Shown here: in pieces, positions 1 to 64,000 of the stretch
How the letters are laid out: each line of letters opens with the position of its first letter
Position numbering within the stretch: position 1 is the stretch's first letter
From: Escherichia phage CMS-2020a
DNA length: 64,000 nt
Direction: 5' to 3' (one strand)
Sequence record: CP053388.1
Notes under the pieces: generated by a model
The model's database searches: none
What the model was told of the DNA's origin: nothing
The model's input: only the letters and a program-made list of their open reading frames with translations
Made by a program: the position numbers and the translations under genes

Positions 1-1095
1 ATGTCCACAAAAAATAAAAAAGGTAAAAATAACAAAGAAGTAGAAGATAACATCGACAACTTTGAAGAAGGTTCCCTTGAATTGTACACAGGGGAACTTG
101 TCCCTAATAGCAACAATACAGTCCAACCAATTGCGTTGATGCGACTGGGGTTGTTCGTCCCCACGCTTAAGGGAACAAAATACAGTAAACGTAACAAGCC
201 AAATGAGATCGATGCTTCAAAGGAGCTTGTCCAGCTCGAAGTAGCCCGTTCTGAAGGCTATTCCGATATCAAGATAACCGGTCCTCGTCTCGACATGGAT
301 CATGATTTCAAAACGTGGGTGGGCGTTGTGCGTTCGCTGGCAGAATACGGCGAACCTAACGGTCGTGTCGAGTTAAGCATCACGAAATTTGCTAAGTTTT
401 GTGGCTATCCATCGTCACAGATCCGCAAAACACTCCGCGACCGGCTTACAAACAGTCTTTTGAAGATCATGCGTACAACTCTGTCTTTCCAGAGAACGTA
501 TGAAGAAAAGAACGTCGACGGCTCTAACAAGATCTCGCTTCTGATGGTGCACCTCATCAATAGCGTGGACTACAACGAGCAGAAAGATACGGTGGTGTTC
601 TATGCAGAACCGAAGCTGGCCGAACTATATCGCTTTGACCATAAGGTTCTTTTGCAGTTAAAGGTTATCAATAAGCTACCACGCAAAGAAACAGCACAGG
701 CTCTGTACACCTTCATCGAAAGTCTTCCAACCAAGCCTGCGCCGGTATCGCTTGCTCGATTGCGTGCGCGACTCAATTTGAGTAGCAGGAATGTCAGCTC
801 GCAGAATCAGACTATACGTAACGGCTTAAAAGCTCTCCAAGATTTGGGCTATCTCGAATACAGCGAGATTAAGCGTGGGCGGTCGATCTATATCCAGATT
901 CACAGCCGCAATCCAAAACTCAAAGTCGCACCGCCAAAACCTGAAGACATCGAACCCAAAAAACCAGATGAGAAAGCTGGGGAAATTGATGCCAAACAGA
1001 ACATTATCAACAAGATAACCGAACTTTCGCAGAATTTGACGCCTGAAAATATCAAGATGATTGAGATCCTTTCCAATAGTCTCAAACTGCTTTGA
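1..1095 (+). CDS. putative plasmid-type replication initiator (iteron-binding Rep); ORF starts at window base 1, so the true 5' end is unverified
   Basis: 364-aa ORF with basic N-terminus, immediately followed by an array of 15-bp direct repeats; call is by context, no catalytic motif seen. Confidence 0.5.
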   Translation: MSTKNKKGKNNKEVEDNIDNFEEGSLELYTGELVPNSNNTVQPIALMRLGLFVPTLKGTKYSKRNKPNEIDASKELVQLEVARSEGYSDIKITGPRLDMDHDFKTWVGVVRSLAEYGEPNGRVELSITKFAKFCGYPSSQIRKTLRDRLTNSLLKIMRTTLSFQRTYEEKNVDGSNKISLLMVHLINSVDYNEQKDTVVFYAEPKLAELYRFDHKVLLQLKVINKLPRKETAQALYTFIESLPTKPAPVSLARLRARLNLSSRNVSSQNQTIRNGLKALQDLGYLEYSEIKRGRSIYIQIHSRNPKLKVAPPKPEDIEPKKPDEKAGEIDAKQNIINKITELSQNLTPENIKMIEILSNSLKLL

Positions 1096-1627
1096 TATGC
1101 TGTCAGCGGTGAAATGTATGCTATCAGCGGCTATTTTTCTGAAAAGTATGCTGTGAACGGTTAAAGATATGCTACCAGCGGTATAGTGAGATAAACGTAT
1201 GCTGTGAGCGGTAAATCATCTATCACCACTCAATGCTCTGGCATACCTCCCCAGTGGTTACTAACCTCGAAGAGTGCATTCCATATAGGTTTGCGCTCAC
1301 TAACATTCTATTGCTATTGCGCTGATTGCTTGTAGTGAAAGGCATTTATTGCCTGCTACTCCCTGATAGAACGTATGCTGTCAGCGGTGTTTTATTGAGG
1401 AATTTTTGTTTGGATATGCTATCAGCGGTAATTAATGGTATATGTCAGACATTCGTATGCTGCCAGCGGTAATTTTGTTCTGGTTATACCCATACCGGGA
1501 CACATTATTCATGCAATTTCTTAAGTATGCTGTCAGCGGTAAAAAATCGAGTAAAGTATGCTGTGAGCGGTGAGATAGACTCTCGATATGCTATCAGCGG
1601 TAGTTGATTGTGTATGCTGTCAGCGGT
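1095..1627. repeat. iteron array: 12 direct copies of TATGCT(R)(Y)(S)AGCGGT in two clusters (5 copies 1095-1212, 7 copies 1374-1627) separated by ~160 bp
   Basis: copies read at 1095, 1117, 1147, 1168, 1198, 1374, 1415, 1456, 1526, 1557, 1587, 1613. Confidence 0.85.
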
Positions 1628-1643
1628 GACGACTATGAAATAT

Positions 1644-1665
1644 GACTGCGGAACGTGCCGCAGTC
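1644..1665. terminator. hairpin GACTGCGG-N6-CCGCAGTC between convergent genes
   Basis: perfect 8-bp inverted repeat between end of iteron array and stop of minus-strand ORF at 1675. Confidence 0.4.
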
Positions 1666-1674
1666 AGTTTGCAT

Positions 1675-1887
1675 TTAGTGTATTTTCTTTAACAGACCCC
1701 AAAGTGTTCCGGCTTTTGTAGTCAGTTTTCCTGTTTCTGGATCGTACATACGCCATTCACGCCGCTGGTGGACGATATACCCATCTTCACGTTCCAGACG
1801 CTCAAGAATGCCAGGCTGCTTGAAACCCTTAGCACGCCAGTAGCCGCTTGTTTTCTCGATTTCCAGACCTGCCAGTGTTAATGCCAT
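1675..1887 (-). CDS. hypothetical protein (70 aa)
   Basis: ORF whose stop region abuts start of next gene; last gene of leftward operon. Confidence 0.4.
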   Translation of the reverse strand: MALTLAGLEIEKTSGYWRAKGFKQPGILERLEREDGYIVHQRREWRMYDPETGKLTTKAGTLWGLLKKIH

Positions 1888-2222
1888 TACCCAACCTCCT
1901 TGCAGTCATCGAAAAGGTAGCTTTGCTGAGAAGCGTGAACGCCATAGAAGCCCTTGTATTTGTTGTATACGAAGTGGTCTTCTCCGACGCCGGTTAATTT
2001 GCCATTACGATTTGTGAGATATGGGGATGACAACACTCGATCGTCACGCACAACATAGAACTGGTCGCCGCTGTCTACGACCATCGCTCCATATGGTGCT
2101 TTTATGACGTCGGTAAGAGCGCCATTCTTAACGTCGGCTACAGACATTTCACACTGATAAACAGTGGTGTCGGCCACAACGATCGAAGAAAGAAACAACA
2201 GCGCGAATGGGATGGTCTTCAT
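1887..2222 (-). CDS. secreted/periplasmic hypothetical protein (111 aa)
   Basis: N-terminal signal-peptide-like segment MKTIPFALLFLSSIVVA; start overlaps stop of upstream small ORF (ATGA). Confidence 0.5.
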   Translation of the reverse strand: MKTIPFALLFLSSIVVADTTVYQCEMSVADVKNGALTDVIKAPYGAMVVDSGDQFYVVRDDRVLSSPYLTNRNGKLTGVGEDHFVYNKYKGFYGVHASQQSYLFDDCKEVG

Positions 2223-2398
2223 GCTGCCACCTCTTTGATTACATCAAATGCTGAATTAAATACGAGCACGATAGCCAAAGCGTTTATGACTACGTCGTGC
2301 ACCGGGGAAAAGACTTTACGAATGACACCAGTGAAAATGCAGTCGATGACAAAAGCTATTGAAACGATGAGTAACAAGTATTCAATAAAAATCTTCAT
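2219..2398 (-). CDS. small membrane protein (59 aa), not in supplied ORF track
   Basis: hand-translated MKIFIEYLLLIVSIAFVIDCIFTGV...; hydrophobic; stop TGA overlaps ATG of 1887..2222. Confidence 0.35.
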   Translation of the reverse strand: MKIFIEYLLLIVSIAFVIDCIFTGVIRKVFSPVHDVVINALAIVLVFNSAFDVIKEVAA

Positions 2399-2437
2399 GA
2401 TAGGTAGATACTAACTTATATAAACTTTACTGTAAAC

Positions 2438-2713
2438 TCACTCAAAAGTGCTGATGCTTAAAATACGCTCAAGATGTTCAGCATCTTCATTACTGATTTG
2501 TTGAGTCTCTTCTACGTACCAACAGTTGCCGTTATGCCAACAAACACCATCATCATCAACCATCACTGAATCAGCGTCATGACCTGTATATTCAACAAGA
2601 GTACGCTGGATCAGCGCGTCAGTTTCTTCATCGTTAAGGCCATCGACTTTGACCATAAAAAGCGGAAACACGTCATAGACAGTGCTGGTAACGATTCGAA
2701 CTAAAACTCTCAT
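2438..2713 (-). CDS. hypothetical acidic protein (91 aa)
   Basis: ORF with RBS-like sequence upstream; D/E-rich. Confidence 0.45.
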   Translation of the reverse strand: MRVLVRIVTSTVYDVFPLFMVKVDGLNDEETDALIQRTLVEYTGHDADSVMVDDDGVCWHNGNCWYVEETQQISNEDAEHLERILSISTFE

Positions 2714-2768
2714 GTGTTTTTCCTTTTGTGGTTAGTGTTTACTTATTTTGTTAGTTATGAATAGGCGA

Positions 2769-3194
2769 TCAATCTTCTTGTTTAGGGAAAAACTGTTCAA
2801 TAACTCTGTCAACGGCTGTGTCTATATGGAGTAGATGCCACACAACCATATCTTTGCTTCCCATGCCTTGTGTGAATATCACGTCATACTTACGCCATGC
2901 GCAGTGGAACCAATATGCTGAGTCATCAATTGGTAAATCCTCTCCCGCCTCTTTGAAGTATTTCAGCAGCATTGCCTGCTCTGCCGTTGGCGTTGGACCT
3001 ATTTCCTGAGCGTACATACGGATGAATCGCTGCCAGTCTGTCTCGTCGGGGGTTGGATCTGGTGGGGTCATTTCTGCGATAGCGTTTCGTAGCTGATGCG
3101 CCCAATCAGGTTCAGGAAAGCCTTTTGCTACTTCATCATCAATAACATCCAGAGCCACGTTTGCGGCATCGTAGAGTTTCTTAATAACTGTCAT
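2769..3194 (-). CDS. hypothetical acidic protein (141 aa)
   Basis: ORF; AAACAAATTGTTT palindrome about 20 bp upstream of its start. Confidence 0.45.
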   Translation of the reverse strand: MTVIKKLYDAANVALDVIDDEVAKGFPEPDWAHQLRNAIAEMTPPDPTPDETDWQRFIRMYAQEIGPTPTAEQAMLLKYFKEAGEDLPIDDSAYWFHCAWRKYDVIFTQGMGSKDMVVWHLLHIDTAVDRVIEQFFPKQED

Positions 3195-3244
3195 GTTTTC
3201 TTATCCTTTTAAACAAATTGTTTTCTTAATAAGATAATTTCGAT

Positions 3245-3278
3245 AAAAAAGGCGTCCAACTGGACGCCTGAACTTTTT
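3245..3278 (-). terminator. intrinsic terminator GGCGTCC-AACT-GGACGCC flanked by A-run and T-run
   Basis: hairpin plus T-tract (on minus strand) directly after stop of 3286..4116. Confidence 0.6.
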
Positions 3279-3285
3279 AGGGGAG

Positions 3286-4116
3286 TTATTTCACTGTAAT
3301 GAAAGGAGTGTTAGCCCCTTGAGTCATGTACTGCGGTAACTGGCCATTCCATTTATTGATGGCTTCCAGCTCCATAACGTTCGGGTTTTGACGCAGAGCT
3401 TCACCGCGCAGACGAATGGCGTCTGCTTCTGCTTGCGCACGAGCACGGATAGCATCAGCTTCACCATTAGCCTGTTCACGTAGCATATTCGCCTCAGCTT
3501 TACGTTGTTCAACTTCCTGCTGACGTTGCAGAGTACGCTGGTTAGCCGTTACTTTGGCGTTGATAGATTCAATGACGGTTTTTGGGTAATCAGGCTTTCC
3601 AACCCATGACAGGCTCAGTACCTCAATACCAACCGGAGACATCTCTTTCTGAATATCTTTCAGTGCGTTGTCCAGCAATTGCGCCTTACCACCGTCGATA
3701 AATGAGTCAGTGGTCATACGGCTGGCCAAACGGTTTAGAGAGTCGGCAATTTTCTGACGCAGATCTGATTCGGTGATATCGTCTACGCCTTTGCGATAGG
3801 TCTGGAACACCGTCGTTACCTTGTCACGATTAACCAGATACGCAACGCCAATTTTGTGACCAATAGCAGTACCGTCACTCATCTGGAATGTGAACGGTTC
3901 GTCGTAGGTCTTCATTTGTTTGAAGGTCGGGAATACGTAAAGTTCGGTGTTAAGACCTGTCCATTGGCGACCAACGCCAACCACTTCACCGATCCCTTTG
4001 TCTTCACCTAATTTGTTTACTTTGATGCCAACGTATCCAGGCTCCACGCGATCACAGCCAGTAAGACCCATTGTGCAAATAGCCGCCAGAGCAACTGCAA
4101 GTAAACCTTTCTTCAT
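3286..4116 (-). CDS. SPFH/band-7 (stomatin/prohibitin-like) domain lipoprotein
   Basis: signal peptide with lipobox LTGC; C-terminal Ala/Glu/Arg-rich coiled-coil typical of SPFH proteins; domain call from recalled family features. Confidence 0.55.
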   Translation of the reverse strand: MKKGLLAVALAAICTMGLTGCDRVEPGYVGIKVNKLGEDKGIGEVVGVGRQWTGLNTELYVFPTFKQMKTYDEPFTFQMSDGTAIGHKIGVAYLVNRDKVTTVFQTYRKGVDDITESDLRQKIADSLNRLASRMTTDSFIDGGKAQLLDNALKDIQKEMSPVGIEVLSLSWVGKPDYPKTVIESINAKVTANQRTLQRQQEVEQRKAEANMLREQANGEADAIRARAQAEADAIRLRGEALRQNPNVMELEAINKWNGQLPQYMTQGANTPFITVK

Positions 4117-4119
4117 TAC

Positions 4120-4320
4120 TTATTTCCCCTTTGCTTTGATTAATGAGTTGATAAACTTACGACCAGCAATAAGACCGATTACAGGAGCACCAAAACCAAC
4201 GATAACTCCAAACATGACGGCTAAATCACTCTTGGTGGAAATCAGCGACGGAACCAGTAAACCGTAGATGAGAGCCACTGAAACGCCTGTGGCTACTGCC
4301 AATAGATAGATTTTGATCAT
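4120..4320 (-). CDS. small two-helix membrane protein (66 aa)
   Basis: two hydrophobic segments; 3 bp upstream of SPFH gene. Confidence 0.5.
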   Translation of the reverse strand: MIKIYLLAVATGVSVALIYGLLVPSLISTKSDLAVMFGVIVGFGAPVIGLIAGRKFINSLIKAKGK

Positions 4321-4383
4321 GTGTTTTCCTATGTGGTTGTTATGCGAAAATAATAAGTAAGTACTTATCTATTTTCAAGAGAT

Positions 4384-4407
4384 AAAAAAGGCGTCCTGTG
4401 GACGCCT
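4384..4407 (-). terminator. intrinsic terminator AGGCGTCC-TGT-GGACGCCT plus T-run
   Basis: hairpin and T-tract immediately after stop of RecA-like gene. Confidence 0.6.
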
Positions 4408-4412
4408 TGTGT

Positions 4413-5486
4413 TTACTCTTCTACTGACTCGGTGGGGTTGTCTTTTGCTCTTCGGTCGTCGATTGCCTGCAAAGCCGCAATGATTTCAGCCAGTGGCTTC
4501 TCCCGATACATCTCGACGATCTGCGATTTGGTGTATTTCTTGTCACCAATTTCAACTCGCCCGCTGGCGTTCTTTGGCAGGTATCCTTCTTCCAGCATGT
4601 ACTCGACGAGCGATTCGATAACGTCGAGGCCACGAGTAGGATCGAAGTAGAATTTCCAGGTGCATTTGCCATACGGTGGTGCAACTTTGTTTTTGATGCA
4701 TTCTGCGCCTACGTCCTGGCCGATCTTCTCTTTACCATCCTTCATCACCGATGCACCAAGACGGATACGTACAGAAGCGTAGAACTTCGGTGAATCTCCA
4801 CCTGGCGACGTAGTAGGGTCGCCAAACATTACACCGATTTTTGTGCGAACCTGATTCAAGAAGATGATGCAGGCGTTGTATTTGCGTGCCCACAAAGCCA
4901 GAGTAGGGAAGTTCGCACTTGTCGCACGAGCCAGTGCCGTATTGTCGTTCATGTTTAGCTGATCTTTGTCTTTGGCAGTGCCTTCAGCCATCTTTTCGAA
5001 CTTCTCGGCTTTGGAGTTCGGAACCATAGACGCAAGTGAGTCAGCCACGATACAGATAGGTGCTGATTCAGGAATAAGCTCTTCATCACGTACCAATTTA
5101 AGAATTGTGCCGATCAACTCTACAGAGTCTTCGAAGGTATCAGGCTGCTTGTATACCCACTGACCGTCATCCTCATCTGCGTTCAGGCCATTGGCTACAG
5201 CCAGGCCAACGTCAAAACTGTTTTCATGATCGAGGAATACCGCCAGACCATCTTGTTTTTGAGCGGAGATCATCGCTGCTGTTGCAAGGAACGTTTTCCC
5301 TGCACTTGGAGGACCGAATACTTCGACGATACGACCACATGGGAAGCCGCCATCGTAACGACCAGAAATAGCTTTGTTTAACGGTGGAAAGCCTGTATCA
5401 ATCCAATGAGTTACTTTCTGAATTTCGTCGTTGCTACCGATTTTCTTTTTCAGAGCAAGTGCCAGTGCGGATTTTCCTTTTGCCAT
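4413..5486 (-). CDS. RecA/UvsX-family recombinase ATPase
   Basis: Walker A GPPSAGKT, RecA-like core spacing. Confidence 0.7.
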   Translation of the reverse strand: MAKGKSALALALKKKIGSNDEIQKVTHWIDTGFPPLNKAISGRYDGGFPCGRIVEVFGPPSAGKTFLATAAMISAQKQDGLAVFLDHENSFDVGLAVANGLNADEDDGQWVYKQPDTFEDSVELIGTILKLVRDEELIPESAPICIVADSLASMVPNSKAEKFEKMAEGTAKDKDQLNMNDNTALARATSANFPTLALWARKYNACIIFLNQVRTKIGVMFGDPTTSPGGDSPKFYASVRIRLGASVMKDGKEKIGQDVGAECIKNKVAPPYGKCTWKFYFDPTRGLDVIESLVEYMLEEGYLPKNASGRVEIGDKKYTKSQIVEMYREKPLAEIIAALQAIDDRRAKDNPTESVEE

Positions 5487-5488
5487 GA

Positions 5489-5761
5489 TCAGGCTCCTTT
5501 TGTTTCGTTGATTCGTTTTAAAGCGGCGGATTCGTCGAATACAATCGCATCGTGGTTAAGGAGTCTGGATACACGAGCGAGGATTTTTACGACCTGCTCG
5601 CTGACTAATCCAAACTCGCGATCTGTCGCTTTCATTCCGGCAGCGCCTAGAATTGACGGCAGTGCGATGACAGCGTACTCACCGTGATAAAAGACAATCT
5701 CTTTTGCCAGTTGGGCAGGGGTGGTTGTAGCGCCATTAATAATCGATTTAAGCATTAGCAA
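5489..5761 (-). CDS. hypothetical protein (90 aa)
   Basis: ORF tightly packed between exonuclease and recombinase genes. Confidence 0.4.
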   Translation of the reverse strand: MLMLKSIINGATTTPAQLAKEIVFYHGEYAVIALPSILGAAGMKATDREFGLVSEQVVKILARVSRLLNHDAIVFDESAALKRINETKGA

Positions 5762-6699
5762 TACCTTTCGAATGGAAGAACAAACACTTCAAGGTCTTCA
5801 AGGAACGAACGGAAATTCAGCTCGTAGCACAGTTGCTCGAATGCTTTCACGTCACGATTGCCTTTGATTGTTTCGATTTCGGTAGGCGGAAACTTCGTCT
5901 CAATCAGGTTCATTAGCGTGATGTTTCTCTTGAACGCTTCGAGCATTCGACAGCCTGTTTTCTCGTTGAAGGCATTCTTCGCTAGTTTGTTGAAGGCGGT
6001 CTTATGGCGTCCTTTGTCAACCACGATTGAGCCGTCGTTGATACCGCGTACCATCGTTGCGACACTTCCCCATTCATGCAGCAGCTCTTTCGCACCGCCA
6101 GCACCAATGCCACCAACACCGCTAATGTTGTCCGATTTATCGCCTTGTAATGCTTTTGCTTCCAAAAATGCGCGAGGAGTAGCGAATCCTGTCAGTTCCG
6201 CAAATTGCTCAAAATTAACCTGCTTGTTTTTGGCGTCTTCGCGCAGGCTTACCCAGCTTACGTTTTCGCGAACTAACTGAAGCCAGTCGCTATCGCCTGT
6301 TAACAGATAGATGTGTTCAACGATTGGCTGCGGTGCAATGCTGGCTACCAGCAGCCCGGCCAGATCATCCGCTTCTGCATCTTTTGCAATGAGTTGGGTA
6401 ACTCCAAGCGCGGTCATCATTTTGAGGATGTATGGCTTCTGGATAGCAAAGCCTTCCTTCATCTTTTTCATATCAGGATCGTCGTCGCGATTTGCTTTGT
6501 AGTCCGGGTAAAAGTCGCGACGCTTGTCACTAAATCCATCCCAAAGAATCATAGGTCGGGCATGGAGGATGGAGGCATAACGACGGACGTTCTTAACAAA
6601 GCCGAAAGCAGCCTGTACTTCCATTTCGCCGTTGTGCAATTTGTCAGATTGTTGGTGGTAATAACCCAGGCTATTGCCATCTACGAAGAGATAATTCAC
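5755..6699 (-). CDS. 5'-3' exonuclease / flap endonuclease (FEN-like)
   Basis: N-terminal YLFVDGNSLGYY, helix-hairpin-helix GVGGIGAGGAKELL; start placed at in-frame GTG 6699 because terminator hairpin 6721-6742 lies inside the longer ORF to 6750. Confidence 0.75.
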   Translation of the reverse strand: MNYLFVDGNSLGYYHQQSDKLHNGEMEVQAAFGFVKNVRRYASILHARPMILWDGFSDKRRDFYPDYKANRDDDPDMKKMKEGFAIQKPYILKMMTALGVTQLIAKDAEADDLAGLLVASIAPQPIVEHIYLLTGDSDWLQLVRENVSWVSLREDAKNKQVNFEQFAELTGFATPRAFLEAKALQGDKSDNISGVGGIGAGGAKELLHEWGSVATMVRGINDGSIVVDKGRHKTAFNKLAKNAFNEKTGCRMLEAFKRNITLMNLIETKFPPTEIETIKGNRDVKAFEQLCYELNFRSFLEDLEVFVLPFERYC

Positions 6700-6714
6700 C
6701 GGTACATTCCTTCC

Positions 6715-6742
6715 AAAAAGTAAGGCGTCCGTAGACGCCTTA
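6715..6742 (-). terminator. intrinsic terminator TAAGGCGTC-CGTA-GACGCCTTA plus T-run
   Basis: hairpin and T-tract after SSB stop; same stem sequence family as terminators at 3250 and 4390. Confidence 0.55.
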
Positions 6743-6759
6743 CTGGTCACGTAATGGGA

Positions 6760-7788
6760 TTACAGAGAGTCCAGCTCTCTCAGTAGGTCATCCAGACCTT
6801 CATCTTCCGTCGCAGATGCGGCTGCTACAGATGTCGCTGCGACTGCTTCAGACTCTTTGACTGATACTGCAACGGCAGCGGGACTTGCTTCTGGTTTAAA
6901 TTCAGTTTCAACGGCACGGAGGATTTCTTCATCAACCAGACTGGTTGGTTCAGAAGCTGGGGTATGAGCGGTAGCTACAGCAGTCGCACCCTCCGTATGA
7001 CCAGTGACAGAGCCAAATCCAGGTAGTGCCGCAGCCGATGTTTTCGCGGTTGAGGAAATTGCTGGTGCAGATGCTGCGGCAGTTGGTGCAGCGATGCCAA
7101 TCAGACGACCCATAGTGCGAACTGTCGACAGAAGACGAGTTTCATCAGCCTGATTTGCGTATGCGATCAGATCATGCTGGGTATTCCAGAATTTATCTTC
7201 GATATCGCCTTTGTAGACTTTACGCTTAGGCGAGACGTCATATTTGGTATCGCGACCAGAGCCAGTACGTTTAATCAGGAATGCGTAGCCTTCCTCTTTG
7301 CTCAGTGGATTGCCGATATCATCAGCGATGTCTTCGGTGATTGCTTTGCAGATATCATCGAATACAGTAGACGGCAGCTCGATTAACTGGCATTTCTCAG
7401 CATCTGCGAAATCCTCACGAGCAGAAAGAATGCCGTTGACCAGGTAGCGAGGAGTGGCACGCATTTGACCGATGCGTTCTTCCATTGCTTTGTTACCCTT
7501 GTGACGAGCGCGACCTTCCATCACCATTTCGCATAGCTGACAAGCGCGACCGTGAGTATGTTGCTCACAAATATAAGCGTTGGTTGCTTCTTTACCTTCC
7601 TCGTTCTGATACTTAACGTAGTGCATACCGAAAGTCTGGAAGAACTTACCGTTTGGGTCGTCTTTATTCGGGAAGATGCGGATATAGTTGACGCCGTCTT
7701 TTAAGCGAGTCAGATCAACGTTGTTACCACGTTTGGCGGCAATGTCTTCACGAGTTTTGTTAAGCAAATCAAGTAATGTCTTAGACAT
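6760..7788 (-). CDS. ssDNA-binding protein, T4 gp32-like
   Basis: N-terminal YIRIFPNKDD resembling recalled gp32 motif, Cys/His zinc-site cluster CEQHTHGRACQLC, acidic C-terminal tail DEGLDDLLRELDSL. Confidence 0.65.
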   Translation of the reverse strand: MSKTLLDLLNKTREDIAAKRGNNVDLTRLKDGVNYIRIFPNKDDPNGKFFQTFGMHYVKYQNEEGKEATNAYICEQHTHGRACQLCEMVMEGRARHKGNKAMEERIGQMRATPRYLVNGILSAREDFADAEKCQLIELPSTVFDDICKAITEDIADDIGNPLSKEEGYAFLIKRTGSGRDTKYDVSPKRKVYKGDIEDKFWNTQHDLIAYANQADETRLLSTVRTMGRLIGIAAPTAAASAPAISSTAKTSAAALPGFGSVTGHTEGATAVATAHTPASEPTSLVDEEILRAVETEFKPEASPAAVAVSVKESEAVAATSVAAASATEDEGLDDLLRELDSL

Positions 7789-7905
7789 GTGTTTCTCCTT
7801 GTTGTGATTTGGCCGATGGCGCTATGCGCGTTGGGCTTTCGTTCATTCGTGGCTCTTTCGAGCTGTTAAATGATAGATCAGTACTTACTTATTATCTATC
7901 AAAAA

Positions 7906-8337
7906 TCAACGGGGAGTAATAAAGCGTTCAGAGCCTAATCGCTCTAATTCAACGATGGCCATCTTTGACGCCTGAACGATCATGTCTCGGCGATGCGAAA
8001 AGGCGGCGACAGCATGTTTGTATATGTCTGCGATGTGCCGTGCTTCATCCAACTTCTGCCGTTTAGACAGATACTGTGGGTTTGTTTTAACCTTAGCGTC
8101 CAGTACAGATTCGTTGAACTTAATGCCGTTCATACTCAAGTTCTTACGCTCTGTGTCGTATAGCTTTGCTTCAACAGCTTCAAGGTTAAGTTTTGCCTCT
8201 GCGACACTTCTTTCTGCATGAGCGAGTTTTGAGCCATACTCCATTAAAAGGCGGGGTTGTCTACGCCAGACTTCCTCCAGATTGTCTCGGTCAAACTCGA
8301 GATCAGACATTATTTTCTCGTAAATATCGGTGATCAT
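7906..8337 (-). CDS. hypothetical protein (143 aa), coiled-coil
   Basis: ORF between DnaE and SSB genes. Confidence 0.45.
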   Translation of the reverse strand: MITDIYEKIMSDLEFDRDNLEEVWRRQPRLLMEYGSKLAHAERSVAEAKLNLEAVEAKLYDTERKNLSMNGIKFNESVLDAKVKTNPQYLSKRQKLDEARHIADIYKHAVAAFSHRRDMIVQASKMAIVELERLGSERFITPR

Positions 8338-8431
8338 GTGCTTTCCTTTTTACTTATCATCTTATATTGATTATATCATTGTGATGATAAGGCAAGGAGT
8401 TCGAGGATAGGGGATATGAGGGGATAAGAGA

Positions 8432-8456
8432 AAACATGGCCATAGAGGCCATGTTT
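8432..8456 (-). terminator. hairpin AAACATGGCC-N5-GGCCATGTTT followed by T-rich tract
   Basis: 10-bp perfect stem directly after DnaE stop. Confidence 0.5.
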
Positions 8457-8462
8457 ATGGGA

Positions 8463-11400
8463 TCACGTCTTAATGGTTTCTGCTACGTCGGCTAATATCG
8501 CTTCTAGTCGTTCTCCCTCTTCAGGTCTGAAGTAAAGAATGTTGGGGTTAAACCCGTAAAAGACAGTAACGTCAAGGTCTGGAAGATACTCCTTCCTGCC
8601 GACCAAATCGGATGGCTTGTTTTTGTTGTTAAACAATGCCGTTGCCCGGCTACCACACGTCAGCACATAGGTCGGGCGCACCAGATTGATCTCTTCACGC
8701 ATAAAGTCGGTGAACTGGCCGATCTCGTCTTTGGTGTAGTCCTTTTCTTTGTCTTTCACCTTTTTGCAAACGCCTGTGACATAGAGATCGCCCATGCGCA
8801 AATCCCCAGCCGTCAACAGCTTGGCCTTAAAATCGTCGTATCCGTTCTCCATAAAGTAACCGGTTCGAGCATCATTGCCGTTCGCATTGTCCAGAATGAT
8901 CATGATTTTCGGCTTAATACCAATGCTGGGGCGGATTAGTTCATCACCTAAGCCCATTTCAGCCGCCATCCGCGTCATGAGTACGTTAATCTCAGCCGAA
9001 CGTTTGGGGTTCATCTCAAACGGACGTGAGGCTTTAACTGCGTCTATGACAAGGTCTCCCATCAATTCAGCCTGGTCGCGTAGGCGCTCTGGATCAGTTG
9101 CTGGCAGACTACCTGGCTCGATGGATGCAAACGCCCCTACTTTTTGCAGCGATTCGCGCACTCGACTATTACAGGCACGTTTCTCGACAGCTTCTTCGAA
9201 TTGCGCCAGTGACTCGAATTTGCCGCCAACTTTTTCTCGCGCTCTCATGATGGCTTGGCAGCCATTCTCAGAACACCCCTTCACAGCAGAGAAGGGCGCA
9301 TACAGCACCTGGCTGCCATCTTCAAGCGTGCGGATCTCGATTCGGTTAGATGACACGTTAACGTCTGGTGGCAATACGCGAATGCCATAGGTCAGCGCAT
9401 CCTTAACCAGCCCCTGGTGCTTATCCTCGCCCAGAATGGTGAGCGCAGCAGCGAAGAACTCAGCAGGGTAATGTGTCTTTAACCACATAGACTGATAGCT
9501 GATTAAAGAATAAGCAACACTGTGTGATTTGTTGAAGGCATATCCACCGAACTTCTCAAAGGCGTCCCATATTTCTTGGGCTTTTTCCTTACTGAGACCT
9601 TCCTGTTCAGAGACGATCTCCACGTAGTCTATGCCGTCACTAATAGCCTCGCTGTAGCTTCTACGCTTACCGTCTGAGCAATCCAGTTTTGCGTGTTTGT
9701 GAACCTCTACAGTACCTCCATTTTTGAGTGACAGTGTCACCCAGCCTGCTTGTGCTCGTTCTACAAAATCGCTGCCGATCGCTTTCATCTTATCCATGTT
9801 CTTTTTACCGATAGCGGAACGCAGAGCGTCTGCTTCGGCCATAGAGAACCCGGCAAGTACTCGGGAACTTTGCATGATTTGTTCCTGATAGAGCAAAACA
9901 CCATTAGTCTCCCGGGTGACTTCCTCAAGACGCGGATGAATTGAATGTGGAGCCATGAAGCCTTTGGCCACGGACACATAATCGTCCAACATGCCGGATT
10001 GAATCGGGCCAGGTCGGAAGAGCGCAGTCGTAGCAACAACCGTTTTAAAGCTCATTGGCTCAATTCCACCACCTAAATCTTTAAGCAGCTTGCGCATTGG
10101 GCCTGATTCAAGCTGGAAAACACCTTGAGTGTACCCAGCAGCAAAACCATCCAGCACCTTGCGATCTTCAAGAGAAATGGCATCAAGATTGATATCTTCA
10201 CCTGTGTTCTCTTTTATGTAGCGTTTTGCACTATCGAGCAAATCGAGAGTTGCCAGACCGAGTACGTCCAGCTTAATTAGGCCCATAGCCTCGCAGTAAC
10301 GCTTGTCAAATGCGATACAACGCGCGTCACCACGGCGTTCAACCGGTGTACGTTCTGTCAGAGGAACACCTGCTACGATCATCCCTGCCGCATGTCTACC
10401 AAAGCCACGCATAAGGCTTTGTAACTTGCAGGCTGCATTGAATGCATCAGGATATTTTGTTGCGTATTTGTCGAGACTTGCCAGTTGTTCGCGCAGCTCC
10501 TCCAATGGAAGGCTATCATCCTCGACGTTCTTCAGCTCTTTTGATACCGCCATATCTGCGGACTCCACACCATAAATACGAGCGGTATCACGTAGTGCAG
10601 AGGCTGCGCCCAGGTAGGTGAAGTTCGGAATGCCTGCAACGTAATCTTCGCCGTAGCGTTCATTCAGATACTCGATCACCTCATGGCGACGTGCCTGGCT
10701 GAAGTCCAAGTCCGCATCCGGCAAGTCGAGACGCTCAGGGTTGATGAAACGCTCAAACAGAAGACCGTGACGGATTGGGTCGACGTTGGTTATGCCTATG
10801 CACCACGCCACCAGAGAACCGGCAGAGGAACCACGACCAGGCCCAACGGGAATGCCAGTTTCACGACTATGATTCATCAGATCGCGCACCATCAGGAAGT
10901 AACCACAGAATCCCAGGCGAGTCAGCGTGTCCATTTCGTACTTTAGCCGCTCAACATAAACCCTGTTCTCAGAAGCAGGTGGTGTGTAGCCAAACTCTTT
11001 TGTGGTAAGACGTTTACGCAGCCCTGCAACAGCCAGTTTCATCAGCGTTGCAGGCTCGTCGTCTGCCATCTTTGGCAGTGCTGGCGGCAATTCATGCCAG
11101 CGCCATGTGCAGGCATCGATAATGGTATCCTGCGTTGTTGAGGCCATTGCAGCTGTTACCGGCACATCCATGCGAACGGAGAAGGCTTTAAGCGCCTCAA
11201 GGAGATGGCGGCGACCATTGACGGCGTTATCTCGCTGGTGGGGGATACGCAGACGATGCGGCTGGTCGATTTTTATGTTGTTCGTAACCATGTGCGCAAT
11301 GTCTTTAATGTCTGCATCGTCGATCGATTCGTAATAAGCGGGATAGAACGCCACTGGCTCTATTTTCAATGCGCTGGCGACTTTCATCGCCCGGACGTTA

Positions 11401-11969
11401 ATCTGGTCGTAGAATGGGGTAGGGTGCGGATAGACCACACTATAGAAGTTGTCTTTTCCACCCGCTGTAATCAGTGTGCTTATGATTTTTGCAAAATCGT
11501 TGCGTTGGAACACGCTACCGATGTCGGAAGTAAGCAGGATGATGTTGCCTTTGGCATATGTAGAAACCAACTGTTCGAGCGAGAGACGCGGTACAAAGTA
11601 GAACTGTTCTCGTGTGTTGGCCGCCGTCATTAGTTCGCAGATGTCGCGATATCCTTTCTCATTTTTAATTAGAGCGGTAAACGAGTAGTTACGTCCTCGC
11701 TCTAATGATTCCATACATCTCATAGATTCTTTAGCAAGTTTAGCCCGGTGCTCGTATGTGGGATCATCAACAATGTTTAGTTTCACACCACAAATAACCG
11801 CCATGTCGTCACCAGCGGCACGTTGTAGTGGAATAACGCTCGCAATATTCATGCTATCTGCTGAAATTACAGCGGTGTAGCCAGCTTCTCTGGCAATCTT
11901 CACCGCGTTTTCTGCTTTTAGAGCCGACTCCCCAAGTGAGAAGTCAGTTCGAACCATCAGTGCCTTCAT
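8463..11969 (-). CDS. dnaE: DNA polymerase III alpha subunit (DnaE-type, PHP domain N-terminus)
   Basis: 1168 aa; PHP-like N-terminus, conserved polymerase core segments such as GLIKLDVLGL and NKSHSVAYS. Confidence 0.85.
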   Translation of the reverse strand: MKALMVRTDFSLGESALKAENAVKIAREAGYTAVISADSMNIASVIPLQRAAGDDMAVICGVKLNIVDDPTYEHRAKLAKESMRCMESLERGRNYSFTALIKNEKGYRDICELMTAANTREQFYFVPRLSLEQLVSTYAKGNIILLTSDIGSVFQRNDFAKIISTLITAGGKDNFYSVVYPHPTPFYDQINVRAMKVASALKIEPVAFYPAYYESIDDADIKDIAHMVTNNIKIDQPHRLRIPHQRDNAVNGRRHLLEALKAFSVRMDVPVTAAMASTTQDTIIDACTWRWHELPPALPKMADDEPATLMKLAVAGLRKRLTTKEFGYTPPASENRVYVERLKYEMDTLTRLGFCGYFLMVRDLMNHSRETGIPVGPGRGSSAGSLVAWCIGITNVDPIRHGLLFERFINPERLDLPDADLDFSQARRHEVIEYLNERYGEDYVAGIPNFTYLGAASALRDTARIYGVESADMAVSKELKNVEDDSLPLEELREQLASLDKYATKYPDAFNAACKLQSLMRGFGRHAAGMIVAGVPLTERTPVERRGDARCIAFDKRYCEAMGLIKLDVLGLATLDLLDSAKRYIKENTGEDINLDAISLEDRKVLDGFAAGYTQGVFQLESGPMRKLLKDLGGGIEPMSFKTVVATTALFRPGPIQSGMLDDYVSVAKGFMAPHSIHPRLEEVTRETNGVLLYQEQIMQSSRVLAGFSMAEADALRSAIGKKNMDKMKAIGSDFVERAQAGWVTLSLKNGGTVEVHKHAKLDCSDGKRRSYSEAISDGIDYVEIVSEQEGLSKEKAQEIWDAFEKFGGYAFNKSHSVAYSLISYQSMWLKTHYPAEFFAAALTILGEDKHQGLVKDALTYGIRVLPPDVNVSSNRIEIRTLEDGSQVLYAPFSAVKGCSENGCQAIMRAREKVGGKFESLAQFEEAVEKRACNSRVRESLQKVGAFASIEPGSLPATDPERLRDQAELMGDLVIDAVKASRPFEMNPKRSAEINVLMTRMAAEMGLGDELIRPSIGIKPKIMIILDNANGNDARTGYFMENGYDDFKAKLLTAGDLRMGDLYVTGVCKKVKDKEKDYTKDEIGQFTDFMREEINLVRPTYVLTCGSRATALFNNKNKPSDLVGRKEYLPDLDVTVFYGFNPNILYFRPEEGERLEAILADVAETIKT

Positions 11970-12147
11970 GTGTTTTTACCTTTCTGGTTTTTTTGATTTT
12001 GTCATTGGGGAAGCCTACGAACTTCCCATGCATCGAAATCGCAACTTCTTTTGCTGATTGGTGACAATCGGGCTTGTCTGGACACACCAGACAAGCCTTA
12101 CCAGTTTCAGAAGCAGCGATAAGAGAGCCGAAACATCCTTTACGCAC
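11944..12147 (-). CDS. small Cys-rich protein (67 aa)
   Basis: ORF with C-x2-C...C-x4-C-H pattern; overlaps DnaE start by 25 bp. Confidence 0.3.
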   Translation of the reverse strand: MRKGCFGSLIAASETGKACLVCPDKPDCHQSAKEVAISMHGKFVGFPNDKIKKTRKVKTHEGTDGSN

Positions 12148-12149
12148 GA

Positions 12150-13385
12150 TTAACCAAATATTTTTTGAACAACTTCACGAGCCGCTTGTGCAGAAGCTGA
12201 AGGGAGTTTGTTAATGAAAGAACGCTCAATACCTGTCACAAAGTCGCCTCGCATCATTCCAATCTTGGCCGACAACAAAAGTTCACGAGGGCCAATTGGC
12301 TGACTAATGAGGTGTTCTTCGTATCCATCGCGAACGATACCGGCAAACTTAACCATCTTTTCAGCGTATTCATCCACGATGCCTGCATTTGTCAGCATGT
12401 TGATCTCTGCGTCTTTGCTCATGTATTTCACATTCGAAACGATGCCAAAACGCGAAAAGTTCGCGGCGTTCTGGATGTTTGTACCCTGGTACAAGCCGGT
12501 TTCATCACCAGATCCGTTCGTGTTGCCAGTGCCAATGAAAGCAAACCGTTCATGCGGAGTAATGCGACGCCATTCTGGAGTTGCCTCTTTGATGACCAAC
12601 GCTTCACCTTCCAGCACTGGCTGATACACGCCAAGAATTTGTGGAAACGCAAAGTCGTATTCATCCGCGAGGTAAACCCAGCCATGCTTCATTGCGAGCG
12701 CAAGCAAGCCAGGTTCGAAATACGTAGAGCCATCACGCGCCAGAATTTGCCCCGTAACATGTGCCTCTTCCATTGATGCTGTATGTTGGGCACGGATCAA
12801 CGGACGATTGAGCAAAGCACATAGCTGTGTAGGCAATGACGATTTGCCTGTTCCTGCATGACCCCACAAATAGCCAGGTATGCCAAGTTCAAGCATCATG
12901 AAAATATCTTTGATCAGTTCGAAGTCGCCATATACGTAGCCTTTCTTCACTTCGGGAACGAACTCTGGATACGGCGTATTGACGTTGACGCTAACCATGA
13001 GCGGCGTCCCACGTTTTGTTCCGAGTTCTTCCACCGTTACGTTTAGCAGTTCGTGAGCTGCGACCAGATCTGTCTTGTACTCAACTGTGCCTGTGTAGCC
13101 AGGGCTACTGGTCAAGCCAGAAGATTTGGCCATTTCGCTTTTTTGCTCGGCACGTTTAGCTTGAATTGCATCAAGTGCCTTTTTCGATAGCGTTGGTTCA
13201 TCTGGAAACTGCGTTGTGTACATTTTCAGTACGGTGTCAGGATCGGCATCTTTTACTGACTCAGGAATGCCCTCGCAATTACCATTGGCTACATGGGACT
13301 TAAAATAGTGAAATGATTTGCCGCACCACTTGCAAACAAGGTAATCAGAAGGATTTTTTTCATTTTGCAGTGCAGTAGTCGTCAT
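12150..13385 (-). CDS. AAA+ ATPase, CobS/MoxR-like
   Basis: Walker A GHAGTGKSS, Walker B VYLADEYD, paired with downstream VWA protein. Confidence 0.65.
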   Translation of the reverse strand: MTTTALQNEKNPSDYLVCKWCGKSFHYFKSHVANGNCEGIPESVKDADPDTVLKMYTTQFPDEPTLSKKALDAIQAKRAEQKSEMAKSSGLTSSPGYTGTVEYKTDLVAAHELLNVTVEELGTKRGTPLMVSVNVNTPYPEFVPEVKKGYVYGDFELIKDIFMMLELGIPGYLWGHAGTGKSSLPTQLCALLNRPLIRAQHTASMEEAHVTGQILARDGSTYFEPGLLALAMKHGWVYLADEYDFAFPQILGVYQPVLEGEALVIKEATPEWRRITPHERFAFIGTGNTNGSGDETGLYQGTNIQNAANFSRFGIVSNVKYMSKDAEINMLTNAGIVDEYAEKMVKFAGIVRDGYEEHLISQPIGPRELLLSAKIGMMRGDFVTGIERSFINKLPSASAQAAREVVQKIFG

Positions 13386-13480
13386 GCGTTTTTCCTTTGT
13401 TCTCTAATGAGCGTTCAACTTCTTATATAAATATATCATCATCTATCGTAAGTGGTTACTTATCATTAAGGCTGTTTTGT

Positions 13481-15589
13481 TCACTTTAAAATGATACGAG
13501 ATAGTTCAGTAACTACAGATGAACCAAGACTATCAACGCTCGTTACCAGGGCATGATTTGAGTAAAATCTCTCCGGTGCGTCAGTCATGATGCCAATTGC
13601 CATCAAATCAATATCAGTCTGCGTTTCAATTTGCTTCGCAACTGAACGCAAATGAGCGTCAAAACCTCTCCCAACAGCCCACGGCGCGCCATCACTCAGA
13701 ACAAGCATGATCTTCCTGTCCTCCAAGCGACCGGAAAATAACGATGCAAGGCTGGCTATGCTTTCACCATCCACGTTATTAAGAAGTGGGAATGTGTAGC
13801 CTACGCACCCCATACGTGAGCGAACTTCGCGAGAATTTACCTTTTCATTCCAATTTTTGATGATAGGTAGCATTAAAGATTCAAAGCGAGAGAACTCATA
13901 CTTGACAGCCTTAAGTTCTCCTGCCGCCATATGACTACCAAATGTAGTGAAGCCGGTGATAATGTTGGGAACATTTATTCGATCAAGGGCATCGGCGATG
14001 GTATATGCACTTGCAAGAGCCAATTGTATCGTTATACCACTCATTGAACCTGATAAATCAATCACTTGTTGAACACAGGCGTTAACGGCTTTAGATTCTT
14101 CTTTTTTACGAAACACGCGAGCATCATTCATTGCTAATCTGTAGATACTAGAACCATGAATGTGCCCCCGACGCTGGCCCGGTATAAACTGAACTCTGTT
14201 TCTGCTTGCTATTGCTCGCTCCAGGTCTTTTGCCAGCGTCGACGAAACACCTGACGAAAGATGCTTTTCAATATATTTGTCGAAGAGCTGGTTGCCTTCA
14301 GGAACGATGCGATAGCGGCTGATTGGATATCCTCCCAAATCAATATCGGAGAATGTTTTAATAAGCCGTTTGATATGGGCTTCTGCCTGATCAATCGAGC
14401 CGATGAAGTCGTATGAGCGATTGTATGGCCTGTATTCGCTTTTCGAGCTTTCTGTTAACTCGCTTTTAATCGTTTCGGATAGCGCATCTTCTGTCATGCC
14501 TCCGACTTCATCTTCCATGCTATCCAACTCCTCTAAAGCCTCTTCCAGACTCATTTTTGACGGAGTTGGGATATCTGAAGAGCCGTCTTCTGTCGTTTTT
14601 CTTTTTTCGTGGTCAGCGGTTAATGATTCTGACGCCGCGTTATCAGAAGCATCAGAATCTGATACCTCTTTATCATTTTCTGTATCATCGAATATTGTTT
14701 CTGATGATTCAGAATTATCTGAATCATCACTGTCGTTATTATCATGTTTGTGCTTACTATGTGATTCTGATTCGATAGATTTGTGATTATCTAACACTGA
14801 GGGTGTCTCATGATCTTCGTTGTCTTCACTGTTTTCTCCAGAGGCATCCGTCTGGTCAGCGTCTGAAGGATCGGAAGTTTTTCCCGGAGCTGACTCCTTA
14901 CCTTTGCTTTCACTTTCAGTGTCTTTGAGGATCTTAGCTATGGTCGCAGCCACCTTTACACAATCCTCGGTGCAAGACATGTTACGCACGGCCACATCGA
15001 TACCATGTTCTTTTAATAATGAAATTGGTTTCTCAATGACAGGCCAATATTCATCCATGAAATCTACGAACGGTGCTTGGCCATCCCAGGCTCTTACAAC
15101 CGGACAGAGAAAGAAGTTTAGAAAAAGCGCGCGCTGATCTTTGCCACAATAAGCAATAGCCTCTGAAGCCTTTGGTTTAAAGACTTTTTCGATTATAAGG
15201 CGCTGAGTTGCCATCAGATTACGTCTTGTTCCGTTAAAGACCTCACCCATTTTTCGCTCGATGAACACGTCTTCTAAGGCATTCCATAGCGACCAGGAAG
15301 GAACGCGTCCTTTTTCTCTCATTTTGTTGGACACACGAATATCGGTAAACAAAATGTGAGCAACTTCATGATCGAGAAATCCGCGCACAGCATTCATCAA
15401 TGCCGGTGTTGCGTTATCCGGGATTGATGGGATGTTTACGAGAATTGGATCTCCATCATCGTTATAGCGTACATAAGCGTCGTCCCCTCGTTCTGCAACA
15501 GGGATGTTTTTACCTGAAAGGAGAGCGACTACTCGTTTTACACTGTCACGGAAGTCCTGAACCTCTTTGATGGAACGTTTTTTAGACAT
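13481..15589 (-). CDS. von Willebrand factor A (VWA) domain protein, CobT-like, with long acidic Ser/Asp/Glu-rich linker
   Basis: C-terminal VWA/MIDAS-like segment DLSGSMSG; long acidic low-complexity region; partner of AAA+ ATPase. Confidence 0.6.
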   Translation of the reverse strand: MSKKRSIKEVQDFRDSVKRVVALLSGKNIPVAERGDDAYVRYNDDGDPILVNIPSIPDNATPALMNAVRGFLDHEVAHILFTDIRVSNKMREKGRVPSWSLWNALEDVFIERKMGEVFNGTRRNLMATQRLIIEKVFKPKASEAIAYCGKDQRALFLNFFLCPVVRAWDGQAPFVDFMDEYWPVIEKPISLLKEHGIDVAVRNMSCTEDCVKVAATIAKILKDTESESKGKESAPGKTSDPSDADQTDASGENSEDNEDHETPSVLDNHKSIESESHSKHKHDNNDSDDSDNSESSETIFDDTENDKEVSDSDASDNAASESLTADHEKRKTTEDGSSDIPTPSKMSLEEALEELDSMEDEVGGMTEDALSETIKSELTESSKSEYRPYNRSYDFIGSIDQAEAHIKRLIKTFSDIDLGGYPISRYRIVPEGNQLFDKYIEKHLSSGVSSTLAKDLERAIASRNRVQFIPGQRRGHIHGSSIYRLAMNDARVFRKKEESKAVNACVQQVIDLSGSMSGITIQLALASAYTIADALDRINVPNIITGFTTFGSHMAAGELKAVKYEFSRFESLMLPIIKNWNEKVNSREVRSRMGCVGYTFPLLNNVDGESIASLASLFSGRLEDRKIMLVLSDGAPWAVGRGFDAHLRSVAKQIETQTDIDLMAIGIMTDAPERFYSNHALVTSVDSLGSSVVTELSRIILK

Positions 15590-15687
15590 GGCTAATCCTT
15601 TGTTATGAAAACAAATTATTTACTAGTGTGTTTAATGTAGCACTGCGCGAACAGGGAACTAAGCCATTCGCGCAGGGAGAAGAGGGG

Positions 15688-15900
15688 TTAACAGATTCTG
15701 ACGGCTAAAGACCCGGAGCCGGTATTGAGAAGCGTGAAGCGTTTGTTGTTAAATTCGAATATAAAGCCAGTTGTGTCATTCACACCAACCTGAATCTGCT
15801 CATTCGGTAGATCGGTGAGGATGTCAGCTACACACTCATCAGCTAATTTCTGTACGTGTCCGATCTCAAGAGCGATTAGGCTGGAAATAGTGGTGTTCAT
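15688..15900 (-). CDS. hypothetical protein (70 aa), first gene of leftward early operon
   Basis: ORF adjacent to AT-rich divergent promoter region 15900-16150. Confidence 0.35.
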   Translation of the reverse strand: MNTTISSLIALEIGHVQKLADECVADILTDLPNEQIQVGVNDTTGFIFEFNNKRFTLLNTGSGSLAVRIC

Positions 15901-16151
15901 TCAATCAATCCATTCTAACTTATACTATGGTAAGGAATACTACTAAAATTTATATCAATACTGAATACATTCATATCATATACAAGTTAATTTTCTTACC
16001 TGTTTTGGGCTAATTTTTCTCCGTGCAATGGCCTTTAACCGGTCTTTTAAGTGCCTATCGAAAAAAATGATAATAGCTTTACAACCCTAACCTTTGATGT
16101 AATATCGGTAAGCACTTACCAGTGAGAATTGAACGCGCAAAGGTTGTAACA

Positions 16152-16538
16152 ATGTCTGACAACAAGATTGAATTTATAGAAAGTCGCTATGCTGCTTTTA
16201 TCGCAGGGCTGATTGAATCCTCACCTATGAGTCAGGCCCAAATAGCCAGACTTATTGGTTATAAAAATGCCAACAACCTTTCTTTAATTAAAAGTGGCAA
16301 AATTCCATTGCCTATCGATAAGGTTCGTCCGTTGGCGCTGGCGCTGGGTATTGAGCCAAGTCGTCTTATGATGATGGTGCTGGAAGAACGCCAACCTGAA
16401 CTCGCAGCATTTTTATACAAAGAAGGCACCGCTCCTCTTAACGAGGACGAAAAACAGGTTCTTGCTGCATATAACGAGCGATTCGGTAAAGAGAAAGGCG
16501 CATCACAAAAGGTTGTTGAGGCTATAAAGTCTCTATGA
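16152..16538 (+). CDS. XRE-family helix-turn-helix transcriptional regulator (candidate repressor)
   Basis: HTH segment SQAQIARLIGYKNANNLSLIKSGK; start placed at ATG 16152 with AAGG RBS (track ORF starts at GTG 16122). Confidence 0.65.
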   Translation: MSDNKIEFIESRYAAFIAGLIESSPMSQAQIARLIGYKNANNLSLIKSGKIPLPIDKVRPLALALGIEPSRLMMMVLEERQPELAAFLYKEGTAPLNEDEKQVLAAYNERFGKEKGASQKVVEAIKSL

Positions 16539-17636
16539 AAAATTTACACGAATAAGCTCTGTTGATAGACGATCTCCCTTGAATTTGTGGTCAATTTCGT
16601 CTAAATCCGGTTGCTCTACAATTGATGCGATGTACGTCGAGAAACTTTCTAAGGCGTCTCGCATCTCGTCCATATAATCGTGCCGGTCGTAGACTCGATC
16701 TATCCCCTCAAGACTGTGGTTCATGATTTTGCGTGATACCTCCTGGCTTATGCCTAATGCTGGGAAGTAACTACGCGCAGTACGGCGCAAGTCTCGGGGT
16801 GTAAATGGCTCAAGCTCCATCAGTTCTGGTCGTTCCAGAATACGACGTAATGCCTGGGCTATTGCCACTTTAGACATAGGAAGGTCTTTCCCGATTTTTT
16901 TATTCGAAGGCACGAGCCACTGGCTGCCTTTACCGTATTCGAACAACTCTTCAATACATGTGCGCATTAATGTGCTTAAAGGCAGCGAATGCTCACGGGC
17001 AGATTTGTTCCTCTTGCCTTGATTCCAAACCCCACGCTTAAGATTGAACTCACTTTTTTTAGCCCGCAGTACTTCGTCAGGTCGTCTTGCGGATACAAGA
17101 CACAGCCTGGCCGCCCATTTTGTACCAGCGCACACATTGAAGTAGTCCCATATATTCCAGAACACCCATACCTCTGCGTCGGTCAGCTTCCGCTCGCGAG
17201 GTGTGGGCTTTGCGCCACCGGCAACTTTGTTTAGTGACATATCGTTTAACGGTGACACGTCTATCATCCCCTGGAAGGCGCACCAGCTAAGGAACTGCTT
17301 CATCAGAGAGAAAACGCGGCGGCCCATAACAATTTTGCCATCCAGTATTAGTGGGTTGACCAGTTGGTTCACCATGAACCTATTAATGTCACTTACTTTT
17401 ACATCGGCAATGTGCGGCAAAACATGTATCAAAATACAATGAACAGCGATCTCTGGCCGACGTCTGGTTATCAGCAGAGATAAGCGAGTGAATAACATGA
17501 ATGCGTCCGAGAATCTCATGTCATTGCTGACCTGGGAGATCATAACGGCCTGCATTTGAGATGCTCTTTCGAGATACTCAATCGCCTCTTTTGAGGTGTT
17601 CTCCGCAGCGCGTGCTCTGTCAAAGCTATTTTTCAT
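16533..17636 (-). CDS. tyrosine site-specific recombinase (integrase/resolvase family)
   Basis: C-terminal R...H-x-x-R...Y pattern (RDLRRTARSYF, NHSLEGIDRVYDRHDY). Confidence 0.65.
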   Translation of the reverse strand: MKNSFDRARAAENTSKEAIEYLERASQMQAVMISQVSNDMRFSDAFMLFTRLSLLITRRRPEIAVHCILIHVLPHIADVKVSDINRFMVNQLVNPLILDGKIVMGRRVFSLMKQFLSWCAFQGMIDVSPLNDMSLNKVAGGAKPTPRERKLTDAEVWVFWNIWDYFNVCAGTKWAARLCLVSARRPDEVLRAKKSEFNLKRGVWNQGKRNKSAREHSLPLSTLMRTCIEELFEYGKGSQWLVPSNKKIGKDLPMSKVAIAQALRRILERPELMELEPFTPRDLRRTARSYFPALGISQEVSRKIMNHSLEGIDRVYDRHDYMDEMRDALESFSTYIASIVEQPDLDEIDHKFKGDRLSTELIRVNFS

Positions 17637-17809
17637 ATGACAATCACCGAGTTACGCCGATTCACTGTATAAGTAAACAGTATATTAGGCATAGATTCTT
17701 ATAGGATCAAGAGTAAAAGTAACTCATTTTCACTAATGATTCCATACATAGTAGGTATGGAATCATTTAAGGGAGGAATTTAAATTCTGAGGCGTTATTA
17801 ATATGATTG

Positions 17810-18220
17810 TTAAGGGTTAGTGAGAGCTTGAAATGCGGCCGCGTAGGCAGCGATATCGACCATAATTTTTGGATCTTTCGCGTACTGATGTGCGTTGTTA
17901 GGGAAGATTGCCAATAGGCTATACACATCTTGGAAATGTGCATGTTGACTGTAAACGAGTGCACGGTCGCTTGTGCAATTGAATCTGCTGCGGCTGCTGG
18001 TTCGTTCTTGCTTCGTGAACAAGAGATGAACGTGATAGACGCGGGAGGACACGATAGCACCAGGAGCCGTATACGGGCCATCTTTGCCGAATATGGCTGG
18101 GTACATGCCTTGTTTAAACGACTTGAAATCGTTGAGTAACGTAATCTCTAAGTCAGGCTTTATATCGAAGGTCGGCTTTAAAAATTGGGCGTAACTATCA
18201 CTGTTCCATGTGATCTTCAT
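17810..18220 (-). CDS. YafO-like toxin candidate
   Basis: motifs RVYHVHLL, FNCTSDRALVYSQHA, LLAIFPNNAH match my recollection of E. coli YafO; recall-based only. Confidence 0.45.
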   Translation of the reverse strand: MKITWNSDSYAQFLKPTFDIKPDLEITLLNDFKSFKQGMYPAIFGKDGPYTAPGAIVSSRVYHVHLLFTKQERTSSRSRFNCTSDRALVYSQHAHFQDVYSLLAIFPNNAHQYAKDPKIMVDIAAYAAAFQALTNP

Positions 18221-18229
18221 CGTTCAACC

Positions 18230-18838
18230 TCAATGGAATGAGAAGTTGGCGAAGACGTCCTCATCAATGAGGCCAGTCTGCGATTCGATGACGTCTACGT
18301 CGTTAAAACACTGATTTAAAATCAATAGCAGATCAGAGATAGCTAAACGATACTCAGTTACAGAATCGCTCAAGCGTTTCAAATATGGATGAGGTTGCTC
18401 AGAGTCGCGAATCAACTTGTTAACGAATCCCTCCAAACCACGAATGGTCAGGTCAACGTTCTTCAGTTCTTCGTAACGACTTTCACCGAAGTTGCTGCGA
18501 ATCTTTTCCGCTTTCCATCCAGAGATGGCATGGGCTAAGCGAACGTGTTTCGCCGTCAATTCTGCGAGCTTGCTTTCAATCTTTGCCAGCTGTGCCGCAT
18601 CGCGGTTTTCTTGAACAGGAATAGCCGCAGTGCTCACATAGGTTTGTGTTTTGAATCCTGTGAATTTCGCAGAGGGCTTCATCGTGCCACGGAAGCGTCG
18701 ATATCCACGCGGTTCAATAAAATCACGCCCAGATTTAGCTGTAGGCTTTGCGTTTGAAAAGCGTGAAGCGTTAGAGGTCACAGTAGCAAGGGCATTGCTA
18801 ATGACACTCATATCTTCTAGGCAATTTTCTAAACGCAT
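18230..18838 (-). CDS. hypothetical protein (202 aa), upstream partner of YafO-like gene
   Basis: ORF 9 bp upstream of toxin candidate on same strand. Confidence 0.45.
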   Translation of the reverse strand: MRLENCLEDMSVISNALATVTSNASRFSNAKPTAKSGRDFIEPRGYRRFRGTMKPSAKFTGFKTQTYVSTAAIPVQENRDAAQLAKIESKLAELTAKHVRLAHAISGWKAEKIRSNFGESRYEELKNVDLTIRGLEGFVNKLIRDSEQPHPYLKRLSDSVTEYRLAISDLLLILNQCFNDVDVIESQTGLIDEDVFANFSFH

Positions 18839-18933
18839 AAAACCTCTTAACTGCTCAATGGCTCGTAACTAAGTGTACGCTGTGCTGATGAAAGCTACAA
18901 ATAATAAATGGCCCCAAAAGGAGCCGTATTGTA

Positions 18934-19179
18934 TTACAGAGTGCTCGCAAAAGCAGCAAATTCTGTGTATCCGCCAATCGGCTGGCCATCGATCAGCACC
19001 TGGGGGATCGTCTCTACCGGTTTACCAACAATTTCGCTAAGTTTTTCCTTCTCGATACCGGCAGTGGTGATGTCGATGTACTCATAATCACCGTAGCCAT
19101 GTCCCTTTAGTTGCTTCGCCAGCTCGACCGCACGTTTGCAGTATGAGCAGTTATCTCGTCCGTAGATAGTGATCGTCAT
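18934..19179 (-). CDS. glutaredoxin / NrdH-like redoxin
   Basis: CSYC active-site motif near N-terminus, 81 aa thioredoxin-fold length. Confidence 0.8.
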   Translation of the reverse strand: MTITIYGRDNCSYCKRAVELAKQLKGHGYGDYEYIDITTAGIEKEKLSEIVGKPVETIPQVLIDGQPIGGYTEFAAFASTL

Positions 19180-19352
19180 AACTTAACAGATGCCTTTATA
19201 AATATTGATTCGAACATATCAGACTATACTACAAACAGATTTTTTTGATAAGTATGTAGTAACTTATTGATTGACTAGTAAGCAATTGAAGTGATTACGA
19301 CAATAGATTAGAGTAAGGATTGCCTTGAAATGTACATTTTATAGAGGTTTTA

Positions 19353-20261
19353 ATGATTGGTAAGTTGTCTGATTCTTTGATTGAAAATAAATACAACGAA
19401 TTTAGAGAAGAAATATCTTTACTTTTTGACTATTTAAATCAGATAAATGATACAACAAAGAAAAATATAAAACGTCTTCTTAAAGAAGTGGAGTATGCAC
19501 AGAATCCAGATACTATTATTAATATTAATGAAACTATTAAGATTAAGTGTGGCACAACGTTAGCTCGCCATTTATGTTCAAACCCATATACAGGTTCAAC
19601 ATTAGAGATAGGTAACAGCGCCATTGATTTAGAAGAAAAGATAAGATTGTGTAATACTTTGAAAAATAAACAATATCAGTGGGTTATTACTGAAGCCTAT
19701 GAGTTACTGGAAGACTATATTGAGGCAATATATGTCTATACTGTATGTGTTCGAAATGATTTATGGTCCTCAAGTGATTTTGGTAAGGTTGAAGATGATG
19801 AAATTGGGAAAAGGGAAGTTTATTACAGATTATTAAAAGCAAAAAGTAACCCATCGAAAAAAATAACTAAAATTTTCAGAAATAAAATACCTGGTTTCAA
19901 AGAGATAGAAACAAACAACAAGATTGGCAAAAACTATCGCTTTAACATCAAGCTAATTGAACTACTAAGACATACAATAGTACACAATAGTGGACGATTC
20001 AATGATACAGAAAAATTTATAAATAAGGTTTTAGATGAATCTGAAATAAACGGTAAGAAAAGAGTTATTGGAGAAAGAGCTGTTAGAAGTTACATTACTA
20101 AAGTGCAAGAAGATGATATTGTGATGCTCTTAGAAAGACCATCTGAAATTTTAGGTTCTTTTGGTGGGTATTTTAACAGAGCAAAATTTTTACTAAGTGA
20201 TATTTTAGAATACTCACTAATCATTAAAGAAGAACTAAAATCATATCTAGGCAATCATTAA
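19353..20261 (+). CDS. AT-rich foreign gene; HEPN-motif protein, possible Abi-like abortive-infection/defence protein
   Basis: GC content visibly far below neighbours; own AT-rich upstream region and terminator; RHTIVH fits Rx4-6H HEPN motif. Confidence 0.5.
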   Translation: MIGKLSDSLIENKYNEFREEISLLFDYLNQINDTTKKNIKRLLKEVEYAQNPDTIININETIKIKCGTTLARHLCSNPYTGSTLEIGNSAIDLEEKIRLCNTLKNKQYQWVITEAYELLEDYIEAIYVYTVCVRNDLWSSSDFGKVEDDEIGKREVYYRLLKAKSNPSKKITKIFRNKIPGFKEIETNNKIGKNYRFNIKLIELLRHTIVHNSGRFNDTEKFINKVLDESEINGKKRVIGERAVRSYITKVQEDDIVMLLERPSEILGSFGGYFNRAKFLLSDILEYSLIIKEELKSYLGNH

Positions 20262-20265
20262 CAAA

Positions 20266-20287
20266 AAAGGGGCCGAAGCCCCTTTGA
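20266..20287 (+). terminator. intrinsic terminator AAAGGGGC-CGAA-GCCCCTTT plus T-run
   Basis: GC stem-loop and T tract 5 bp after stop of 19353..20261. Confidence 0.7.
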
Positions 20288-20439
20288 ATTTTGCGCTGAA
20301 AAAAGTGTTGCTAGGATGTTAGCAAGCTATGGTTAAGAACGTCTGCCGTAATTGTCTATCACAGCGTTGAGCGGTCTGGTTTATGTTAGCGGAGTCTTAA
20401 TCTGGTTGATTAAAAGGCCAAACCGCTCAACGCTGTGTC

Positions 20440-20526
20440 TGGCGGAGAGTAATGGAATCGAACCATCATCGCTTGCGCAATGGGACGGTTTTCAAGACCG
20501 CTTGAGCACCATGCTCCCTACTCTCC
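20440..20526 (-). tRNA. tRNA-Ser (anticodon TGA), type II with long variable arm
   Basis: hand-folded: acceptor GGAGAGT/ACTCTCC, anticodon loop CTTGAAA, T-loop TTCGATT, encoded CCA; D-arm somewhat atypical. Confidence 0.55.
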
Positions 20527-20750
20527 GGCCGTTGTGGTGGCCGGTACTGAATCTCCGGCATACGGTGCAGCCAATTAGGACTACGGACGATCACCGCTCG
20601 CGAAAGGGAAGATTTGCGGCCGCATTTCCCTAACACCCAAGAAAGCTATCGCATCAGTCTGCGAATCCACCACAACGGTAAGATCACTACCTTTCGACCA
20701 GTCATTGTGCACATGAACGACGATTAACCGTAATGATCTTATCGTTGTAT

Positions 20751-20826
20751 TGGTGCCGGTTAACGGACTCGAACCGCTGACATCCTGCTTACAAGGCAGG
20801 CGCTCTACCAACTGAGCTAAACCGGC
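20751..20826 (-). tRNA. tRNA-Thr (anticodon TGT)
   Basis: hand-folded cloverleaf: acceptor GCCGGTT/AACCGGC, D-stem GCTC/GAGC, anticodon loop CTTGTAA, T-loop TTCGAGT, CCA encoded. Confidence 0.8.
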
Positions 20827-20830
20827 AATT

Positions 20831-20917
20831 TGGTGGGGAGTGATGGAGTCGAACCACCCGAGTCGCCATGACAGTAGATTTACAGTCTACACCGCTACCT
20901 CTACGGACTAACTCCCC
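20831..20917 (-). tRNA. tRNA-Tyr (anticodon GTA), type II
   Basis: acceptor GGGGAGT/ACTCCCC, anticodon stem-loop GTAGA-CTGTAAA-TCTAC, long variable arm, T-loop TTCGACT, CCA encoded. Confidence 0.7.
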
Positions 20918-20922
20918 TAAAT

Positions 20923-20997
20923 TGGCGATGGTGGGTGGATTCGAACCACCGACCAGTTGGTTAACAGCCAACTGCTCTACCGCTGAGCTACACCATC
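20923..20997 (-). tRNA. tRNA-Asn (anticodon GTT)
   Basis: clean cloverleaf: acceptor GATGGTG/CACCATC, D-stem GCTC/GAGC, anticodon loop CTGTTAA, T-arm GGTGG-TTCGAAT-CCACC, CCA encoded. Confidence 0.85.
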
Positions 20998-21775
20998 AAT
21001 TCGGCACTGCCAGTATTTATTACTCAACAGTGCCAATCGCGACGGTTTAGTTTCTGCCAGGAAACGCACCGCTACTTGCACTTTTCGTTAGTGCCAGACG
21101 CTTTCGACTTCGCTCAATAGTAGAAGGCAAAATCTTTAAGTAGATGATGTTTCTGAGGACAGCACCTACTTTGTTATTTATACAATGTAATGTATGGAAT
21201 CATTTGTTGTGAAAACAGGCACCAATGGCAACAGTGGTTAAACCTACACAACAATCCTGTCTTCACAACGTTGAGGCCACTACTCCGATTGAATGTTTGC
21301 CCAACATGTTACATATCAACGCTCGCCGGTATCTCTGTGAATAGAACCTTAGAATTGATAAAAATGTAATGGCCTCAACGTTGTGTGCTGGCTAACCATA
21401 CCAGCCGGGCTACGTCGCCGCTTTTTAACCCAGTATAAACGACATAATTGAACAAAATGACGTAACAGGATGGGCGGTCAGTGGCTAAGAATCCGGGAGT
21501 CATATGGAGTTGAAAATATACCGACCGCCCATTCTGTTACTTCATCGGAGGGAACACTCATGTTCCCTCCTGCGTTCTGCAATCACACTCGCTCAGTGTG
21601 TCCCATTTCGGTAACGAGGCTGGAAACTGACCTCGCTGGTGTTTGGCTTATTAGGCTACTGCCAGATAGACTTCTTCGTTTGCACTTGTATTTAAGTTCA
21701 AACAGTCGCGTCTCAACGAAAACAAAGTCATCTTATACATAAAAGATAAGTAAGTAAATACTTATCTTTGTGTTT

Positions 21776-22066
21776 TTATTCGGTTGTGGCTTTTTTGATC
21801 AAGGCCACTCTACGACTAGGTGTTCTTGTGATGGTGGCAGTGAACCGTTTCGCTTGGATAGTAATGGTTTCGTTCTCCTTAAGTTGCCCGTAGCGAGTTT
21901 CCACCAGGGTGCCAAGACGCCACAGACCATCATCGATACGTTTATGACTGGCAAATTTAATCAGCAGCAGTTTTACGACTAACTGACCTACGTAAAAGGC
22001 GAATGCGACTCCGGCCGCTAAGAAATAGGTGGCCAACCACCATTCCCAAGAAGTTAAATTGCTCAT
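21776..22066 (-). CDS. membrane protein (96 aa)
   Basis: N-terminal transmembrane segment; start overlaps stop of upstream small ORF. Confidence 0.45.
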   Translation of the reverse strand: MSNLTSWEWWLATYFLAAGVAFAFYVGQLVVKLLLIKFASHKRIDDGLWRLGTLVETRYGQLKENETITIQAKRFTATITRTPSRRVALIKKATTE

Positions 22067-22215
22067 TTTATAACCTTTGTTTCATGAACTACCCGATACA
22101 CGCGCTTTCCGATGCACAGTGTTTTGCTTTTAAGTTCCTGCTTAATTAAATCACGACAGATGCCGAAGCCGATAAGGAAGCCACCCATAAAAGCTAATGA
22201 GATGTATGGAATCAT
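22063..22215 (-). CDS. small membrane protein (50 aa), not in supplied ORF track
   Basis: hand-translated MIPYISLAFMGGFLIGFGICRDLIK...; ATGA overlaps with both neighbours. Confidence 0.3.
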   Translation of the reverse strand: MIPYISLAFMGGFLIGFGICRDLIKQELKSKTLCIGKRVYRVVHETKVIK

Positions 22216-22427
22216 TTTAACACTCCTGATTCTACTAATTGCTGTAGCAATACTTTCCCTTTATCAGTTAACTGGTAGTTGGCCGAGCACCACGTTTCAG
22301 AAACGTTTGCAACCAACCCTAACCGCTCTAACTTAGCTCGCGTTTTAGGCTTCCAGTACTCAGGGAACTCCGGCCACTTACTGATTTCATGAAGCGTTTC
22401 CTTCTCCCGCTTACTTAATACGATCAT
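22212..22427 (-). CDS. hypothetical protein (71 aa)
   Basis: ORF translationally coupled in chain of small genes. Confidence 0.4.
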   Translation of the reverse strand: MIVLSKREKETLHEISKWPEFPEYWKPKTRAKLERLGLVANVSETWCSANYQLTDKGKVLLQQLVESGVLK

Positions 22428-22590
22428 CCTTAATCTCCTTCACGGTGTTGGTTATTTCTACAATGCGATAAATACGACCGCGTCTTTCTATAACACCGCT
22501 TTTAATGTAGTCATTGATGCAACTGGACATCACCACAATACCTATGAAAAAACCAACTGCTAAAAATGCAATCATCCAGCCGAGCATCAT
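22411..22590 (-). CDS. small membrane protein (59 aa), not in supplied ORF track
   Basis: hand-translated MMLGWMIAFLAVGFFIGIVVM...; start ATG overlaps ligase stop (ATGA). Confidence 0.3.
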   Translation of the reverse strand: MMLGWMIAFLAVGFFIGIVVMSSCINDYIKSGVIERRGRIYRIVEITNTVKEIKDDRIK

Positions 22591-23909
22591 TCTTTATCTC
22601 CGATTCGATCTTCTGTATCGCGTAAGCAACGCGGCCATTTCAGTCGTGGGTGGCGTAAGCTGCCGTCCGGTGTTTTCTCGTGACAATGAACCTCGACAAT
22701 ACGACCACGGTACTTCTCTTTGTTGTTCCAGATCTCATCCAGATATTTATGCTTAATGCCGCTCGCACGAACGATGACGCCGTTTTCAAGACGAATAACA
22801 ATTTTTCCAAGCGTGTTGGCAAAACCAGAGTCCGGATCGCCCGGCTCAAAATCGATAATTTCACCATCTTCTGAATCTTCGTCTTTTAACTTCCACCAGC
22901 TGCGGGTACGTTTAAACTCGTAAACAGAGTTCGGATCTTTGCCCATCTCCCCTTCTTCGTTATCGTCCAGGCGTTTCATGAAGCGTTCGATGAAGTCTTC
23001 GTGGCTATGGATGATATAGAACGGATGCAGGTGAATGTCTTGTGTGTAGCCTTCACTGCGATCGTTTTTGAACAACGCCACCAGCATAGCCAGGCGCTCT
23101 TTCAGCTTCATACCTGTCTTTGCATACTCTTTGGATTTAGCCTGTGCTCGCCATTCCGGTAGGAAGAAGTCGAAAACATGATAAATAGCGCCAATTGCCT
23201 GCACGTTCTTTTTGCGCAATGCAGATACGGACTGGTTAAATGAACCGGCAGTTCCTTCACCATCGAAGAAGATGTGTTTGTGGCCTGAAAGTTTGCCTAA
23301 TTCGAGCATGGCTGGCTTTAGGTGATCGAGAGACGTGATTGGATTACCAGTACGAGAAAGGAAGTTAACCTCTTCCTCGTCAACAATAACCTCGCAAATT
23401 ACTCGCAAACCATCGAGCTTAAGACTGCCAATCATCGGCCATTTTGCTTTAGGATTTGGCTTGAAGGGGTATTTGTCGCCCTTTTCTTTATACGGTGACG
23501 CCAGCTGCACCTCGAATTTCGGAATGGAATTTTCAAAAACCTTGTTGCATAGGCTAATCCCAACGCCAGCTTTCGGGTCTTTTAAGAGGAAACGACGGAA
23601 CACGTCCTGCCCATCGGCGCACATTGACGCCACGATAGACTCAACAGCTGCTATTGCTGCGTTCCCCGTTAGCTCGCGAGAGGCCAGCTTATTCAGTACA
23701 TCAATGGCTTTTTCGTCACTTGGGATGGACTCACTAAGCGGCTCTGCCACTTTGTATTTCTTTACCCCAAAACGGATGAAAGGGTTGAGCATCAATGAAA
23801 CCATGCTTTGTTCAAAGTCATCCATGTTGGCCAATGCCTCTTTTTTTGCATTGGTTCCCATAGCTTTCATTTCGTCCAGCTTATGCTTAAGTGCGATCAA
23901 CTTTTTCAT
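22587..23909 (-). CDS. ATP-dependent DNA ligase
   Basis: adenylation motif I KLDGLR (KxDG) and motif FDGE. Confidence 0.8.
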   Translation of the reverse strand: MKKLIALKHKLDEMKAMGTNAKKEALANMDDFEQSMVSLMLNPFIRFGVKKYKVAEPLSESIPSDEKAIDVLNKLASRELTGNAAIAAVESIVASMCADGQDVFRRFLLKDPKAGVGISLCNKVFENSIPKFEVQLASPYKEKGDKYPFKPNPKAKWPMIGSLKLDGLRVICEVIVDEEEVNFLSRTGNPITSLDHLKPAMLELGKLSGHKHIFFDGEGTAGSFNQSVSALRKKNVQAIGAIYHVFDFFLPEWRAQAKSKEYAKTGMKLKERLAMLVALFKNDRSEGYTQDIHLHPFYIIHSHEDFIERFMKRLDDNEEGEMGKDPNSVYEFKRTRSWWKLKDEDSEDGEIIDFEPGDPDSGFANTLGKIVIRLENGVIVRASGIKHKYLDEIWNNKEKYRGRIVEVHCHEKTPDGSLRHPRLKWPRCLRDTEDRIGDKE

Positions 23910-24388
23910 TGTTGTTTTACCTCCATATGTTGATCGATTTGCTCATGTGTTTCTTTTGTTGTTTCTTCAAGCAACGCCGCATACACGTCAGTGATCGCTG
24001 TTTGTGATGTGGTGCTCTTCTTAACCATGCTATTAATCGTTACACTGTCACGTTTTCGTTTTAAAGTTCTGGCTTGTTTATTCCGTTCTTCAACCTCCTT
24101 AATGAGCGCGGTCATATCTTCGAAATACAGAGATTCTCCTTTACGAATCTCTTCAACCATCATTTTTAACGCCTTGCATTTGCCTGCTTTGATAGCGGTT
24201 GCGCACGACTGGAATGAAGTTCGAGGAAGACGGTTTTCTTTGAAGGCAAGAATGGTGTGCTGGCAAACGGAGTAGCTGCAATATGCCGACTCACCGTTTA
24301 TCTTTACTTCCTCACAACGAAGTGAATAACCATTATTTCCTGAAATAGAGGGGATTTTTGACAAATCAGCTTTCACAATTACCGCCAA
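23906..24388 (-). CDS. hypothetical Cys-rich protein (160 aa)
   Basis: ORF overlapping ligase start; several Cys in N-terminal half. Confidence 0.4.
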   Translation of the reverse strand: MAVIVKADLSKIPSISGNNGYSLRCEEVKINGESAYCSYSVCQHTILAFKENRLPRTSFQSCATAIKAGKCKALKMMVEEIRKGESLYFEDMTALIKEVEERNKQARTLKRKRDSVTINSMVKKSTTSQTAITDVYAALLEETTKETHEQIDQHMEVKQQ

Positions 24389-24443
24389 AAATAATCTTGT
24401 GCTTACCTATCATTATTTGCGTAAAAAACGACACACTGAGAGC

Positions 24444-25226
24444 TTACCAACTTCCCCAGCTAATCATCTTGCGCTGATCGCTTTCTAAGCGATAGGGGAC
24501 AAGAAGCTCTGTGACATGATTGGTGGCGTATGATTTAGCCTCTTGCTCTATCATCGGTAATTCGTTAGCAATCCTGACCATCTTCCCAGCAAACTCCGCC
24601 ATTACGCCATCACATGCCTTCCCAGCATCAATAACGATATGCACCAGATCCAACTGGCTTTTGCACATGTCGCAAAGAGACGCATACTCACTCTCTCTGA
24701 TTACATTTACGGCATCATTAGCCCCTTTATTAAGCAAGACTTCCAACAGGTTTGTCGGGGTAACGAAATCGGCTTTAAGTGACAATGTTCTCTCACCTTT
24801 TATCGACCGTAAGTACTCTTCGTAGTTTTGCTTGTCTTCCAGCAAAAATAAGCTATGCATAGTTAGAAGTGATTCTTGAATAGCCTCTTCAATAATACTG
24901 TCATTTGACGCACAAAAAACGGTATTTGTGTAGATCACTTTGCCATCCATCCATGCCCCAACCTGCACTTTAAGACTAATCGGGTTTTCTTTGCTAATAA
25001 AAACAACTAATGCAGAACGCCGTGCACAAGAAGGTTCACCCCATACGTGTAACTTAACCTTCAGATAAGGTAGCCCCGGTAGCGGGATCTCGACCAAACG
25101 AGTGGCGATATGATCCATTGCTGTTTTTACGGCTTTTTCAATGATGTCTAGCCGATTGCTCTCGCTGATTTCTAAACCAGTTTTATCAATGATGTCGCAG
25201 GCTAATTTCTGAATTTCGTCTTTCAT
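24444..25226 (-). CDS. hypothetical protein (260 aa)
   Basis: ORF in replication module, no motif recognised. Confidence 0.45.
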   Translation of the reverse strand: MKDEIQKLACDIIDKTGLEISESNRLDIIEKAVKTAMDHIATRLVEIPLPGLPYLKVKLHVWGEPSCARRSALVVFISKENPISLKVQVGAWMDGKVIYTNTVFCASNDSIIEEAIQESLLTMHSLFLLEDKQNYEEYLRSIKGERTLSLKADFVTPTNLLEVLLNKGANDAVNVIRESEYASLCDMCKSQLDLVHIVIDAGKACDGVMAEFAGKMVRIANELPMIEQEAKSYATNHVTELLVPYRLESDQRKMISWGSW

Positions 25227-25301
25227 ACCAACTCCTAGCTAACAGATGAAAGTATTCTCACAGAAAGATAAGTAATCATCTACTTATTTTGAAGGTGATT
25301 G

Positions 25302-26555
25302 TTATGATAGAGCCTTAATGCCCAAAACCTTGCTTTGCAACTCCAACTGCTTGGTATACGGTTTTGCCCGATAATAGGCTTTGATGATTTGCTCTGGCGT
25401 TGCATCGCCCGGGTCGAGTCCTTCCTCACCCAAACACGCAACTTTGACATTAAAACCGATACTGGTCAGTCGCCTGGCTGCGGCCATCGTGTTGCGTATA
25501 GCTTGCTTTTCACTATCCCACATCATGATCACATTACGTAACCCACGCGCCTTGAGCGTCAGGAACGCGCCTAACTGATCTTCTGCATCCTGAGTGGTGT
25601 TACCAGATAGATGCATCCCGAACGTTCCTATTGGTTCCACGTAATCACGTAATGTTTCTTCGTCAAAAATAGCTCGTTTAACCCCCATAACATCGAACGC
25701 CCCCTCACAGACAACTACAGTCTGTTTGCCGACTGCATTATGGCCGTTGTAGAGAAACTTACCTGAAGCTGGAAGTTGCATAGGAAAGAGGTAGCGGCGT
25801 TCTGCTGTACCGGTAATGTCTCGTCCCTGAAATGTCTTCATTACCCCATCCAGATCGTAAACCGGTATCAGTATTCGCATATCGAATATCTGTCCTTTAA
25901 CCTGATCTGTATACGGATCTACATAGGCGTGCTTGCCTTCGACGCAGTATCGTAGGTCAAAATACTTTGCCATTTCAGGCGATATGTTTCGTTCAACCAG
26001 ATAGTCTGGAAGACGGCCATCTATAGGAAGCTCGTAATGACGAGGGAGTGCAACTGGCCCCTCTAACTCGACTGTGCTTGCAAGCACTAGCTCTTCTTTC
26101 TTTGGTGCCCACCCCTGGGAAAGAAGGGCGTTCTGCACATATTCCTCGAACTGTCGTCGTGATTTGCCGCTGTAGTGCTTGAGGAAGACCAGCTTATTGA
26201 ACTGAATCTCTTCGGGATGATCACCAGCGAAGCATTTACCGACGCCACTGGTCAGATTGAAATATACCTTCCAGTTGGAGCTGCCGCATACCGGACACTC
26301 CTTGATATTCACTTCACGACCGCGAGTACTCACGCCTCCACGTCGATAAACGATACCTTCAGTATCCAACCATTGTTCAAAATCTAATTCGGTAATTAGC
26401 TCTTTCAGCTCGCTCACGATAATTCCACTTTTAACAGGCAATATTGTGACCAACCTAAATGTTGATATAACATAAAGGCTCATGTGTTTTTCTTTTGTGG
26501 TTTGGCAAAAGAAAAGTTGTTTCACCAATGAATCAAGCGTGGAGGTGTTCTCCAC
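25302..26555 (-). CDS. DNA primase (DnaG-like, zinc-ribbon plus TOPRIM)
   Basis: zinc-binding CPVCGSS and downstream Cys, acidic TOPRIM-like segment; start may lie at an internal Met. Confidence 0.75.
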   Translation of the reverse strand: MENTSTLDSLVKQLFFCQTTKEKHMSLYVISTFRLVTILPVKSGIIVSELKELITELDFEQWLDTEGIVYRRGGVSTRGREVNIKECPVCGSSNWKVYFNLTSGVGKCFAGDHPEEIQFNKLVFLKHYSGKSRRQFEEYVQNALLSQGWAPKKEELVLASTVELEGPVALPRHYELPIDGRLPDYLVERNISPEMAKYFDLRYCVEGKHAYVDPYTDQVKGQIFDMRILIPVYDLDGVMKTFQGRDITGTAERRYLFPMQLPASGKFLYNGHNAVGKQTVVVCEGAFDVMGVKRAIFDEETLRDYVEPIGTFGMHLSGNTTQDAEDQLGAFLTLKARGLRNVIMMWDSEKQAIRNTMAAARRLTSIGFNVKVACLGEEGLDPGDATPEQIIKAYYRAKPYTKQLELQSKVLGIKALS

Positions 26556-26564
26556 GCTTATTTT

Positions 26565-27905
26565 TTAGGTAACGTCTAAGATTCGCTCAATGAAGCGCAT
26601 TTGTTCGAGGTTTTGTTTAACGCGAATGCTGATCCCTCCCTGCTGGTTACGTGAACCGGCAAAGTAGAGACGAGCCTCTCCTTTCGCTTCTTCTTCTTCT
26701 GTTTTGTTGATCGTTATTACCAGGTCAGCAATACGTACTTTTTCGATGTTGTCGGCAGCGTGCATCATTGTGGCAACTTCTGACGCGCCACCTTCACGGT
26801 TTGTTTGCGATGCTGTGATACCAGCAACGTTGTGTTTGTCATAAAGAGCACGTAAGTCGGTATAGATACTACGTATGTTGGCGCGATCATCACGAAGGTC
26901 ATAACTGGCACGCATCAAATCTGCATAGTCGACAACAACCATGTCAGGCACCATGCCATTGGCTTTCATGCTGTTAAGCATACGATCCAGATCTGCCGGT
27001 GACATACTTCCTGACGGACGCTCAACAACCCACAAACTACCAATCCCCTTCGTGGCTCCCAACTCTGCCAACTTACGATGAACCTCATCGCGCCGTTCCA
27101 CCAGCTTGGACATTTCTGTCTCCGACAATCTTGCATCAAAACGGTCGGATAAAATGGTGGTGTGAACCTCCAGCGAGAGATACAGAACATTGTAGCCAGC
27201 AAGTGTTGCGTTTATGGAAAACTCACCCATTGCGGTCGATTTACCGGATTTAGCGAACCCCATGAAGAGCACCATTTCACGCTTCGCCCAGCCTTTTTGG
27301 TACAGCAACCTATCGAGCAGAGGGAGTCCAGTTGTAATGCTGTTTGGCACATACTCCTCTGAAGCCTCATATTCACGCGCCTTCAATCGCTCACTTGCGG
27401 AGGTGTAGTAGTCATAGATTCCGGTCGCTTCGTTCGATCCAATCTGCTGAACCTTGGCCATGATTGCCATCGCCCCCTGAAAGTCGCCCTTCTCTTTCAG
27501 TTCAGCAGCCTTAATCAGAGCATCATCAAACGCTACGCTTTTTGCGAAGGTTGATACCTGGTCAACCATGTACGAGGTATCGGACAATTTTTCTGCAAGG
27601 ATGCGCTTAAACGCAGCAACAACATCGGCGAATAGTTCCTCACGGATAGTCTTATCGCGTTTCGCACGCTTAAGCATATCCAGAATTGCAGATGAAGAGG
27701 GCGCGCTCTTGTACATACGGTAATAGCCCGAAACCATATTAACCAATATGGCATTGGCCGCATTGGCAAATTGGCTAGGTACAACCAGATCTCCAGCACG
27801 AGTAAGAAACTCGTGATCACGACAAAAATAGGCCGTCAATCTGTTCTGAAAATCTTCATCAAACTCTTCGGACAGCCCGCGTCCTGTATGGCAAAGTTCG
27901 GTCAT
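26565..27905 (-). CDS. replicative DNA helicase (DnaB-like)
   Basis: Walker A GFAKSGKST, Walker B VVVDYADL, RecA-like C-terminal domain. Confidence 0.8.
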   Translation of the reverse strand: MTELCHTGRGLSEEFDEDFQNRLTAYFCRDHEFLTRAGDLVVPSQFANAANAILVNMVSGYYRMYKSAPSSSAILDMLKRAKRDKTIREELFADVVAAFKRILAEKLSDTSYMVDQVSTFAKSVAFDDALIKAAELKEKGDFQGAMAIMAKVQQIGSNEATGIYDYYTSASERLKAREYEASEEYVPNSITTGLPLLDRLLYQKGWAKREMVLFMGFAKSGKSTAMGEFSINATLAGYNVLYLSLEVHTTILSDRFDARLSETEMSKLVERRDEVHRKLAELGATKGIGSLWVVERPSGSMSPADLDRMLNSMKANGMVPDMVVVDYADLMRASYDLRDDRANIRSIYTDLRALYDKHNVAGITASQTNREGGASEVATMMHAADNIEKVRIADLVITINKTEEEEAKGEARLYFAGSRNQQGGISIRVKQNLEQMRFIERILDVT

Positions 27906-27948
27906 GTGCTTTCCTTTGTTTTTTAAACAAATTGTTTTCTAGTATTAG

Positions 27949-28698
27949 TTAATTAGATAGGGGATCAATAAACCGCCGTGCTTCTTCCAGTTCTTCTGGA
28001 AAGTGGGCGGAAATAAGGCGCTCTGGAACGATTTCCATTAGCCAGATAGCGGAGAAAATTGCGCGTATGCGCTTGCTGCGGGGGATGGTGCGTAAACGCT
28101 CCAGAATCCACTCAAAATAGCTTTCCTGAATCGGGTTGAACTGCATGTCTCCCATATGCTTAAAGCTAACGAGAGAGTCATCCAGACGGGTTGTTGCGCG
28201 TCTGGCTAATTTCTCTTCAAATATCTCAATCAGTTCTGGCTGCCACAAATGCTGTGGGCGCGGCAGCTTGTCCCACAGCCGTCGTGCAGCTGCGGAAAGA
28301 ACGGTGGAGATAAAGTAGTCGTATGAGCAGCAATAGCGATCCGCAAACTGGCGTGCTTTCCATAGCGACGTTTTGTTGGCAGTCGACAACTCCTGATAAG
28401 GCAGACGTTTTAACCCGGTGGTGAACGGAGCTGTTTCAAAGTGTTCGCGACCGTGCGTCAGCATGATATTTGAGTACTGACGTTTGTATGCCTCCGTAAA
28501 AAGACAGGTGGCCATGAGAGGATGCATGTCGCGGTAATCAAACCACTTCGTCTCGAAGAGTTCAGCCTCGTCTTTACAGCGCGACAAACCAATGTTTTCA
28601 GCGACCCACTTGTCCATAACAGCGGTATTCCACTCTGTCATGAAGTCGTACTGGTCGTTGTCGATGGTATCGAAAAAGATTTGGCTCATGTGGCTCAC
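27949..28698 (-). CDS. hypothetical protein (249 aa), possibly replication-associated
   Basis: first ORF of helicase-primase operon, no motif recognised. Confidence 0.4.
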   Translation of the reverse strand: MSHMSQIFFDTIDNDQYDFMTEWNTAVMDKWVAENIGLSRCKDEAELFETKWFDYRDMHPLMATCLFTEAYKRQYSNIMLTHGREHFETAPFTTGLKRLPYQELSTANKTSLWKARQFADRYCCSYDYFISTVLSAAARRLWDKLPRPQHLWQPELIEIFEEKLARRATTRLDDSLVSFKHMGDMQFNPIQESYFEWILERLRTIPRSKRIRAIFSAIWLMEIVPERLISAHFPEELEEARRFIDPLSN

Positions 28699-28805
28699 CT
28701 GGTAGGTAGTTACTTACTTATCACAATGAGCGGATGATAGCGACTGGTGGCAGTTTTTGGAAGTGGAAACGGAAGGGAGTTGTTCTGGTGGTGTCTTTTA
28801 AAAGA

Positions 28806-28860
28806 CCTGCTTCCGTATATATTTAATAAGTTACTTATTATTTATATATACAGAAGCAGG
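28806..28860. repeat. 55-bp near-perfect palindrome, copy 1 (identical to 61526..61580)
   Basis: CCTGCTTCCGTATATATTTAATAAGTTACTTATTATTTATATATACAGAAGCAGG read at both loci. Confidence 0.9.
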
Positions 28861-28971
28861 CATAACTTGTCGTCTTAGACGCCCAGAAGCTCTACACTTT
28901 GAGCCTGTTAAATTGATTAAAAACTTATGTGTAAAATAGAACGCATTAGTCAGTAGCAAAGAGATGCAATA

Positions 28972-29739
28972 ATGGACGATTTATCGGTATACGCGAGATC
29001 ATTGGATAAGGCTAAATACTATGTTTACTGTCTCTATGATACAGAAGACAAGATGAAAAGACCGTTTTACATAGGAAAAGGCAAATCGACTCGTTGTCTC
29101 GATCACATCAAGTATCCCGATGACTCTCCCAAATCCATGCGGATCAAAGAACTTTTGGCTAATAAAAAATTAGGCATAGATATACTTCGTCATGGTATGG
29201 ATGAAACCACAGCCAAACTTGTTGAGGCGACATGCATCGACCTTATGGGGGTCGGAGAGCTTACGAATAAGGTACGAGGAAGTGGTTCCATGATGGGCAG
29301 AATATCACTGGACGCCTACCATCACTTAGTGCTGCAAGAGGAAACTGAAATTGCTCCTGATCACGCCGGTCTTGCCTTCCTGCTAAACAGCACCTACAAG
29401 TCAGGAATGTCCGCTCTGGCATTATATGAAGCTACGCGTGGCGTATGGGCAAAGGTTCCAAGAGACGAGAATCTCAAATATGCCTACGCTACATATGGTG
29501 GGCTGATAATGGAAGTTTATCAGATTGAATGCTGGGTCAAAGCCGGTTCTCAGCAGTACTTTACAAGGGATATAGCTCTTGGCCCCGACACAAAACGTTA
29601 TGAATTTGTTGGCAGAATAGCCGATGAGCATATTAGAAAACTGTATGTAGGCAAATTAATCAAGAAGCCACCAAGCTACGGTAGCCCTTTTGTGAAGGTT
29701 GGGGTGGTTAGGACTGAACATAGTGTTAGCGCGGCATAA
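28972..29739 (+). CDS. GIY-YIG domain protein (nuclease-family; homing-endonuclease-like or defence-related)
   Basis: N-terminal YVYCLYD...PFYIGKGKSTR...H matches GIY-(10-11 aa)-YIG spacing; + strand gene among minus-strand modules. Confidence 0.5.
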   Translation: MDDLSVYARSLDKAKYYVYCLYDTEDKMKRPFYIGKGKSTRCLDHIKYPDDSPKSMRIKELLANKKLGIDILRHGMDETTAKLVEATCIDLMGVGELTNKVRGSGSMMGRISLDAYHHLVLQEETEIAPDHAGLAFLLNSTYKSGMSALALYEATRGVWAKVPRDENLKYAYATYGGLIMEVYQIECWVKAGSQQYFTRDIALGPDTKRYEFVGRIADEHIRKLYVGKLIKKPPSYGSPFVKVGVVRTEHSVSAA

Positions 29740-29791
29740 AGCTGACACTGTAGTTATGCATTGGCGCAATGTACGCGCCAATGCATGATTT

Positions 29792-30151
29792 TTAACCTTT
29801 CTTCATCAACTCTCGTTTGATTTCATCGGTACGCATCGTGACATCGGCAGCGGTGATCGCCTCATTCAATTTCACGATGTCCTCGATTTCCTGCGGTGAC
29901 TTCTCTGCCAGATGGAAAATGGCTGCTCGAATCACGTCAGAACGAGTGAACTTCTCGAAGCGAGGGATGAACTTCATCATCTCCAGCAGTTCGAAGTATT
30001 CGTCCTCCAGTGACATTGTGCGGCTTTTAATTTTCTCTTTGCCACGAGTCGGGCGTCCCTGTGGTCTGACTGGTTGGCGCAAAGGAGTTGTGTTCTTAGC
30101 CGGTGCATCAGGCTCTTTGCGCTTTGCTAGGTCACCCATTTTCATGGACAT
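29792..30151 (-). CDS. ribbon-helix-helix centromere-binding protein (ParG-like small partition protein)
   Basis: 119 aa, basic N-terminal tail, RHH-like segment MSLEDEYFELLE; start overlaps parA stop. Confidence 0.5.
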   Translation of the reverse strand: MSMKMGDLAKRKEPDAPAKNTTPLRQPVRPQGRPTRGKEKIKSRTMSLEDEYFELLEMMKFIPRFEKFTRSDVIRAAIFHLAEKSPQEIEDIVKLNEAITAADVTMRTDEIKRELMKKG

Positions 30152-30819
30152 TATTCTTCTTCCTCCAGACTCAACAGATAATCTACAAATTCTTCAAACT
30201 CGGCTTCCGCCTTTTTGTCGCGCTCGCTACCGGTCATTTCAAAGATAGAACGACCAGACTCTTCCGCATCATCATAGACGTTGCGGTTATACAGATTGAC
30301 TGGCGCAGACTCGATTCCAAACGTCTCAACAATCTCTTTAGCCGCCAGAATGCGAGACACTTGTGATGGCAAAGCCGGGCACTGGTTCATGACCGCGCGG
30401 ACCTTCACTTTATCGTTTACATTGCGAACATTGTCGATAATAGGATCGATGTCACGTAAAGATTTCAAATCACGACGCTTAGGACGCAGCGGGATAATGA
30501 TAACGTCAGCCATCAGCATCGCTTGTCGCTGAATTTCGGAGTCGAAGCCACCAGCATCTACCACTACAAACTCAGCTCTACCCTGAAGCGATTTTAGGTG
30601 CTTAATGATGTCATCCTGAACGTATGCAAAAGGAATCAGCTCAAGGTCTTCGTTCTGTCGACGGTCTTCACACCAGCTCGTTGTCGTGCGCTGAATATCT
30701 ATATCGGTAATATAAACCTTCTTCTTCTTTTTGACTTTCAGGCAAACGGCAATTTGCTGGGCAACGGTGGATTTGCCAGGCCCGCCCTTTGTGCCGCCAA
30801 CCACAAAGATCTTGGTCAT
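30151..30819 (-). CDS. parA: ParA/Soj-family partition ATPase (short type Ib)
   Basis: deviant Walker A GGTKGGPGKST; 222 aa. Confidence 0.8.
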   Translation of the reverse strand: MTKIFVVGGTKGGPGKSTVAQQIAVCLKVKKKKKVYITDIDIQRTTTSWCEDRRQNEDLELIPFAYVQDDIIKHLKSLQGRAEFVVVDAGGFDSEIQRQAMLMADVIIIPLRPKRRDLKSLRDIDPIIDNVRNVNDKVKVRAVMNQCPALPSQVSRILAAKEIVETFGIESAPVNLYNRNVYDDAEESGRSIFEMTGSERDKKAEAEFEEFVDYLLSLEEEE

Positions 30820-31137
30820 TGGAGAGTTCCCTTTGCGTATATAATTATCGTCTGAAACAACTTGTTTTCTTATATGTGATATAGCCTAAATGCCTACGGC
30901 TGCGGTGTAAAGGTTAAATGGTAGGTTGTGATTAACAATTGGCAATCATAGCTTGTATTTGTCTGTTGAAAAAAGTAACAATGACCTCTATATTACAAGT
31001 ACGGTGATATGCCGTACACAATTTGATAATGCACACGTAATGGGCTATAGCCTTTTAAAGTAATTTTTGAGTCGAAAACTCAGTTTGAACAGAGGAGATT
31101 GATGGCCTTCCTACATCACGGCCATCAGGAGGAATAC

Positions 31138-31407
31138 ATGTCAGCACTAAAAAAGCAGCGCATCGATTTGAGATTAACCGATGACGATAAAAGCATCATC
31201 GAGGAAGCTGCCGCAATGTCTAACCAGAGCATTACTCAGTTTATGGTTAGCAGTGCATCTGAACGTGCCGTGAAAGTTATAGAGCAACACCGTAGACTAG
31301 TTCTGAATGAAGAATCCTGGAATCTGGTTATGGACGCTATAAGCAATCCTCCGGCACCGAACGACAAGCTGAAACGAGCTGCTGATCGTCTGAAAAGCAT
31401 GGAGTAG
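31138..31407 (+). CDS. DUF1778-type (TacA-like) RHH antitoxin
   Basis: small ORF 8 bp upstream of GNAT gene; start set at ATG 31138 with AGGAGG RBS. Confidence 0.6.
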   Translation: MSALKKQRIDLRLTDDDKSIIEEAAAMSNQSITQFMVSSASERAVKVIEQHRRLVLNEESWNLVMDAISNPPAPNDKLKRAADRLKSME

Positions 31408-31414
31408 TTTACTC

Positions 31415-31936
31415 GTGAGCAATACAACGATAGAGATTTTCTCTGGAGAGAAAGATTATGATCTAAACGGTTTTGATTGCGGCGAAGAGTCACTAAACGC
31501 CTTTTTAGCCAACCACTTAAAAAGGCAGCATGAGGGAAAAATTCTTCGTGCTTATGTGCTTTGCACTCAAGAAGAAAGGCCAAAAGTGCTAGGATATTAC
31601 ACTTTGTCAGGTAGTTGTTTTGAAAAGGAGTCCTTACCTTCAAGAAGCAAACAAAAGAAGGTTCCTTATCGGAATGTTCCAAGTGTTACTTTGGGTAGGC
31701 TGGCTTTGGACAAGTCCCTTCAAGGTCAAGGATTTGGCTCAATGCTTGTAACACATGCAATGCGCGTTGTGTACAATGCATCTCTTGCTGTAGGCATTCA
31801 TGGACTTTTCGTTGAGGCGTTAAATGACAAAGCCAAGGCGTTTTATAAAAGTTTAGGCTTTATCCAGCTGGTTGGTAACAACGAGCGTTCTTTGTTCTAT
31901 CCTACAAAATCTATCGAAAAATTGTTCGAAGAATAA
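31415..31936 (+). CDS. GNAT acetyltransferase toxin (TacT/AtaT-like)
   Basis: GNAT motif A LQGQGFGSMLV; operon arrangement with small upstream partner; GTG start. Confidence 0.65.
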   Translation: MSNTTIEIFSGEKDYDLNGFDCGEESLNAFLANHLKRQHEGKILRAYVLCTQEERPKVLGYYTLSGSCFEKESLPSRSKQKKVPYRNVPSVTLGRLALDKSLQGQGFGSMLVTHAMRVVYNASLAVGIHGLFVEALNDKAKAFYKSLGFIQLVGNNERSLFYPTKSIEKLFEE

Positions 31937-31968
31937 TGTGTTCCCCTCATTTGAGGGGAACTTCGACA

Positions 31969-32184
31969 TCACCAACCACAAACCCTCTCTCCCATCGTAT
32001 TGTGAAAAAGGATTTGGCGTTCGGTTTCTTCAGTCATTACATCATTATTGCTGATATAGATAGGCTCAGCCCCATCGCAGAACAACACGCTGGCTGTTTG
32101 TGGTTTAATGACGCACCCACTTATCATACAACTCACGATGAACGGCAGAAGCATCTTTCTGACGTATTTTACTGCTCGTCTCAT
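31969..32184 (-). CDS. o-spanin (Rz1-like outer-membrane lipoprotein) candidate
   Basis: signal peptide with lipobox ISGC; overlaps 3' end of i-spanin candidate. Confidence 0.45.
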   Translation of the reverse strand: MRRAVKYVRKMLLPFIVSCMISGCVIKPQTASVLFCDGAEPIYISNNDVMTEETERQILFHNTMGERVCGW

Positions 32185-32356
32185 TCACCACTTTCACTGT
32201 GTTTTGAAGTCGTTTTCTGTCTTCCTGTTTTGCCTTCTCTTCCATTGCTCGTCGCGCCGCATTCCCGCCCATCGTGTAAGCGCCGACAAGAACGAAAAGA
32301 ACGGCAGCCAGCGTAATCAAAGCAACTTTTAGCTTTGTCATCAGGCTGCCTAGCAT
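32105..32356 (-). CDS. i-spanin (Rz-like) candidate
   Basis: N-terminal TM helix then charged coiled-coil; immediately after lysin-like gene. Confidence 0.5.
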   Translation of the reverse strand: MLGSLMTKLKVALITLAAVLFVLVGAYTMGGNAARRAMEEKAKQEDRKRLQNTVKVVNETSSKIRQKDASAVHRELYDKWVRH

Positions 32357-32357
32357 A

Positions 32358-33077
32358 TTAGACCATCCCTTTCTGGTGTCTTCTTACCTGCGACCAGGCA
32401 ATGAATCCGGCCACAACAATAGTGGCAATGCCGAAGATGATGCGTACTGTATCCCCGCTAGAGATATGACCTTGTGCCTTATCCATAGCAGCGGAAACCT
32501 GCGGCATAACATCGGCCAGCTGCGCCAGACCAATACCTGCTGTAACAGTTGCGCCTGCGGTTTCTTTAGTTACAGGAACAGCCTTCACGGTTTTCACCGG
32601 CTTAACAACGCCAGCTCGACGCAGACCTTCCTCAATAACTTCTGCCGCATACCAGGTGTTCAGCGTTTTTAGCGGGCCTCGGCCATTCTCGTGGCGAATG
32701 ATTGCCTCAACCAAAGGTCGAAGGATGTCGTAATCATGCAGATCGATGATCATGTCTGCGGTTACACCAACGGCTTTAGACACCTCATTAATGTAGGCGT
32801 CAGTATTGTTTTCATTCGGCGGTGCCCAGCGTTCAATAACTTCACGAATGGTATCGATACTTGTGCCGTCTTTTGCGCGACGTTTATCGTGGTAGGTAAT
32901 TAGAGTCACCGCCAGCGCACGAATCCCCCAAACAGGGTCTTTAAACGTGCAAAAGCGCGGTTCGGCAGGGTTGTCGATTAGCCCCTGCCACGGCGAACCT
33001 TTGTCGAGGTTGCCAGGGTTGTTATTACGAATGCCTCTCGGAGTTTTCATCCTTGATCTCCTGTTATTGCAGTCCAT
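32358..33077 (-). CDS. putative cell-wall hydrolase / endolysin with C-terminal membrane anchor
   Basis: position in lysis cassette upstream of spanins; C-terminal hydrophobic helix; catalytic family not identified. Confidence 0.4.
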   Translation of the reverse strand: MDCNNRRSRMKTPRGIRNNNPGNLDKGSPWQGLIDNPAEPRFCTFKDPVWGIRALAVTLITYHDKRRAKDGTSIDTIREVIERWAPPNENNTDAYINEVSKAVGVTADMIIDLHDYDILRPLVEAIIRHENGRGPLKTLNTWYAAEVIEEGLRRAGVVKPVKTVKAVPVTKETAGATVTAGIGLAQLADVMPQVSAAMDKAQGHISSGDTVRIIFGIATIVVAGFIAWSQVRRHQKGMV

Positions 33078-33399
33078 TCTTCACGCCATAAGCGGCCAGA
33101 CCCAGCAGCAGCGCGGTAATCAGGAACGACGTTATCTTTGAGATAATGCCGCCAAAGAACCCGCTGGAGATGGCGTCTAGCCGATTAAGTAGTTTGTCCA
33201 GGTTGGAGTGCTGAATGCTGTGTTGCGAAGGCGTCATATCGCCAAAGTAGGTTTTGAGCTGGTCGTTGACCTCCTGGCCAATTTCCTCACGCAACTCCTT
33301 ACCTAATTTGCCGACAACTTCACGCGCAACGATAGCGGCAATGCGCTCTACCTGCTCTGGCGTTACGCCTGCCATCTCGTTCGACATTATTTCCTCCAT
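33064..33399 (-). CDS. holin-like membrane protein candidate (111 aa)
   Basis: C-terminal TM helix, first gene of lysis cassette. Confidence 0.35.
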   Translation of the reverse strand: MEEIMSNEMAGVTPEQVERIAAIVAREVVGKLGKELREEIGQEVNDQLKTYFGDMTPSQHSIQHSNLDKLLNRLDAISSGFFGGIISKITSFLITALLLGLAAYGVKNGLQ

Positions 33400-33461
33400 G
33401 AATCGTCAAATCGGGATGGCGGTTTTATATCATAAAACGCCCACACTTGGTAGGTAAGTAC

Positions 33462-34244
33462 TTACACATGAGCGCCGTAAATTGCCCCAGCTTTAGTCCA
33501 TGTAGGCGCGTTGCCAGTTACGGCTTTACCAGCTGCTCCGCCGTTATATTCTGTACCGTTACCTTGAGTATTACATCTTCCTCCAGCAGCACCGACATTA
33601 CCACCCGAACCGCCTGTATATGCACTAAGAGACCCCTCACCAACAGATCCTTTACCAGGAGCGGAAATAGTACCAGCAGTTGCACCGGAACTCATATGAG
33701 AGGAAGACCCACCAGCACCGAATGGGCGACCACCGCCACCACCAAATATTAGTTTACCCCTGTTACCGCCGCCACCGCCGCCGCCACCTCCAGCGATTGC
33801 ACCATTATTCGTAATACGCAAGCGTGTACCGATGCCATTATTAATTGCGTTACCACCAGCAGCACCGGCAGCGTTACTACCACCATTGCCACCGCGTCCA
33901 TAGACAGTCACACCTGCGTTGATTACAAGGCTGATATAAGAGTTGGTAAGTGAACTCGGGAAATCTAAACATGGCACGCCGCTACTGGACGACACCAGAT
34001 CCCCTGTAATGGTAACAACGACTGGCGTCGCCCCCTGGGATTTTAAATAGTTGATCAGTGTGTCTTTGTTGTAGTTATGATTCGCACCGATGCTGTAATG
34101 AATTTCCTTAGAACGACCTGCTAACTGAGACATATTCCCAGCAGCAGACAATTGCACCGCCGTTCGAGCTGCACTCATCCATCTCTGGCCTGTCACACTG
34201 ACAGCCGAAGACCCAATCCAACCGGGAACACCGACAATTGGCAC
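33462..34244 (-). CDS. glycine-rich protein downstream of side tail fibre (fibre-associated or receptor-binding accessory)
   Basis: poly-Gly runs; start reassigned to GTG 34244 with AAGGAG RBS (track ORF starts 34301). Confidence 0.45.
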   Translation of the reverse strand: MPIVGVPGWIGSSAVSVTGQRWMSAARTAVQLSAAGNMSQLAGRSKEIHYSIGANHNYNKDTLINYLKSQGATPVVVTITGDLVSSSSGVPCLDFPSSLTNSYISLVINAGVTVYGRGGNGGSNAAGAAGGNAINNGIGTRLRITNNGAIAGGGGGGGGGNRGKLIFGGGGGRPFGAGGSSSHMSSGATAGTISAPGKGSVGEGSLSAYTGGSGGNVGAAGGRCNTQGNGTEYNGGAAGKAVTGNAPTWTKAGAIYGAHV

Positions 34245-34310
34245 ATCTAATCTCCTTTTTGATGTGAATATCCTGAATTGGTGAGGGTGGCCCCTCACCA
34301 TTCACCTTGA

Positions 34311-37300
34311 TTACATTTTTGCCTTCAGTTCGCGCACTTCCTCGCGCAGCTCTTTGACAGCCTCGACCAACATGCCGATAACGCCGTTGTAGTTAAGACG
34401 CAGACGAGGCTCTCCTGACTGATCGTTATGGTCAACCGTTACCAGTTCAGGCTGAACATTCTGGACGTCCTGAGCGATGAGGCCGCCAGACTGCTCATAC
34501 CGGTCACAGACCTGAATCTCGTACAGAACACCTTCGATCCGATCCAGCTTGTCGAGCGCTCGTTCAATCTTGCGAATATTGCGTTTGCTACGACGGTCAG
34601 AGCGGATATAAACGTCATTAAAGCTGCCATTACCGCCACAAACCCAAGTACCATCATTCTGGAGGTATGCGTTCGCATCCGTGCCGTTTGCGGTACGTGA
34701 GTTGTTGATCATGTAAAAACCAAACTGACTGTTTCCCAAGCCACCCAAGAAGAATTTGCGATCCGCGTGGTCTTGTCTCAACAACGCTTGTGCAGAGCTT
34801 GTACTTACAGCGTTCCTCCCGAAGATGACGTTCTGGTTACGCATATCTATCCACGCGCCAGAGCCGCTGTTGATGGAAAAACGGTTGGCGTAAACCCACG
34901 CACTTGACGTGATGTCACCCGTTACACTCAACGGCTTAAGGCTTTGCAGCGTGCTATTAACGAACCTAAAAACATGGGCGCTATTGGCGTAAACATCCAG
35001 AATGCCATCTCCGTTCTGTTTAAAGCCGGTGTCATTGTCACCCAGAACAATGGAATTACCGCCAAGAGCACTGGATGTACCGATGCCCAGTGCACCATTC
35101 AATTGACCTCCAGATAATGATAACGCCCCAACATCAGCAGCAGTCGGTTTAATGTGCGAACTGTAAATTACATATACAGTTCCATCTGTCAGGCCTGTTG
35201 GTTTATTCGCTGTATAAGTTGGTGATGTATGAATCGTTACGCTGGCGTTACTGGTATAATCCCACTGGATATTAACACCTGTGGCGTAATTACCTATTTC
35301 TACATAAATGTCATAGGTATCACCGGATGTATTCACCCATGCAAAATTAGTAAATCCAACCGAGGTCCGTCGCCATAATGCACCAGTAATACCTTTGGGG
35401 TTCCCATTTCCTGCACGCAGAACCAGCTCAGAGATGCCTGCTTGCTGCGGGGAGCCAACGTTAAACCCTGCGCCACCAATCAGGCTTATGTAAACCACGG
35501 AACTGGCTTGTGGCATGGTTACAGTTGCCAGCTTGAACCATCCGGCACCACCACTAAAAGACATTGTTGCTGAGTTGATCGTGCCTATAGACCTTGGAGT
35601 TAGCTCAATATTTTTAGAACCGTCAAACGACACCCCATTTATAGTTCTAGCGGTTTGTAACTTGGTCGCTGTCGCTGCATTACCGGTTGTGTTCTGGTTA
35701 CCAGCAATGTTTACACCCGGCAGGTTGATATTGGCGGAGCCATCGAATGACACGCCGCCTATTGTGCGTGCTGTTTGCAGTTTTGTTGCAGTTGCAGCAT
35801 TACCGTTCAAACTACCATTGATGCCGCCAGTAACATTGAGTCCATTACCGATCGTAACAGCACCGCTGGTATTATTAATTATAATAGGTCGCAAACCGTT
35901 CCATGAACCTAATGTGTCTCCTGATGCTGTTAGCATGAAATATGTGTTCGATCCATCATTACGGATAAAGAATCCATAGTTGCCATAGGCAATGCGCAGA
36001 CCATTCGCCGATTTTGAAATAATCTCGCCAGCAGCAGTTAATCCGCCAGTTAACGCTCCTCCAGAAAGCGATAATGCTCCTACATCAGAAGCTGTTGGTT
36101 TGTTTCTAGTGTTATAAGAACGACGCCAGCCTGGCGCGTAATCACTGCCATTGTACACATAAATAAATTCCGCATTGTTAACACCACCATGACCCGATGT
36201 TGTTGTCGTTGTAACACGAATAGTGTAGTGGCTTGTTGCCTTATTACTAAACACCTCAATCACGGAACCAGATAGATCGATCCTACCGCAACCAGTGTCG
36301 TCTATATAATTATTGTTGGCGTAAGTCCATGAGCACCGTGCGATCCAATGTTTGTTTGTAAATGCCCCCTGATTATTTAGCCAAGTTATAAATTGAGCAG
36401 TCGTAAATGCCGTTCCGTTACCACTATTTAACCATCCAGCGGCAGCGGTTGGCGCGTTTATATCAGCCGGCTGAGGCATAAATCCAGTCGTGTAAACCTG
36501 CTCCCAACCACTTTCAAAACCATAGCCATCTCTTGAGGAACGGTAGAACAGACCACCATTTTTATAGTGAGCTTTAATTTGAAGCGTACGGCAACTACCT
36601 AAACCGGTATAAAAGTTGGCAAGAATATAACTGTGGCCTGTTCTATTTACATTATAAGCACCAGATTCAGCATTCCACGGCACGCCACCATCAGCATCCG
36701 CATATGACCCTGTTGCCCTTCTTGCGAAAGCGGCAACATGCGCAGCGGTTAAAGTGATATCAGTAGAACCATCAAATGGAACACCGGATATTTTTCTTAC
36801 CGTCTGAAGTTTTGTAGCAGTTGCAGCATTACCAGTGGTGTTCTGATTACCCGTAGTGTTTACACCTGGAAGGTTAATATTTGCAGAACCGTCGAAAACA
36901 ACTCCACCGATAGATCTTGCCGTCTGCAATTTCGTGGCTGTACTTGCATTACCATTCAATGAACCAGTTAATCCACCTGTAACAGACAACGGACCTGAAA
37001 CTGTTCCTCCGGTTGTTGGCAGTGCTCCAATATCTAACGGCGTCGGTTTCTGATGTGTGCTATACATCGTATAAACAACACCATCGGTAACGCTGGAAGG
37101 CTTACTCGCTGAATATGTTGGCGATGTATAAATAGAAACTGTCGCATTTGCAGTACAATCCCAATGGATATTTACACGAGTCGCATAATTGCCAATCTCA
37201 ACGTAAATATCATATGTATCGCCGGATGTGTTGATCCAGGCGAAATTCGTTAACCCGACGGCTGTACGCTTCCACAAAGCCCCGGTAATTCCTTTGGGGT

Positions 37301-39041
37301 TTCCATTGCCTGCTCGTAGAACCAGTTCTGAAATGCCTGCCTGATGTGGGGAACCGACGTTGTAACCAGCGCCACCAATCAATGCGATGTAAACGATGGA
37401 ACTCGCTTGTGGCATGGTAACCGTAGCCAGTTTGAACCACCCAGCCCCGCCAGAGAAAGACATCGTTACTGAATTTAAAGTACCAATATCTTTCGGCGTT
37501 AATGTTATATCCGCAGTCAGTGCTTTTCCGTTAACTTTTCGGTTAGATGGCACCCTGCTATTCGCATTGTCATTGGCTGCTTTAACTGCTTTTGGCGTTG
37601 CGGCCAGCGATTCACTGGTGCTATCAACAGCACTGCTAAGTTTCACAACACCTTTAGTTGTAAGGCTTGCGTCTTCCATCGCAACTGCACCGGCAATCTC
37701 TTCAGCACGATCAGCAGCAGCTTCCGCACGGGTCGCAGCGGATTCAGCAGCAGTTTTGCTCTGAGATGCTGCCGTCGCACTGCCTGCCGCCTCTGTTGCT
37801 TTCGTGGATGCCGTCGTGGCGCTGCCCTTCGCTGCTGACGCCTGTCTGGTCGCCTCATCTTTTGAAGCAGACGCAGATGATGCCGATGACGCTGCCGAAC
37901 TGGCGGACGATGCGGCTGCCGTTTTTGAGGATTCTGCACGGGTTTCCGACGCTTTCGCGTTCGTTTCGGATGTCTTCGCTGCGGAAGCAGACCTCGCTGC
38001 TGCGCTGGCCTGTTCAGTGGCTTCGCCAGCCTTCGTTGTGGCTGTTGAAGCAGACGATGCGGCACTTTCTGCCGATTTTCCGGCGGCGGTGGCACTGGCT
38101 GAGGCCTGCCCGGCACTTGTTGACGCGGCACTGGCAGACGACGCAGCCGCTGTTTTTGAGCCTGCCGCAGCTGAGGCACTCTGTCCCGCTGCCGTTTCAG
38201 AAGACCTGGCGTTCGTCTCGGACGTTTTTGCCGCCTTCGCGGAATTGCCTGCCGCTGTTGCCGAGGAGGCTGCACTACTGGCGCTCGAGGCTGCGCTCGT
38301 TTCTGATGATTTTGCCGCCTCTTTTGAAGCCGACGCATCTCTGGCTGAGGTGGCAGCTTCTGACGCTTTCGTGGTCGCGGTGGATGCAGAAGTGGCTGCA
38401 GATTTTTGTGACGCTGCAGCATTCGTTTCAGATTTTTTCGCAGCAGTTGCACTCGCACTTGCGGCACTTTGTGAGGATGCCGCAGCGGATGCACTTTGAG
38501 ACGCTTGAGAGGCTTTTTCTCCAGCGATATTGGCGCTTTCTGCTGCTGCGGCAGCACTGGCCGCCGCCTCACGAGCTTTGTCGCCAGCAGCATCAATCGC
38601 GTCAGTGTTATTTTTATACCACTCAACGTTTTCGTTGTGCTCGTTGACGATCTGCATTAGCGGCTTAACGGTCACTTCTGTACCGTCTTCACGCTCGATT
38701 GTCACCTCATCCAGAGCAGTCAACCAACTGCGCATGGACTTGGAATCAGCCGACATACGCGACATTAGTGCTGTAAAGCGCGCGCTAAACTGTGTTAAGT
38801 CGCCTTCATAGGTCGTAATGATTCGGCACGGAACTTCAGACTGAGTTTCGCCGGTATAAGGTTCTGAGAGAACAATGTTCGTATCACTGGTTACGCGCTT
38901 GATCTCATACAGCTTATTGTCGGGGCCAATGACGATCATCCCCGGCAACACACCATTAGCTGTTACGTTCCAGGCTGTCCCTGCCCCAACCAGAGTATTG
39001 CTACCCTGTGTAAATGTGATAGTACCTTCCCTGTACCACAT
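34311..39041 (-). CDS. side tail fibre protein with Ala/Ser-rich region, internally duplicated domains and C-terminal intramolecular-chaperone (peptidase S74-like) domain
   Basis: 1576 aa; C-terminal SDRRSKRNIR...ALDKLD auto-chaperone-like segment; repeated MSFSGGAGWFKLATVTMPQ and LNGNA-TATKLQTAR blocks. Confidence 0.8.
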   Translation of the reverse strand: MWYREGTITFTQGSNTLVGAGTAWNVTANGVLPGMIVIGPDNKLYEIKRVTSDTNIVLSEPYTGETQSEVPCRIITTYEGDLTQFSARFTALMSRMSADSKSMRSWLTALDEVTIEREDGTEVTVKPLMQIVNEHNENVEWYKNNTDAIDAAGDKAREAAASAAAAAESANIAGEKASQASQSASAAASSQSAASASATAAKKSETNAAASQKSAATSASTATTKASEAATSARDASASKEAAKSSETSAASSASSAASSATAAGNSAKAAKTSETNARSSETAAGQSASAAAGSKTAAASSASAASTSAGQASASATAAGKSAESAASSASTATTKAGEATEQASAAARSASAAKTSETNAKASETRAESSKTAAASSASSAASSASSASASKDEATRQASAAKGSATTASTKATEAAGSATAASQSKTAAESAATRAEAAADRAEEIAGAVAMEDASLTTKGVVKLSSAVDSTSESLAATPKAVKAANDNANSRVPSNRKVNGKALTADITLTPKDIGTLNSVTMSFSGGAGWFKLATVTMPQASSIVYIALIGGAGYNVGSPHQAGISELVLRAGNGNPKGITGALWKRTAVGLTNFAWINTSGDTYDIYVEIGNYATRVNIHWDCTANATVSIYTSPTYSASKPSSVTDGVVYTMYSTHQKPTPLDIGALPTTGGTVSGPLSVTGGLTGSLNGNASTATKLQTARSIGGVVFDGSANINLPGVNTTGNQNTTGNAATATKLQTVRKISGVPFDGSTDITLTAAHVAAFARRATGSYADADGGVPWNAESGAYNVNRTGHSYILANFYTGLGSCRTLQIKAHYKNGGLFYRSSRDGYGFESGWEQVYTTGFMPQPADINAPTAAAGWLNSGNGTAFTTAQFITWLNNQGAFTNKHWIARCSWTYANNNYIDDTGCGRIDLSGSVIEVFSNKATSHYTIRVTTTTTSGHGGVNNAEFIYVYNGSDYAPGWRRSYNTRNKPTASDVGALSLSGGALTGGLTAAGEIISKSANGLRIAYGNYGFFIRNDGSNTYFMLTASGDTLGSWNGLRPIIINNTSGAVTIGNGLNVTGGINGSLNGNAATATKLQTARTIGGVSFDGSANINLPGVNIAGNQNTTGNAATATKLQTARTINGVSFDGSKNIELTPRSIGTINSATMSFSGGAGWFKLATVTMPQASSVVYISLIGGAGFNVGSPQQAGISELVLRAGNGNPKGITGALWRRTSVGFTNFAWVNTSGDTYDIYVEIGNYATGVNIQWDYTSNASVTIHTSPTYTANKPTGLTDGTVYVIYSSHIKPTAADVGALSLSGGQLNGALGIGTSSALGGNSIVLGDNDTGFKQNGDGILDVYANSAHVFRFVNSTLQSLKPLSVTGDITSSAWVYANRFSINSGSGAWIDMRNQNVIFGRNAVSTSSAQALLRQDHADRKFFLGGLGNSQFGFYMINNSRTANGTDANAYLQNDGTWVCGGNGSFNDVYIRSDRRSKRNIRKIERALDKLDRIEGVLYEIQVCDRYEQSGGLIAQDVQNVQPELVTVDHNDQSGEPRLRLNYNGVIGMLVEAVKELREEVRELKAKM

Positions 39042-39134
39042 GTTGAATATGCTCCTTGATTTGGCGGGCTATCCTTGCCCGCCATTAAGTAAATACTTAC
39101 CTATTTTTACCGATATAAAATTTTTTTTCCACCA

Positions 39135-42100
39135 TCACAGACGGCCAATTCTTACTCGTAAGACGTTGTTATCGTCATAAACGTCAATCCGCTGACCATT
39201 TATAACCAATCGCCCATTGCCGCCGCTATTACCGTTGATCTCAAGCGTTCCATTTTTGCCGAACCGCCATCCAGATCTACCGCTAACAAAATTGGTAGAT
39301 TGCAGATCGCCTACTTTTGCATTGGTGATTGTGCCATCCTTGATATACGCTCCATTCATATAGGCGATACTGTTTTCGATAACAAATGGCGTTGTGATCT
39401 TCCCGTTAACAGAGTTGACCAAACCAAACCTGTCAGCCTGCACCAAAAACTGAGAAAGGCCAGTGGTGTCGATACCAAGCGCAATACCAGCAACATACTT
39501 CTGCCCTCCGCTCGTTGAAGTTTCCATTTTCAACGTCCACGCGGTTGACACTTTTTTGTTGGTATCAGCAATAGCTGTTGCCTGCTGTTGAATTGTCGCG
39601 GTATTTCCATCCACCTCTGCTTTCAGAGTATCGATTCGCCCACTCAGAGCATTATCTGCCTGCGTTCTCGCTGTCGTTTCAGTTGTTACCGCCGCGGAAA
39701 TGTTGGCTGCCGTTTGAGACTCTAAGTTTGTGATTTGAGTCGCCAATGCGGCATCTTGCTCTGTACGCGTTTTCGTTTCGGTTGCTACAGCCGCTTTAAT
39801 ATCCTCTTTGTATTGAGAGGTCAGCTTGGTGATCTGAGACGACAACGCCGAGTCAGCATCAGTTCGAGCCTGCGTTTCAACTGCAACGGCCGCACTAATA
39901 TCTTTCGCTGTCTGTGCTTTTAAACTTGAAACCTCTTTTGTTAAAGCGGTATCACCATCTGCACGAGCCGTTGTTTCTCTGGCAAGAGACGCCTCGAGAT
40001 CATTAGCTTTTGCTGTAAGAGACGTAATCTGGGTAGACAATGCACTATCGGCATCAGTCCTTGCTTTTGTCTCTACAGCAACCGCTGCGGCAATATCAGT
40101 TCCGGTTTGTGCTCGCAGGCTGTTAATTTCTCGTGAGAGCGCCTGGTCAGCACTTGCCCTGGCCTCCTGCTCCTGAGTGATGGCAGCGGATATATCACCG
40201 TCAACCTTTGACTGAAGCTGGTTTATTTGTTTGGCTAACGCAGAGTCCCCGCTTGCTCGAGCCTCCTGCTCACTACGTATTGCAGCAGAAATATCATCAT
40301 CAACCTTTGCCTGAAGTTGGGTGATCTGGCTTGCCAGAGCCGAATCTTCCGTTGCTCGGGCTTCTTGCTCTTCCTTAATAGCTGCGACGATATCGTTGCT
40401 TACTTTCGACTCAAGCTGAGTGATCTGTGTCGTCAGAGCTTCATCGGCAGATGTACGAGCCTCCTGCTCTGTACTAATCGCCGCGCTGATATCTCCTTCA
40501 AACTTAGATTGCAGCTGAGTGACACGCTTTGCCAACGCTTCATCGCCATCGGCACGAGCGGTGGACTCTTCCAGAATACTGGCCTTAATGTCTTCGCCAA
40601 TTTCTACGCGAATTTCCTCAACCTTCGTGGCTATTGCAGACATATCATCAGCAAAGGTTTTCTGTGTTGTTGCGATCTTCGCGTTATTGACCATCTGCTT
40701 GTGCTGGTCTTCATCTTGACGAAGAGCCAGGTCAATATTTGTTTTGGCTAACGCCTCAATGTTCGTAGTCAGTTCTGCACTGGCACGATCGACCTCTGCA
40801 ACCGTCTTTTTCATTTCTTCAACGGCAGCGGAGCTTTCCTCTACCGTTGACTGCAACACTTCCAGTTGTTTAGCGTTTGCAGCATCGCCTTCAACACGAG
40901 CCTCGCTTTCCTTAGCAATAAGAGCCGCCGCTTCATCTCTTGCAGCCTTTATTGCCTCGACTGTATTAGCGAGAGCTTTATCGTGTTCAGATACGGTGTT
41001 TTCGATTTCAACAATTGCAGCATCAGTAGCATCAATTTTTTCAAACGCTTCATTGACCTTGTCAATCGTTGCCGAAACCTCACCTTTAAGCTCGGTTTGT
41101 GCGTTCTCCAAAGCATCGCTACGCTCGTTGAATTTTATTTCAAAATCCGCGAGGTTATCGCTGAACTGCTTATCTAATTCAGCTATATCTTCCTTAACGT
41201 CGTTTACCGCCCCCTCCAAAGATTCGACGCTCTGGTTGATATGCTCATTTAACTCGTCAACTGCTTCTTGAGAGGCTTTGCTGTTGATGTCCTCAAGCAG
41301 AGCCTGACCAAGCTCGGAAGATGTAATTTTGCCAGTCAGGAACGACAGTACATCGCGAGTTGTCGCCTCTGTACCCAAGTTTGAGTTCGGAGGACTTAAC
41401 ATACCTCGCTTGTTCGATGCTCGAACCCAGTAATACCACGTTTCGCTATCCCCAAGACCAGCATGTGTAAAGGTGGTGCTTGCAGACTCTGCGATCAGTT
41501 TCGCCGTATCCAGATTGTTGGTCTGGGATGCGTAAACATTAATGTGATCAAGGTCTACCGAATCTGGATTAACCCAATTCAGTATCACATTACGATAGTC
41601 TCCAACGGCCGTTAATGACGTTGGGGAATCCGGCGGTGTCATTGTGCCCAACACCTGATAAACGGTACTGATAATCTCTGTTTTTTTACCGTTGAATGAA
41701 ACCGCATACAGCTGGAAGTCGTAGCGTCCATTCTCCGCGACATTAACGATTTCGTATTGCTCTTCGGTTACACGCGCCGATTGCCAGTTCGATACATTGT
41801 TTTCATCAGAACGTCGCCAACTGATCCAATACTCTGGAGATTTCCCTTCCCATGTTGCAGTCAGTTTTACTGACAGGTTGCCAGGGCTTGAGAGATAAGT
41901 CCCTTCGGTGATTTGCAAATTAGACGGCTTGGAGTAAGTCGGGTCCAATACCGTCGTATTCTGCGGGATAAGCGTTGCACCATTGTCGATTGCCTCATAT
42001 TTAGACGGATTGTTCTCAACAGCGGTGATGTCAAAGCTACCCGGCGTTTCCCCCTGCGCGATGTTAACGATGCGAACGCGCATAGGTTCGAGATCTGGTT

Positions 42101-43868
42101 CTGTAATTGTCCAGACACCGTTCAAAACAGGCGTTTCCGCTGACGACAGGGCTTTTGAAAACGTAACCTTTGTTATGTTTTCGCCAGTTTCAAGAACATC
42201 GCGTTCAACGATTTTGCCTTCCTGATTCAGTATTCGAATAAAGCAGCCGCCTTTGGCTAACGACACCGGCGCATCGAGTGTGACGCTGTTTTTGGTAAAC
42301 GCCACAATTCGACCTGAGTTACGTTTGCCTGCGCGATATTTGTTCTGAATCAGAACGGTTTCACCAGGCATCAGAAATGACGCGTCTAAGCCGGCAGTAA
42401 ATGTAATTACATCCGACTCCATTCTGGCGGTATATAAAAGCCACAAACCAACTCGGTGAGCCTGCCCTCGGCTTGTACAGCCAAATGCTACGACTTCTGT
42501 CTTACGCTCACCATAACGGCGCATTGCGTCCTGATCTTCAACGTACTCGATGTTTTGCTTATAACCGTCCTCCTTGTTGTTGTAGGTTACGAGCGCAACG
42601 GATGGGCGATCTTTACGCGCAGAACCTTTATAGGTAAACAATCCATCTTTGACGTTAGAGTTGGTAAACATCATTACCGGATCTGATGGGCTATCCTGCA
42701 TGATGTTAACCATGCCACCAGCCCAAAACACCATACCGCGGAATGCACCGGCAATATCCTGAATTAATCGGTATGCGTCCTGTCGACTGGTGATCTGCGT
42801 ATTGATTGCAAAGCGTTTCTCTTTACCACCAAAGCCATCATCAACCTCTTCGTCACAATATCGACCGATCTGGTATAGCTGGCCGAGGTCAATCATAGAT
42901 TCCGACACATACTGACCAAGGCCATATCGAGCATTGGTAAGCAAATCAAAGAGAATCCACGCGGGGTTTGAAGAAGACAACAGCTTAAAAGTGCCATCCC
43001 ATACACCATCATAAGTGTTGCTGGCCTCGTTGTAGTTTGACGGCACGCGAATTTTTAATCCACGTACCAAATACGAACGAGATGGCATGGTGCTACCAAA
43101 CTGCTCAGAATTAACCTTCAGACCCACCAGCACAGAGTTTGGGTAGTTCATCGGTGTATCTACAATCTCACCTATTGAGTCCACCCATGTATCGTTATAG
43201 AGATACTGGCTGCTGTTATCATCGGTAATACGGACTACACGAACCTTGTACGCGCGTCCAGGCTTAGGCAGCTTCAGCTCATAGCTACGGTAATAAACAC
43301 CTGTCTTCTTTGCTGTTAGCTTAATGCCAACGCTTTTTTCACCTTCTGCGACCACATCTACAAATGTTGAGTCGCCATTTGCTATCTGGAACTTGTACTC
43401 AACGGTTGTACCGTTCGTGTCACCAGTTTTTTTATCTATGCTTCGCAAAGAAGGAAACTTCATGATGACACGAACCCGATCAGCTTCATCGTTATCGATT
43501 GAAACCGTTACATAATGTGTTTTTTTTAACTGGATATTGACGGATTTAGGCGTTTCAACGAAATCAAAGCCAGACATTGGAGTCTGGTCTTGCGAACCGT
43601 CGCGAAAATCCCATGTGATTCCGCTGAAGTTGGAGGAACCGTCTTCATTTACAATCGGCAGATCGTCGACAAAAATAGATCTTGCGCCATTTACCAAGCC
43701 GCCAATTACACCTTCCCCAAGAAGATCGAGGATAGCGGCCATTGCACGAGAATTTACGGTATCGTCGGCTTCAACCGGTGTACGGCTAGAGCTTTTGCTG
43801 CTTTTTTTACCACCCGCACCTGCAATAAACAGCGGTAACTTTTTCTTCTTGAACTGTTCCATGTTCAA
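39135..43868 (-). CDS. J: central tail fibre / host specificity protein, lambda J-like
   Basis: blocks matching recalled lambda J such as VGLKVNSEQFGS, RVPSNYN, FGCTSRGQAHRVGLWL; 1577 aa with added coiled-coil repeat region. Confidence 0.85.
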   Translation of the reverse strand: MNMEQFKKKKLPLFIAGAGGKKSSKSSSRTPVEADDTVNSRAMAAILDLLGEGVIGGLVNGARSIFVDDLPIVNEDGSSNFSGITWDFRDGSQDQTPMSGFDFVETPKSVNIQLKKTHYVTVSIDNDEADRVRVIMKFPSLRSIDKKTGDTNGTTVEYKFQIANGDSTFVDVVAEGEKSVGIKLTAKKTGVYYRSYELKLPKPGRAYKVRVVRITDDNSSQYLYNDTWVDSIGEIVDTPMNYPNSVLVGLKVNSEQFGSTMPSRSYLVRGLKIRVPSNYNEASNTYDGVWDGTFKLLSSSNPAWILFDLLTNARYGLGQYVSESMIDLGQLYQIGRYCDEEVDDGFGGKEKRFAINTQITSRQDAYRLIQDIAGAFRGMVFWAGGMVNIMQDSPSDPVMMFTNSNVKDGLFTYKGSARKDRPSVALVTYNNKEDGYKQNIEYVEDQDAMRRYGERKTEVVAFGCTSRGQAHRVGLWLLYTARMESDVITFTAGLDASFLMPGETVLIQNKYRAGKRNSGRIVAFTKNSVTLDAPVSLAKGGCFIRILNQEGKIVERDVLETGENITKVTFSKALSSAETPVLNGVWTITEPDLEPMRVRIVNIAQGETPGSFDITAVENNPSKYEAIDNGATLIPQNTTVLDPTYSKPSNLQITEGTYLSSPGNLSVKLTATWEGKSPEYWISWRRSDENNVSNWQSARVTEEQYEIVNVAENGRYDFQLYAVSFNGKKTEIISTVYQVLGTMTPPDSPTSLTAVGDYRNVILNWVNPDSVDLDHINVYASQTNNLDTAKLIAESASTTFTHAGLGDSETWYYWVRASNKRGMLSPPNSNLGTEATTRDVLSFLTGKITSSELGQALLEDINSKASQEAVDELNEHINQSVESLEGAVNDVKEDIAELDKQFSDNLADFEIKFNERSDALENAQTELKGEVSATIDKVNEAFEKIDATDAAIVEIENTVSEHDKALANTVEAIKAARDEAAALIAKESEARVEGDAANAKQLEVLQSTVEESSAAVEEMKKTVAEVDRASAELTTNIEALAKTNIDLALRQDEDQHKQMVNNAKIATTQKTFADDMSAIATKVEEIRVEIGEDIKASILEESTARADGDEALAKRVTQLQSKFEGDISAAISTEQEARTSADEALTTQITQLESKVSNDIVAAIKEEQEARATEDSALASQITQLQAKVDDDISAAIRSEQEARASGDSALAKQINQLQSKVDGDISAAITQEQEARASADQALSREINSLRAQTGTDIAAAVAVETKARTDADSALSTQITSLTAKANDLEASLARETTARADGDTALTKEVSSLKAQTAKDISAAVAVETQARTDADSALSSQITKLTSQYKEDIKAAVATETKTRTEQDAALATQITNLESQTAANISAAVTTETTARTQADNALSGRIDTLKAEVDGNTATIQQQATAIADTNKKVSTAWTLKMETSTSGGQKYVAGIALGIDTTGLSQFLVQADRFGLVNSVNGKITTPFVIENSIAYMNGAYIKDGTITNAKVGDLQSTNFVSGRSGWRFGKNGTLEINGNSGGNGRLVINGQRIDVYDDNNVLRVRIGRL

Positions 43869-43880
43869 AAAAATCCTTGT

Positions 43881-44474
43881 TTACATTAGCTGGTCAATCG
43901 TGATTGAAGAACTCACAACCTGTGAGCCAACCAGAATTTCCTCGCCATAGATAAGTTGTACTGGGTTGCCCTGGTTTTCTGTATTTTGAGGGCCGTCGAA
44001 ATAATAAGAGTTCGAGTTATCTGCCTGTCTCACACTTTCGTTAGTGGCTTGCGGCGATATGATTTGTGATATGCCGCCCATCATCAGTGACAAACCGAGA
44101 GGTGCTAAAGCAGGCATCACTACCGCCGATACAACCAACAAAGCGGCCCCTACTACCGTCTGAAACCACCCAAAAGCAGATCCACCGCTTCCTCGCGGAA
44201 CAGGTGTAATGCGGATTTTGGCAATGTTGTCAGACTGCCCCATCATCTGATATTCACTTTCGTCAACAGACCACTTGTGGCCCTGTTTATTGGTGATCTG
44301 GATGTGGTAACGGTCATAGGTTTTGATATTGCGCTTCATCCATGCTTTAAACCCAGGCTTGTTGGCCTCAATTAAATCCAGAGCCTGTTTTGTATTGCGC
44401 ACCTTTAGATGCCAGTGGCGGCCAAAATGTTTGGCCATAGGGCCGCCAAGCTGCACATGAACTAACTCAGACAC
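43881..44474 (-). CDS. I: tail assembly protein, lambda I-like
   Basis: position between K-like and J-like genes; C-terminal hydrophobic segment. Confidence 0.6.
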   Translation of the reverse strand: MSELVHVQLGGPMAKHFGRHWHLKVRNTKQALDLIEANKPGFKAWMKRNIKTYDRYHIQITNKQGHKWSVDESEYQMMGQSDNIAKIRITPVPRGSGGSAFGWFQTVVGAALLVVSAVVMPALAPLGLSLMMGGISQIISPQATNESVRQADNSNSYYFDGPQNTENQGNPVQLIYGEEILVGSQVVSSSITIDQLM

Positions 44475-45286
44475 GTCTCATCTCCCTTGAGCAAGTCTCT
44501 GTGACGCAAGTGATGCGTCGTATGTTTCTGATACATTCCGCCGTAATAAGCACGACAACTAAGGCGGTCGATCTGGTGATGAAGAATCATTCCATCGCCG
44601 ATATAAACCGCGCAGTGGTCAGGCATTTTCCCGTATTGGATAAAGAAGATGTCCCCACGTTGAGGCTCTGTTCCGGGAGCAAGACGCACCAATCCCTCGT
44701 TACGGTAGTTCTGATCGAGAATGTCGTTATCGCCGGTGTACCACGATGGAATATGCAGGTGTGCGTTCGGGTTTAGTTCGACGTTAAACTCACGCTTCAA
44801 ATAGTCCCGACACAACATCCAGCAATCGAATACGCCAAATACATACGGTCTGCCCAGGTATGGCATTTCGAAACCATCAGGTGTGATCACATTCATCTCG
44901 CTAAAATGGAAAGGGGCATCTCCCTCAACATTCTTGCGAATAGCCAGAATCATCCACGGAACTTCCGTCGCTTCGCAGCCTGCACGATCGGCATCAGATG
45001 CTTCTGCTGATTCATCAGTATGTGAATGCCAGATTGCGATAACATCACCCGCATCCTCTGCCGCCATAATGTCGTCAACGTGCATTACAAAAGTGTTCTG
45101 CGGGTTCTCCGAAACATTCCGCGCTTCCATAAAGCGATATTTGTCGCCATTAGTTCTAACCAGAAAGCCACACGCTTCATTAGGGTAGCGATTTATGGCG
45201 CAGAGATAGATTTGCTGCATAACGTCAGAGCCAAGCTCAGGGATTGCTTTATTACCCATACCGCGTAGCTCCAATAAATCCGCCAA
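44462..45286 (-). CDS. K: tail assembly protein, lambda K-like (JAB/MPN plus NlpC/P60)
   Basis: JAMM motif HSHTDESAEASDAD and downstream Cys/His pattern. Confidence 0.8.
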   Translation of the reverse strand: MADLLELRGMGNKAIPELGSDVMQQIYLCAINRYPNEACGFLVRTNGDKYRFMEARNVSENPQNTFVMHVDDIMAAEDAGDVIAIWHSHTDESAEASDADRAGCEATEVPWMILAIRKNVEGDAPFHFSEMNVITPDGFEMPYLGRPYVFGVFDCWMLCRDYLKREFNVELNPNAHLHIPSWYTGDNDILDQNYRNEGLVRLAPGTEPQRGDIFFIQYGKMPDHCAVYIGDGMILHHQIDRLSCRAYYGGMYQKHTTHHLRHRDLLKGDETCLS

Positions 45287-45983
45287 AATGGATCACACCG
45301 TCGGCAAAATAATTCCGACGCGCATTACAGGCGTCATAACGTTTTGTGCAGTAATCCGCACCAGACATAGACGTCTGCTGGTTATTTTTGTCGAAATATG
45401 GACCGGTATAGCCGCATTCTGGCCCTCGGTATTTCCACGGGCAGGTGTTTTTAATGATCTGACGATACGGCAGTTGCACCCCCATCAAATCGAACACACT
45501 AGACAATTCAAACTCGACAACCTGATGAGTTTCGAGAGTTTTCTGTTCGATAAACCACATTTCATCCGGGAAATGTTGGTTTGGATCTGCTGTTGGGTTG
45601 CCGTCTTTAAAATTAACGGCATCGAGGAAGCGAGCCAGCGTCATCTTGCGAATAATGCGGCAGCCAACAAGATCGTCGTTTGCCTGAACTTCCGCAGAGA
45701 CAGTTCCGGCAAAGTTCGATACCTGAATTTTTGGACGTGGCAACGTTCCCTGGCCAGTTTTGTCAAAGCCTGATGCTTTGATTGGCCACGGCTCGTATGT
45801 CACTCCTTGCCAGACGACCGGTTGCATCAGTTCGTTTGTTCCGGCGTGGAAGAATAACTTCCCCCCTGAAGTTGTGTTCGACATATCCAGTACGAACAAC
45901 TCAATGAGTGCAGAGGGAGATAAGCTCTGAATATCAGCTTTAATTCCCATTGTTTCATCCTTGAAATAAGTAGGCGCTAACAT
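45252..45983 (-). CDS. L: minor tail protein, lambda L-like
   Basis: ARFLDAVNF and YRGPECGYTGP match recalled lambda L blocks. Confidence 0.85.
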   Translation of the reverse strand: MLAPTYFKDETMGIKADIQSLSPSALIELFVLDMSNTTSGGKLFFHAGTNELMQPVVWQGVTYEPWPIKASGFDKTGQGTLPRPKIQVSNFAGTVSAEVQANDDLVGCRIIRKMTLARFLDAVNFKDGNPTADPNQHFPDEMWFIEQKTLETHQVVEFELSSVFDLMGVQLPYRQIIKNTCPWKYRGPECGYTGPYFDKNNQQTSMSGADYCTKRYDACNARRNYFADGVIHFGGFIGATRYG

Positions 45984-46032
45984 CCTGTCAGCGCCACAAT
46001 GATAGTAAATTAGTACTTACTTATCCAGATAC

Positions 46033-46368
46033 TTAAGCCTCAAATACTTGTCTGAATGTAGCAGTTAAGACACAGTACCCCTGATATCGCTTGACCGTAT
46101 GACTGTCACATACAACTACAATCCGTTTTCCTCTTGGATTAACCCAATAGAACGACTCAACGCCTGCTCGCTCAGTCAGGAAGTCATCGATTGCATTAAT
46201 TTCGTTGTATGATCTGGTAAAGGTTAACGACCATTCTTCTTTAATACGATTAAGACCTTGAGCCTGTCTCTGCTCGTAGTCATCACCAAAATTAAGTACC
46301 GTTACATTCGGTTTTACGCTCTTTTCAGATTCGTAATCTGGATACCAATTAAACGTTTGTCTTTCCAT
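46033..46368 (-). CDS. M: minor tail protein, lambda M-like
   Basis: FGDDYEQRQAQGLN resembles lambda M FGDGYSQRAPAGLN; 111 aa. Confidence 0.75.
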   Translation of the reverse strand: MERQTFNWYPDYESEKSVKPNVTVLNFGDDYEQRQAQGLNRIKEEWSLTFTRSYNEINAIDDFLTERAGVESFYWVNPRGKRIVVVCDSHTVKRYQGYCVLTATFRQVFEA

Positions 46369-46410
46369 CTCACATCCTTGTGAGACTGCCCCGGTCGGGG
46401 CAGTCGATAG

Positions 46411-49400
46411 TTAGTTACGTTGAGTGTTTGGGTTGAGTGATCCGCCAGGGCGTTTCTCTTGAGCGATAGTCTCAAGCGCGATTGCTTTCATCCGTTGAGC
46501 GGCATTGTTCCATATGCTTTCTGTATCGCCGGATTCAGTTGTGCTACCGTCACTATGGACGTTGATCTCAATTGATACCGGAGAAAGAACATTTCCTCCT
46601 CCACTCATACCATCGGTACTGAGCGTTACAGGGATTGTTCGACCATCAGGCAATGGAACATACGCCTCATTCATATCGCCTTCCCCAAACAACGCCAATT
46701 GAGGTGAGTTGGCGATACCGCCTTTCTGGTATGCCCGGAGCGGGATCACGCCGTCTTTTCCGAATATGCCACCATTTGCAAACTTCGGAATTGCAGGAAT
46801 ACCATTCGTGCCATCGGCAGCAGAACTGGTCAGATTGTTGAACCCGGAAGTTGAGCCAGAAGAACCGGACATCAATCCATCGAATCCACCACCAGCCCAT
46901 ACTGAAACCAAACCAGATGCAACTGTCGCGCCGAAATTCAACCACTTATTACCAGAGCCGGAAGCATTAGCTCCAAGCATTGCAAACGCGGCAGACAGAG
47001 CGCCGGTAACAGAGCTGAGGTTCTGCATCGAGAAGATGGAGTCCTTCACTGCTTTTGTCTCAGCATCTTTGGCTTCGGTGCTATCAAATAGCCCCGATAC
47101 CCAGCTACCAATCGCATTTGTTGCTGTGCCAATTGCGCTGGTGGTCTGCTGTGTTGTTTGCCCCAATCCAGTTACCGAACTGGACGTCTCCTTCGTGGCT
47201 TCTCCTACCGACTTGTCGCCATTAACAGTGTTGCCCATTCGTACACCTTGATTGGCAACGGCAGAAGCAACTCCAGTGAGCAAATTGCCACTCTGTGAAC
47301 TACCAGCTGCGGTGGTTCCCATCCCCAACATGTTCATTAGAGGCAGCGTGATTTGCGACTTCACGACCATATTGGTGATATCTTTCAAAATGGACTGAGA
47401 TAGGCTGGAGAAGCTCATCTTCCCGTTAATAACGAAATCAGTCAGGACATCAGTTAAGCCACTAAACAAATCAGTCCAGGTGCTTTCGATCTGCTCTGCC
47501 AAGTTTTCGTATTCCAGTGCCAACTTCTGCGTCGCAGTCCCCGTCTCTTTAATAAGCGCGGTATTGCCAGCAGCAATCAGTTGATTGATTTTCTTTGTAT
47601 AAAGCGCCACAACTTTAGGATCAGACGCCTTATCACGAAGTTCTATCAACGCTTTGAGATTGCGGTTGTAGGTGTCTTCGAAATCAGCAACTTTCTCTTC
47701 GCGAGACGGCGTATAGCCAGCACTAATAATGGAATCCGCCTCCGGTGCCCAAGTGGAGATCATCTGCTCAACATTGCGGCGATTAAACATCTCGCGATAT
47801 TCAGGTGTCGCATTTTTGAGGTCTTCAAGACGTTTTTTCGCCTTGTCGATCATCTCTTGAGTGATGAACTCGTTAGGTACCGCATTAGCCAAATCTGTCA
47901 GCGATTTCGTTGTATCGCGAAGAGACTGATCAAACGATACCGTAGCCTTAGAGCTTTCACCCATTTGCCCCATAAGCTGATCAGCTTTGTCCAGAGCCTT
48001 CTGGTATCCGGCTGCCAGTTTCTGTTGCGCTGCCTGTTCCTTCTTGGCCGCACGCTGCGAGGCGTTAGCTGATCGTTGGGCTGCTTTCTCGGCAGCTGCT
48101 GCATCCTGTTCACGAGCTTTAGTAAGTGCGGCAATGGCTGCGGCACGCTCTTCATCGCTCATTTTCTCCAGAGAGCTGGCACTGGATGCTTTCTGCAAAT
48201 TAAGCTGCGTCTTGAGTTGTTTAGGCCCAATAATCGGCTTACCTTCGAAGTCCATCATCGGAGTGCCGTCAGGCAAAGTACGCTGATAAGTCGCAGAATC
48301 CATCTGGTTTCGCATATATTGCGCCAACGCCTTCTGAGCAGCTTTATCAGTTGTACCTAACCCAAGAACAGTCCCCTGGTTTGACATTACGCCCTTACCA
48401 GTTTTGGCCGCGTTATCTCTCTCGAACTCTGCCTGAGTCAGCTCCTGAGCAACGGCTTCCAAATGCTCCTGATAACCACGAATACTGCCTTGCAGTTTCT
48501 GGATCTGCTCGGTATTTCCATCCTTTTTGGCTTTTTCAAGCTGATCATTAAGAGTCGCAATTTGCTTCTCGGTCGCATTCTTACGAGAAGAAAGTGAATC
48601 AACCAGTTTTTGCGCAGGCTCCAGATAGCTTTTGTTTACCGTTTCACGTAACGGTGCCAATAGCTTGTTCTTTTCGTCATCTGAAAGTGAACCGTCATCA
48701 TTGATTTTCTGGATCTTATCCAGAGCCTCTTGCCGGGCTTTCACGAATGTTGCCGCGAAAATCTGGTTTTCCGCTCGAATTTTCTCAATCTGAGATTCGG
48801 CAGCCTCTTTAGCCAAACGCTTTGCTACAGCGCCGTCACCAAGAGCTATCGTGCCGGTTATCTTTTGATACTCCTCCTGATTTTTTTTCAGGCGTGCTTC
48901 GATGTCAGCCTTCGACTCTTTGTGAGTAATAACACCGGCAGAGTTAGATACGTAATTAACACCCTCACCAGTTTTTAATGCTCGTTGATCAGCAAGAATC
49001 TGCTTTTCGAGCTTTTCTGCGCGGTCGGCCATTTGTGCACGTTTGGCCGCTGTCATCGCTTCTGGTATTTTCCTAATCTCGTCAACGACCTTTGAAGTTT
49101 CGCTGCGGAGCATGGTCATGTACGTGATTAGGCCAGCAACAGCTACAGTGGCAACTGTAAATGCTGCCCCTATAGGGTTTGCTGCAATGAACGCCGTTAA
49201 TCCAGCAAAAGCGCCTTTAAGCCCCGTAATCGCCCCACGGATGGCGAAAATAAGAGAGGGGATCGGAGCCAGCCCCATACGTGCCGCACGATTGAATCGA
49301 GTTACTGCTGTAGCGCCGAGGTTAAATGGAGTCTGTATGGCGGTCGCCATCGTGGCAAAGGTGCTAACCATCTGGCTCCCAGCGCCAACTACCCCCATGA

Positions 49401-51000
49401 TCCCTGCTCGCATCAGTTTGAACGCAACCATCGCGGCCACGACCTTACCGAGATTAATTACCAGCTCTTGGTTCTTTGCTAACCATTGAGCAAGCTGACG
49501 CAACCCATCGATTGCCGTTGTTAACCCCGAACCTAAAGAATTGGCAAACGAAATCCCTTCGGCGCTATTCATGATTGAAGCCAGTTCTTTCATCCCCTTC
49601 GATAGAGAATCCAGATATCCGGCCTGACCAACCCGATCAGCAAATAACGTGAATGACGTCTGAAGTTGCGCCAGCGCACCTGTGTAGGTTTGCATCATGT
49701 CTTTCGCTGCGTTCTCATTCTCCGCACGCAGACCAACAAACATCAGAGACAACGCCTGTTTTGCCTCAACCGTACCGCTGGCAACGGCTTTAGTCAGTTC
49801 CCCCATAGTGATGCCTGCGGCGTCTGCCATTGCCTGCATCGCGTTAGGAACGGCTTCACCTAATTGCTGACGTAGCTCTTCCATTGACACGACGCCCTTA
49901 CCGGACATCTGCTGAACGGCCACAGCCGCACGTTTCAACAGCTCACTATCACCACCAAAACGAGCAACGGAGTCCACCAGCGCCTTCAGAGAGCCATCGG
50001 TTGGATCTAAGCCAGCAGAACGAAACTTCACGAAGGAATCTGTTAACGCCTGCATCGCGAACGGCGCATTTTGAGCCATGTCTACGATGTACTTCATGTC
50101 ATCGGCGGCAGCCTGGCCAGGGTTAGACTTCTCCTTATTCAACCCACGAAGCATCACCCGCATACGTTCCATTTCGGCCGCAGCTTCAACAATAGGCTTC
50201 TGCCATCCAAACATGATGTCAGTAACCGTTCTGGCTGCATCTCCGATCTCGCCAAGCAGGAAAATGTTGCCACGAAGGCCAGAGAACATACCTCCTTCGT
50301 TACTTTTACCGCTATGGCCAGAGCCGCTACGCCGCCCGCTGCCACCATCGCCACTTCCAGATGTACGAACGCGTACCGGCTTGCTAATCAGTTGCTGACG
50401 TCCGATAACTTCGTCCATCTGCTCACGAACCTTTTTCAGTCCCTCGGCAGCCTGACTCGTTGTGACACCCCAATTACTGAGTCGCTTCGTCGTGGTATTA
50501 AGGCGCGTATTCATGCCACTCACGGACGCAGAGGCTTCTTTGACCTCCGTACCAAAGCGGCTTGCGCTTTTGCTTGCATAGGTCGCCCAATCAGAGAAAT
50601 CATTTAGCTCTGATTGCACTTTACGTAATGACGCGGTGAGTTTATCTACTGAAGAAGTTGTCGTATCGACGCGCTCAATCAGGGCTTTAAGACCAGAATT
50701 GAGGCTGGTGATGTTGCCACGCATTTTACGCGTAGCATCTGAAGCAAGCTCAAAACCGGCAGCTACATCCTGTAGTTTATCTGCCGTAGAATCGAGCTTG
50801 CTTTCCAGAACGCCAATGATACGGGCGACCGAACCCAAAGAGCGTTCAAAGGTTTGGATTTTTTGAGCAGGCTTTGTTACCTGCTCACCAAATCGAGTAA
50901 GCAGTTTCCCCGCACGATCGATTGACGCTGTAAACTGTTTGTCTTCCAGCGACAGGATAAACTCTACGTTTTGTGACATTCCCTTGTCATCCTCTGCCAA
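46411..51000 (-). CDS. H: tail tape measure protein
   Basis: 1529 aa, coiled-coil rich, Gly-rich hydrophobic segments; position. Confidence 0.85.
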   Translation of the reverse strand: MAEDDKGMSQNVEFILSLEDKQFTASIDRAGKLLTRFGEQVTKPAQKIQTFERSLGSVARIIGVLESKLDSTADKLQDVAAGFELASDATRKMRGNITSLNSGLKALIERVDTTTSSVDKLTASLRKVQSELNDFSDWATYASKSASRFGTEVKEASASVSGMNTRLNTTTKRLSNWGVTTSQAAEGLKKVREQMDEVIGRQQLISKPVRVRTSGSGDGGSGRRSGSGHSGKSNEGGMFSGLRGNIFLLGEIGDAARTVTDIMFGWQKPIVEAAAEMERMRVMLRGLNKEKSNPGQAAADDMKYIVDMAQNAPFAMQALTDSFVKFRSAGLDPTDGSLKALVDSVARFGGDSELLKRAAVAVQQMSGKGVVSMEELRQQLGEAVPNAMQAMADAAGITMGELTKAVASGTVEAKQALSLMFVGLRAENENAAKDMMQTYTGALAQLQTSFTLFADRVGQAGYLDSLSKGMKELASIMNSAEGISFANSLGSGLTTAIDGLRQLAQWLAKNQELVINLGKVVAAMVAFKLMRAGIMGVVGAGSQMVSTFATMATAIQTPFNLGATAVTRFNRAARMGLAPIPSLIFAIRGAITGLKGAFAGLTAFIAANPIGAAFTVATVAVAGLITYMTMLRSETSKVVDEIRKIPEAMTAAKRAQMADRAEKLEKQILADQRALKTGEGVNYVSNSAGVITHKESKADIEARLKKNQEEYQKITGTIALGDGAVAKRLAKEAAESQIEKIRAENQIFAATFVKARQEALDKIQKINDDGSLSDDEKNKLLAPLRETVNKSYLEPAQKLVDSLSSRKNATEKQIATLNDQLEKAKKDGNTEQIQKLQGSIRGYQEHLEAVAQELTQAEFERDNAAKTGKGVMSNQGTVLGLGTTDKAAQKALAQYMRNQMDSATYQRTLPDGTPMMDFEGKPIIGPKQLKTQLNLQKASSASSLEKMSDEERAAAIAALTKAREQDAAAAEKAAQRSANASQRAAKKEQAAQQKLAAGYQKALDKADQLMGQMGESSKATVSFDQSLRDTTKSLTDLANAVPNEFITQEMIDKAKKRLEDLKNATPEYREMFNRRNVEQMISTWAPEADSIISAGYTPSREEKVADFEDTYNRNLKALIELRDKASDPKVVALYTKKINQLIAAGNTALIKETGTATQKLALEYENLAEQIESTWTDLFSGLTDVLTDFVINGKMSFSSLSQSILKDITNMVVKSQITLPLMNMLGMGTTAAGSSQSGNLLTGVASAVANQGVRMGNTVNGDKSVGEATKETSSSVTGLGQTTQQTTSAIGTATNAIGSWVSGLFDSTEAKDAETKAVKDSIFSMQNLSSVTGALSAAFAMLGANASGSGNKWLNFGATVASGLVSVWAGGGFDGLMSGSSGSTSGFNNLTSSAADGTNGIPAIPKFANGGIFGKDGVIPLRAYQKGGIANSPQLALFGEGDMNEAYVPLPDGRTIPVTLSTDGMSGGGNVLSPVSIEINVHSDGSTTESGDTESIWNNAAQRMKAIALETIAQEKRPGGSLNPNTQRN

Positions 51001-51256
51001 ATATTTGCATCAGTTGCTCTTTGGCGTCAGGGTCTGCCTTATCCTGGCTTGGATCGTAGACTTTATCTGTTACGACTGGTCTTCCAATCCTGAGTTGCAA
51101 ACCCTCCATGAACGCCTTCACAGCCTCGCCATCCGCCTGGGACGCACGAGCGACTTGTAAGTTGCGGACATCCTCTTCCGCACGCAGACGGTCTATATTG
51201 CGACTGAGCATCCAGAACATCGTGAGAGGAACGTTCAGTAGCTCTAATGGCGACAC
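50987..51256 (-). CDS. tail assembly chaperone T-like segment (probable -1 frameshift extension of G-like protein)
   Basis: frame stays open upstream through the G stop; frame offset -1 relative to G. Confidence 0.4.
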   Translation of the reverse strand: MSPLELLNVPLTMFWMLSRNIDRLRAEEDVRNLQVARASQADGEAVKAFMEGLQLRIGRPVVTDKVYDPSQDKADPDAKEQLMQIFGRG

Positions 51257-51336
51257 GGCGTAGTGAGCAACTACACGACTGAAATAGAATCCGAGATCTA
51301 TTGAGACGGTCCTTGTCCCGGATTCATCGCGGGAAA

Positions 51337-51654
51337 TTACTTTGCCCCTTCGCCAGCCGCTTTTTCGTTTTCTTCATCAATCACTTCCATAGCGAAGGTG
51401 AAGATCTGCTGGAGTTGCGGAACAGTCAGTTTTTCAAGAACTTCGTCAGGTACTGAAGGGATAACCTTACGAACCAGATCTGCATAAGCTGTCACTTGCT
51501 CAACAGGAGACATGTTCATGAGATCTTTGCCTTCCATCTGCTTGATGGAAACGAACAGACCTACCGTCATTTCAACGATGGGATATTCCTGACCGCCAAA
51601 TTTGATGCTTTTCTTCGGAGGCAGAATGGAATCGAGATCGAGTAATTTGGTCAT
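51337..51654 (-). CDS. tail assembly chaperone, lambda G-like
   Basis: 105 aa between major tail and tape measure genes; GAAAAAG near 3' end. Confidence 0.55.
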   Translation of the reverse strand: MTKLLDLDSILPPKKSIKFGGQEYPIVEMTVGLFVSIKQMEGKDLMNMSPVEQVTAYADLVRKVIPSVPDEVLEKLTVPQLQQIFTFAMEVIDEENEKAAGEGAK

Positions 51655-51709
51655 TGGTTAAAATCCTTTTAAAAGAGAGGCCCATCCTGAGCCTCTGCTT
51701 AATTACTGA

Positions 51710-52492
51710 TTAATCTGCGGGGTTAATCGTTACTGACTTAGTTGCCTTCTTACCACCGCTATTGCTGGTGAAGGAGATATTTGTAGAACCCTGCGCCACA
51801 CCACGTACCAGACCCGTTTGATCTACCGTGGCCTTTTTCTGGTCTTCGGATTCCCAAACACCGGTTTTGTCTGCGGCATCAGCTGGAGTAATTTCGACTG
51901 TCAGTTGCACAGTCTCCCCTGCTTTTACAGTTGGAGATTCCTGTTTGATCGACACGGTTTTTACCGGTTTAGGACCGCTCATTTTGCCCAGAACGCCTTC
52001 ATCATCCGGGTATGCGCTGAACTGAACAGAGAACACACGAACATCATCAGACTGGTAGGTCATAGTGAAGTTGCCCGCGGTTGCCGCTTTCGGGATGGTC
52101 AACACATAGTCGGTGGTGTCCTGCGGAGTCAGAACCAGCTCCTTCGCCACATCAATCAGGTTAACGCCCTGTGCAGATGTGATCGTGACAGAGCTGTCAT
52201 CTTCGCTCAGAGTAGAACCAGGCATCAGGTCAACCATGTTTTGGAGTACAGACTCAGCCAGAGGCGCGGTGATGGTAATGTTGCGCCCCTGAACTAATTC
52301 GGAAATTACGGTCTGCCCCAACTGATCGACGGTGACTTTCAGCGTTTCAGTGGCTACTTCAACCTGAACACCACCTTTGGTGTAACCCAAATCCACACCA
52401 CCAAACGACACCTTACAGGCACCAAGTTTGATGTTTTTTACATGGGTATTAGACATTGATGGAAAACTCCTTTTTCCGTTAATTCTACGCAT
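51710..52492 (-). CDS. major tail protein with C-terminal Ig-like (Big_2) domain, lambda V-like
   Basis: position; C-terminal Ig-like segment also seen in head decoration candidate. Confidence 0.7.
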   Translation of the reverse strand: MRRINGKRSFPSMSNTHVKNIKLGACKVSFGGVDLGYTKGGVQVEVATETLKVTVDQLGQTVISELVQGRNITITAPLAESVLQNMVDLMPGSTLSEDDSSVTITSAQGVNLIDVAKELVLTPQDTTDYVLTIPKAATAGNFTMTYQSDDVRVFSVQFSAYPDDEGVLGKMSGPKPVKTVSIKQESPTVKAGETVQLTVEITPADAADKTGVWESEDQKKATVDQTGLVRGVAQGSTNISFTSNSGGKKATKSVTINPAD

Positions 52493-52530
52493 TCATTGCG
52501 CTAATAGTAAGTATATACTTACCAATTGAG

Positions 52531-52887
52531 TTAATTCAATAAATAGCCAGCAAATTCAACAGGAATGCCTGCTTCTATTAATGCCCCATCATTTTTGGGA
52601 TAAATGATTGGCATCGCCATCGGTCGTACAAGTCGAAAATAAACACCACCAGATTCCGTTTCCTCTACTGGAAACATCTCAATGATTTTATTGGCTTTCT
52701 CAACCGTCGTAGTAATTGACGAACCACGCACAATGATTGTGAATGATTCGTGATAAAAGCCCTGTAGCTCATGATCGATGCTGATACCGGTATTTGGGTT
52801 AATAAGCAGGACGCCAGATTTCACATTGGCAGGCAAGTAGTGACAGAAAATGTCAGTCCCGACCGTGCCAATCTTTGCCTTCTGCAT
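52531..52887 (-). CDS. tail terminator/completion protein candidate
   Basis: position upstream of major tail gene; start trimmed to internal Met to avoid 120-bp overlap. Confidence 0.4.
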   Translation of the reverse strand: MQKAKIGTVGTDIFCHYLPANVKSGVLLINPNTGISIDHELQGFYHESFTIIVRGSSITTTVEKANKIIEMFPVEETESGGVYFRLVRPMAMPIIYPKNDGALIEAGIPVEFAGYLLN

Positions 52888-52915
52888 CAAACTTGCAAAC
52901 GCTTCAATAAACACA

Positions 52916-53389
52916 TTAACCTCTCGTAAATCCGGCTTTTCTGGCAGCCTCAAGAATCGCTTCTGAGAACTGCTTCTCGCTAATTTCCACCGCTCTTTCC
53001 AGAAAGTGTGGCCCAACACGGGGTTTAACACCGGCAATTGGTGGGTTTGTCACGTTCTTCATTCGAGAAAGATAACCGAGTCGGTATTTACCCAGCTCCA
53101 TGTACTTAGCATAGTCACCGACTTCTACGCCCGGATGCCCCTGACGTGGTTTTGCTCCAGACACAGAAAGCTCAATGCGCAGCCCTGAATAACCTTCTTT
53201 AATCACCCTGGCAAAGATGGCTGTCTCCAGAGATCCGGTTTCCAGCGGGGCCATTGCACGGCTGAGGCGCTCAACCAAACGCGCCAGCTTTTCCATGTCC
53301 CGAATAAGATATCGCTTAAATGCTTTCTGGCTGTTGTTGAGTCTATTCCCCGCACGTTTGAACTGATGCGCATCGTATTTCAGACCCAT
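52916..53389 (-). CDS. head-tail joining / tail completion protein candidate
   Basis: position in connector gene block; 157 aa. Confidence 0.4.
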   Translation of the reverse strand: MGLKYDAHQFKRAGNRLNNSQKAFKRYLIRDMEKLARLVERLSRAMAPLETGSLETAIFARVIKEGYSGLRIELSVSGAKPRQGHPGVEVGDYAKYMELGKYRLGYLSRMKNVTNPPIAGVKPRVGPHFLERAVEISEKQFSEAILEAARKAGFTRG

Positions 53390-53820
53390 ATATTCGCCCC
53401 TACTTCAAGATGCCCAGGTCTTCCTCGTAGCCCCCAGCGGCGATGAACACTGGACGCCTTTAATTTTTGACCTTCAAGGATCAGTACATCATCAAGTTGT
53501 ACAGCCGCTTCTAAAGGGACTACTAACACAGCATCAAACAGCTCCAGACTCGCCTTACCACGACTACCAGAGCTATCAGCACGAACTGACGATTTCTCAT
53601 TACTCTGTTCGAACTTAACCACGCCGACATTCGTCTTCCTGACGAATTGTAATTGCGCCTCACCGTAAACGTTCTTTGCGCCAAAGCGGTAGATCGCAAT
53701 TTCTGTTTGCCATGAAATATTCATGCTCTCTCCCTGTTGTTGTCGGTCGCTCTCATTACTGGCCAAAAACCCTTTCGACCAAAAGTAAATAATGCGACTG
53801 GCGTTACGCACGGCGAACAA
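53380..53820 (-). CDS. head-tail connector protein candidate
   Basis: position; 146 aa. Confidence 0.4.
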   Translation of the reverse strand: MFAVRNASRIIYFWSKGFLASNESDRQQQGESMNISWQTEIAIYRFGAKNVYGEAQLQFVRKTNVGVVKFEQSNEKSSVRADSSGSRGKASLELFDAVLVVPLEAAVQLDDVLILEGQKLKASSVHRRWGLRGRPGHLEVGANIWV

Positions 53821-54637
53821 TCATACGGTTGTTGATGTAACTGACCAGCAAGCGCCAGGTACTACGAGCCACATGCACGTTTGCAGCTTTACCGGTACGG
53901 TACATGTTGGTTGTTTCACCGATGGACTCTGACAAAATGCCATCCTCTCGTGCTGCGGCTACATCATTGCCATTTGCGATCTCACACGCTTCGTTGACAA
54001 CGGCAAGCATCAACGCTTCTTTGAAGTAGTCAGGGAACTCTTCAAACTTCTCCTGCGTCATCTTTTCCCAATCGACTAAATCATGCCGGTACGCTCCATC
54101 TGCTCCCCACGGAATGTCATACACATTCAGCATATTTTGAGGGCGATCGTATCGGTCAAAGTCGATACGTAGAATTTTGCGGATTGAGAACGGTAAAGTT
54201 TTAATTCGTCTGGTAGCCTCAATGAGACGCTTGCGCATTAAGCCTTCACCATCCGACAGCAAAGTGTCCCCATTCAGCATATCGATCGCCTGCATTTGAG
54301 CATCAGCGACAGTTGCAAACGACTGTTCTGGTATCGACAGTTCAAAACTATTCAGCAGAACATACATTTGCCGCTCTTCATGCGTCAGACCCGATGCAAC
54401 AGCCTTCACAATGACGTACCGCAGATCTCGCTCTTTCTCAGAGAGCTGGTTATATTCAGCCGACACGACAACCGGAATCGACATTTGACCGCTGGTAATT
54501 TCTAGCGGCTCGCCATCAACGAGAATAGCCCCGGTGCTGTCCTTTACTGTGTAGGTAGCAGATTCGATATCCAGCACGTTGAAGGCAAATGAAAGAGAAA
54601 CAGCTTCACCGCTACGATACGAGTCGATCTGCGCCAT
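53804..54637 (-). CDS. hypothetical structural protein (277 aa)
   Basis: within head/connector module. Confidence 0.4.
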   Translation of the reverse strand: MAQIDSYRSGEAVSLSFAFNVLDIESATYTVKDSTGAILVDGEPLEITSGQMSIPVVVSAEYNQLSEKERDLRYVIVKAVASGLTHEERQMYVLLNSFELSIPEQSFATVADAQMQAIDMLNGDTLLSDGEGLMRKRLIEATRRIKTLPFSIRKILRIDFDRYDRPQNMLNVYDIPWGADGAYRHDLVDWEKMTQEKFEEFPDYFKEALMLAVVNEACEIANGNDVAAAREDGILSESIGETTNMYRTGKAANVHVARSTWRLLVSYINNRMIVRRA

Positions 54638-55071
54638 TACTCACCGCCTTGTGCTTTCAGGATGCCTTCAATCATCTCGACAATTCCTTTCGCTTTGACA
54701 CCAACCTGATTACCAATAACTCGTAGACCGGCAATACCTTCGTTGTCTGCAATGGACTCCAGCTCTTCTCGTGTGAAAGCCTGGATCTGTTTGGCCGGTT
54801 CATCTGGTGTTCCACGTTTCATTGGCACAATGTCAGGCGCTGCTGGCTCGGTAATCAGGTCTGCTGTCAATTCACCACGATCACTGTATGCGGCAGACGG
54901 AGAAACATTTTTGCCCTCTACTGTTGACGCTCGCATTGAAGCACAAATCCTCTGCTGATCGATAAAAGGCAACTCCGCTACGGATACCCCGTTCTCGAAC
55001 TGAACGCCGCACAGCATTCCCGAATAACCGGAAAATTGCGGTTCTAATAAAACAATTTTTGCTGGTTTCAT
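54637..55071 (-). CDS. hypothetical structural protein (144 aa)
   Basis: within head module. Confidence 0.4.
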   Translation of the reverse strand: MKPAKIVLLEPQFSGYSGMLCGVQFENGVSVAELPFIDQQRICASMRASTVEGKNVSPSAAYSDRGELTADLITEPAAPDIVPMKRGTPDEPAKQIQAFTREELESIADNEGIAGLRVIGNQVGVKAKGIVEMIEGILKAQGGE

Positions 55072-55115
55072 AACGCTTTCTCTCCTCTTGGGCGGCTTTC
55101 GCCGCCCAATGTCGG

Positions 55116-56036
55116 TTATTCCTGTGCGGCAGTGACCTCTACGGTCGCTGTCGCTTTGTGGCTACCATCTTGGGTAGTAACCTCGATTGTGGCAGTACCA
55201 GCCGCAACACCAGTTACAACACCGGTTTCGCTGTCCACCGTTGCAAACTCGGTATTTTTAGATTCCCAAGTAACGGTTTTATTTGTGGCTCCTGCCGGCT
55301 CGACATTTGCGGTCAGCTGAACAGTTTTGTTTGCCTCAACGGTTGTGCTATTTGGGTCGATTCCGACGCCGGTAACAGCCACAACAGGCGCAGTTACTTC
55401 CACCGTTGCAGTTGCCTTTTTGCTGCCATCTTGGGAAACGATCTCAATCGTCGCAGTGCCAACTTCTACACCAGTAACGTTCCCGCTCTGGTCTACCGTT
55501 GCCTTGTCTTCATTTTTGGAAGACCAGGTAACTGCCTTATTCGTCGCATTTGACGGCTGAACATTCGCTTTCAGACTGACTGATTTCCCTTTCTCAACAG
55601 AGGTTGAGTCTGGCGTTACCGTTACGGATTTAACGGCTACCGGATTTACGGTGACTTCCACTGACGCGGAAAGCTGGGTTTCCTGATCAGTTGCGGTAAT
55701 TTTCACTTTGCCTGGGGCTACGCCAGTTACTAATCCAGTGCCGTTAACGGTTGCAATTTGATCATTGGCTGACTTCCAGGTAAATGAACTGGCACTCTTA
55801 CCCATACTAATACCTGCACTAAGTTGAACAGTTTTCCCAACCAAAACTGATGGTGAAGCCGGAGTTATGTTTACGGATTGGGAGAAGGGAACCGCCTGCA
55901 AACAAGCAGATAGCTGACTTTGTTGCCGCTCGGTTAAAGGTTCATCGGAGATAGAATTGGTAAATCCGGCGCGGCACATATGCCCCGTAAAATCCGAAAA
56001 TGCCTCTTCCGTAATCTTCATCTTTTGTTCTGGCAT
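55116..56036 (-). CDS. Ig-like (Big_2) repeat protein, head decoration candidate
   Basis: three Ig-like repeats (TVQLTANVEP, WSSKNEDKATVDQSG type); follows capsid gene. Confidence 0.5.
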   Translation of the reverse strand: MPEQKMKITEEAFSDFTGHMCRAGFTNSISDEPLTERQQSQLSACLQAVPFSQSVNITPASPSVLVGKTVQLSAGISMGKSASSFTWKSANDQIATVNGTGLVTGVAPGKVKITATDQETQLSASVEVTVNPVAVKSVTVTPDSTSVEKGKSVSLKANVQPSNATNKAVTWSSKNEDKATVDQSGNVTGVEVGTATIEIVSQDGSKKATATVEVTAPVVAVTGVGIDPNSTTVEANKTVQLTANVEPAGATNKTVTWESKNTEFATVDSETGVVTGVAAGTATIEVTTQDGSHKATATVEVTAAQE

Positions 56037-56109
56037 TTCTTGCTCCTACAAAAAGGGTGGGCGTATAGCCCACCCTTAAACATAGATAATTACTTATCTA
56101 CAACACTGA

Positions 56110-56985
56110 TTAAATTTTTACATTGGTCAGTGCAGCGATAGCCTTATCGTGCTTATTCGCCAGAGAGCAGTACCACTTCACACGGGTACGTACTGCGTCT
56201 TTGTTCTGTACAGTACCAATGTTTTCAACAACGATACCTGCGTTGTCGCCGCCATACAGACCAGTAACGCCGTTCTCTTCTGACAGATGCAGGCAGTAGA
56301 TGCTTGCTTTGCCAGCATCGGTCGGAATGAAGTCGTTTACGATAAACGGAACGCCGTTATGGCACAGCATCGGACGACCGAAGTTCTCCATCATGATTTC
56401 AGACGGACCTACGTTTACTGTACGCAGCAGCGCACGGTAAGCACGCAGGTGCTCTGAACGCATCATGATGCAGTCAGCACCAAGATCTTTCACCGCATCG
56501 ACCAGTTCGTCGAACATGGAGAAAGTCATAGATGCACCGGCGATATCGATCTTCTGATCTGCGTGCATCAGGCGTGGAATGCCGTCAAACGCCTTGTTGT
56601 TAGTGGTGGAGTCGCCAACAATCAGATTGCGACGGAAGGCACGAGCCAGACCTTTGACTTTCTGACGAACCTGGATAGCCAGCTGGTTGTTGGTATCAGC
56701 CATAGTGGTAGCCAGGAATTTGTCGACGTCAACGTCGCCAGCCAGAATGCGCAGCTTCGCAACTTTCTCTTCGAAGGTTGCTGCACCTTCGGTGATGGTG
56801 TCGTTCACATCAATGAAAGTAGCTTCGCTCAGCGTTTTTTCACGGTTGTACAGATATGCCTTTGAATTAATTTTCATAAAAGGCAGGATGGCAAACAGGT
56901 CATCGCGATCGATGATAGTTTCGATCACACCCTGTTCAAGTTCGTTGTTAGACAGCTTTTCAGCTTCTTCACGCAGTAATGGCAT
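56110..56985 (-). CDS. major capsid protein candidate
   Basis: 291 aa gene immediately after scaffolding gene. Confidence 0.6.
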   Translation of the reverse strand: MPLLREEAEKLSNNELEQGVIETIIDRDDLFAILPFMKINSKAYLYNREKTLSEATFIDVNDTITEGAATFEEKVAKLRILAGDVDVDKFLATTMADTNNQLAIQVRQKVKGLARAFRRNLIVGDSTTNNKAFDGIPRLMHADQKIDIAGASMTFSMFDELVDAVKDLGADCIMMRSEHLRAYRALLRTVNVGPSEIMMENFGRPMLCHNGVPFIVNDFIPTDAGKASIYCLHLSEENGVTGLYGGDNAGIVVENIGTVQNKDAVRTRVKWYCSLANKHDKAIAALTNVKI

Positions 56986-57010
56986 CTATCAATTCCCTTT
57001 GATTTAGATG

Positions 57011-57898
57011 TTACTTAAGTCCAATTTTCCCCAGACCGGAGGCCAACTTATCCATAGTCGACTTGTTCTTCGGTTGGGATATTGTGTAGGTCGATTTGGA
57101 ATGTGAGCCTACACCCTGCTTGGCTTCGCTACGCATCAATGCGTCAGCTTCCGGATCTGCCCGCACAATGCGTTCAATCGCGGATTCAAACGGCAACGGC
57201 TTACCTTCACCGTCAACCAGAACAGCTCGTTCTTTATGACCTGCCGGTTTGTCATAACCCACTACGCTACCGTCTTCACCCACTTCAAAATGAGAACCGT
57301 AGATCACGCGGGCTTTTGCCGGGGTCATCAGAACTTTGTCACGTAGGAAGAGAGAGTTACTGAAGGAAGCGCCCACGGTCATCTCGACTAATTGAGATTT
57401 CAGTGATGCGTTTTCACTTTCCAGTGCTGTATAACGTTCGTCACGCTGTGCCAGCTCTGCCTGGTGTGCTTCGATCATCTGTTTTTTAACAGCATCGAAC
57501 TCACCACGACGCTCCAGTTCAGCTTGCTCCGCCTCACGACGTGCATTTTCTGCGGCCTGTTCAGCTTCTAAAAGCTGGCGAGCACGCGCCGGGTCGATAT
57601 CACCGTACTGAGCAAGCTGATCGGCCAATGTGCGCTCTTTCTCTTTGCGCTTCATGTTCTCCTTCAGCAGTTCAGCACCAGCTTTCTTGGTTTTACGAAG
57701 TTCGGCCAGTAACTCTTCCTGAGTCATGCCAGCGTATTCGTCATCGCCCTTCGGCTGCTCTTTTTGTTCACCCTGTTTGTCAGGATCTTGTGTGCTCTGC
57801 TCATTATCAGCAGCTACACCGCCAGCGCCTCCACGCTCATGCGCTTCAGCGACATCCATCAGACCACGACGGGCCAAAAGCATTTGCCACAGATTCAT
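57011..57898 (-). CDS. scaffolding protein candidate
   Basis: charged coiled-coil 295 aa between portal and capsid genes. Confidence 0.55.
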   Translation of the reverse strand: MNLWQMLLARRGLMDVAEAHERGGAGGVAADNEQSTQDPDKQGEQKEQPKGDDEYAGMTQEELLAELRKTKKAGAELLKENMKRKEKERTLADQLAQYGDIDPARARQLLEAEQAAENARREAEQAELERRGEFDAVKKQMIEAHQAELAQRDERYTALESENASLKSQLVEMTVGASFSNSLFLRDKVLMTPAKARVIYGSHFEVGEDGSVVGYDKPAGHKERAVLVDGEGKPLPFESAIERIVRADPEADALMRSEAKQGVGSHSKSTYTISQPKNKSTMDKLASGLGKIGLK

Positions 57899-57919
57899 AA
57901 AAATTCCTTTTGTTACTTA

Positions 57920-59494
57920 TCACTCGTTCTCTTGAGTAGATGAGTCCCCATTCCCTCGGGGTTGATCTTGCCCGCTTTCTTGGGCTGCACCACGATAATA
58001 AGTAAGTACTGACTTATTTTCAAGGGTATTTAGATCATTTTTTGGAGGAAAATTCAAGAGATCTTTATCAAATTCCTTTTTCATCGCCTCAGTAATGTTC
58101 GGGAAAATCTTCTCAATAAGCATTTCCATCTGGTGACGACGTACAGAGTCCGGTGCCTGAAGTAATGACAGTTTCTCGGCAACAGAAAATTCATCAGTAA
58201 GGCCACGAATATCGAAACTTTCTGGATACGCAATTAAAGAGTGGTCTTCGTCCAGATCTGCCCCCATCCATTTCGCAACCAGTAGCATGATTTGGCGTTC
58301 AGCCCTTTCCAGACGCTCTGCTTTTGTGACAAGCAAGCTATTTACACGCTGGAAGTCATACATTTTTGCGGCACCAGATGAATTATCGATTCCCTGTGCG
58401 TTGTCCTGCTTCGTTCGCTCACCAGCTACACCAACTGAATGGTAGATTTCGTTAATCACCGTCTTAATCGTAGTGATGATCATCTGAGCTTGTTTCGGGT
58501 CTGGTGACAGATAAAACGGCTGGTTTCCACCTTCAGAATCGTAGGTGAAGACTCGCTTTGTGCCCATTTCAAGCACTTTAGTGTGGTTTTCATCACCAGG
58601 TAAAAGCGACTGTACCGGTATAGCCAACTGGCTAAATGTCTGATCCTGAATAATGGCATCAAGGTTTGACAGATAGTTTGCAACCGCACGATCAAGATAA
58701 GCGATATCATCGATCAACGATGGGCTGAAATACGGTGATTCACTTTCTCCAATACAATCAACAGGAAACACAGGAACTACGCCGAGATTATGCTCACCGC
58801 TATCCTCTAAAATAACTTTTGCCTGACGGCGACCTGCTCCACCAGCGCCCTTCTTCACTTCCTCACGGAACAGATACCACTCGTTTTGTGTCCACAGACG
58901 ATAACGTTGGTATTCCTGACCTGTAGAAGTAAAAGGATCTGCGTCATCACGAGCGACTTCCACAATTAACGCCCACAACATATTCCCGTCGTCGTCCCAT
59001 GCCACATCCAGCATTTGCTGAGGTGAAATCCAGTAGGCGTAGGCGCGAGCATCTTTCTTTTTCTCGTCAGCTACTGACTCAACATCACCACTCATCGTGC
59101 TATCGACAACAACCCATATGCGACCGTAAATAGACGACTGCAAATCAATAGCGGCCATAAATGAGTCAATAGAGGCATTCTGGCGAGTCGCACGTTTCCA
59201 GAAATTGCGGATCTGCTCTGGTGCCTCTTCGATATTTCTATGAATGTCTTCTTTAAAGAGATATTTGTTGATGAGGTTTACCACCTCACGAGTGTGGTTG
59301 AAGCGATAAGCACGTTCAACTCGCTCCTTAAACTCCTGATCTCCCTCTTTAAAGTAACGAAAGATATTGTCTGTAAACCAACCACGCCCGCCAGCGTAAG
59401 TGCTGGCGAGGAAGTCCCAATGTTCTTTTTTCTTTTCGTATTCCGGGTGGCGTCGCGCCACCAGATCCTTAATTTGTTTGTCGTTCAATTCCAT
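57920..59494 (-). CDS. portal protein
   Basis: 524 aa directly after terminase large subunit. Confidence 0.7.
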   Translation of the reverse strand: MELNDKQIKDLVARRHPEYEKKKEHWDFLASTYAGGRGWFTDNIFRYFKEGDQEFKERVERAYRFNHTREVVNLINKYLFKEDIHRNIEEAPEQIRNFWKRATRQNASIDSFMAAIDLQSSIYGRIWVVVDSTMSGDVESVADEKKKDARAYAYWISPQQMLDVAWDDDGNMLWALIVEVARDDADPFTSTGQEYQRYRLWTQNEWYLFREEVKKGAGGAGRRQAKVILEDSGEHNLGVVPVFPVDCIGESESPYFSPSLIDDIAYLDRAVANYLSNLDAIIQDQTFSQLAIPVQSLLPGDENHTKVLEMGTKRVFTYDSEGGNQPFYLSPDPKQAQMIITTIKTVINEIYHSVGVAGERTKQDNAQGIDNSSGAAKMYDFQRVNSLLVTKAERLERAERQIMLLVAKWMGADLDEDHSLIAYPESFDIRGLTDEFSVAEKLSLLQAPDSVRRHQMEMLIEKIFPNITEAMKKEFDKDLLNFPPKNDLNTLENKSVLTYYRGAAQESGQDQPRGNGDSSTQENE

Positions 59495-59520
59495 TTGAAT
59501 AACCTTAGATAACTACTTAC

Positions 59521-60777
59521 CTATCGAGAACCACCAAGAATAACACGGTTTTTGACTGGATACCTACGATGTACTGGATAGCCCAATGCGTCTGCACTAT
59601 GCTCAATGCCACCTGTCTTATCCATATCTCGTGTTCCAGGCTTGTAGATGACTTTTTCCAGTGAATCAATCAAATGCTTGCACTTCGGATCGATATACAG
59701 CCGGATATCTCCAGATGCGGACATCAGCATTCGGTTAACAGCATTAACACGATCCGCAATTGGCGGGTGCTTTTTCGAATAATCGACACGTAAGAATCCC
59801 TTCTCTTTGAATATGTCTACGTCAGACTCCCCACGAGCATGTTGGCGATAAGCACCTGCCGGATCTGGAAATACCGTTACCTGTGATTTCCAGCGCCAGA
59901 AGCGTCTCTCAAGCTCATCACAAACTTCTGCCGTGTTAGAGGAAAAGAGCACCAATTCATCAATTGCCCATAGCTCACCATTTGGCTGAGGTTGCAAAAT
60001 TACTGAAGACATCGGGTCAATGTTGAAGTCCTGCCCTACCCATATAGGCAACCGAGGGTTGAACTGAAGCGGTTTTACATGCACGTTACGATCGAACGGG
60101 TAGTAAACGCGCCCGGACATGTTCTCAAAGCTGGCCAGGTACTCCTGAGCGAACGATTTGGGGTCCATATCGTTCTTAGCAGCTTCAATTTCCGCCGTAG
60201 GTACAAACGGAGAATCGGCAGTTACAAACTGCCAGCTCTTCCACTGTCCCTTTCTTTGCAGCTCTACGTTCTGGCCTATCGTCCACAGTTTGTGAAATTC
60301 CGAGAAGCCTTTTGGCGTACCAATGATCAGTGCACCGCCGCGTGTCGATGAAAGAGTAGGTCGTAACACCTTGTACCAGGTGTCAGCCTTCATATCCTGA
60401 AATTCATCAAGCACTACAAAATGCAACGCTACGCCGCGCAGAGTGTCAGGCTTATCAGCACCTTTGAGGGCGATCTCCGAACCGTTCTTCAACACGATTG
60501 TCATCGTGGTGTCGTTCTTTTTCCTAACCCACTTACGAGGCAGAACTTCCTGTAGATCGTCCCACAAAATCTGGCGAGCCATCTGGTAAGTAGGAGCGAC
60601 ATACCAGACCCTTTGCTTTTTTTCCTTTGCCGCCGCACGAATAATAGTGGAGATCGACAACCGGGATTTTCCCCAGCGTCGACCAGCACAAACAACTTTA
60701 AATCGATGCGGAGACTGGAAGACTTTCATCTGTCCAGAATGCAGTTGCACAAGACTGAGCGAGGACGGGATTGCCAT
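59521..60777 (-). CDS. terminase large subunit
   Basis: Walker A-like AGRRWGKS, Walker B VLDEFQD, acidic nuclease-type C-terminal region. Confidence 0.75.
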   Translation of the reverse strand: MAIPSSLSLVQLHSGQMKVFQSPHRFKVVCAGRRWGKSRLSISTIIRAAAKEKKQRVWYVAPTYQMARQILWDDLQEVLPRKWVRKKNDTTMTIVLKNGSEIALKGADKPDTLRGVALHFVVLDEFQDMKADTWYKVLRPTLSSTRGGALIIGTPKGFSEFHKLWTIGQNVELQRKGQWKSWQFVTADSPFVPTAEIEAAKNDMDPKSFAQEYLASFENMSGRVYYPFDRNVHVKPLQFNPRLPIWVGQDFNIDPMSSVILQPQPNGELWAIDELVLFSSNTAEVCDELERRFWRWKSQVTVFPDPAGAYRQHARGESDVDIFKEKGFLRVDYSKKHPPIADRVNAVNRMLMSASGDIRLYIDPKCKHLIDSLEKVIYKPGTRDMDKTGGIEHSADALGYPVHRRYPVKNRVILGGSR

Positions 60778-61409
60778 TATTCGTCCTCCCCTTCACTTCC
60801 ATCATCTGTCGCATCAAATTCGCTTAGAGCTTCTTCTTCCAACGTCTCAAGCAATTCGTCATCGATGATTTCAGGCTCGTCGTCTTCCTGACGTAATTTC
60901 GCCACCTGGGAAGGCGTAAGCTCACCAAATACCAGGTTCGGAATTTCTTCCTCGTCATTTTCCGCATGATCCATGCCCAATGCTTTGGACGAAACTTCAA
61001 AGCATTTTGCAAGGGTATTACTGGCTCTCTGTAAGCTCTTGAGAGAATCCTCAATCGCCCCTAAAGGCTTACCCTCACGTTTGGCCGTAGTGACTTCGAC
61101 CATCACCATCTGCCCCAACGCATACGCCCAGCCGTCATAACGTGTACGACGTTCTTCTATCTTTTCCGCACGGGCTTTAGCGCGAAGCTCTGCGTCAGAT
61201 TTAAGAGACTCACGAACCATCTTCCCAACAGAGTCCGCGCCTTTCTCTAATCCTCGCTTTTTGAAATGTCTGGAGAGTGTTTCACGACGAATGCCGTACT
61301 CTTCCTCCAGCTTTGAGAGTGTATATTCGCCTGACGTCCATTTGGCTTCAGCTTCGGCCCACTCCGCTGGTGTCAGGCGAGTTTTTACCTCGTCTTTTTC
61401 GACCGTCAT
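60777..61409 (-). CDS. terminase small subunit candidate
   Basis: 210 aa with HTH-like N-terminal region and acidic C-terminus; ATGA-coupled to large subunit. Confidence 0.55.
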   Translation of the reverse strand: MTVEKDEVKTRLTPAEWAEAEAKWTSGEYTLSKLEEEYGIRRETLSRHFKKRGLEKGADSVGKMVRESLKSDAELRAKARAEKIEERRTRYDGWAYALGQMVMVEVTTAKREGKPLGAIEDSLKSLQRASNTLAKCFEVSSKALGMDHAENDEEEIPNLVFGELTPSQVAKLRQEDDEPEIIDDELLETLEEEALSEFDATDDGSEGEDE

Positions 61410-61525
61410 AGATCCCTCTAAAACACACAGAGCGCGTCCATGCGCTCTAAAACAACTTGTTTACTGCATCTGCTAACCAACTTGTTTTCTGGGGTGTTTA
61501 ATTAGGTCTGGCATGTCTTACGAAG

Positions 61526-61580
61526 CCTGCTTCCGTATATATTTAATAAGTTACTTATTATTTATATATACAGAAGCAGG
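61526..61580. repeat. 55-bp near-perfect palindrome, copy 2 (identical to 28806..28860)
   Basis: exact 55-bp match read in sequence. Confidence 0.9.
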
Positions 61581-61604
61581 TCTTTAAATAAGCTCCCAGA
61601 CCGA

Positions 61605-61871
61605 TTACATCACCAGTAACTTCGCTTTGGCTCGACCTAAAGTAGTTAACCCAAGAGTTCGGCGGTGATAGCGATTGTCACTGCGTTGGCGCGTATGCCC
61701 TTTCTCCACCAGCCCCTTTTTTATCAGAGCGCGAATTGAGAACTGGATACTTTGCTTGGTTGTCTTGTACGGCAAAACTTCAAGCAATTCGTCCAGGTCA
61801 AGTAGATGACCTCGCTCATAACCGAGATTGAGCGTTTTGATGATGTCCTTTTGTTTATCGGTTAACGTCAT
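61605..61871 (-). CDS. small winged-helix/HTH protein (88 aa), candidate late regulator
   Basis: basic helix-rich ORF upstream of terminase regulatory region. Confidence 0.35.
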   Translation of the reverse strand: MTLTDKQKDIIKTLNLGYERGHLLDLDELLEVLPYKTTKQSIQFSIRALIKKGLVEKGHTRQRSDNRYHRRTLGLTTLGRAKAKLLVM

Positions 61872-61880
61872 GGCAAATCC

Positions 61881-62780
61881 TTATGCCGGTAAAGCAATTT
61901 CTAACGGTTTATCCAAAGGTTGTTTGTCGAATGCCAGCAGTGGCAGCGTGTCAGGCAGTCGACGACCAAAGTCAGGGTTTCGATACACACCATACAACGG
62001 AGACGTAAAGCTCAGGTTGTGAATGTCCTTGAGCAGCTTCACAATGCTGGCCTCGTCCACCAGACTGTCGGCAATGTCCTGAATCGTCGTGCCACGATTC
62101 CGCCCAGCTTTTGCCAGGGAACTGTTCTTGTGGTAGTCCGCCACCAGATCACGCAGTGCACGGCGACGACGAGACTCGCTCATAGCGAACAACTCTTTGA
62201 CGATCGCCTCGTTATCACCCGGGTCGGAGCGGAAATGGCGCTGGAACACACGCAGTGCACTTTCATAGCTCTTCGGTCGCTCAGGGCGGATGAACTTAAA
62301 CCCTGCTTTCATGGCGAAGGGATTGTATTTGCTCATCGATGACTGGATCTCAATGATTGGCCGGTCATGCATCCTGCTAACCAGGTTAATCATTCGATAA
62401 GAGACGCCTACGCCACGGTACTGAGTATCCACAACTGAGCGGCTGATCACCGCAAAGTTGTTATTCACGTACCGGCCCCAGTACTGGTTAGCCACGGTGG
62501 TATTGGTAGTTGGTTTCAACTTAGGAAACATGCGATGGCGAGGTGCCAGCAGAAGTTTCGGGTAAGCCATAACCACGACGCCCACCAGACGGTCATCCAG
62601 TTCGCAGCGATAGTATGTTGGCGCGAAAGGTTTGCCGTCTGTTTTGTAGTGAAGCGATTTAAGAGCGTGCCAGTCCTCTACAGTTCCCTTTGTGACAGTC
62701 ATTCGCTCCAGAAAGTCCAGATGACGCGGAAACTCTTCAGGGCGGTAGCGTTTGATGATGATATCTGCCATCTCGATCAC
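61881..62780 (-). CDS. GNAT-like acetyltransferase-fold protein with C-terminal extension
   Basis: motif-A-like QYRGVGVSYRM; 299 aa. Confidence 0.4.
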   Translation of the reverse strand: MIEMADIIIKRYRPEEFPRHLDFLERMTVTKGTVEDWHALKSLHYKTDGKPFAPTYYRCELDDRLVGVVVMAYPKLLLAPRHRMFPKLKPTTNTTVANQYWGRYVNNNFAVISRSVVDTQYRGVGVSYRMINLVSRMHDRPIIEIQSSMSKYNPFAMKAGFKFIRPERPKSYESALRVFQRHFRSDPGDNEAIVKELFAMSESRRRRALRDLVADYHKNSSLAKAGRNRGTTIQDIADSLVDEASIVKLLKDIHNLSFTSPLYGVYRNPDFGRRLPDTLPLLAFDKQPLDKPLEIALPA

Positions 62781-63031
62781 CTGCGCTCGATATTGGCATT
62801 GATGAAATCCAGGCGAAGAGACTCCATCGCCCCTACCATGACATACGGGCGCCCGCCGTTATGCCAGCAATCAAGAACACTGCCGTCGTTGTTGATCATC
62901 AACAGCGCCAGGCTCTGGCTTTTTCCTTCTCTGGCGTGCTGAAGTGCTTCTTCCAGCAGGCGGATGACTTCCACGTTGTTGTTATCAGTCTCTTTCGATG
63001 GCTTCAGCTCTACGATCTTCAAATCAGGCAT
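62777..63031 (-). CDS. hypothetical protein (84 aa)
   Basis: ORF overlapping neighbours on both sides. Confidence 0.4.
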   Translation of the reverse strand: MPDLKIVELKPSKETDNNNVEVIRLLEEALQHAREGKSQSLALLMINNDGSVLDCWHNGGRPYVMVGAMESLRLDFINANIERR

Positions 63032-63662
63032 ATTCCACCTTCACGCGTTCTTTGTAGTGCTTGGTGATCTGCATATCCGGGCGCAGCGCGTTCTTCAGGT
63101 CTTCGTGAGTCGTCGCCACCATTACCGTCGCACCAACCTTTCGAGCGGCACGCTGGAGGTTAGATGCCACAACCTGAGCGGTTACACGGTCGAGAACAGC
63201 GCCGAACTCGTCAGCAGCCCACACTTTAGCGCCTGACTCAATCAGTTTGGCAATCTTGAGACGATATTTCTGACCGTCTGACATTTCAGAAGGCTTGCGA
63301 ACAAACAGATATGCATCGTTCAGACCAGCCATAGATAACAACCCAAGCGCATCACTGGTAGTTTTGCCCAGTTGGTCAATGACGTTAACCTCATTATCGA
63401 AGGTAAAATCATCGATGGAGGCCACAGATAGCCCTTCATCCTTCATCTGGTGTTGCAGCTCGCGCAGCACAACGGATTTGCCGGAACCGGATTGGCCGGT
63501 AATGTACACCACATCGCCCTGCTTCACTTCCAGCTCCAGATTGTCGTAAAGCGTCCACTCTTTTTCGTCCAGGCCAAGCCCGAACGACTCAGCGATTTCC
63601 AACGTGCGCGTGGTTTTATTTACGCGTGTCTGAAACGATACGTTGATGATGTATTTGCTCAT
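63024..63662 (-). CDS. minimal ABC-type ATPase (nucleotide-binding domain only)
   Basis: Walker A GQSGSGKS, signature-like SDGQKYRL, Walker B VWAADEF, H-loop TTHE. Confidence 0.7.
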   Translation of the reverse strand: MSKYIINVSFQTRVNKTTRTLEIAESFGLGLDEKEWTLYDNLELEVKQGDVVYITGQSGSGKSVVLRELQHQMKDEGLSVASIDDFTFDNEVNVIDQLGKTTSDALGLLSMAGLNDAYLFVRKPSEMSDGQKYRLKIAKLIESGAKVWAADEFGAVLDRVTAQVVASNLQRAARKVGATVMVATTHEDLKNALRPDMQITKHYKERVKVEYA

Positions 63663-64000
63663 GCAGCCATCTCCCCGGAAGAGATCTTCTCCGCATATGC
63701 CACAAATGCGTCTACCCCGCTTTCTCCCGTCATTTCTTCCATGTGGGCAAGCAAATCACCAACAACAATGGCAGAGCCAGCAGGGAGCGTTTTAAAGCCC
63801 AATACGTCGACAACACGTACTTCTTCCGCTGCAACTTCACGACTGATCTCGGTGTGTTCATCCTTCTGTCGTTTAGTTTCTTCGCCAAGATCGATAACTA
63901 GCGAGTCGGTGTCCATTTCTTCTGTCATACTGCCAACGAGAACATTCAACTCACGCTCTTCAAAGCCGAAAACCTCGATATCGTCCAGAACAAGCGACTC
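63659..64000 (-). CDS. hypothetical acidic protein, 5' end beyond window
   Basis: ORF runs to the window edge; stop overlaps ABC ATPase start. Confidence 0.3.
   Translation of the reverse strand, partial: ESLVLDDIEVFGFEERELNVLVGSMTEEMDTDSLVIDLGEETKRQKDEHTEISREVAAEEVRVVDVLGFKTLPAGSAIVVGDLLAHMEEMTGESGVDAFVAYAEKISSGEMAA

Follow-up and report, generated by a model that had tools for sequence, protein, structure and literature searches.

A 22-bp palindromic dyad bounds most lytic transcription units, early and late, on their upstream side in the SSU5-like phage-plasmid known as Escherichia phage CMS-2020a, usually lying a few bases past the preceding stop codon. We judge it somewhat better than an even chance (about 0.55) that this dyad is the operator of a dimeric repressor encoded by the element, likeliest its XRE protein, that keeps the plasmid prophage silent. 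The window analyzed here is a stretch of 64,000 nucleotides (CP053388.1) with 96 to 98% identity to Escherichia phage Cyrano (pLF82).

Distribution, symmetry, and conservation of the dyad

The dyad consensus consists of RATARGTAAGT followed directly by ACTTACYTATY, with a TA step each 4 bp. For a single helix-turn-helix dimer, an unbroken stretch of 20 conserved bp with a 4-bp period is unusual. Sites were scored with a 22-bp palindromic matrix trained on three related genomes (threshold, at least 18 bits), and 100 first-order Markov simulations of the window, generated from its dinucleotide transition frequencies, served as the null model. Fourteen sites reached the threshold in the window versus 0 in the 100 simulations, and GATAAGTA occurred 11 times in the window (1.2 expected). 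Complete genomes (Cyrano, SSU5, and Klebsiella pJN2-26) carry 28 to 30 dyads each, and the window carries 14 to 16. All 13 places listed in the original prediction of a recurrent motif contain the dyad, although the copy at 13441-13470 is a weaker one; that list missed 2399-2420, 19247-19268, and a partial copy at 16103-16124. Its upper limit, 61580, is the end not of a dyad but of a different, related structure, a 72-nt repeat (61509-61580). The ~54-bp palindrome of this repeat, which is present in two copies, is centered on AATAAGT-A-ACTTATT, a shortened dyad. The features are as follows (window coordinates; strand given where the feature has one).

2399-2420: dyad, 21.5 bits; abuts the annotated start of a 59-aa ORF (hyp60/hyp61/Cra block)
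4352-4373: dyad, 30.2 bits; fills the spacer of TTGAAA-17-TATTAT (4350-4378, minus strand); past the RecA terminator, upstream of membrane/stomatin genes
7872-7893: dyad, 26.0 bits; 12 nt past the UvsY stop, upstream of a gp32-like SSB gene
13447-13464: weaker dyad, 15.5 bits (18-bp matrix); CobT/CobS junction; orthologs at Cyrano 45262, SSU5 45123, and pJN2-26 93367
16078-16124, plus strand: predicted XRE gene promoter (TTTACA-16-TAATAT at 16078-16105) and partial dyad
16152-16538, plus strand: 128-aa XRE-type helix-turn-helix protein; CYRAN_45 homolog
19247-19268: dyad, 23.8 bits; divergent gap between a glutaredoxin gene and a 302-aa ORF
21745-21766: dyad, 27.8 bits; 9 nt past the hyp39 stop, upstream of the tRNA cluster
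25267-25288: dyad, 21.5 bits; 13 nt past the primase stop, upstream of hyp34; surrounded by TTCAAA-17-TATCTT
28701-28722: dyad, 24.8 bits; 11 nt before the hyp31 start, at the head of the helicase/primase module
28789-28860: 72-nt repeat, copy 1; ~54-bp palindrome
33449-33470: dyad, 20.4 bits; upstream of holin/lysis genes, then a hairpin
39063-39105: dyad (39084-39105, 27.0 bits) and hairpin in the tail J/tail fiber gap; GGCGGGC-N7-GCCCGCC (39063-39083) directly follows the dyad on the gene strand
45973-46025: dyad (46004-46025, 24.8 bits) and hairpin; 7 nt past the tail M stop; the hairpin after the dyad (45973-45995) includes the tail L start codon
52506-52527: dyad, 22.6 bits; 3 nt past the Tc1 stop, upstream of the major tail gene
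56055-56102: dyad (56081-56102, 19.1 bits), 7 nt past the major capsid stop, followed by an intrinsic terminator (56055-56075 plus T run)
57995-58024, minus strand: dyad (57997-58018, 28.3 bits) in the spacer of a TTGAAA-17-TATTAT promoter; 3′ end of the portal ORF, upstream of scaffold-like and capsid genes
59504-59525: dyad, 21.8 bits; overlaps the TerL stop, 9 nt from the portal start codon
61509-61580: 72-nt repeat, copy 2; ~54-bp palindrome; between the 88-aa winged-helix gene and terS
61605-61871, minus strand: 88-aa MarR-like winged-helix protein; CYRAN_123 homolog

Thirteen of the 14 sites are noncoding (intergenic or overlapping a gene end), and the remaining one lies within the portal ORF, where it had been predicted. 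The motif is clearly not as frequent in coding sequence: the top enriched intergenic hexamer, TAAGTA/TACTTA, occurs 31 times in noncoding sequence (8.7% of the window) versus 13 times in coding sequence (91%), a depletion that is forced in part because the motif contains stop codons in two frames per strand.

Rather than the two half-sites separated by a spacer that were first described, the element is a continuous palindrome centered on GTAC. Its left and right halves are conserved to an equal degree and vary independently of each other. No Watson-Crick covariation was detected between mirrored positions, with complementarity at the chance expectation for 11 of 11 pairs, which fits a dimeric protein on double-stranded DNA and not a hairpin. 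Perfect copies can form a 9-bp hairpin, and dyads are found in intergenic gaps that are transcribed, frequently with a terminator shortly after, as might be expected of an RNA or single-stranded DNA structure serving as a processing site, 5′ stabilizer, antitermination signal, or cruciform. However, in addition to the lack of covariation, the sequence itself is conserved beyond pairing (T7, 100%; A16, 98%), the RNA folds are weak (−4 to −11 kcal/mol) and inconsistent in register, and an Rfam search returned no family match, making a hairpin function highly improbable.

The dyad is kept at orthologous junctions in relatives (SSU5, 20/20; pJN2-26, 17/18; Pectobacterium, 9/13; Acinetobacter, 5/9). 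A cognate site is present at the UvsY/SSB junction (7872-7893) in SSU5, pJN2-26, Pectobacterium, and Acinetobacter and at the TerL/portal junction (59504-59525) in four of four relatives, and the Pectobacterium counterpart of 57995-58024 has a TTGAAA-17-TATGAT layout with the dyad of its own clade. The dyad sequence differs by clade, with one version in E. coli/Salmonella/Klebsiella and others in Pectobacterium (RRTAYGTATNTANATACRTAYY) and Acinetobacter (AATCAGTCAGTACTGACTGATT). Conserved positions combined with clade-specific sequence point to a reader encoded by the element, not the host. Recognition by a host regulator or nucleoid protein could be entertained given that the outer arms (TGATAA...TTATCA) superficially resemble Fur-box half-sites and the TA steps recall IHF or Fis sites. 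We nevertheless consider it very unlikely, since the dyad changes between Enterobacterales clades and Acinetobacter at constant junctions, whereas host global regulators and their boxes are conserved across these hosts, and since its exact 20-mer was found in IMG/VR (2.9 million viral contigs) in SSU5-like contigs only. Given the equal halves, their independent variation, the orthologous placement, and the clade-specific sequence, the best reading is, as originally proposed, that a single sequence-specific DNA-binding protein with dimer symmetry serves the early and late operons alike.

Relation to promoters and expression

The original prediction held that the motif does not resemble sigma-70 elements. 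In fact, the dyad fills the spacers of two near-consensus promoters (4350-4378 and 57995-58024), and its last three bases are the first three of a −10-like TATNAT. A recognizable −35 is present at only ~10% of sites; most sites have no −35 but retain TATNAT at a fixed offset, placing the dyad center near −20. Because TATNAT is equally frequent on the noncoding side of dyads, it is largely part of the palindrome, and the gene strand at dyad sites scored no higher for promoter-likeness than the other strand. Approximately one-third of sites lie 0 to 20 nt before the next start codon, with the Shine-Dalgarno sequence 3′ of the dyad, and thus cannot be an ordinary promoter for that gene. At several sites a terminator-like hairpin comes after, not before, the dyad, an arrangement that simple promoter occlusion does not explain.

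Expression was examined in published LF82 lysogen RNA-seq (PMC9928086, S1 table), with macrophage 6-h samples for comparison; these data derive from the close relative Cyrano, have low read depth, and were designed for another question. In lysogens, genes driven by near-consensus promoters with the dyad in the spacer were at or near background (CYRAN_56, 4.99, the floor; CYRAN_4, 10.9; background, 9.8), and none of 19 first genes downstream of strong dyad sites exceeded the authors' expression cutoff. This silence leads us to infer a repressor instead of a specificity factor. A promoter specificity factor, the other possibility raised originally, is also unlikely for a true palindrome without strand bias in promoter-likeness.

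In macrophages at 6 h, expression rose by 2.4 to 3.7 log2 units exactly at several dyad sites. The next gene gained 3.65 log2 relative to the preceding gene at Cyrano 59398 (ortholog of 2399-2420), 3.6 log2 at 57445 (4352-4373; at the read-count floor in the lysogen), 2.5 log2 at 9017 (52506-52527), and 2.4 log2 at 34729 (25267-25288; leaky in the lysogen at 43.7). The exact location of these steps suggests that the sites are promoters that leak when repression weakens. Expression dropped by 6 log2 across the Cyrano gap orthologous to 28701-28722 and by 3 log2 across the junction orthologous to 56081-56102, which suggests that elongation may be blocked at some dyads.

Candidate binding proteins

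The 128-aa XRE protein is the best candidate for the dyad binder. It matches PHROG 8 (E = 6.6e-12) and, below the cutoff, Pfam HTH_19; no S24 peptidase domain was found in it. Its gene converges on the integrase gene, and its expression in the lysogen is 95.8 (~10-fold over background). Homologs are present in essentially all ~800 plasmid relatives, and only the lytic SSU5 lacks one. In the 2.6 kb compared across the deletion point, where only the first 1.3 kb aligns, SSU5 is 98 to 99% identical to resident Enterobacter plasmids, and XRE homologs adjacent to an integrase occur in Enterobacter plasmids of the SSU5-like family. The recognition helix (YKNANNLSLIKSGKIPLP) is nearly invariant in motif-sharing clades despite 57 to 65% overall identity and differs in both clades with different motifs, although phylogenetic distance confounds this correlation. 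A partial dyad (GGTAAGCACTTACC, 16105-16118) lies one base past the predicted XRE promoter, at the expected transcription start. In five genera or lineages, GGTAAGYACTTACC abuts this promoter. There, pHCM2, pMT1, and relatives from K. oxytoca and K. pneumoniae retain the block TGTAATATCRGTAAGYACTTACCA, and cognate dyads in Acinetobacter cluster in the gap ahead of the XRE-homologous gene.

Of the two proteins initially put forward as binders, the XRE protein fits a lysogenic repressor, whereas the 88-aa protein is a MarR-like winged helix but is unexpressed in lysogens. From its predicted structure (AlphaFold2 pLDDT, 82.7; Foldseek TM-score, 0.73 to 0.77 to MarR-family cores), the 88-aa protein is another candidate for DNA binding. 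It is specific to the family and occurs in 798 plasmids, in every clade including Acinetobacter. Its gene, at background level in the lysogen, lies immediately upstream of terS, with two to three copies of a second dispersed dyad, GAAAACAAnTTGTT, between them. Other conserved DNA-binding candidates are the 71-aa CYRAN_37, the possibly ribbon-helix-helix CYRAN_117, and two ParB-like proteins.

Alternatively, the 88-aa winged helix, a 71-aa protein (22212-22427), or some other product synthesized only once the prophage is induced could be a lytic-phase activator. The dyad it recognizes would then stand in for the absent −35 in a special promoter class of the phage, comparable to the Lpa-dependent late promoters of P1, which combine a −10 with an inverted repeat near −22. 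The prevalence of sites with a fixed-offset TATNAT and no −35, the activity of −35-poor promoters at Cyrano 9017 and 34729, and the family-wide distribution, MarR-like fold, and lysogen-silent position of the 88-aa gene next to terS are all as expected for such an activator. Yet near-consensus sigma-70 promoters containing the dyad should then be constitutive and are silent in lysogens, the lysogen-expressed XRE gene has a partial dyad at its predicted start site, and TATNAT belongs largely to the palindrome itself. Moreover, clades with a different dyad still share an unchanged recognition helix in the 88-aa protein, and the GAAAACAAnTTGTT copies provide this protein with an alternative target. 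We therefore regard activation as possible but doubtful.

Dispersed palindromes are also known from the RK2 plasmid, whose KorB protein has OB sites of this kind, and the dyads might by analogy be centromere-like or silencing sites for a ParB-like protein (CYRAN_119 or CYRAN_120; the 3′ part of the CYRAN_120 homolog is at 63659-64000). In favor of this, palindromic dyads are scattered in large numbers over the genome, one of them 16 nt ahead of the ParB operon, and the ParB-like genes are conserved in every clade. In lysogens, however, where partition and silencing would be needed, CYRAN_119 is at the read-count floor and CYRAN_120 at background; the ParA that is expressed has a small partner of its own next to it, and the dyads are tied to gene starts and ends and are not clustered. 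A ParB-type role is accordingly improbable.

Known systems and a model for prophage silencing

Repression by the XRE protein would have parallels in several phages. Lambda and 434 repressors of the XRE type bind dyad operators overlapping the −35/−10 region, and here, as in lambdoid phages, a helix-turn-helix repressor gene (putative in this element) is divergent from an early lytic gene, with a likely operator at its own promoter. Lambdoid phages differ in having two operator clusters and an antitermination cascade, compared with ~30 single sites over 100 kb in SSU5-like elements, and the XRE candidate lacks the S24 peptidase domain. P1 Lpa promoters, in which a −10 and an inverted repeat ~20 bp upstream replace the −35, resemble the −35-less dyad sites; the SSU5-like dyad, in contrast, also occurs in good −35 promoters (silent in lysogens) and at the candidate repressor gene.

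Among known systems, the nearest to the SSU5-like dyads are the P1 C1 operators and the mycobacteriophage stoperators. The P1 C1 repressor silences many lytic operons through ~22 copies of one operator spread over the genome (PMC8546580). P1 is likewise a phage-plasmid, and its operator number and scattered layout match those of the SSU5-like dyads. Its operator, however, is 17 bp and asymmetric (ATTGCTCTAATAAATTT), whereas the SSU5-like dyad is a true palindrome of unrelated sequence; C1 has 283 aa compared with 128 aa for the XRE candidate, and P1 late genes use the separate activator Lpa, whereas the dyad precedes early and late genes. Cluster A mycobacteriophages carry 20 to 30 repressor sites per genome, the stoperators (L5 gp71), some inside promoters and most in the short gaps between genes of early and late operons, and the stoperator motif and repressor covary between subclusters (PMC6550527). 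SSU5-like dyads match stoperators in number, short-gap placement, and clade-specific motifs. Unlike stoperators, which are 13 to 14 bp, without dyad symmetry, bound by a monomer, and oriented with transcription, the dyads are palindromic and hence have no orientation.

Where a promoter is recognizable, the dyad would lie at about −30 to −9, and because it fills the −35/−10 spacer and shares three −10 bases, binding of a dimer would keep RNA polymerase out. At sites without a recognizable −35 or short of room before the ribosome-binding site, the repressor may control weak promoters or, alternatively, act as a roadblock, as at L5 stoperators. The XRE protein would also repress its own gene through the partial dyad at its transcription start. 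Loss or inactivation of the repressor after DNA damage would then release all lytic units of the plasmid prophage at once.

Gene map of the window and definition of the repeated dyad

The stretch at 52000-62000 matched phage records (megablast) from Cyrano (OV696614; 98.6% identity), Salmonella phage SSU5 (81%) and several Klebsiella phage-plasmids (~79%). OV696614 is Escherichia phage Cyrano, the pLF82 phage-plasmid of E. coli LF82, reported in a study of LF82 prophages (PMC9928086). The whole window was colinear with the assembled Cyrano genome at 96-98% identity (local blastn) in reverse orientation, so most window genes lie on the minus strand. Gene identities were carried over from the Cyrano annotation by tblastn, and the resulting gene map, used for the coding and intergenic counts, covers 91% of the window.

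Gene order along the window
First: RepA-like gene with iterons, then T4-like recombination and replication genes, then cobalamin-type genes
Second: XRE/integrase module, tRNA genes, ligase, primase and helicase genes, ParA and toxin-antitoxin genes
Third: lysis genes, tail and head genes, terS/terL, and the upstream operon ending in the 88-aa protein

Several features of this map stand apart from the dyad. At least six iterons (GATATGCTRTCAGCGGTA) lie at 1085-1631, downstream of the RepA-like ORF (1-1095), whose 50% identity to Cyrano RepA suggests a replicon swap relative to Cyrano. The RecA/UvsX-like gene (4413-5486) encodes 357 aa; its Cyrano counterpart (Cyrano 55065-57404, under handle L002 for that genome) is annotated at 779 aa, the difference being a ~1.26-kb insertion that resembles an intein or homing endonuclease and is absent from the window. 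Segments 17767-18962, 19180-20262, 28870-29794 and 33432-36794 are without a Cyrano counterpart; they hold ORFs of 136, 202, 302, 255 and 279 aa and a divergent tail-fibre C-terminus that contains repeats of 79 nt and 300 nt, and appear to be accessory or host-range cargo swaps. The Cyrano annotation of the ORF after ParA (29792-30151, minus strand), RelE/ParE putative toxin, is doubtful since the ORF sequence (…KSRTMSLEDEYFELLEMMKF…FTRSDVIRAAIFHLAE…) resembles a ribbon-helix-helix, ParG-type centromere-binding partner of ParA. The Chi site GCTGGTGG occurs 15 times in the window against 1.35 expected, 12 of the 15 on the minus (gene) strand (for example, at 22893, 23078, 27098, 42715 and 58839); the complete Cyrano, SSU5 and Klebsiella pJN2-26 genomes carry 25 to 31 copies.

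The original prediction placed a dyad-symmetric motif at 13 sites, and the element is present at all 13. Its enrichment was evident at three levels: GATAAGTA occurred 11 times versus 1.2 expected, with 10 occurrences intergenic and none fully coding; TAAGTA-N(0-6)-TACTTA occurred six times versus 0.02 expected; and TAAGTA/TACTTA was the most enriched intergenic hexamer. The motif had been described as two half-sites around a variable spacer. That appearance reflects a 4-bp periodicity inside one 22-bp palindrome, with a TA step each 4 bases and GTAC at the centre. This periodicity is plainest in the Klebsiella relative, where AATAGGTAAGTACTTACCTATT is common. A palindromic 22-bp matrix trained on Cyrano, SSU5 and pJN2-26 converged at 29, 28 and 30 sites, respectively, with the consensus GATAAGTAAGTACTTACTTATC. 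At the cut-off for site calls (at least 18 bits), the window yielded 14 sites and 100 first-order Markov simulations yielded none.

The motif is also commoner outside genes than within them: 13 of the 14 window sites are non-coding or overlap a gene end, and the hexamer count is 31 intergenic versus 13 coding. Some of the absence from genes follows from stop codons in two frames of each strand of the motif, which leave the excess over shuffled sequence unexplained.

A repeated palindrome could act as a hairpin, in RNA or as extruded DNA, or as a duplex site read by a protein. Compensatory change between the arms is expected of a hairpin, but not of half-sites that the two subunits of a dimer each read on their own. 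Across 87 aligned sites, Watson-Crick complementarity at all 11 mirrored pairs equalled the expectation under independence (pair 5/18, 41 observed versus 37.0). RNA folds of eight window sites were weak (-4.3 to -11.1 kcal/mol) and differed in register, and an Rfam search over the window matched tRNA families alone, with no match for the dyad. We therefore rejected the RNA or cruciform hairpin. Both halves were equally conserved in the 87 sites (T7 100% and A16 98%; T3 91% and A20 94%; G6 82% and C17 77%); an early impression that the upstream half-site is the better conserved was contradicted by the aligned matrix. From these tests we conclude that the dyad is a predicted double-stranded DNA site, which a symmetric protein oligomer would bind.

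Placement of the dyad and expression in the lysogen

In Cyrano, sites lie 0 to 160 nt upstream of the following plus-strand start codon, many begin -5 to +13 nt from the preceding stop codon, and the genes first downstream all have lytic functions. At eight of the 27 Cyrano sites the start codon follows within 20 nt, and the Shine-Dalgarno-like sequence is mostly downstream of the dyad, so that these near-start sites are not conventional promoters for that gene.

The original prediction also held that the motif does not resemble sigma-70 elements. This fails at a few sites: at 4350-4378 and 57995-58024, the dyad takes up precisely the 17-bp spacer of TTGAAA-17-TATTAT (10/12 matches each, read from the sequence). 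In a consensus promoter scan of positions 1-20000, 4350-4378 was the best match (10/12), and 7870-7898 and 2397-2424 matched more weakly (9/12). A Pectobacterium relative retains the portal-internal promoter as TTGAAA-17-TATGAT with its own clade's dyad in the spacer, and Acinetobacter examples include TTGAAA-18-TATACT and TTGAAA-17-TACAAT. In such promoter-spacer cases, the dyad centre falls at about -20. The resemblance is not general: best -10/-35 scores on both strands of four genomes gave no gene-strand excess of promoter-likeness, and for this reason we rejected the reading that every site is a sigma-70 promoter with fixed geometry. The last three bases of the dyad (TAT) open a TATNAT hexamer in about half of the sites, and TATNNT, being part of the palindrome, occurs as often on the opposite strand. 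Clear promoter overlap (TTGAAA-17-TATNAT) occurs at ~10% of sites, with G at the TTG position in only ~10%.

Downstream hairpins form a second association. Stable hairpins were found in the 40 nt after the dyad at 22 of 127 sites, versus 8 of 127 in the 40 nt before it (five genomes; Wilcoxon p = 0.005), and some are obvious intrinsic terminators. GC-rich hairpins or terminators begin 1 to 9 nt past the dyad on the gene strand at the following positions.

56055-56075, gene strand: hairpin or terminator
39063-39083, gene strand: hairpin or terminator
45973-45995, gene strand: hairpin enclosing the tail L start codon
Cyrano 67905-67930 (L002), gene strand: hairpin or terminator

The order stop codon, dyad, terminator, next gene is kept in several clades at the capsid/Ig-like and RuvC/ribonucleotide-reductase junctions.

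Cyrano is a 5.5-copy, virion-producing plasmid that is induced by ciprofloxacin (PMC9928086). Per-gene RNA-seq values were taken from the S1 table of that study, in which the authors' expression cut-off is 49; they derive from Cyrano, a 96-98% identical relative of the window, at low read depth. In overnight LB culture, the plasmid median was 9.8, and the first genes after 19 strong sites had a median of 8.35 and a maximum of 43.7. None of these 19 genes reached the cut-off, which 18 other genes did. At Cyrano 57445 (window 4352), the gene that follows the near-consensus promoter stood at the floor value of 4.99. Silence of this TTGAAA-17-TATCAT promoter would require a repressor, and the dyad is the sole conserved feature inside it.

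Expression steps up right after the dyad at five sites in macrophages, which suggests that these five are promoters leaking once repression relaxes. Across six sites, lysogen expression falls by 1.7 to 6 log2, and a hairpin or large palindrome lies near four of the six; these drops are compatible with termination, a roadblock, or both.

Expression steps at dyads in the Cyrano lysogen
Cyrano 3526: macrophage 6 h, up 1.2 log2, then 1.6 at the capsid gene
Cyrano 9017: macrophage 6 h, up 2.5 log2
Cyrano 34729: macrophage 6 h, up 2.4 log2
Cyrano 57445: macrophage 6 h, up 3.6 log2
Cyrano 59398: macrophage 6 h, up 3.65 log2
Cyrano 5442: down 3.0 log2, with the capsid terminator
Cyrano 15528: down 1.9 log2
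Cyrano 31295: down 6.0 log2, from the expressed ParA operon to the silent replication module
Cyrano 63198: down 2.35 log2
Cyrano 77435: down 1.7 log2

A larger repeat shares part of the dyad's sequence. Two copies of a 72-nt element, 89% identical, lie at 28789-28860, heading the hyp31/helicase/primase module, and at 61509-61580, between the 88-aa winged-helix gene and terS. Each contains a ~54-bp palindrome (CCTGCTTCTGTATATATAAATAATAAGTAACTTATTAAATATATACGGAAGCAGG) whose centre is the main dyad's outer arms joined, and Cyrano expression falls 6 log2 across the region of the first copy. The palindrome may terminate transcription in both directions, serve as a special operator, or be related to an origin or to packaging.

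Candidate proteins that read the dyad

A host regulator could in principle read so widespread a site. Site sequence, however, changes by clade at fixed junctions. Among distant syntenic relatives, the Pectobacterium plasmid Drgb1 carries 30 sites of the form RRTAYGTATNTANATACRTAYY (also written AATAGGTATTTAAATACCTATT), and a 108-kb Acinetobacter baumannii plasmid carries 33 sites of AATCAGTCAGTACTGACTGATT, giving three motif versions for three clades. The length, symmetry and centre of the dyad are constant across them, and certain positions are altered symmetrically. For Cyrano junctions with a strong site and a downstream gene having a homologue, a cognate site lay upstream of the homologous gene in 20/20 cases in SSU5, 17/18 in pJN2-26, 9/13 in Pectobacterium and 5/9 in Acinetobacter, where chance would give about a quarter (~30 sites per ~120 genes). 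The exact 20-mer ATARGTAAGTACTTACYTAT was found in 39 IMG/VR stretches, all 39 of which align to SSU5 or pJN2-26. This clade-wise change at fixed junctions and the confinement of the 20-mer to the family make a host regulator unlikely; to judge from the comparison, the reader protein must be element-encoded and must have coevolved with its sites.

Conserved in every clade are the XRE protein, the 88-aa protein, the 92-aa CYRAN_117 (encoded outside the window), two ParB-like proteins and a FljA-like protein; conservation of a 71-aa protein is limited to SSU5 and pJN2-26, and tblastn found no homologue in Pectobacterium. Pfam searches of ten small candidate proteins returned only a weak XRE match, a UmuD-like S24 peptidase and the FljA-like protein. 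A repressor model requires the binder to be present in lysogens; the candidates were expressed in the LB lysogen as follows.

Candidate proteins and LB lysogen expression
16152-16538, plus strand, XRE protein (128 aa, CYRAN_45 homologue): 95.8
CYRAN_117 (92 aa): 114
FljA-like protein: 18
61605-61871, minus strand, 88-aa protein (CYRAN_123 homologue): 7.8
22212-22427, 71-aa protein: 6.4
ParB CYRAN_119: 4.99

The FljA-like protein is CYRAN_114 (L003 780-1301 in Cyrano; outside the window), which matches Pfam Flag1_repress at E = 1e-80. It is conserved in SSU5, pJN2-26 and the Pectobacterium relatives, and its lysogen expression is weak.

The XRE protein matched Pfam HTH_19 at E = 0.0015 (18.9 bits, under the 30.2-bit cut-off) and PHROG 8, "transcriptional regulator," at E = 6.6e-12; its homologues are annotated as XRE family in RefSeq, and Pfam detected no S24 peptidase domain in it. 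Its gene adjoins the integrase gene in essentially all plasmid relatives (996 records, distant Acinetobacter included). Upstream of the gene, the best conserved block is TTTACA-16-TAATAT, followed one base on by GGTAAGYACTTACC, which is the dyad's inner 14 bp and falls at the expected transcription start site of this predicted promoter. This predicted arrangement has the layout typical of autorepression. In Acinetobacter, three cognate dyads occupy the gap before the XRE homologue, one of them within the spacer of TTCAAA-18-TATATT. One segment of the protein, YKNANNLSLIKSGKIPLP, is shared without change by E. coli, pHCM2 and pMT1 and almost without change by Klebsiella, against an overall identity of 57-65%, and these four have one motif version in common. 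The segment is YSSHNNVSMLKSGKMLFP in Pectobacterium and FKRPNVLSMIKSGETRLP in Acinetobacter, both clades with different motifs; the XRE recognition helix thus tracks the motif version by clade, a correspondence confounded by phylogeny.

Phage SSU5 keeps its sites and is missing the XRE gene, which might be held against the XRE protein. We rejected this argument. SSU5 was compared with resident Enterobacter plasmids over 2.6 kb on either side of the deletion point: the first 1.3 kb aligned at 98-99% identity, and the alignment breaks where the integrase/XRE module would lie, consistent with recent deletion of that module. Integrase-adjacent XRE homologues occur in Enterobacter plasmids of the SSU5-like family (a record set separate from the aligned plasmids). 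Since SSU5 looks like a recent deletion mutant that has lost lysogeny, the sites that it retains do not count against the XRE protein.

The 88-aa protein had been labeled a helix-turn-helix protein, correctly: its AlphaFold2 model (pLDDT 82.7) is a MarR-like winged helix of topology H-H-H-strand-strand-H, for which Foldseek gave TM-scores of 0.73 to 0.77 to MepR, MarR, ZitR and small archaeal or viral winged-helix proteins; Pfam gave no match. As a reader of the main dyad, it is burdened by a recognition helix that is invariant even where the motif differs and by a gene that is silent in lysogens. Its alternative target is possibly GAAAACAAnTTGTT, a second dispersed dyad with seven matches versus 0.17 expected.

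Copies of the second dyad
3212-3225
15607-15620
27926-27939
30856-30869
61448-61489

Each of hyp58, CobT, the helicase gene and ParA has a copy a short way upstream, two or three lie between the 88-aa gene and terS, and GAAAACAA is also overrepresented in Cyrano and SSU5. This distribution suggests a second regulon under a regulator of its own, for which the 88-aa winged helix and the ParA partner protein are possible candidates.

CYRAN_117 has a ribbon-helix-helix look by eye. Profile comparison by hhalign gave CopG at E = 1e-3 (probability 19%) and nothing with Mnt, searches of Pfam and PDB sequences gave no match, and the AlphaFold2 model is poor (pLDDT 61). Its putative DNA-facing strand residues vary among clades with a common motif, and we regard it as an unsupported candidate. 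We rank the XRE protein first among the candidate binders, though tentatively, at somewhat short of even odds.

The integrase start codon (17636) has a near-perfect LexA box (TACTGTTTACTTATACAGT; 17663-17682, minus strand) ~27 nt upstream of it. The integrase and XRE genes are convergent and share 6 nt at the XRE 3′ end, and the Cyrano integrase and divergent hyp46 genes rise strongly in macrophages. SOS-induced convergent integrase transcription could lower repressor expression.

Relation to dispersed-operator systems and a proposed mechanism

Two known systems pair one repressor with many sites. The P1 C1 repressor has 22 dispersed operators, with an asymmetric 17-mer consensus, ATTGCTCTAATAAATTT (PMC8546580). 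As in P1, many copies of one site precede lytic operons genome-wide (14 in the window and 28 to 30 per complete genome), and the downstream genes are silent in the lysogen (Cyrano RNA-seq), where an immunity repressor may occupy the sites; unlike the P1 operator, the SSU5-like site GATAAGTAAGTACTTACTTATC is a palindrome. Of the 20 to 30 stoperators in a Cluster A mycobacteriophage, a few lie in promoters and the majority in short gaps between genes, and the stoperator motif changes together with the repressor (PMC6550527). The SSU5-like sites resemble stoperators in per-genome count, short-gap placement and mostly absent promoter association, and their motif version likewise differs between relatives in step with the candidate repressor helix, phylogeny confounding the comparison. 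Stoperators, in contrast, are 13 to 14 bp, lack dyad symmetry and are oriented with transcription, whereas the SSU5-like site is a 22-bp palindrome with equally conserved halves. Because the P1 and stoperator sites are asymmetric and read differently, and the sequences and proteins are unrelated, the SSU5-like design belongs to neither system. By analogy, the SSU5-like dyads would work like both designs yet constitute a separate system, adding to P1 and the Cluster A phages a third unrelated lineage that pairs one repressor with many dispersed sites, in this case symmetric ones. A literature search on SSU5, pHCM2 and pMT1 promoters and operators and on the motif string returned no account of the motif or of lysis-lysogeny control.

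We propose that the plasmid state is one in which the dyads are bound by an element-encoded dimeric or higher-order repressor, probably the XRE protein, which also shuts its own gene via the partial site. RNA polymerase would be occluded where the dyad spans -30 to -9; at non-promoter sites, the bound protein may act as a roadblock or cooperate with adjacent terminators. In its fullest form, the proposal has a single small XRE repressor keeping a 100-kb phage-plasmid silent by way of two kinds of palindromic site, ~30 in all; we assign this form a probability of roughly 15%. (i) In promoter-operators, a dyad in the promoter spacer would block RNA polymerase. (ii) In operator-then-terminator cassettes, the stop codon would be followed by the dyad and then by a hairpin beginning 1 to 9 nt past it, as at the capsid to Ig-like gene, tail J to tail fibre, and RuvC to ribonucleotide reductase junctions. 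The predicted start of the dyad-associated promoter lies inside the 5′ arm of the terminator; upstream read-through would be halted, and cassette-born transcripts, unable to form the hairpin, would escape.

The SSU5-like family numbers ~800 plasmids in PLSDB. The finding has practical value because the family takes in pHCM2 of S. Typhi, pMT1 of Y. pestis and many clinical Klebsiella, Enterobacter and E. coli plasmids, alongside pLF82/Cyrano; its Klebsiella, Enterobacter and E. coli members number in the hundreds. For these elements, the motif provides a regulon map, with a defined 22-bp site, ~30 target junctions, three clade versions that are ready-made specificity swaps, and a short candidate-protein list. 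It could be used for immunity-group prediction, for inducible or locked derivatives, and for transcription-unit annotation across the family. If the two-kind reading is true, every gene block would be insulated and separately repressible, and the clade motif versions would divide the clinically widespread phage-plasmids (pHCM2, pMT1 and those of Klebsiella) into immunity groups.

Follow-up and report, generated by a model that had tools for sequence, protein, structure and literature searches.

The tyrosine recombinase gene of an SSU5/pHCM2-type phage-plasmid appears, on comparative evidence, to be paired with a recombination site of its own, a perfect 33-bp palindrome lying 98 bp upstream of its start codon, and a LexA box overlaps the predicted promoter between the two. 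Together with a neighboring XRE-family regulator, these elements most likely form a conserved maintenance and control module in three parts: a divergent switch, a recombinase with its site, and a link to the SOS response. The explanation as a whole, an SOS-controlled plasmid-dimer resolution module with an XRE divergent switch alongside, is one that we consider moderately probable. The DNA analyzed is a 64,000-nt stretch (the window; CP053388.1, Escherichia phage CMS-2020a) that represents a segment of such a phage-plasmid and is 99.5% identical to ~110-kb non-mobilizable E. coli plasmids and 97% identical to the phage-plasmid Cyrano. The module is conventional in kind, while the predicted recombinase-site pair and the LexA box are new with respect to the literature that we searched: no paper there described an SSU5 recombinase site or a LexA box at this locus, and full-text searches with the sequences of the arm and the operator turned up nothing beyond unrelated primers and the like.

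The recombinase gene (16533-17636, minus strand, 367 aa) converges on the XRE gene (16152-16538, plus strand, 128 aa). Their 3′ ends had been described in the first-pass annotation as overlapping by a few bases, and indeed they share 6 bp with interlocked stop codons: the XRE gene ends in CTA TGA (16533-16538) and the recombinase TAG is the reverse complement of positions 16533-16535. The neighboring leftward operon is headed by a 70-aa ORF (15688-15900, minus strand; phrog_2627, E = 3e-40), followed in the ORF list by a CobT-like gene (13481-15589), an AAA/CobS-like gene (12150-13385) and a DnaE gene (8463-11969). Homologs of the 70-aa ORF hold the same position in all relatives, a 34-kb Photorhabdus plasmid included, and the tail-to-tail order of the recombinase and XRE genes beside this small ORF and cobT is kept down to 44% recombinase identity, so the layout is not due to chance. 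An Rfam search of the 11-24 kb interval found four tRNAs only.

The recombinase has core-binding and catalytic domains (PF22022 and PF00589), the PF00589 match scoring 39.4 bits (E = 7e-10) against a curated cut-off of 27.1. Across 43 homologs, R185, R284 and Y316 are invariant and K211 and H307 are at least 90% conserved, while the HxxR motif begins with R281 in place of histidine. Its AlphaFold2 model (pLDDT 86) has lambda Int residues 75-356 as top fold match (E = 8e-8), and matches at probability 1.0 include lambda Int, Tn1549 Int, XerA/XerH and IntI (E = 6.5e-4 for the last); the match to Cre is weak (E ~0.04). By sequence, phmmer against the PDB returned no chain at E up to 1 and NCBIfam gave a weak integrase-domain match only, the nearest sequence families being of the P4/CP4-57 type (NF007246). 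No Pfam match to an arm-binding domain (PF13356 or PF09003) was found in the protein, whose N-terminal 60 residues are predicted to be helical, and PF13356 was seen only in relatives at 34% identity or less. The catalytic residues and the predicted fold suggest a competent enzyme.

No att site had been identifiable in the first-pass annotation, a statement that can now be withdrawn. At 17735-17767, shortly beyond the interval that had been annotated, lies a lox-like 13-7-13 palindrome, AATGATTCCATAC-ATAGTAG-GTATGGAATCATT, which exceeds in length every other perfect inverted repeat of the window with a 4-10 nt spacer and is the predicted core site of the recombinase. In roughly 70 relatives, a palindrome sits some 60-130 bp upstream of the recombinase gene with essentially invariant arms, the Klebsiella site differing at one outer base, and with a variable spacer (at least 8 different spacers). 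The arms read TGATTCCATAC wherever the recombinases are at least 56% identical, whereas homologs of 44-50% identity have TGACTCCAGAC-N7-GTCTGGAGTCA at the corresponding place, with two positions changed in both arms. Arms of the TGACTCCAGAC type were found in Xenorhabdus and Providencia phage-plasmids and a Pantoea-like metagenome contig, and also at loci on Pantoea (508 kb) and Rahnella (723 kb) replicons and an Erwinia contig, where the ~4 kb read on each side held no XRE or phage genes. The Photorhabdus plasmid has an intermediate site with slightly asymmetric arms. Given that the arms co-vary with the recombinase clade, even where no XRE gene is near, the comparative evidence assigns the site to the recombinase. 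Palindromes beside Y-recombinase genes have proved to be active target sites in about half of tested predictions (PMC10250229).

With regard to what the enzyme does, of 5426 complete E. coli genomes 252 carry the recombinase, at 255 places in total, all of them plasmid-borne and none chromosomal. This bears on a check that had been proposed with the first reading, integration versus plasmid state, and agrees with the description of SSU5-type phage-plasmids as extrachromosomal only (PMC9600943). Recombinase homologs also stand alone on replicons of 0.5-0.7 Mb. The earlier doubt that the enzyme is a chromosomal integrase is therefore upheld, and the absence of chromosomal copies, the missing arm-binding domain and the solitary homologs on very large replicons together make a multimer resolvase the best reading. 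Dimer resolution in the manner of Cre/loxP is, judged from sequence comparison, the most likely function. With each arm bound by one recombinase monomer, strand exchange would take place across the 7-bp spacer. As each plasmid copy has one site, a plasmid dimer has two in direct repeat, and recombination between these would restore plasmid monomers. A further role might be the circularization of phage DNA with terminal redundancy, for which P1 uses Cre/loxP.

The recombinase promoter carries what appears to be an SOS control element. We place this promoter at 17682-17710 on the minus strand, with a -35 of TTGATC (17710-17705), a 17-nt spacer and a -10 of TAATAT (17687-17682); it has 8 of 12 consensus matches, which is below our scan threshold, and its hexamers are largely conserved in the alignment, with variants in Buttiauxella and the L050 lineage. 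A LexA box, CACTGTATAAGTAAACAGTA (17663-17682), abuts the -10 and spans the predicted start site. It is the sole CTGT-N8-ACAG in the window, agrees with the consensus at 16 of 20 positions and scores 22.1 bits with a LexA matrix built from known boxes, compared with 12.2 for the next site and a median of 20.3 for genuine boxes. The CTG-N10-CAG frame is kept in 8/8 aligned SSU5-clade lineages while the inner bases vary, and the box is absent in lineages L076, L082 and L083 and in the large-replicon homologs. Such a conserved box at the recombinase -10 would tie the convergent gene pair to the SOS response, and from its overlap with the promoter LexA would be expected to repress the recombinase gene in unstressed lysogens, DNA damage switching the gene on. 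Ciprofloxacin induces Cyrano 39-fold (PMC9928086). In published Cyrano data that are possibly not strand-specific, recombinase RNA rises 26-fold (log2 5.6 in LB to 10.3 in the macrophage at 6 h), a rise that is partly present in medium alone; the authors of these data call the macrophage environment SOS-inducing. We saw no convincing terminator between the converging genes, and given their interlocked stops, derepressed recombinase transcription may run antisense through the XRE gene towards the leftward operon, which is a speculative step. SOS control is unusual for a resolvase.

Upstream of the XRE gene, the intergenic region at 15901-16151 had been likened to a repressor/early-promoter switch, and this part of the first-pass account holds, while the LexA box at the recombinase promoter had escaped it. 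The region is AT-rich as claimed, with a GC content of 0.327 against 0.47 for the window (15900-16150 falls in the lowest 1.5% of 251-bp windows), and it contains conserved blocks in a multi-lineage alignment. A consensus promoter scan of the region performed at chance level (3 sites found, 5.1 expected), so our promoter calls rest on conservation instead. The sigma-70 promoter of the XRE gene, TTTACA-16 nt-TAATAT (16078-16105, plus strand), matches the consensus at 9 of 12 positions, and neither hexamer varies among 8 lineages with flanks that are ~66% identical. An operator-like palindrome, ATCGGTAAGCACTTACCAGT (16104-16123), covers the predicted XRE start site, and its core, GGTAAGCACTTACC (16108-16121), is nearly invariant over the aligned lineages, a single central position varying between C and T. 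For the leftward operon, we tentatively propose an extended -10 at 15949-15957 on the minus strand (TGATATAAA; TGATACAAT in relatives), read from the alignment and missed by the scan, with a half-operator-like GGTAAG element at 15929-15934 just downstream of it. These features, together with the predicted lambda-repressor-like HTH fold of the XRE protein and the transcription of its ortholog in a lysogen, indicate that the divergent control region is real.

The palindrome at the XRE promoter belongs to a dispersed 20-bp family, ATAGGTAAGTACTTACCTAT, of which the window has 11 copies at 4 or fewer mismatches, compared with none in shuffled sequence. Many of the dispersed palindromes sit where co-directional genes are separated by a short gap, in some cases precisely between a -35 and a -10, and distant modules have related TAAGTA/TACTTA sites in the corresponding intergenic region. 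Their binder may be the XRE protein or another factor. The XRE ORF is listed as 16122-16538, and the start conserved in all homologs is the ATG at 16152. The protein matches Pfam HTH_19 weakly (18.9 bits, below the 30.2 cut-off) and phrog_8 with E = 7e-12; a PDB sequence search gave no match. Its AlphaFold2 model (pLDDT 78) shows a five-helix HTH followed by C-terminal helices, and its Foldseek neighbors, at probability 1.0 but E ~1e-2, are C.BclI, C.AhdI, the N-terminal part of Stl, phage SPC32H Rep and HigA. It has no S24 peptidase domain and is probably a non-cleavable repressor. The XRE ortholog CYRAN_45 is transcribed ~10-fold over background in an LF82 lysogen (PMC9928086). We infer that the XRE protein probably binds the dispersed palindromes, represses its own gene and the leftward operon (70-aa ORF, cobT, cobS and dnaE), and serves as lysogeny repressor. 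In the searches that we ran, the XRE family was met only beside this recombinase. The trio of XRE gene, recombinase gene and small ORF also occurs on the 34-kb Photorhabdus plasmid, which is too small for an SSU5-like phage, so the XRE protein may instead be a local regulator and not the master lysogeny repressor. The 70-aa ORF may be a Cro-like or anti-repressor counterpart to the XRE gene; RNA of its ortholog CYRAN_46 goes from log2 4.3 in LB to 10.8 in the macrophage at 6 h.

Apart from the palindrome, a 16-nt arm motif, AATGATTCCATACATC, occurs singly at three places. One copy (11704-11719, plus strand) lies inside the dnaE coding region, antisense to the gene, and its 16 nt are invariant in 7 lineages across five synonymous positions, where background identity is ~83%. 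A second (21189-21204, minus strand) lies upstream of the tRNA cluster at a distance of ~195 bp, and the E. coli, Klebsiella and L050 clades all retain it. A third (22201-22216, minus strand) overlaps the start codon of an ORF for a small membrane protein (MIPYIS...). The dnaE copy and the third copy have 20 bp in common in inverted orientation. A plain resolution system leaves these three conserved copies unexplained, and another protein may recognize the motif. We tried the single copies as attL/attR hybrids or inversion scars and rejected this, as their orientation and spacer logic do not fit and their spacers differ both from that of the palindrome and between clades. In a check of whether the single copies co-vary with the alternative arm type, none was found within 10 kb on either side in the Xenorhabdus and Providencia phage-plasmids, which speaks neither for nor against binding by the recombinase.

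The single copies bear on two rival readings. In one, a transcription factor (the XRE protein or some other protein of the phage-plasmid) would use the palindrome and the single copies as operators, much like the dispersed C1 operators of P1, and the recombinase would have nothing to do with them. The conserved extra loci, including the invariant one inside dnaE, favor it, as does the position of the palindrome ~25 bp upstream of the recombinase -35, where a regulator could act. We nevertheless regard it as unlikely: the palindrome accompanies the recombinase at loci with no XRE or phage genes in the ~4 kb read to each side and its arms change with the recombinase clade, the motif is limited to four loci in 112 kb that all lie within ~11 kb of the recombinase gene, the XRE promoter has a separate palindrome family, and 13-bp arms with a 7-bp spacer would suit tyrosine recombinases better than HTH dimers. 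The second reading returns to the first-pass suggestion of a multimer resolvase or invertase, of which the resolvase half is our best reading and the invertase half finds no support. The inverted 20 identical bases shared by the copies at 11704 (plus) and 22216 (minus) could suggest an invertase or shufflon-type enzyme that turns over the DNA lying between an inverted partner and either the palindrome or one of the single copies, an arrangement that recalls the one-armed sfx sites of Rci. Against this, when an 821-bp query spanning the dnaE copy, the only candidate inverted partner, was compared with 463 related plasmids, 456 of them covered 80% or more of it in a single aligned place. No inverted arrangement was thus seen, and on this ground we rejected inversion between these two copies. 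Inversion would moreover cut dnaE, the spacers of the two copies differ in Klebsiella, single-copy spacers never equal that of the palindrome, and the 111,928-bp plasmid pEcFELIX526.1 has one full site. An invertase is barely credible on these data. It is also highly improbable that the palindrome is a mere RNA hairpin or terminator stopping cargo transcription before the recombinase promoter. It does lie between the 3′ end of a YafO gene (17810) and that promoter, and many relatives have plus-strand T runs 6-20 nt away; the stem, however, is AT-rich (4/13 G+C), the minus strand, in the direction of the incoming genes, has no U tract after the palindrome, and a terminator scan gave no call, for which reasons we rejected this reading. 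The arms are also invariant with no free compensatory change, the same two positions change with the recombinase clade, and the palindrome is present upstream of the large-replicon homologs with unrelated neighbors.

Two further rivals concern the site as a place of integration. A true integrase, with the palindrome as attP core and integration in some hosts or conditions, would accord with the P4/CP4-57-type integrases as nearest named relatives, with lambda Int as top fold match and with a spacer that equals the lambda overlap in length. It is very unlikely in our view. For E. coli, the 255 plasmid-borne places led us to reject chromosomal integration, and in addition to the extrachromosomal state in the literature and the missing arm-binding domain, no excisionase-like gene was noticed among the nearby ORFs examined, no tRNA gene adjoins the homologs at the loci examined, and the site is perfectly symmetric and intact in all contexts seen, large replicons included. 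The other possibility arises from the cargo side of the palindrome, which holds toxin-antitoxin, abortive-infection, tRNA and resistance genes. In every comparison, the 97-99% match to relatives breaks off exactly at 17767-17769, and close E. coli relatives continue into at least 7 unrelated flanks. An integron-like platform at the palindrome, where the recombinase, once induced by SOS, inserts or swaps DNA circles and so creates the variable cargo, would explain this boundary, and the LexA box on the promoter with a site just upstream mirrors the intI/attI layout. In SSU5-type elements, resistance genes are located close to PhoH and the DNA ligase gene, which is the palindrome side of the recombinase (PMC9600943). 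We consider capture quite unlikely, however. No second full or hybrid site bounds the cargo, no partial site was found at the distal end of the YafO insertion, and the single-copy spacers are incompatible. A semi-conserved flank at 17768-17792 (a G-rich patch followed by a T run or GAAT(T/C)T), possibly an accessory element, persists in diverged form though the cargo beyond it differs; with these 25 bp still recognizably homologous between different cargos, the break is not strictly at the crossover region. Ordinary indels beside a strongly selected element would also give a sharp edge. PADLOC returned nothing on the neighboring cargo genes. The fuller version, in which LexA release, cargo swap or capture at 17735-17767 and antisense transcription through the repressor gene would couple induction to gene exchange, we hold to be equally doubtful, even though it would account for the 97-99% identity of every close relative as far as the outer boundary of the site and for the lack of relationship past it.

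Plasmid-dimer resolution under SOS control, as the preferred reading, has some practical weight. SSU5/pHCM2/pMT1-type phage-plasmids are common in E. coli, as the counts above indicate, and occur in Klebsiella, Salmonella, Enterobacter and Yersinia pestis; ESBL and carbapenemase genes have been recorded on them (PMC9600943), and in the literature that we searched their maintenance and induction circuitry had not been dissected. A recombinase/site pair with natural specificity variants, as predicted here, would explain stable low-copy inheritance, the LexA box would connect the module with the known SOS inducibility, and a candidate operator family is supplied for the repressor. If active without host factors, the pair could serve as an orthogonal genome-engineering tool, unrelated in sequence to Cre and with a 7-bp spacer.

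The module can be compared with several known systems. Lambda Int and the P4/CP4-57-type integrases share with our recombinase the core-binding and catalytic architecture, the top fold match and the nearest sequence families, and the lambda Int overlap region is 7 bp, the spacer length found here. They differ in that our enzyme lacks the PF13356 N-terminal domain, having a predicted helical N-terminus, and has a perfectly symmetric core site, with no chromosomal copies in the complete E. coli genomes. Also comparable are XerCD at cer/psi, ResD/rfsF of F and Rsd/crs of the Salmonella virulence plasmid, in which tyrosine recombinases carry out plasmid multimer resolution, likewise with one site per replicon beside the recombinase gene. 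Here too the replicons are large, low-copy and non-mobilizable, and homologs stand alone on replicons of 0.5-0.7 Mb. We recognized no accessory-protein sites and claim no relationship in sequence with those systems; to our knowledge, SOS control is not a feature of any of them. Cyrano is present at 5.5 copies per cell (PMC9928086).

On the regulatory side, the module resembles integrons, in that a LexA box overlaps the promoter of a tyrosine recombinase gene, the site lies directly upstream of it, and the variable cargo begins there. The intI gene is itself under LexA control. The two differ in that IntI is a distant fold match and the site here is a duplex palindrome, and no attC-like sites, cassette boundaries or second site at the cargo edges were found. 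In the Tum system of phage 186 and the Rep/Ant systems of Gifsy and SPC32H, non-cleavable phage repressors are inactivated by way of LexA-controlled functions. Our module similarly has a small putative HTH repressor lacking S24, in an SOS-inducible element with a LexA box on a neighboring promoter, and the SPC32H repressor is among the fold neighbors of the XRE protein; in our case, the gene predicted to be under LexA control encodes the recombinase and converges on the putative repressor gene, and no anti-repressor gene was identified. As with the C1 operators of P1, an operator-like repeat is dispersed here along a phage-plasmid, one copy lying at the promoter of the candidate repressor itself, although the C1 operators are an asymmetric 17-mer and the repeat here is a 20-bp palindrome.

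Close parallels are also Cre/loxP of P1 and the Cre-type pairs Dre/rox and Vika/vox. Our element is a phage-plasmid like P1 with one simple tyrosine recombinase lacking an arm-binding domain and a single palindromic site with 13-bp arms beside the gene, and the expected role is dimer resolution and possibly circularization. Finding the target site as a palindrome beside the recombinase gene is a validated approach (PMC10250229; PMC7969092). The differences are that sequence similarity to Cre is not detectable and the fold match is weak compared with that to lambda Int, that the spacer is 7 bp compared with 8 bp in loxP, that R281 replaces the first HxxR histidine, and that a LexA box lies on the promoter. 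Our recombinase may act like Cre while not being of the Cre clade.

Among perfect inverted repeats with a short spacer, the longest in the window is a 13-7-13 palindrome (AATGATTCCATAC-ATAGTAG-GTATGGAATCATT) at 17735-17767, 98 bp upstream of the start codon of the tyrosine recombinase gene, which we take as the predicted recombination site. The first-pass annotation had stated that no att site was identifiable, a statement that did not hold up: the palindrome lies just beyond the region described there. Elsewhere, predicting the target as a palindrome beside the gene has been right in about half of the experimentally tested cases (PMC10250229). Across about 70 loci from viral contigs and genomes, whose recombinases are mostly 85-100% identical to that of the window, the arms were essentially invariant and the 7-bp spacer took at least eight forms, certain of which are exact reverse complements of others. 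The one relative in this set with 56% identity retains the inner 11-12 bp of each arm.

Among the homologs of 44-50% identity whose contexts were fetched, every gene has, 50-130 bp upstream, a perfect palindrome built to the same plan. The arms of these palindromes read TGACTCCAGAC, with two positions altered in both arms alike. Such sites are present in Xenorhabdus and Providencia phage-plasmids and also by solitary recombinase genes on a 508-kb Pantoea replicon, a 723-kb Rahnella replicon, an Erwinia contig and a Pantoea-like metagenome contig, where neither an XRE gene nor phage genes were found within 3-4 kb to either side. The site of a Photorhabdus plasmid is slightly asymmetric and intermediate between the two arm types. 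Since the arm change tracks the recombinase clade, including loci that lack the XRE gene, the predicted site travels and co-varies with the recombinase rather than with the regulator, which is the main result of this analysis.

The region 15600-17800 is 98-99.5% identical to non-mobilizable E. coli plasmids of about 110 kb. Identity is 97% with Escherichia phage Cyrano, the SSU5-like phage-plasmid carried by strain LF82, and about 74% with Klebsiella phage-plasmids. Given these matches, and the phage structural, replication, partition and toxin-antitoxin genes of the full relative pEcFELIX526.1 (111,928 bp), the locus lies in an SSU5/pHCM2-type phage-plasmid. The order of site, recombinase, convergent XRE gene, small ORF and cobT is retained with recombinases merely 44-60% identical. 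On the Photorhabdus plasmid (CP177137.1, 33.8 kb, Rep_3/ParA) the recombinase, the convergent XRE gene and the small ORF also occur as a trio, together with the slightly asymmetric site; this plasmid is too small for a full SSU5-like phage, so the module extends beyond phage-plasmids.

In the ORF map, a 70-aa ORF on the minus strand (15688-15900) opens a leftward string of CobT-like, AAA/CobS-like and DnaE genes, and the XRE-type gene runs rightward from a conserved ATG at 16152 to a stop at 16538. The 367-aa recombinase gene (16533-17636, minus strand) converges on it, the two stop codons being interlocked. The first-pass annotation described a 3' overlap of a few bases and an AT-rich region between the leftward operon and the XRE gene, and both were confirmed: the overlap is 6 bp, and the GC content of 15900-16150 is 0.327 against 0.47 for the window, within the lowest 1.5% of windows that size. 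In an alignment of this control region from eight lineages (mean intergenic identity 66%), the plus-strand XRE promoter TTTACA-16-TAATAT (16078-16105) is invariant, and the palindrome GGTAAGCACTTACC directly past its -10 (16108-16121) is nearly so, one central base differing between lineages. The best candidate for the leftward promoter, read off the alignment rather than called by any tool, is a minus-strand extended -10 block (TGATATAAA here, TGATACAAT in other lineages); a generic promoter scan of the control region, which also picked out the XRE promoter, yielded matches at chance level.

The XRE protein matches phrog_8 and, weakly, HTH_19. In its predicted structure, C-terminal helices follow a five-helix HTH, and the fold neighbors are R-M controller proteins, the N-terminal part of Stl, the SPC32H repressor and HigA. 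It has no S24 domain. The recognition segment is nearly invariant, and within the searches run the family was found nowhere but beside this recombinase. RNA of the XRE orthologue in LF82 stands about 10-fold over prophage background. The conserved promoter, the palindrome at the start site, the HTH fold lacking S24 and the transcription in the lysogen thus support the earlier reading of this region as a predicted repressor switch. The occurrence of the trio on a small non-phage plasmid calls for caution in naming the XRE protein a master lysogeny repressor.

A 20-bp family with the consensus ATAGGTAAGTACTTACCTAT includes the palindrome at the XRE start site; of this family the window holds 11 copies with at most four mismatches (starting at 2400, 4353, 7873, 16104, 21746, 28702, 33450, 39085, 56082, 57998 and 59505) and shuffled sequences none; the whole plasmid has 36 matches at six or fewer mismatches and 20 at four or fewer. 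The majority sit in short intergenic gaps between co-directional genes, and at least three lie exactly between a -35 (TTGAAA or TAGATA) and a -10 (TATTAT or TATCAT). Related TAAGTA/TACTTA sites were seen in the spacer between the XRE gene and the small ORF of distant modules, including the 34-kb Photorhabdus plasmid. These palindromes look like operators or promoter elements of a putative genome-wide regulon.

The recombinase promoter, between the site and the gene (-35 TTGATC, 17 nt, -10 TAATAT), is well conserved and not identical in every lineage. Immediately past its -10 lies a LexA box (CACTGTATAAGTAAACAGTA, 17663-17682) that matches 16 of 20 consensus positions and contains the single CTGT-N8-ACAG of the window. 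With a matrix compiled from E. coli boxes, this box scored 22.1 bits and the runner-up in 64 kb scored 12.2. One CTGT-N8-ACAG match is expected in the window by chance, and the argument for LexA therefore rests on the position and conservation of the box: CTG-N10-CAG is retained in eight lineages while the inner bases drift. The box was not found at the large-replicon homologs nor in three divergent phage-plasmid clades.

Ciprofloxacin induces Cyrano 39-fold (PMC9928086). In published LF82 RNA-seq data, whose strand-specificity is not established, the log2 values rise from 5.6 to 10.3 for the recombinase and from 4.3 to 10.8 for the 70-aa ORF between LB and 6 h in macrophages, conditions that we assigned from the column names by our own reading. 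The XRE gene peaks earlier, the values also go up in medium alone, and the authors call the macrophage environment SOS-inducing. The ciprofloxacin and macrophage observations agree with SOS control, though not decisively. The convergent layout of the recombinase and XRE genes leaves no space for a terminator between them. We therefore hypothesize that a recombinase transcript released from LexA control could hamper expression of the repressor and continue into the leftward operon. In the full plasmid NZ_CP101923.1, the only other strong LexA box (CACTGTATATACATACAGTA, 86011-86030) lies outside the window, just upstream of a gene for a 130-aa S24-family peptidase (UmuD- or LexA-like) and is a predicted second SOS-wired locus of the element.

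Wherever close relatives were compared, high identity runs as far as 17767-17769 and stops there, at the outer edge of the palindrome; past that edge we observed at least seven unrelated flanks. Such a break would fit integron-like capture of cargo at the palindrome, but a search for a second site bounding any cargo found none, and capture is unlikely. For about 25 bp past the site a loose similarity persists (a T run, then GAAT) regardless of cargo. The window's cargo comprises a YafO-type toxin gene with a 202-aa partner, a glutaredoxin, a low-GC ORF and four tRNAs. Directly beside the site, on the minus strand, 17810-18838 holds the YafO-family gene (PF13957, E=5e-22) preceded by the 202-aa ORF (phrog_13546). 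Besides this plasmid, Klebsiella and some relatives of the 86% clade have the pair, which most close E. coli relatives lack. The 302-aa ORF (19353-20261, plus strand, GC 0.33, phrog_35492) gave no Pfam or PADLOC match and is possibly a defense-type cargo gene; pEcFELIX526.1 has two ORFs at its position, one of them an AbiGi-family gene. The tRNA cluster (Ser-TGA, Thr-TGT, Tyr-GTA, Asn-GTT; 20440-20997, minus strand) varies by relative, Cyrano lacking Tyr and Klebsiella pJN2-26 being annotated with Asn only. Directly past the Cyrano palindrome, CYRAN_43 (8305-8859 of the Cyrano locus) is the top-expressed listed gene of that element in the lysogen, 723-fold over background, so cargo next to the palindrome can evidently be strongly transcribed.

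Extended to AATGATTCCATACATC, the arm motif has single copies at 11704-11719 (plus strand), 21189-21204 and 22201-22216 (both minus strand), and no others were found in 112 kb. The copy at 11704 is antisense inside dnaE; none of its 16 nt, five synonymous positions included, varies among seven lineages, and it has 20 bp in common with the copy at 22201 in inverted orientation. The 86% clade has an additional copy within the recombinase gene itself, and in the TGACTCCAGAC clade no single copies were found within 10 kb. The spacers of these copies never equal that of the palindrome. Their behavior does not fit recombination scars; possibly the recombinase binds them as half-sites, in a regulatory or architectural role. 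A 55-bp sequence is repeated exactly, once near the helicase/partition region (28806-28860) and once near the small terminase region (61526-61580). It forms a long imperfect palindrome (CCTGCTTCCGTATATATTTAATAAGTTACTTATTATTTATATATACAGAAGCAGG), the flanks of its two copies are unrelated, and it is a candidate cis site (centromere, pac or origin). Between convergent genes, adjoining a ParA-like gene (30151-30819), lies a 12-7-12 palindrome, perfect and GC-rich (ATGCATTGGCGC-AATGTAC-GCGCCAATGCAT, 29756-29786), which may be a terminator or partition site.

The recombinase matched the Pfam catalytic domain and, weakly, the core-binding domain; R185, R284 and Y316 do not vary among 43 homologs, and K211 and H307 vary in few. 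Its AF2 model (pLDDT 86), with a helical N-terminal 60 residues, best matched lambda Int residues 75-356, followed by Tn1549 Int, Xer proteins and IntI, with Cre a weak match. The arm-binding domain PF13356 is confined to relatives of at most 34% identity. By sequence and model, this is a lambda/P4-Int-type enzyme that has lost the domain.

Chromosomal integration or plasmid state, a question the first-pass annotation raised, was looked at in 5426 complete E. coli genomes: 252 carry the recombinase, in 255 places, and all 255 are on plasmids. These phage-plasmid types have been reported solely as extrachromosomal elements (PMC9600943). Each plasmid has one full site. In 456 of 463 related plasmids a single aligned place covered at least 80% of an 821-bp query over the sole candidate inverted partner. 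Homologs also occur alone on very large replicons. Taken together, plasmid-only copies, a single site, the uninverted arrangement and solitary homologs leave integration and inversion unsupported. The earlier suggestion of a resolvase or invertase rather than an integrase therefore stands in part: the invertase has no support, and resolution of plasmid multimers is the best explanation for what the recombinase would do. A repressor switch joined to a simple tyrosine recombinase with its own site is a conventional kind of module, uncharacterised so far, and this one stands out by its unusual SOS connection and the clear natural specificity variants of its site. The recombinase could possibly circularise infecting DNA, a reading modeled on Cre/loxP of P1 (PMC7969092); that likeness is in function only, as the window's recombinase is lambda/P4-Int-type by sequence and fold.

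Follow-up and report, generated by a model that had tools for sequence, protein, structure and literature searches.

A recombinase gene and an adjoining palindrome

The stretch of DNA analysed here (64 kb, hereafter the window) belongs to an SSU5-like phage-plasmid whose closest relative is Escherichia phage Cyrano. A tyrosine recombinase of 367 aa (Int) is encoded on the minus strand at 16533..17636 and matches Pfam PF00589 (E = 6.8e-10) and PHROG 1 (integrase). It is accompanied, at 15688..16538, by a 70-aa ORF (15688..15900, minus strand) and an XRE-type HTH gene (16122..16538, plus strand) that is convergent with int; the order 70-aa ORF, XRE-type HTH gene, int was also found in Xenorhabdus and Providencia phage-plasmids. 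The initial annotation had placed a palindrome with a 7-nt spacer about 100 bp from the recombinase start, and this description was confirmed. The palindrome, hereafter referred to as site P (17735..17767), lies 98 nt upstream of the start codon and consists of two perfect 13-nt arms, AATGATTCCATAC (17735-17747) and GTATGGAATCATT (17755-17767), on either side of the spacer ATAGTAG (17748-17754). Folded as single-stranded DNA, P forms a perfect 13-bp stem (-11 kcal/mol, z = -7).

No sequence match of Int to any solved structure was found. Its AlphaFold model (pLDDT 87) is that of a two-domain tyrosine recombinase, and Foldseek revealed lambda Int on core DNA, Tn1549 Int, Xer and IntI as the best structural matches (E ~1e-7), compared to ~1e-2 for Cre. 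Alignment of 43 homologues demonstrated that R185, R284, R285 and Y316 are invariant and that K211 and H307 are nearly so; R185, R284 and Y316, together with K211 and H307, are the putative catalytic residues.

Linkage of the palindrome to the recombinase

The palindrome was present in 80 viral contigs. In 79 of them a recombinase homologue (59-100% identity) starts 43-99 nt away, always divergent and facing the site; the one remaining contig has the site at the locus edge. A perfect palindrome occupies the same place in 54 of 59 genome homologues at least 45% identical to the recombinase. Homologues that are 44-52% identical have a palindrome in this place with both arms changed to TGACTCCAGAC and a spacer of 7 nt, and no palindrome was found in 21 homologues at 27-31% identity. 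Across the family the arms are either TGATTCCATAC or TGACTCCAGAC, the latter differing at two positions in both arms, with one hybrid. Every labelled complete record of a distant homologue is a plasmid. Plasmids of Erwinia and Pantoea retain both recombinase and palindrome and lack the XRE gene and the 70-aa ORF, which points to the recombinase, rather than the XRE protein, as the partner of the palindrome.

Of 5426 complete E. coli genomes, 252 contain P; each time it is on a plasmid, with a single copy per replicon and none on chromosomes. A second P site, even a degenerate one, was not found in the replicons searched, and no plasmid dimer or cointegrate carrying two P sites was seen. The arms are invariant and the spacers differ by lineage (ATAGTAG, CTAAAGA, TTAATAG, CTTACAA, CTACCAA and TTACATA). 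Between elements with the same flanks (L003 compared with L040, and L042) the spacer was found flipped in situ.

The likely int promoter (17665..17710, minus strand) contains blocks that we take, from consensus sequences, to be a -35 element TTGATC (17710-17705), separated by 17 nt from a -10 element TAATAT (17687-17682), and a LexA-type box, CTGTTTACTTATACAG (17680-17665), just past the -10. A promoter scan of the sequence did not list this promoter (8/12 matches); all three blocks are conserved in every type-1 lineage (83-100% recombinase identity). The box is the sole CTGT-N8-ACAG in the 64-kb window and was present at 4/4 type-1 loci from genomes, compared to 0/54 type-2 loci. This suggests that int is LexA-repressed and SOS-controlled in SSU5-type phage-plasmids, in which case production of the recombinase would be largely confined to the SOS response.

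A binding site shared by the recombinase promoter and a cluster of small genes had been proposed in the initial annotation. This was supported in so far as the palindrome accompanies the recombinase gene throughout the family and has the anatomy of a tyrosine recombinase core site. A role as a promoter operator was rejected, since P is some 60-92 nt upstream of where int transcription likely starts and persists without the XRE gene.

Homology breakpoints at the outer arm

On its other side P bounds a variable cargo region (17768..20921). In the window this region comprises a gene for a YafO-family toxin (17810..18220, minus strand), a 202-aa ORF, a glutaredoxin gene (18934..19179, minus strand), a 302-aa ORF of 30% GC (19353..20261, plus strand) and genes for tRNA-Ser, tRNA-Thr and tRNA-Tyr (20440-20917, minus strand). 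Homology of 96-97% to Cyrano, CMS-2020a and PhiR41_1 stops at 17767/17768, which is the outer edge of the arm. Flanks of 150 nt were clustered for 38 elements whose recombinases share at least 98.5% identity: those adjoining the recombinase make up a single cluster at 97% identity or more, and those on the cargo side split into six unrelated clusters. The cargo-side flank (17768..17792, plus strand) holds a loosely conserved element, a T-run with AAT(C/T)T(G/A) after it (TTTAAATTCTGA at 17779-17790 of the window). It recurs at roughly +10 to +23, counted from the arm, in each of the six flank families, which are otherwise unrelated, and in other lineages.

Single copies of the arm sequence

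The arm sequence also occurs away from P. Three copies of a 14-nt sequence, GTATGGAATCATTT, had been listed in the initial annotation; all three are exact, at 17755-17768, at 21192-21205 and, for the third, at 22204-22217 instead of 22205-22218. The exact 12-mer ATGATTCCATAC has five copies in the window because a fourth locus, 11705-11716 (plus strand) within the PolIII alpha ORF (8463..11969, minus strand), had been overlooked. A degenerate copy, TTGATTCCAAAC, at 17019-17030 (plus strand) within the recombinase gene had likewise not been listed. By an arithmetic estimate, about 0.008 exact 12-mers are expected by chance per 64 kb on both strands, or ~0.01 per genome. When up to two mismatches to GTATGGAATCATTT were allowed, 5 matches were found against 0.59 expected, and none of 100 shuffles equalled that number. 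The whole 108-kb Cyrano genome has the motif (up to one mismatch) at the same five places and none elsewhere.

Half-site E (11705..11716, plus strand) is antisense in the PolIII alpha gene, the coding strand of which reads ..TGT ATG GAA TCA T.. (C-M-E-S-L), and its ATAC end faces P. Every lineage that can be aligned has E unchanged, the one with a 60% identical recombinase included: 0/12 columns vary, compared to 45/89 in the flanks, and the invariant block of 14 nt includes synonymous positions. Half-site C (21192..21203, minus strand) is non-coding, about 195 nt 5' of tRNA-Asn, inside a weak promoter-like match TTCACA-N18-TACATT. It stays ~165-195 nt from tRNA-Asn in every lineage despite diverged flanks, with one mismatch in SSU5 only. 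Half-site D (22204..22215, minus strand) forms the first four codons of a 50-aa membrane protein gene (22063..22215), in agreement with the earlier observation that the reverse complement of this copy holds the ATG (22213-22215) and that the product begins MIPY. The ATG overlaps the TGA stop of an upstream 71-aa ORF, and D covers the overlap. One of its 12 columns varies (a synonymous TAC>TAT in two sequences), compared to 61/89 in the flanks.

All three half-sites are identical to one arm of P, lie no more than 6.1 kb from it, face it and are conserved at the nucleotide level. No rearrangement or synteny breakpoint was found at E, C or D; collinearity across E holds for 242/243 E. coli plasmids and across D for 210/210. 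Lineages with the other arm type have no lone half-sites, which places these outside the basic mechanism. The initial suggestion that the copies mark duplicated 5' regions of small genes was not upheld. Alignment revealed no wider similarity between the flanks, only the first 12-15 nt are common to the copies across lineages, and the settings are unrelated (E is antisense in PolIII, in one reading frame; D spans a small gene's start codon; C is in non-coding DNA next to tRNA-Asn). A 20-nt identity between 11704-11723 and 22198-22217 is confined to the lineage of the window. Judging from this pattern of conservation, E, C and D are probably neither duplicated gene starts nor chance occurrences and were kept by selection as half-sites. 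The degenerate copy F (17019..17030, plus strand), which covers codons V-W204-N-Q of the recombinase gene, is probably fortuitous: it carries one mismatch in lineages of 83-86% identity, drift is seen at its synonymous positions, and the genes of type 2 do not follow their own arm there (7.8/11 matching positions, compared to 7.4/11 for the other type).

Proposed function of the sites

We consider it likely that P is the core recombination site of the adjacent recombinase and that E, C and D are selected single half-sites. For P itself, the linkage and co-variation make it very probably the DNA target of the neighbouring tyrosine recombinase, in a Cre/loxP-like arrangement of an SSU5-type phage-plasmid; the pair seems not to have been described before. 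Anatomy, linkage, co-varying arms, breakpoints and nucleotide-level conservation are observed, while binding, catalysis, biological role and SOS control are inferred. Each 13-bp arm would bind one recombinase monomer, with strand exchange across the asymmetric 7-bp spacer. A single site per replicon, in a family confined to plasmids and phage-plasmids, makes the task that Cre/loxP performs for P1 the most likely one. P and Int would turn plasmid multimers back into monomers and might also circularise incoming terminally redundant phage DNA; P probably serves multimer resolution or genome cyclisation. As a side effect P would be a hot spot for crossing-over between co-resident relatives, as loxP is in P1 crosses, which would account for the switch in cargo genes precisely at the arm. 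E, C and D may bind recombinase monomers for regulation or architecture rather than for crossing-over, though this role is a guess.

Several observations count against the lox-like reading. Flipped spacers are an abnormal product for tyrosine recombination, and dimers or cointegrates with two P sites did not turn up among the plasmids. Box II of Int is R281-D-L-R284, while in many members of the family it is H-x-x-R. The conserved T-run/AATCT element on the cargo side is unaccounted for, and a LexA-repressed promoter sits oddly with a maintenance function. Binding of the lone sites is made less plausible by the fact that tyrosine recombinase monomers usually bind isolated half-sites weakly.

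Variable cargo starting at the arm would also be explained if the SOS-induced recombinase inserted circular cassettes at an attI-like P. As in integrons, a tyrosine recombinase gene with a LexA box is followed by an adjoining site and variable genes beyond it, and one and the same YafO cargo adjoins different spacers across lineages. The first cargo gene of Cyrano is, moreover, very strongly expressed in the lysogen, at 723x background (PMC9928086). However, P is a perfect palindrome and not of attI-like build, it is present once per replicon, no second full or degenerate site flanks the cargo, there are no attC sites, attC-like repeats or cassette array, and the far ends of the cargo rejoin the backbone at differing, non-specific places. 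IntI is not the closest fold to Int, and exchange at P between co-resident relatives followed by homologous recombination would give the same pattern. We therefore regard an integron-like platform as unlikely. That the lone copies are functionless leftovers, either duplicated gene starts or old hybrid sites, or chance occurrences, is very unlikely. C and D do both start with ATG ATT CCA TAC AT, SSU5 retains E and D without a recombinase, and type-2 lineages have no lone sites. Yet three exact 12-mers lie within 6 kb of P where ~0.01 is expected per genome, E and, for the most part, D allow no change at synonymous positions while neighbouring codons vary, C is retained amid diverged non-coding DNA, and none of the three coincides with a synteny breakpoint. 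A mutated C is unique to SSU5, which seems to be a deletion derivative of recent origin, its junction being present in no PLSDB plasmid.

An RNA motif, with P as a terminator or 5'-UTR hairpin and the lone copies pairing (for example PolIII mRNA or an sRNA with the start of the 50-aa gene), is highly improbable in spite of the perfect 13-bp stem, the start codon covered by D, the 20-nt complementarity of E in PolIII mRNA to D in the window lineage and the strongly structured DNA beside C (z = -3.7). The arm sequence, not merely its pairing, is frozen over 59-100% protein identity, with two arm types in the whole family; a U-run after the stem is missing in most lineages; and P is upstream of the conserved int -35/-10 and so probably outside the int mRNA. 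Complementarity of E and D past 15 nt is lost in other lineages (3-5/7 positions match), and TAC>TAT in D has no compensating change elsewhere. Least probable of all, P and the lone copies would be operators of the neighbouring XRE-type repressor. Usual HTH operators are far narrower than two 13-bp arms separated by 7 bp, the arm type changes with the recombinase clade, and Erwinia and Pantoea plasmids have int and the palindrome with no XRE neighbour, even though the HTH protein is encoded convergently with int and, in Cyrano, bears a putative-repressor annotation and is expressed in the lysogen (PMC9928086).

Comparison with known systems

Like Cre/loxP of P1, the proposed recombinase and core site pair a phage-plasmid tyrosine recombinase with a simple target adjoining its own gene, one per replicon, and P resembles loxP in having two 13-bp inverted arms around a short asymmetric spacer. 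Cre acts in multimer resolution and cyclisation (PMC7969092, PMC10250229). Targets of Cre-type enzymes are palindromes less than 1 kb from the gene; of 17 such sites predicted, 8 recombined in E. coli (PMC10250229). Unlike Cre/loxP, P has a spacer of 7 nt instead of 8, Int falls outside the Cre clade, int has a LexA box, and additional lone half-sites lie kilobases away. The other Cre-type relatives compared were Dre/rox, Vika/vox, Nigri/nox, Panto/pox and YR1-12.

In TnpI/IRS of Tn4430 and Tn5401, an inverted-repeat core is accompanied by extra copies of the same binding motif, and in Tn5401 single copies in the distant transposon ends regulate rather than recombine. These systems resolve transposon cointegrates, whereas the window has neither a transposase nor terminal repeats and its lone sites are in essential-looking phage genes. 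The sfx sites of the R64 shufflon, recognized by Rci, have a 7-bp spacer and only one conserved 12-bp arm, so a lone arm could in principle be a working site. Shufflon sites, however, invert frequently, while the plasmids here are nearly all collinear across E and D. Action of recombinase-family proteins at isolated sites without recombination is represented by the XerD-binding sites (XDS) of Bacillus subtilis and by two phage repressors with a recombinase fold, SPbeta YopR and phi3T SroF. SroF is among the structural matches of the Int model, although weak (E ~1e-2); unlike such repressors, Int keeps the residues expected for catalysis and gives no sign of regulating anything.

Flp/FRT of the yeast 2-micron plasmid is also plasmid-borne and has 13-bp arms, with a third, non-essential arm copy in FRT. 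This copy is adjacent, unlike E, C and D, which are kilobases away. FRT differs further from P in its 8-bp spacer, its eukaryotic host and the presence of two sites per plasmid in inverted repeats, which serve copy amplification. The FRT arm GAAGTTCCTATAC resembles the P arm AATGATTCCATAC, a likeness that we treat as a lead only.

Genomic context and copies of the motif

The nearest matches to the region are Escherichia phage Cyrano (pLF82, 97.5%) and phage CMS-2020a (96.5%), with Klebsiella phage-plasmids and Salmonella phage SSU5 as more remote kin, and the window is therefore a piece of an SSU5-type phage-plasmid of ~108 kb. Such elements are common in enterobacteria and carry resistance, toxin and defence genes as cargo. 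Nearly every gene around the palindrome studied here lies on the minus strand. The PolIII alpha gene (8463..11969) is followed by CobS-like and CobT-like genes, a 70-aa ORF, an XRE-type HTH gene (16122..16538, plus strand), the gene for a 367-aa tyrosine recombinase (int, 16533..17636, minus strand), the palindrome and a cargo block; then come four tRNA genes (20440-20997), ~750 nt of structured non-coding DNA, small membrane-protein genes and a DNA ligase gene.

The initial annotation described a 14-nt sequence present three times. The copies at 17755-17768 and 21192-21205 are exactly where they were reported; the third had been placed one base too high and lies at 22204-22217, where it does cover the ATG of a 50-aa ORF. 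The palindrome AATGATTCCATAC-ATAGTAG-GTATGGAATCATT, hereafter referred to as P, was confirmed at 17735-17767; 98 nt separate it from the start codon of the recombinase gene. A fifth copy, absent from that annotation, was found as the exact 12-mer core ATGATTCCATAC at 11705-11716 inside PolIII alpha, and a copy with two mismatches lies at 17019-17030 inside the recombinase gene. When up to two mismatches are allowed, the 14-mer has 5 matches compared to 0.59 expected. In the whole Cyrano genome the 12-mer with at most one mismatch occurs at the five homologous places only, all inside 10.5 kb. The recurrence of the motif is far beyond chance. The idea that it marks duplicated 5′ ends of small genes had to be abandoned: the copies are found in three different settings, and neither the flanks nor the reading frames are related. 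The finding is real and goes beyond the earlier reading of the motif.

The palindrome accompanies a tyrosine recombinase

Viral contigs were scanned for both arms separated by any 7-nt spacer, which gave at least 80 loci. In 79 of the 80 listed loci a recombinase homologue (59–100% identity) starts 43–99 nt from the site and, in all 79, reads away from it; in the remaining locus the site lies at the edge of the stored DNA. Homologues with 44–52% identity, from Xenorhabdus, Providencia, Photorhabdus, Morganella, Rahnella, Ewingella, Hafnia, Erwinia and Pantoea, have a perfect palindrome with a 7-nt spacer at the same position in 54 of 59 loci. Their arms are TGACTCCAGAC (type-2) instead of TGATTCCATAC (type-1), with the same two positions altered in both arms, and a hybrid arm TGACTCCATAC is present in one Biostraticola locus. 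No such palindrome was found with 21 remote homologues (27–31% identity). The Erwinia and Pantoea copies reside on ordinary plasmids lacking both phage genes and the XRE neighbour, which leaves the recombinase as the only constant partner of the palindrome. An XRE operator at P was rejected because int and the palindrome are found without the XRE gene.

Arms of the TGATTCCATAC group are frozen, and flanks and spacer vary by lineage (spacers ATAGTAG, CTAAAGA/CTAAGGA, TTAATAG, CTTACAA, CTACCAA and TTACATA/TATATAA). Frozen arms, a free spacer of fixed length and arms that change together with the protein clade are what should be expected of a recombinase core site bound by a dimer. If the palindrome were a plain RNA or DNA hairpin, drift would be expected to produce many compensatory changes instead. 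An Rfam search for a known RNA family returned tRNAs only. We conclude that P very probably serves the adjacent recombinase as its target. With its 13-7-13 layout, 98 nt from the start codon, it falls among the inverted-arm targets (11–15-bp arms, 6–8-bp asymmetric spacer) located near the gene of their enzyme. The pair is a Cre/loxP-like arrangement from another branch of the tyrosine recombinases, conserved across Enterobacterales plasmids and phage-plasmids. Recombinase and palindrome thus belong to a well-known kind of system; the pair itself is apparently undescribed, and neither arm sequence was found in the relevant papers searched. It would add a recombinase/target pair from a clade unrelated to Cre, with a 13-7-13 site and two natural specificities two arm positions apart, which might be tried out for genome engineering.

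The spacer is nearly symmetric, with the pattern xTAxTAx, and occurs in either orientation relative to the gene, even where both flanks are identical: PhiR41_1 has CTACTAT and another relative (L040) has ATAGTAG between flanks that are the same on both sides. Ordinary tyrosine recombination does not flip the spacer. The flip might arise via template switching at the hairpin or via a rare antiparallel exchange. In all cargo-side flanks, which are otherwise unrelated, a T-run and AAT(C/T)T are found ~10–23 nt past the arm; these sequences might serve as an accessory site or belong to a promoter.

The recombinase belongs to the lambda/P4 branch

Pfam assigns a catalytic domain to the protein (PF00589, E = 6.8e-10) and, weakly, a central core-binding domain. 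Among 43 homologues R185, R284, R285 and Y316 are invariant and K211 and H307 nearly so. We take this set to comprise Arg-I (in an R-x-x-E context), the beta-hairpin Lys, Arg-II, His-II and the nucleophilic Tyr. Position 281, occupied by His in many family members, is Arg, i.e. the catalytic set R-K-H/R-R-H/W-Y of the tyrosine family is present with R at 281 instead of H.

A PDB sequence search with the recombinase detected no solved structure. The best fold match of an AlphaFold model (pLDDT 87) is lambda integrase on its core site (E = 1e-7), followed by Tn1549 Int, Xer proteins and IntI; Cre chains rank 39 or lower (E ~1e-2 or worse), and SroF, a repressor of SPbeta-like phage, is a weak match. 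Membership in the Cre clade was rejected, as PDB gave no sequence hit and the fold rank of Cre is far below that of lambda Int. The N-terminal 70 residues are predicted to be helical in the model and contain neither a Pfam match nor an arm-binding domain; remote P4-like homologues carry PF13356. Together, the fold ranking and the N-terminus without an arm-binding domain point to a ‘simple’ recombinase of the lambda/P4 branch rather than to a relative of Cre.

P is a single plasmid-borne site at the boundary of the cargo

The 96–97% homology to Cyrano, CMS-2020a and PhiR41_1 runs for almost 10 kb and ends at 17767/17768, position 17767 being the last base of the outer arm of P. In 38 elements with a recombinase identity of at least 98.5%, the 150 nt on the recombinase side are at least 97% identical throughout, and the 150 nt beyond the site belong to six families that are unrelated. 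The far junctions of the cargo with the backbone differ and lie at glutaredoxin, at the tRNAs or past the ligase. A crossover at P between co-resident relatives, with homologous recombination elsewhere finishing the exchange, would leave such a sharp boundary on one side and a ragged one on the other. Tyrosine recombinases are among the persistent genes of the SSU5 group (PMC7969092). Identification of the target site of this recombinase would account for cargo turnover at one precise point.

P is present in 252 of 5426 complete E. coli genomes (~4.6%), one site in each, on plasmids of ~105–115 kb and at no chromosomal place in any of the 5426. The labelled records of the distant homologues are plasmids without exception, and a search of the window and seven relatives turned up no second P site, not even in degenerate form. 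Phage-plasmids may carry dimer-resolving recombinases (PMC7969092). One plasmid-borne site per replicon is expected of a plasmid multimer-resolution system, and P fits a role in multimer resolution or cyclisation in the manner of Cre/loxP. P gives experimental access to how stable SSU5-type elements are and how they recombine.

Several other classes of site-specific systems were considered. One site per plasmid, with neither a chromosomal partner nor a cassette array, argues against both integration and an integron-like array. Integration of the lambda attP-attB type would need a chromosomal partner, absent from the 5426 complete genomes; in addition, the extra sites in this region repeat the core-arm sequence, whereas the arm sites of lambda-type integrases differ from the core. 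An integron would need an array of cassettes with an attC site at the end of each, and neither the window nor its seven relatives contain a second site, even in degenerate form. A protelomerase acting on a telRL-like site, as in N15, goes with a linear plasmid with hairpin ends, a large TelN-like enzyme and a long perfect palindrome without an asymmetric spacer; the relatives here are circular records, the enzyme has 367 aa and the spacer is asymmetric. Inversion of the shufflon (Rci/sfx) type at the lone arm copies E and D described below was rejected, as E. coli plasmids are collinear across E in 242 of 243 cases and across D in 210 of 210.

The probable int promoter and candidate SOS control

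All lineages with 83–100% recombinase identity keep, between the site and the start codon, TTGATC, 17 nt, TAATAT and CTGT-N8-ACAG. From the consensus sequences we take TTGATC-N17-TAATAT to be a sigma-70 promoter and CTGT-N8-ACAG to be a LexA box. The candidate box (17665-17680) directly follows the conserved −10 and is the sole example in the 64-kb window. Elements of Yersinia pestis, Kluyvera and Buttiauxella also carry it; the lineage with 60% recombinase identity and all 54 type-2 loci do not. On this basis the recombinase of SSU5-type phage-plasmids is probably SOS-induced, as is Cyrano, which is induced by ciprofloxacin (PMC9928086). Promoter and box together span 17665-17710 (minus strand), and the −35 element includes a GATC (Dam) site.

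P lies ~60–92 nt upstream of the presumed int transcription start, with the conserved −35 downstream of it, so P is not an operator that occludes the promoter. A scan for promoter matches near P gave 7 compared to 10.3 expected, i.e. chance level. In the Cyrano lysogen the first cargo gene past the palindrome (CYRAN_43, 9905-10459 of the Cyrano locus) is reported to be expressed 723-fold above the prophage background (PMC9928086), an indication that a strong promoter at P or close to it reads outward.

Conserved lone copies of the arm

Three lone copies, E (11705-11716, plus strand, within PolIII alpha), C (21192-21203, minus strand, beside tRNA-Asn) and D (22204-22215, minus strand, at the start of the 50-aa gene), are each identical to one arm of P; in the window lineage they extend by the base before the arm and by AT after it. 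All lie within 6.1 kb of P with the ATAC end facing it, like nested copies of its arms, and are conserved in every alignable TGATTCCATAC-group lineage, including the one with a 60%-identity recombinase. At E, 0 of 12 columns vary compared to 45 of 89 in the flanks (p = 5e-4); a 14-nt block is invariant, synonymous positions included, and third codon positions in the flanks all vary. At D the corresponding variable columns are 1 of 12 and 61 of 89, and at C the 12-mer is kept in non-coding DNA with diverged flanks. The PolIII segment around E is a variable loop, and the Providencia version differs and is free of the motif; selection thus acts at the level of the nucleotide sequence. Half-sites in coding sequence are the unusual part of the finding, and their frozen synonymous positions pose a puzzle about further roles of the recombinase. 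One viral contig (IMGVR_UViG_2802429232_000002) has a 9-nt tandem duplication, CATACATCT, within E, which lengthens PolIII alpha by three codons.

Not a single lone copy occurs in lineages with TGACTCCAGAC arms, and the half-sites are therefore an addition found in the enterobacterial SSU5 clade only. The idea that the lone sites change along with the arm type was rejected on the same grounds, and the degenerate copy inside the recombinase gene (17019-17030) does not track the arms. That copy is partly forced by the invariant Trp204 codon, its synonymous positions drift, and we regard it as fortuitous.

If the lone sites were crossover points, scars or att remnants, breaks of synteny should fall on them, and they fall on none. 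Nor are they degenerate full sites: at 6–8 nt spacing the sequence beside them matches a second arm at only 0–5 of 12 positions. In the window lineage E and D share the arm and a further 7 nt in inverted orientation, which might suggest inversion between them; no inverted arrangement was found in >200 complete plasmids, and the 7 nt are not kept in other lineages. Restriction of this 20-nt identity to the window lineage also argues against a conserved RNA duplex.

SSU5 lacks the block corresponding to 15688-20921 (the 70-aa ORF, XRE gene, recombinase, palindrome, cargo, tRNA-Ser, tRNA-Thr and tRNA-Tyr) and retains E and D; it alone has a mutated C. The junction (11625-11688 of the SSU5 locus) lies exactly at the tRNA-Asn 3′ end, not at C. 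Since this junction is found in no PLSDB plasmid, SSU5, the group's type phage, seems to have arisen by a recent deletion, which weakens the argument that lone sites persist there without the recombinase. In PhiR41_1 the tRNA/small-gene/ligase region with C and D is lost, and its unique cargo contains a new lone 15-mer including ATGATTCCATACATC (15591-15602 of the PhiR41_1 locus), which faces the palindrome. A sequence akin to the recombinase-side flank of the palindrome, TTTTCACTAAT, is found ~40 nt from the new copy.

Our best guess is that recombinase monomers bind E, C and D for a regulatory or architectural use. As precedents, Tn5401 has single TnpI motifs in its ends, Bacillus has XerD-binding sites, and SPbeta-like phages have repressors with a recombinase fold. 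A bolder and rather unlikely extension is that an SOS-induced recombinase would serve two purposes, recombining P and binding the lone half-sites in the replication genes of the phage itself (PolIII alpha, the promoter region of the tRNA cluster and the small-gene/ligase operon), and would in this way help to set the switch between plasmid and lytic states. If true, a recombinase would double as a site-specific regulator acting via half-sites in coding sequence, with selection strong enough to freeze synonymous positions.

Cargo and neighbouring genes

The first cargo genes (17810-18838) are a YafO-family toxin (PF13957, E = 5e-22) and, upstream of it, a 202-aa ORF that matches no known family and might act as an atypical antitoxin. 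The plus-strand 302-aa ORF (19353-20261) has 29–30% GC in surroundings of ~45% and is followed by a strong terminator-like hairpin (20266-20285). It looks recently acquired; its sole match is a PHROG of unknown function, and PADLOC gave no hit. A search of the cargo for defence systems gave no match. The tRNA-Thr/tRNA-Asn segment (20745-20997) is 93% identical to that of phages P7 and D6 and 79% identical to that of N4-like phages, and the tRNA cluster seems to move among unrelated phages.

The non-coding DNA between tRNA-Asn and the small genes (21200-21570) contains three long inverted repeats (21206-21219/21256-21269, 21264-21283/21366-21385 and 21457-21482/21520-21545). Its minus strand folds far better than shuffled sequences (z = −3.7), Rfam contains no matching family, and the region may encode an undescribed RNA or form a DNA structure. 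The small membrane proteins of 50 and 59 aa encoded next to it (22063-22590) are paralogues (33% identity, E = 3e-6), each with a hydrophobic N-terminal helix and a (K/R)-(V/I)-Y-R-(V/I)-V motif, and their genes sit among overlapping small genes with DNA ligase downstream.
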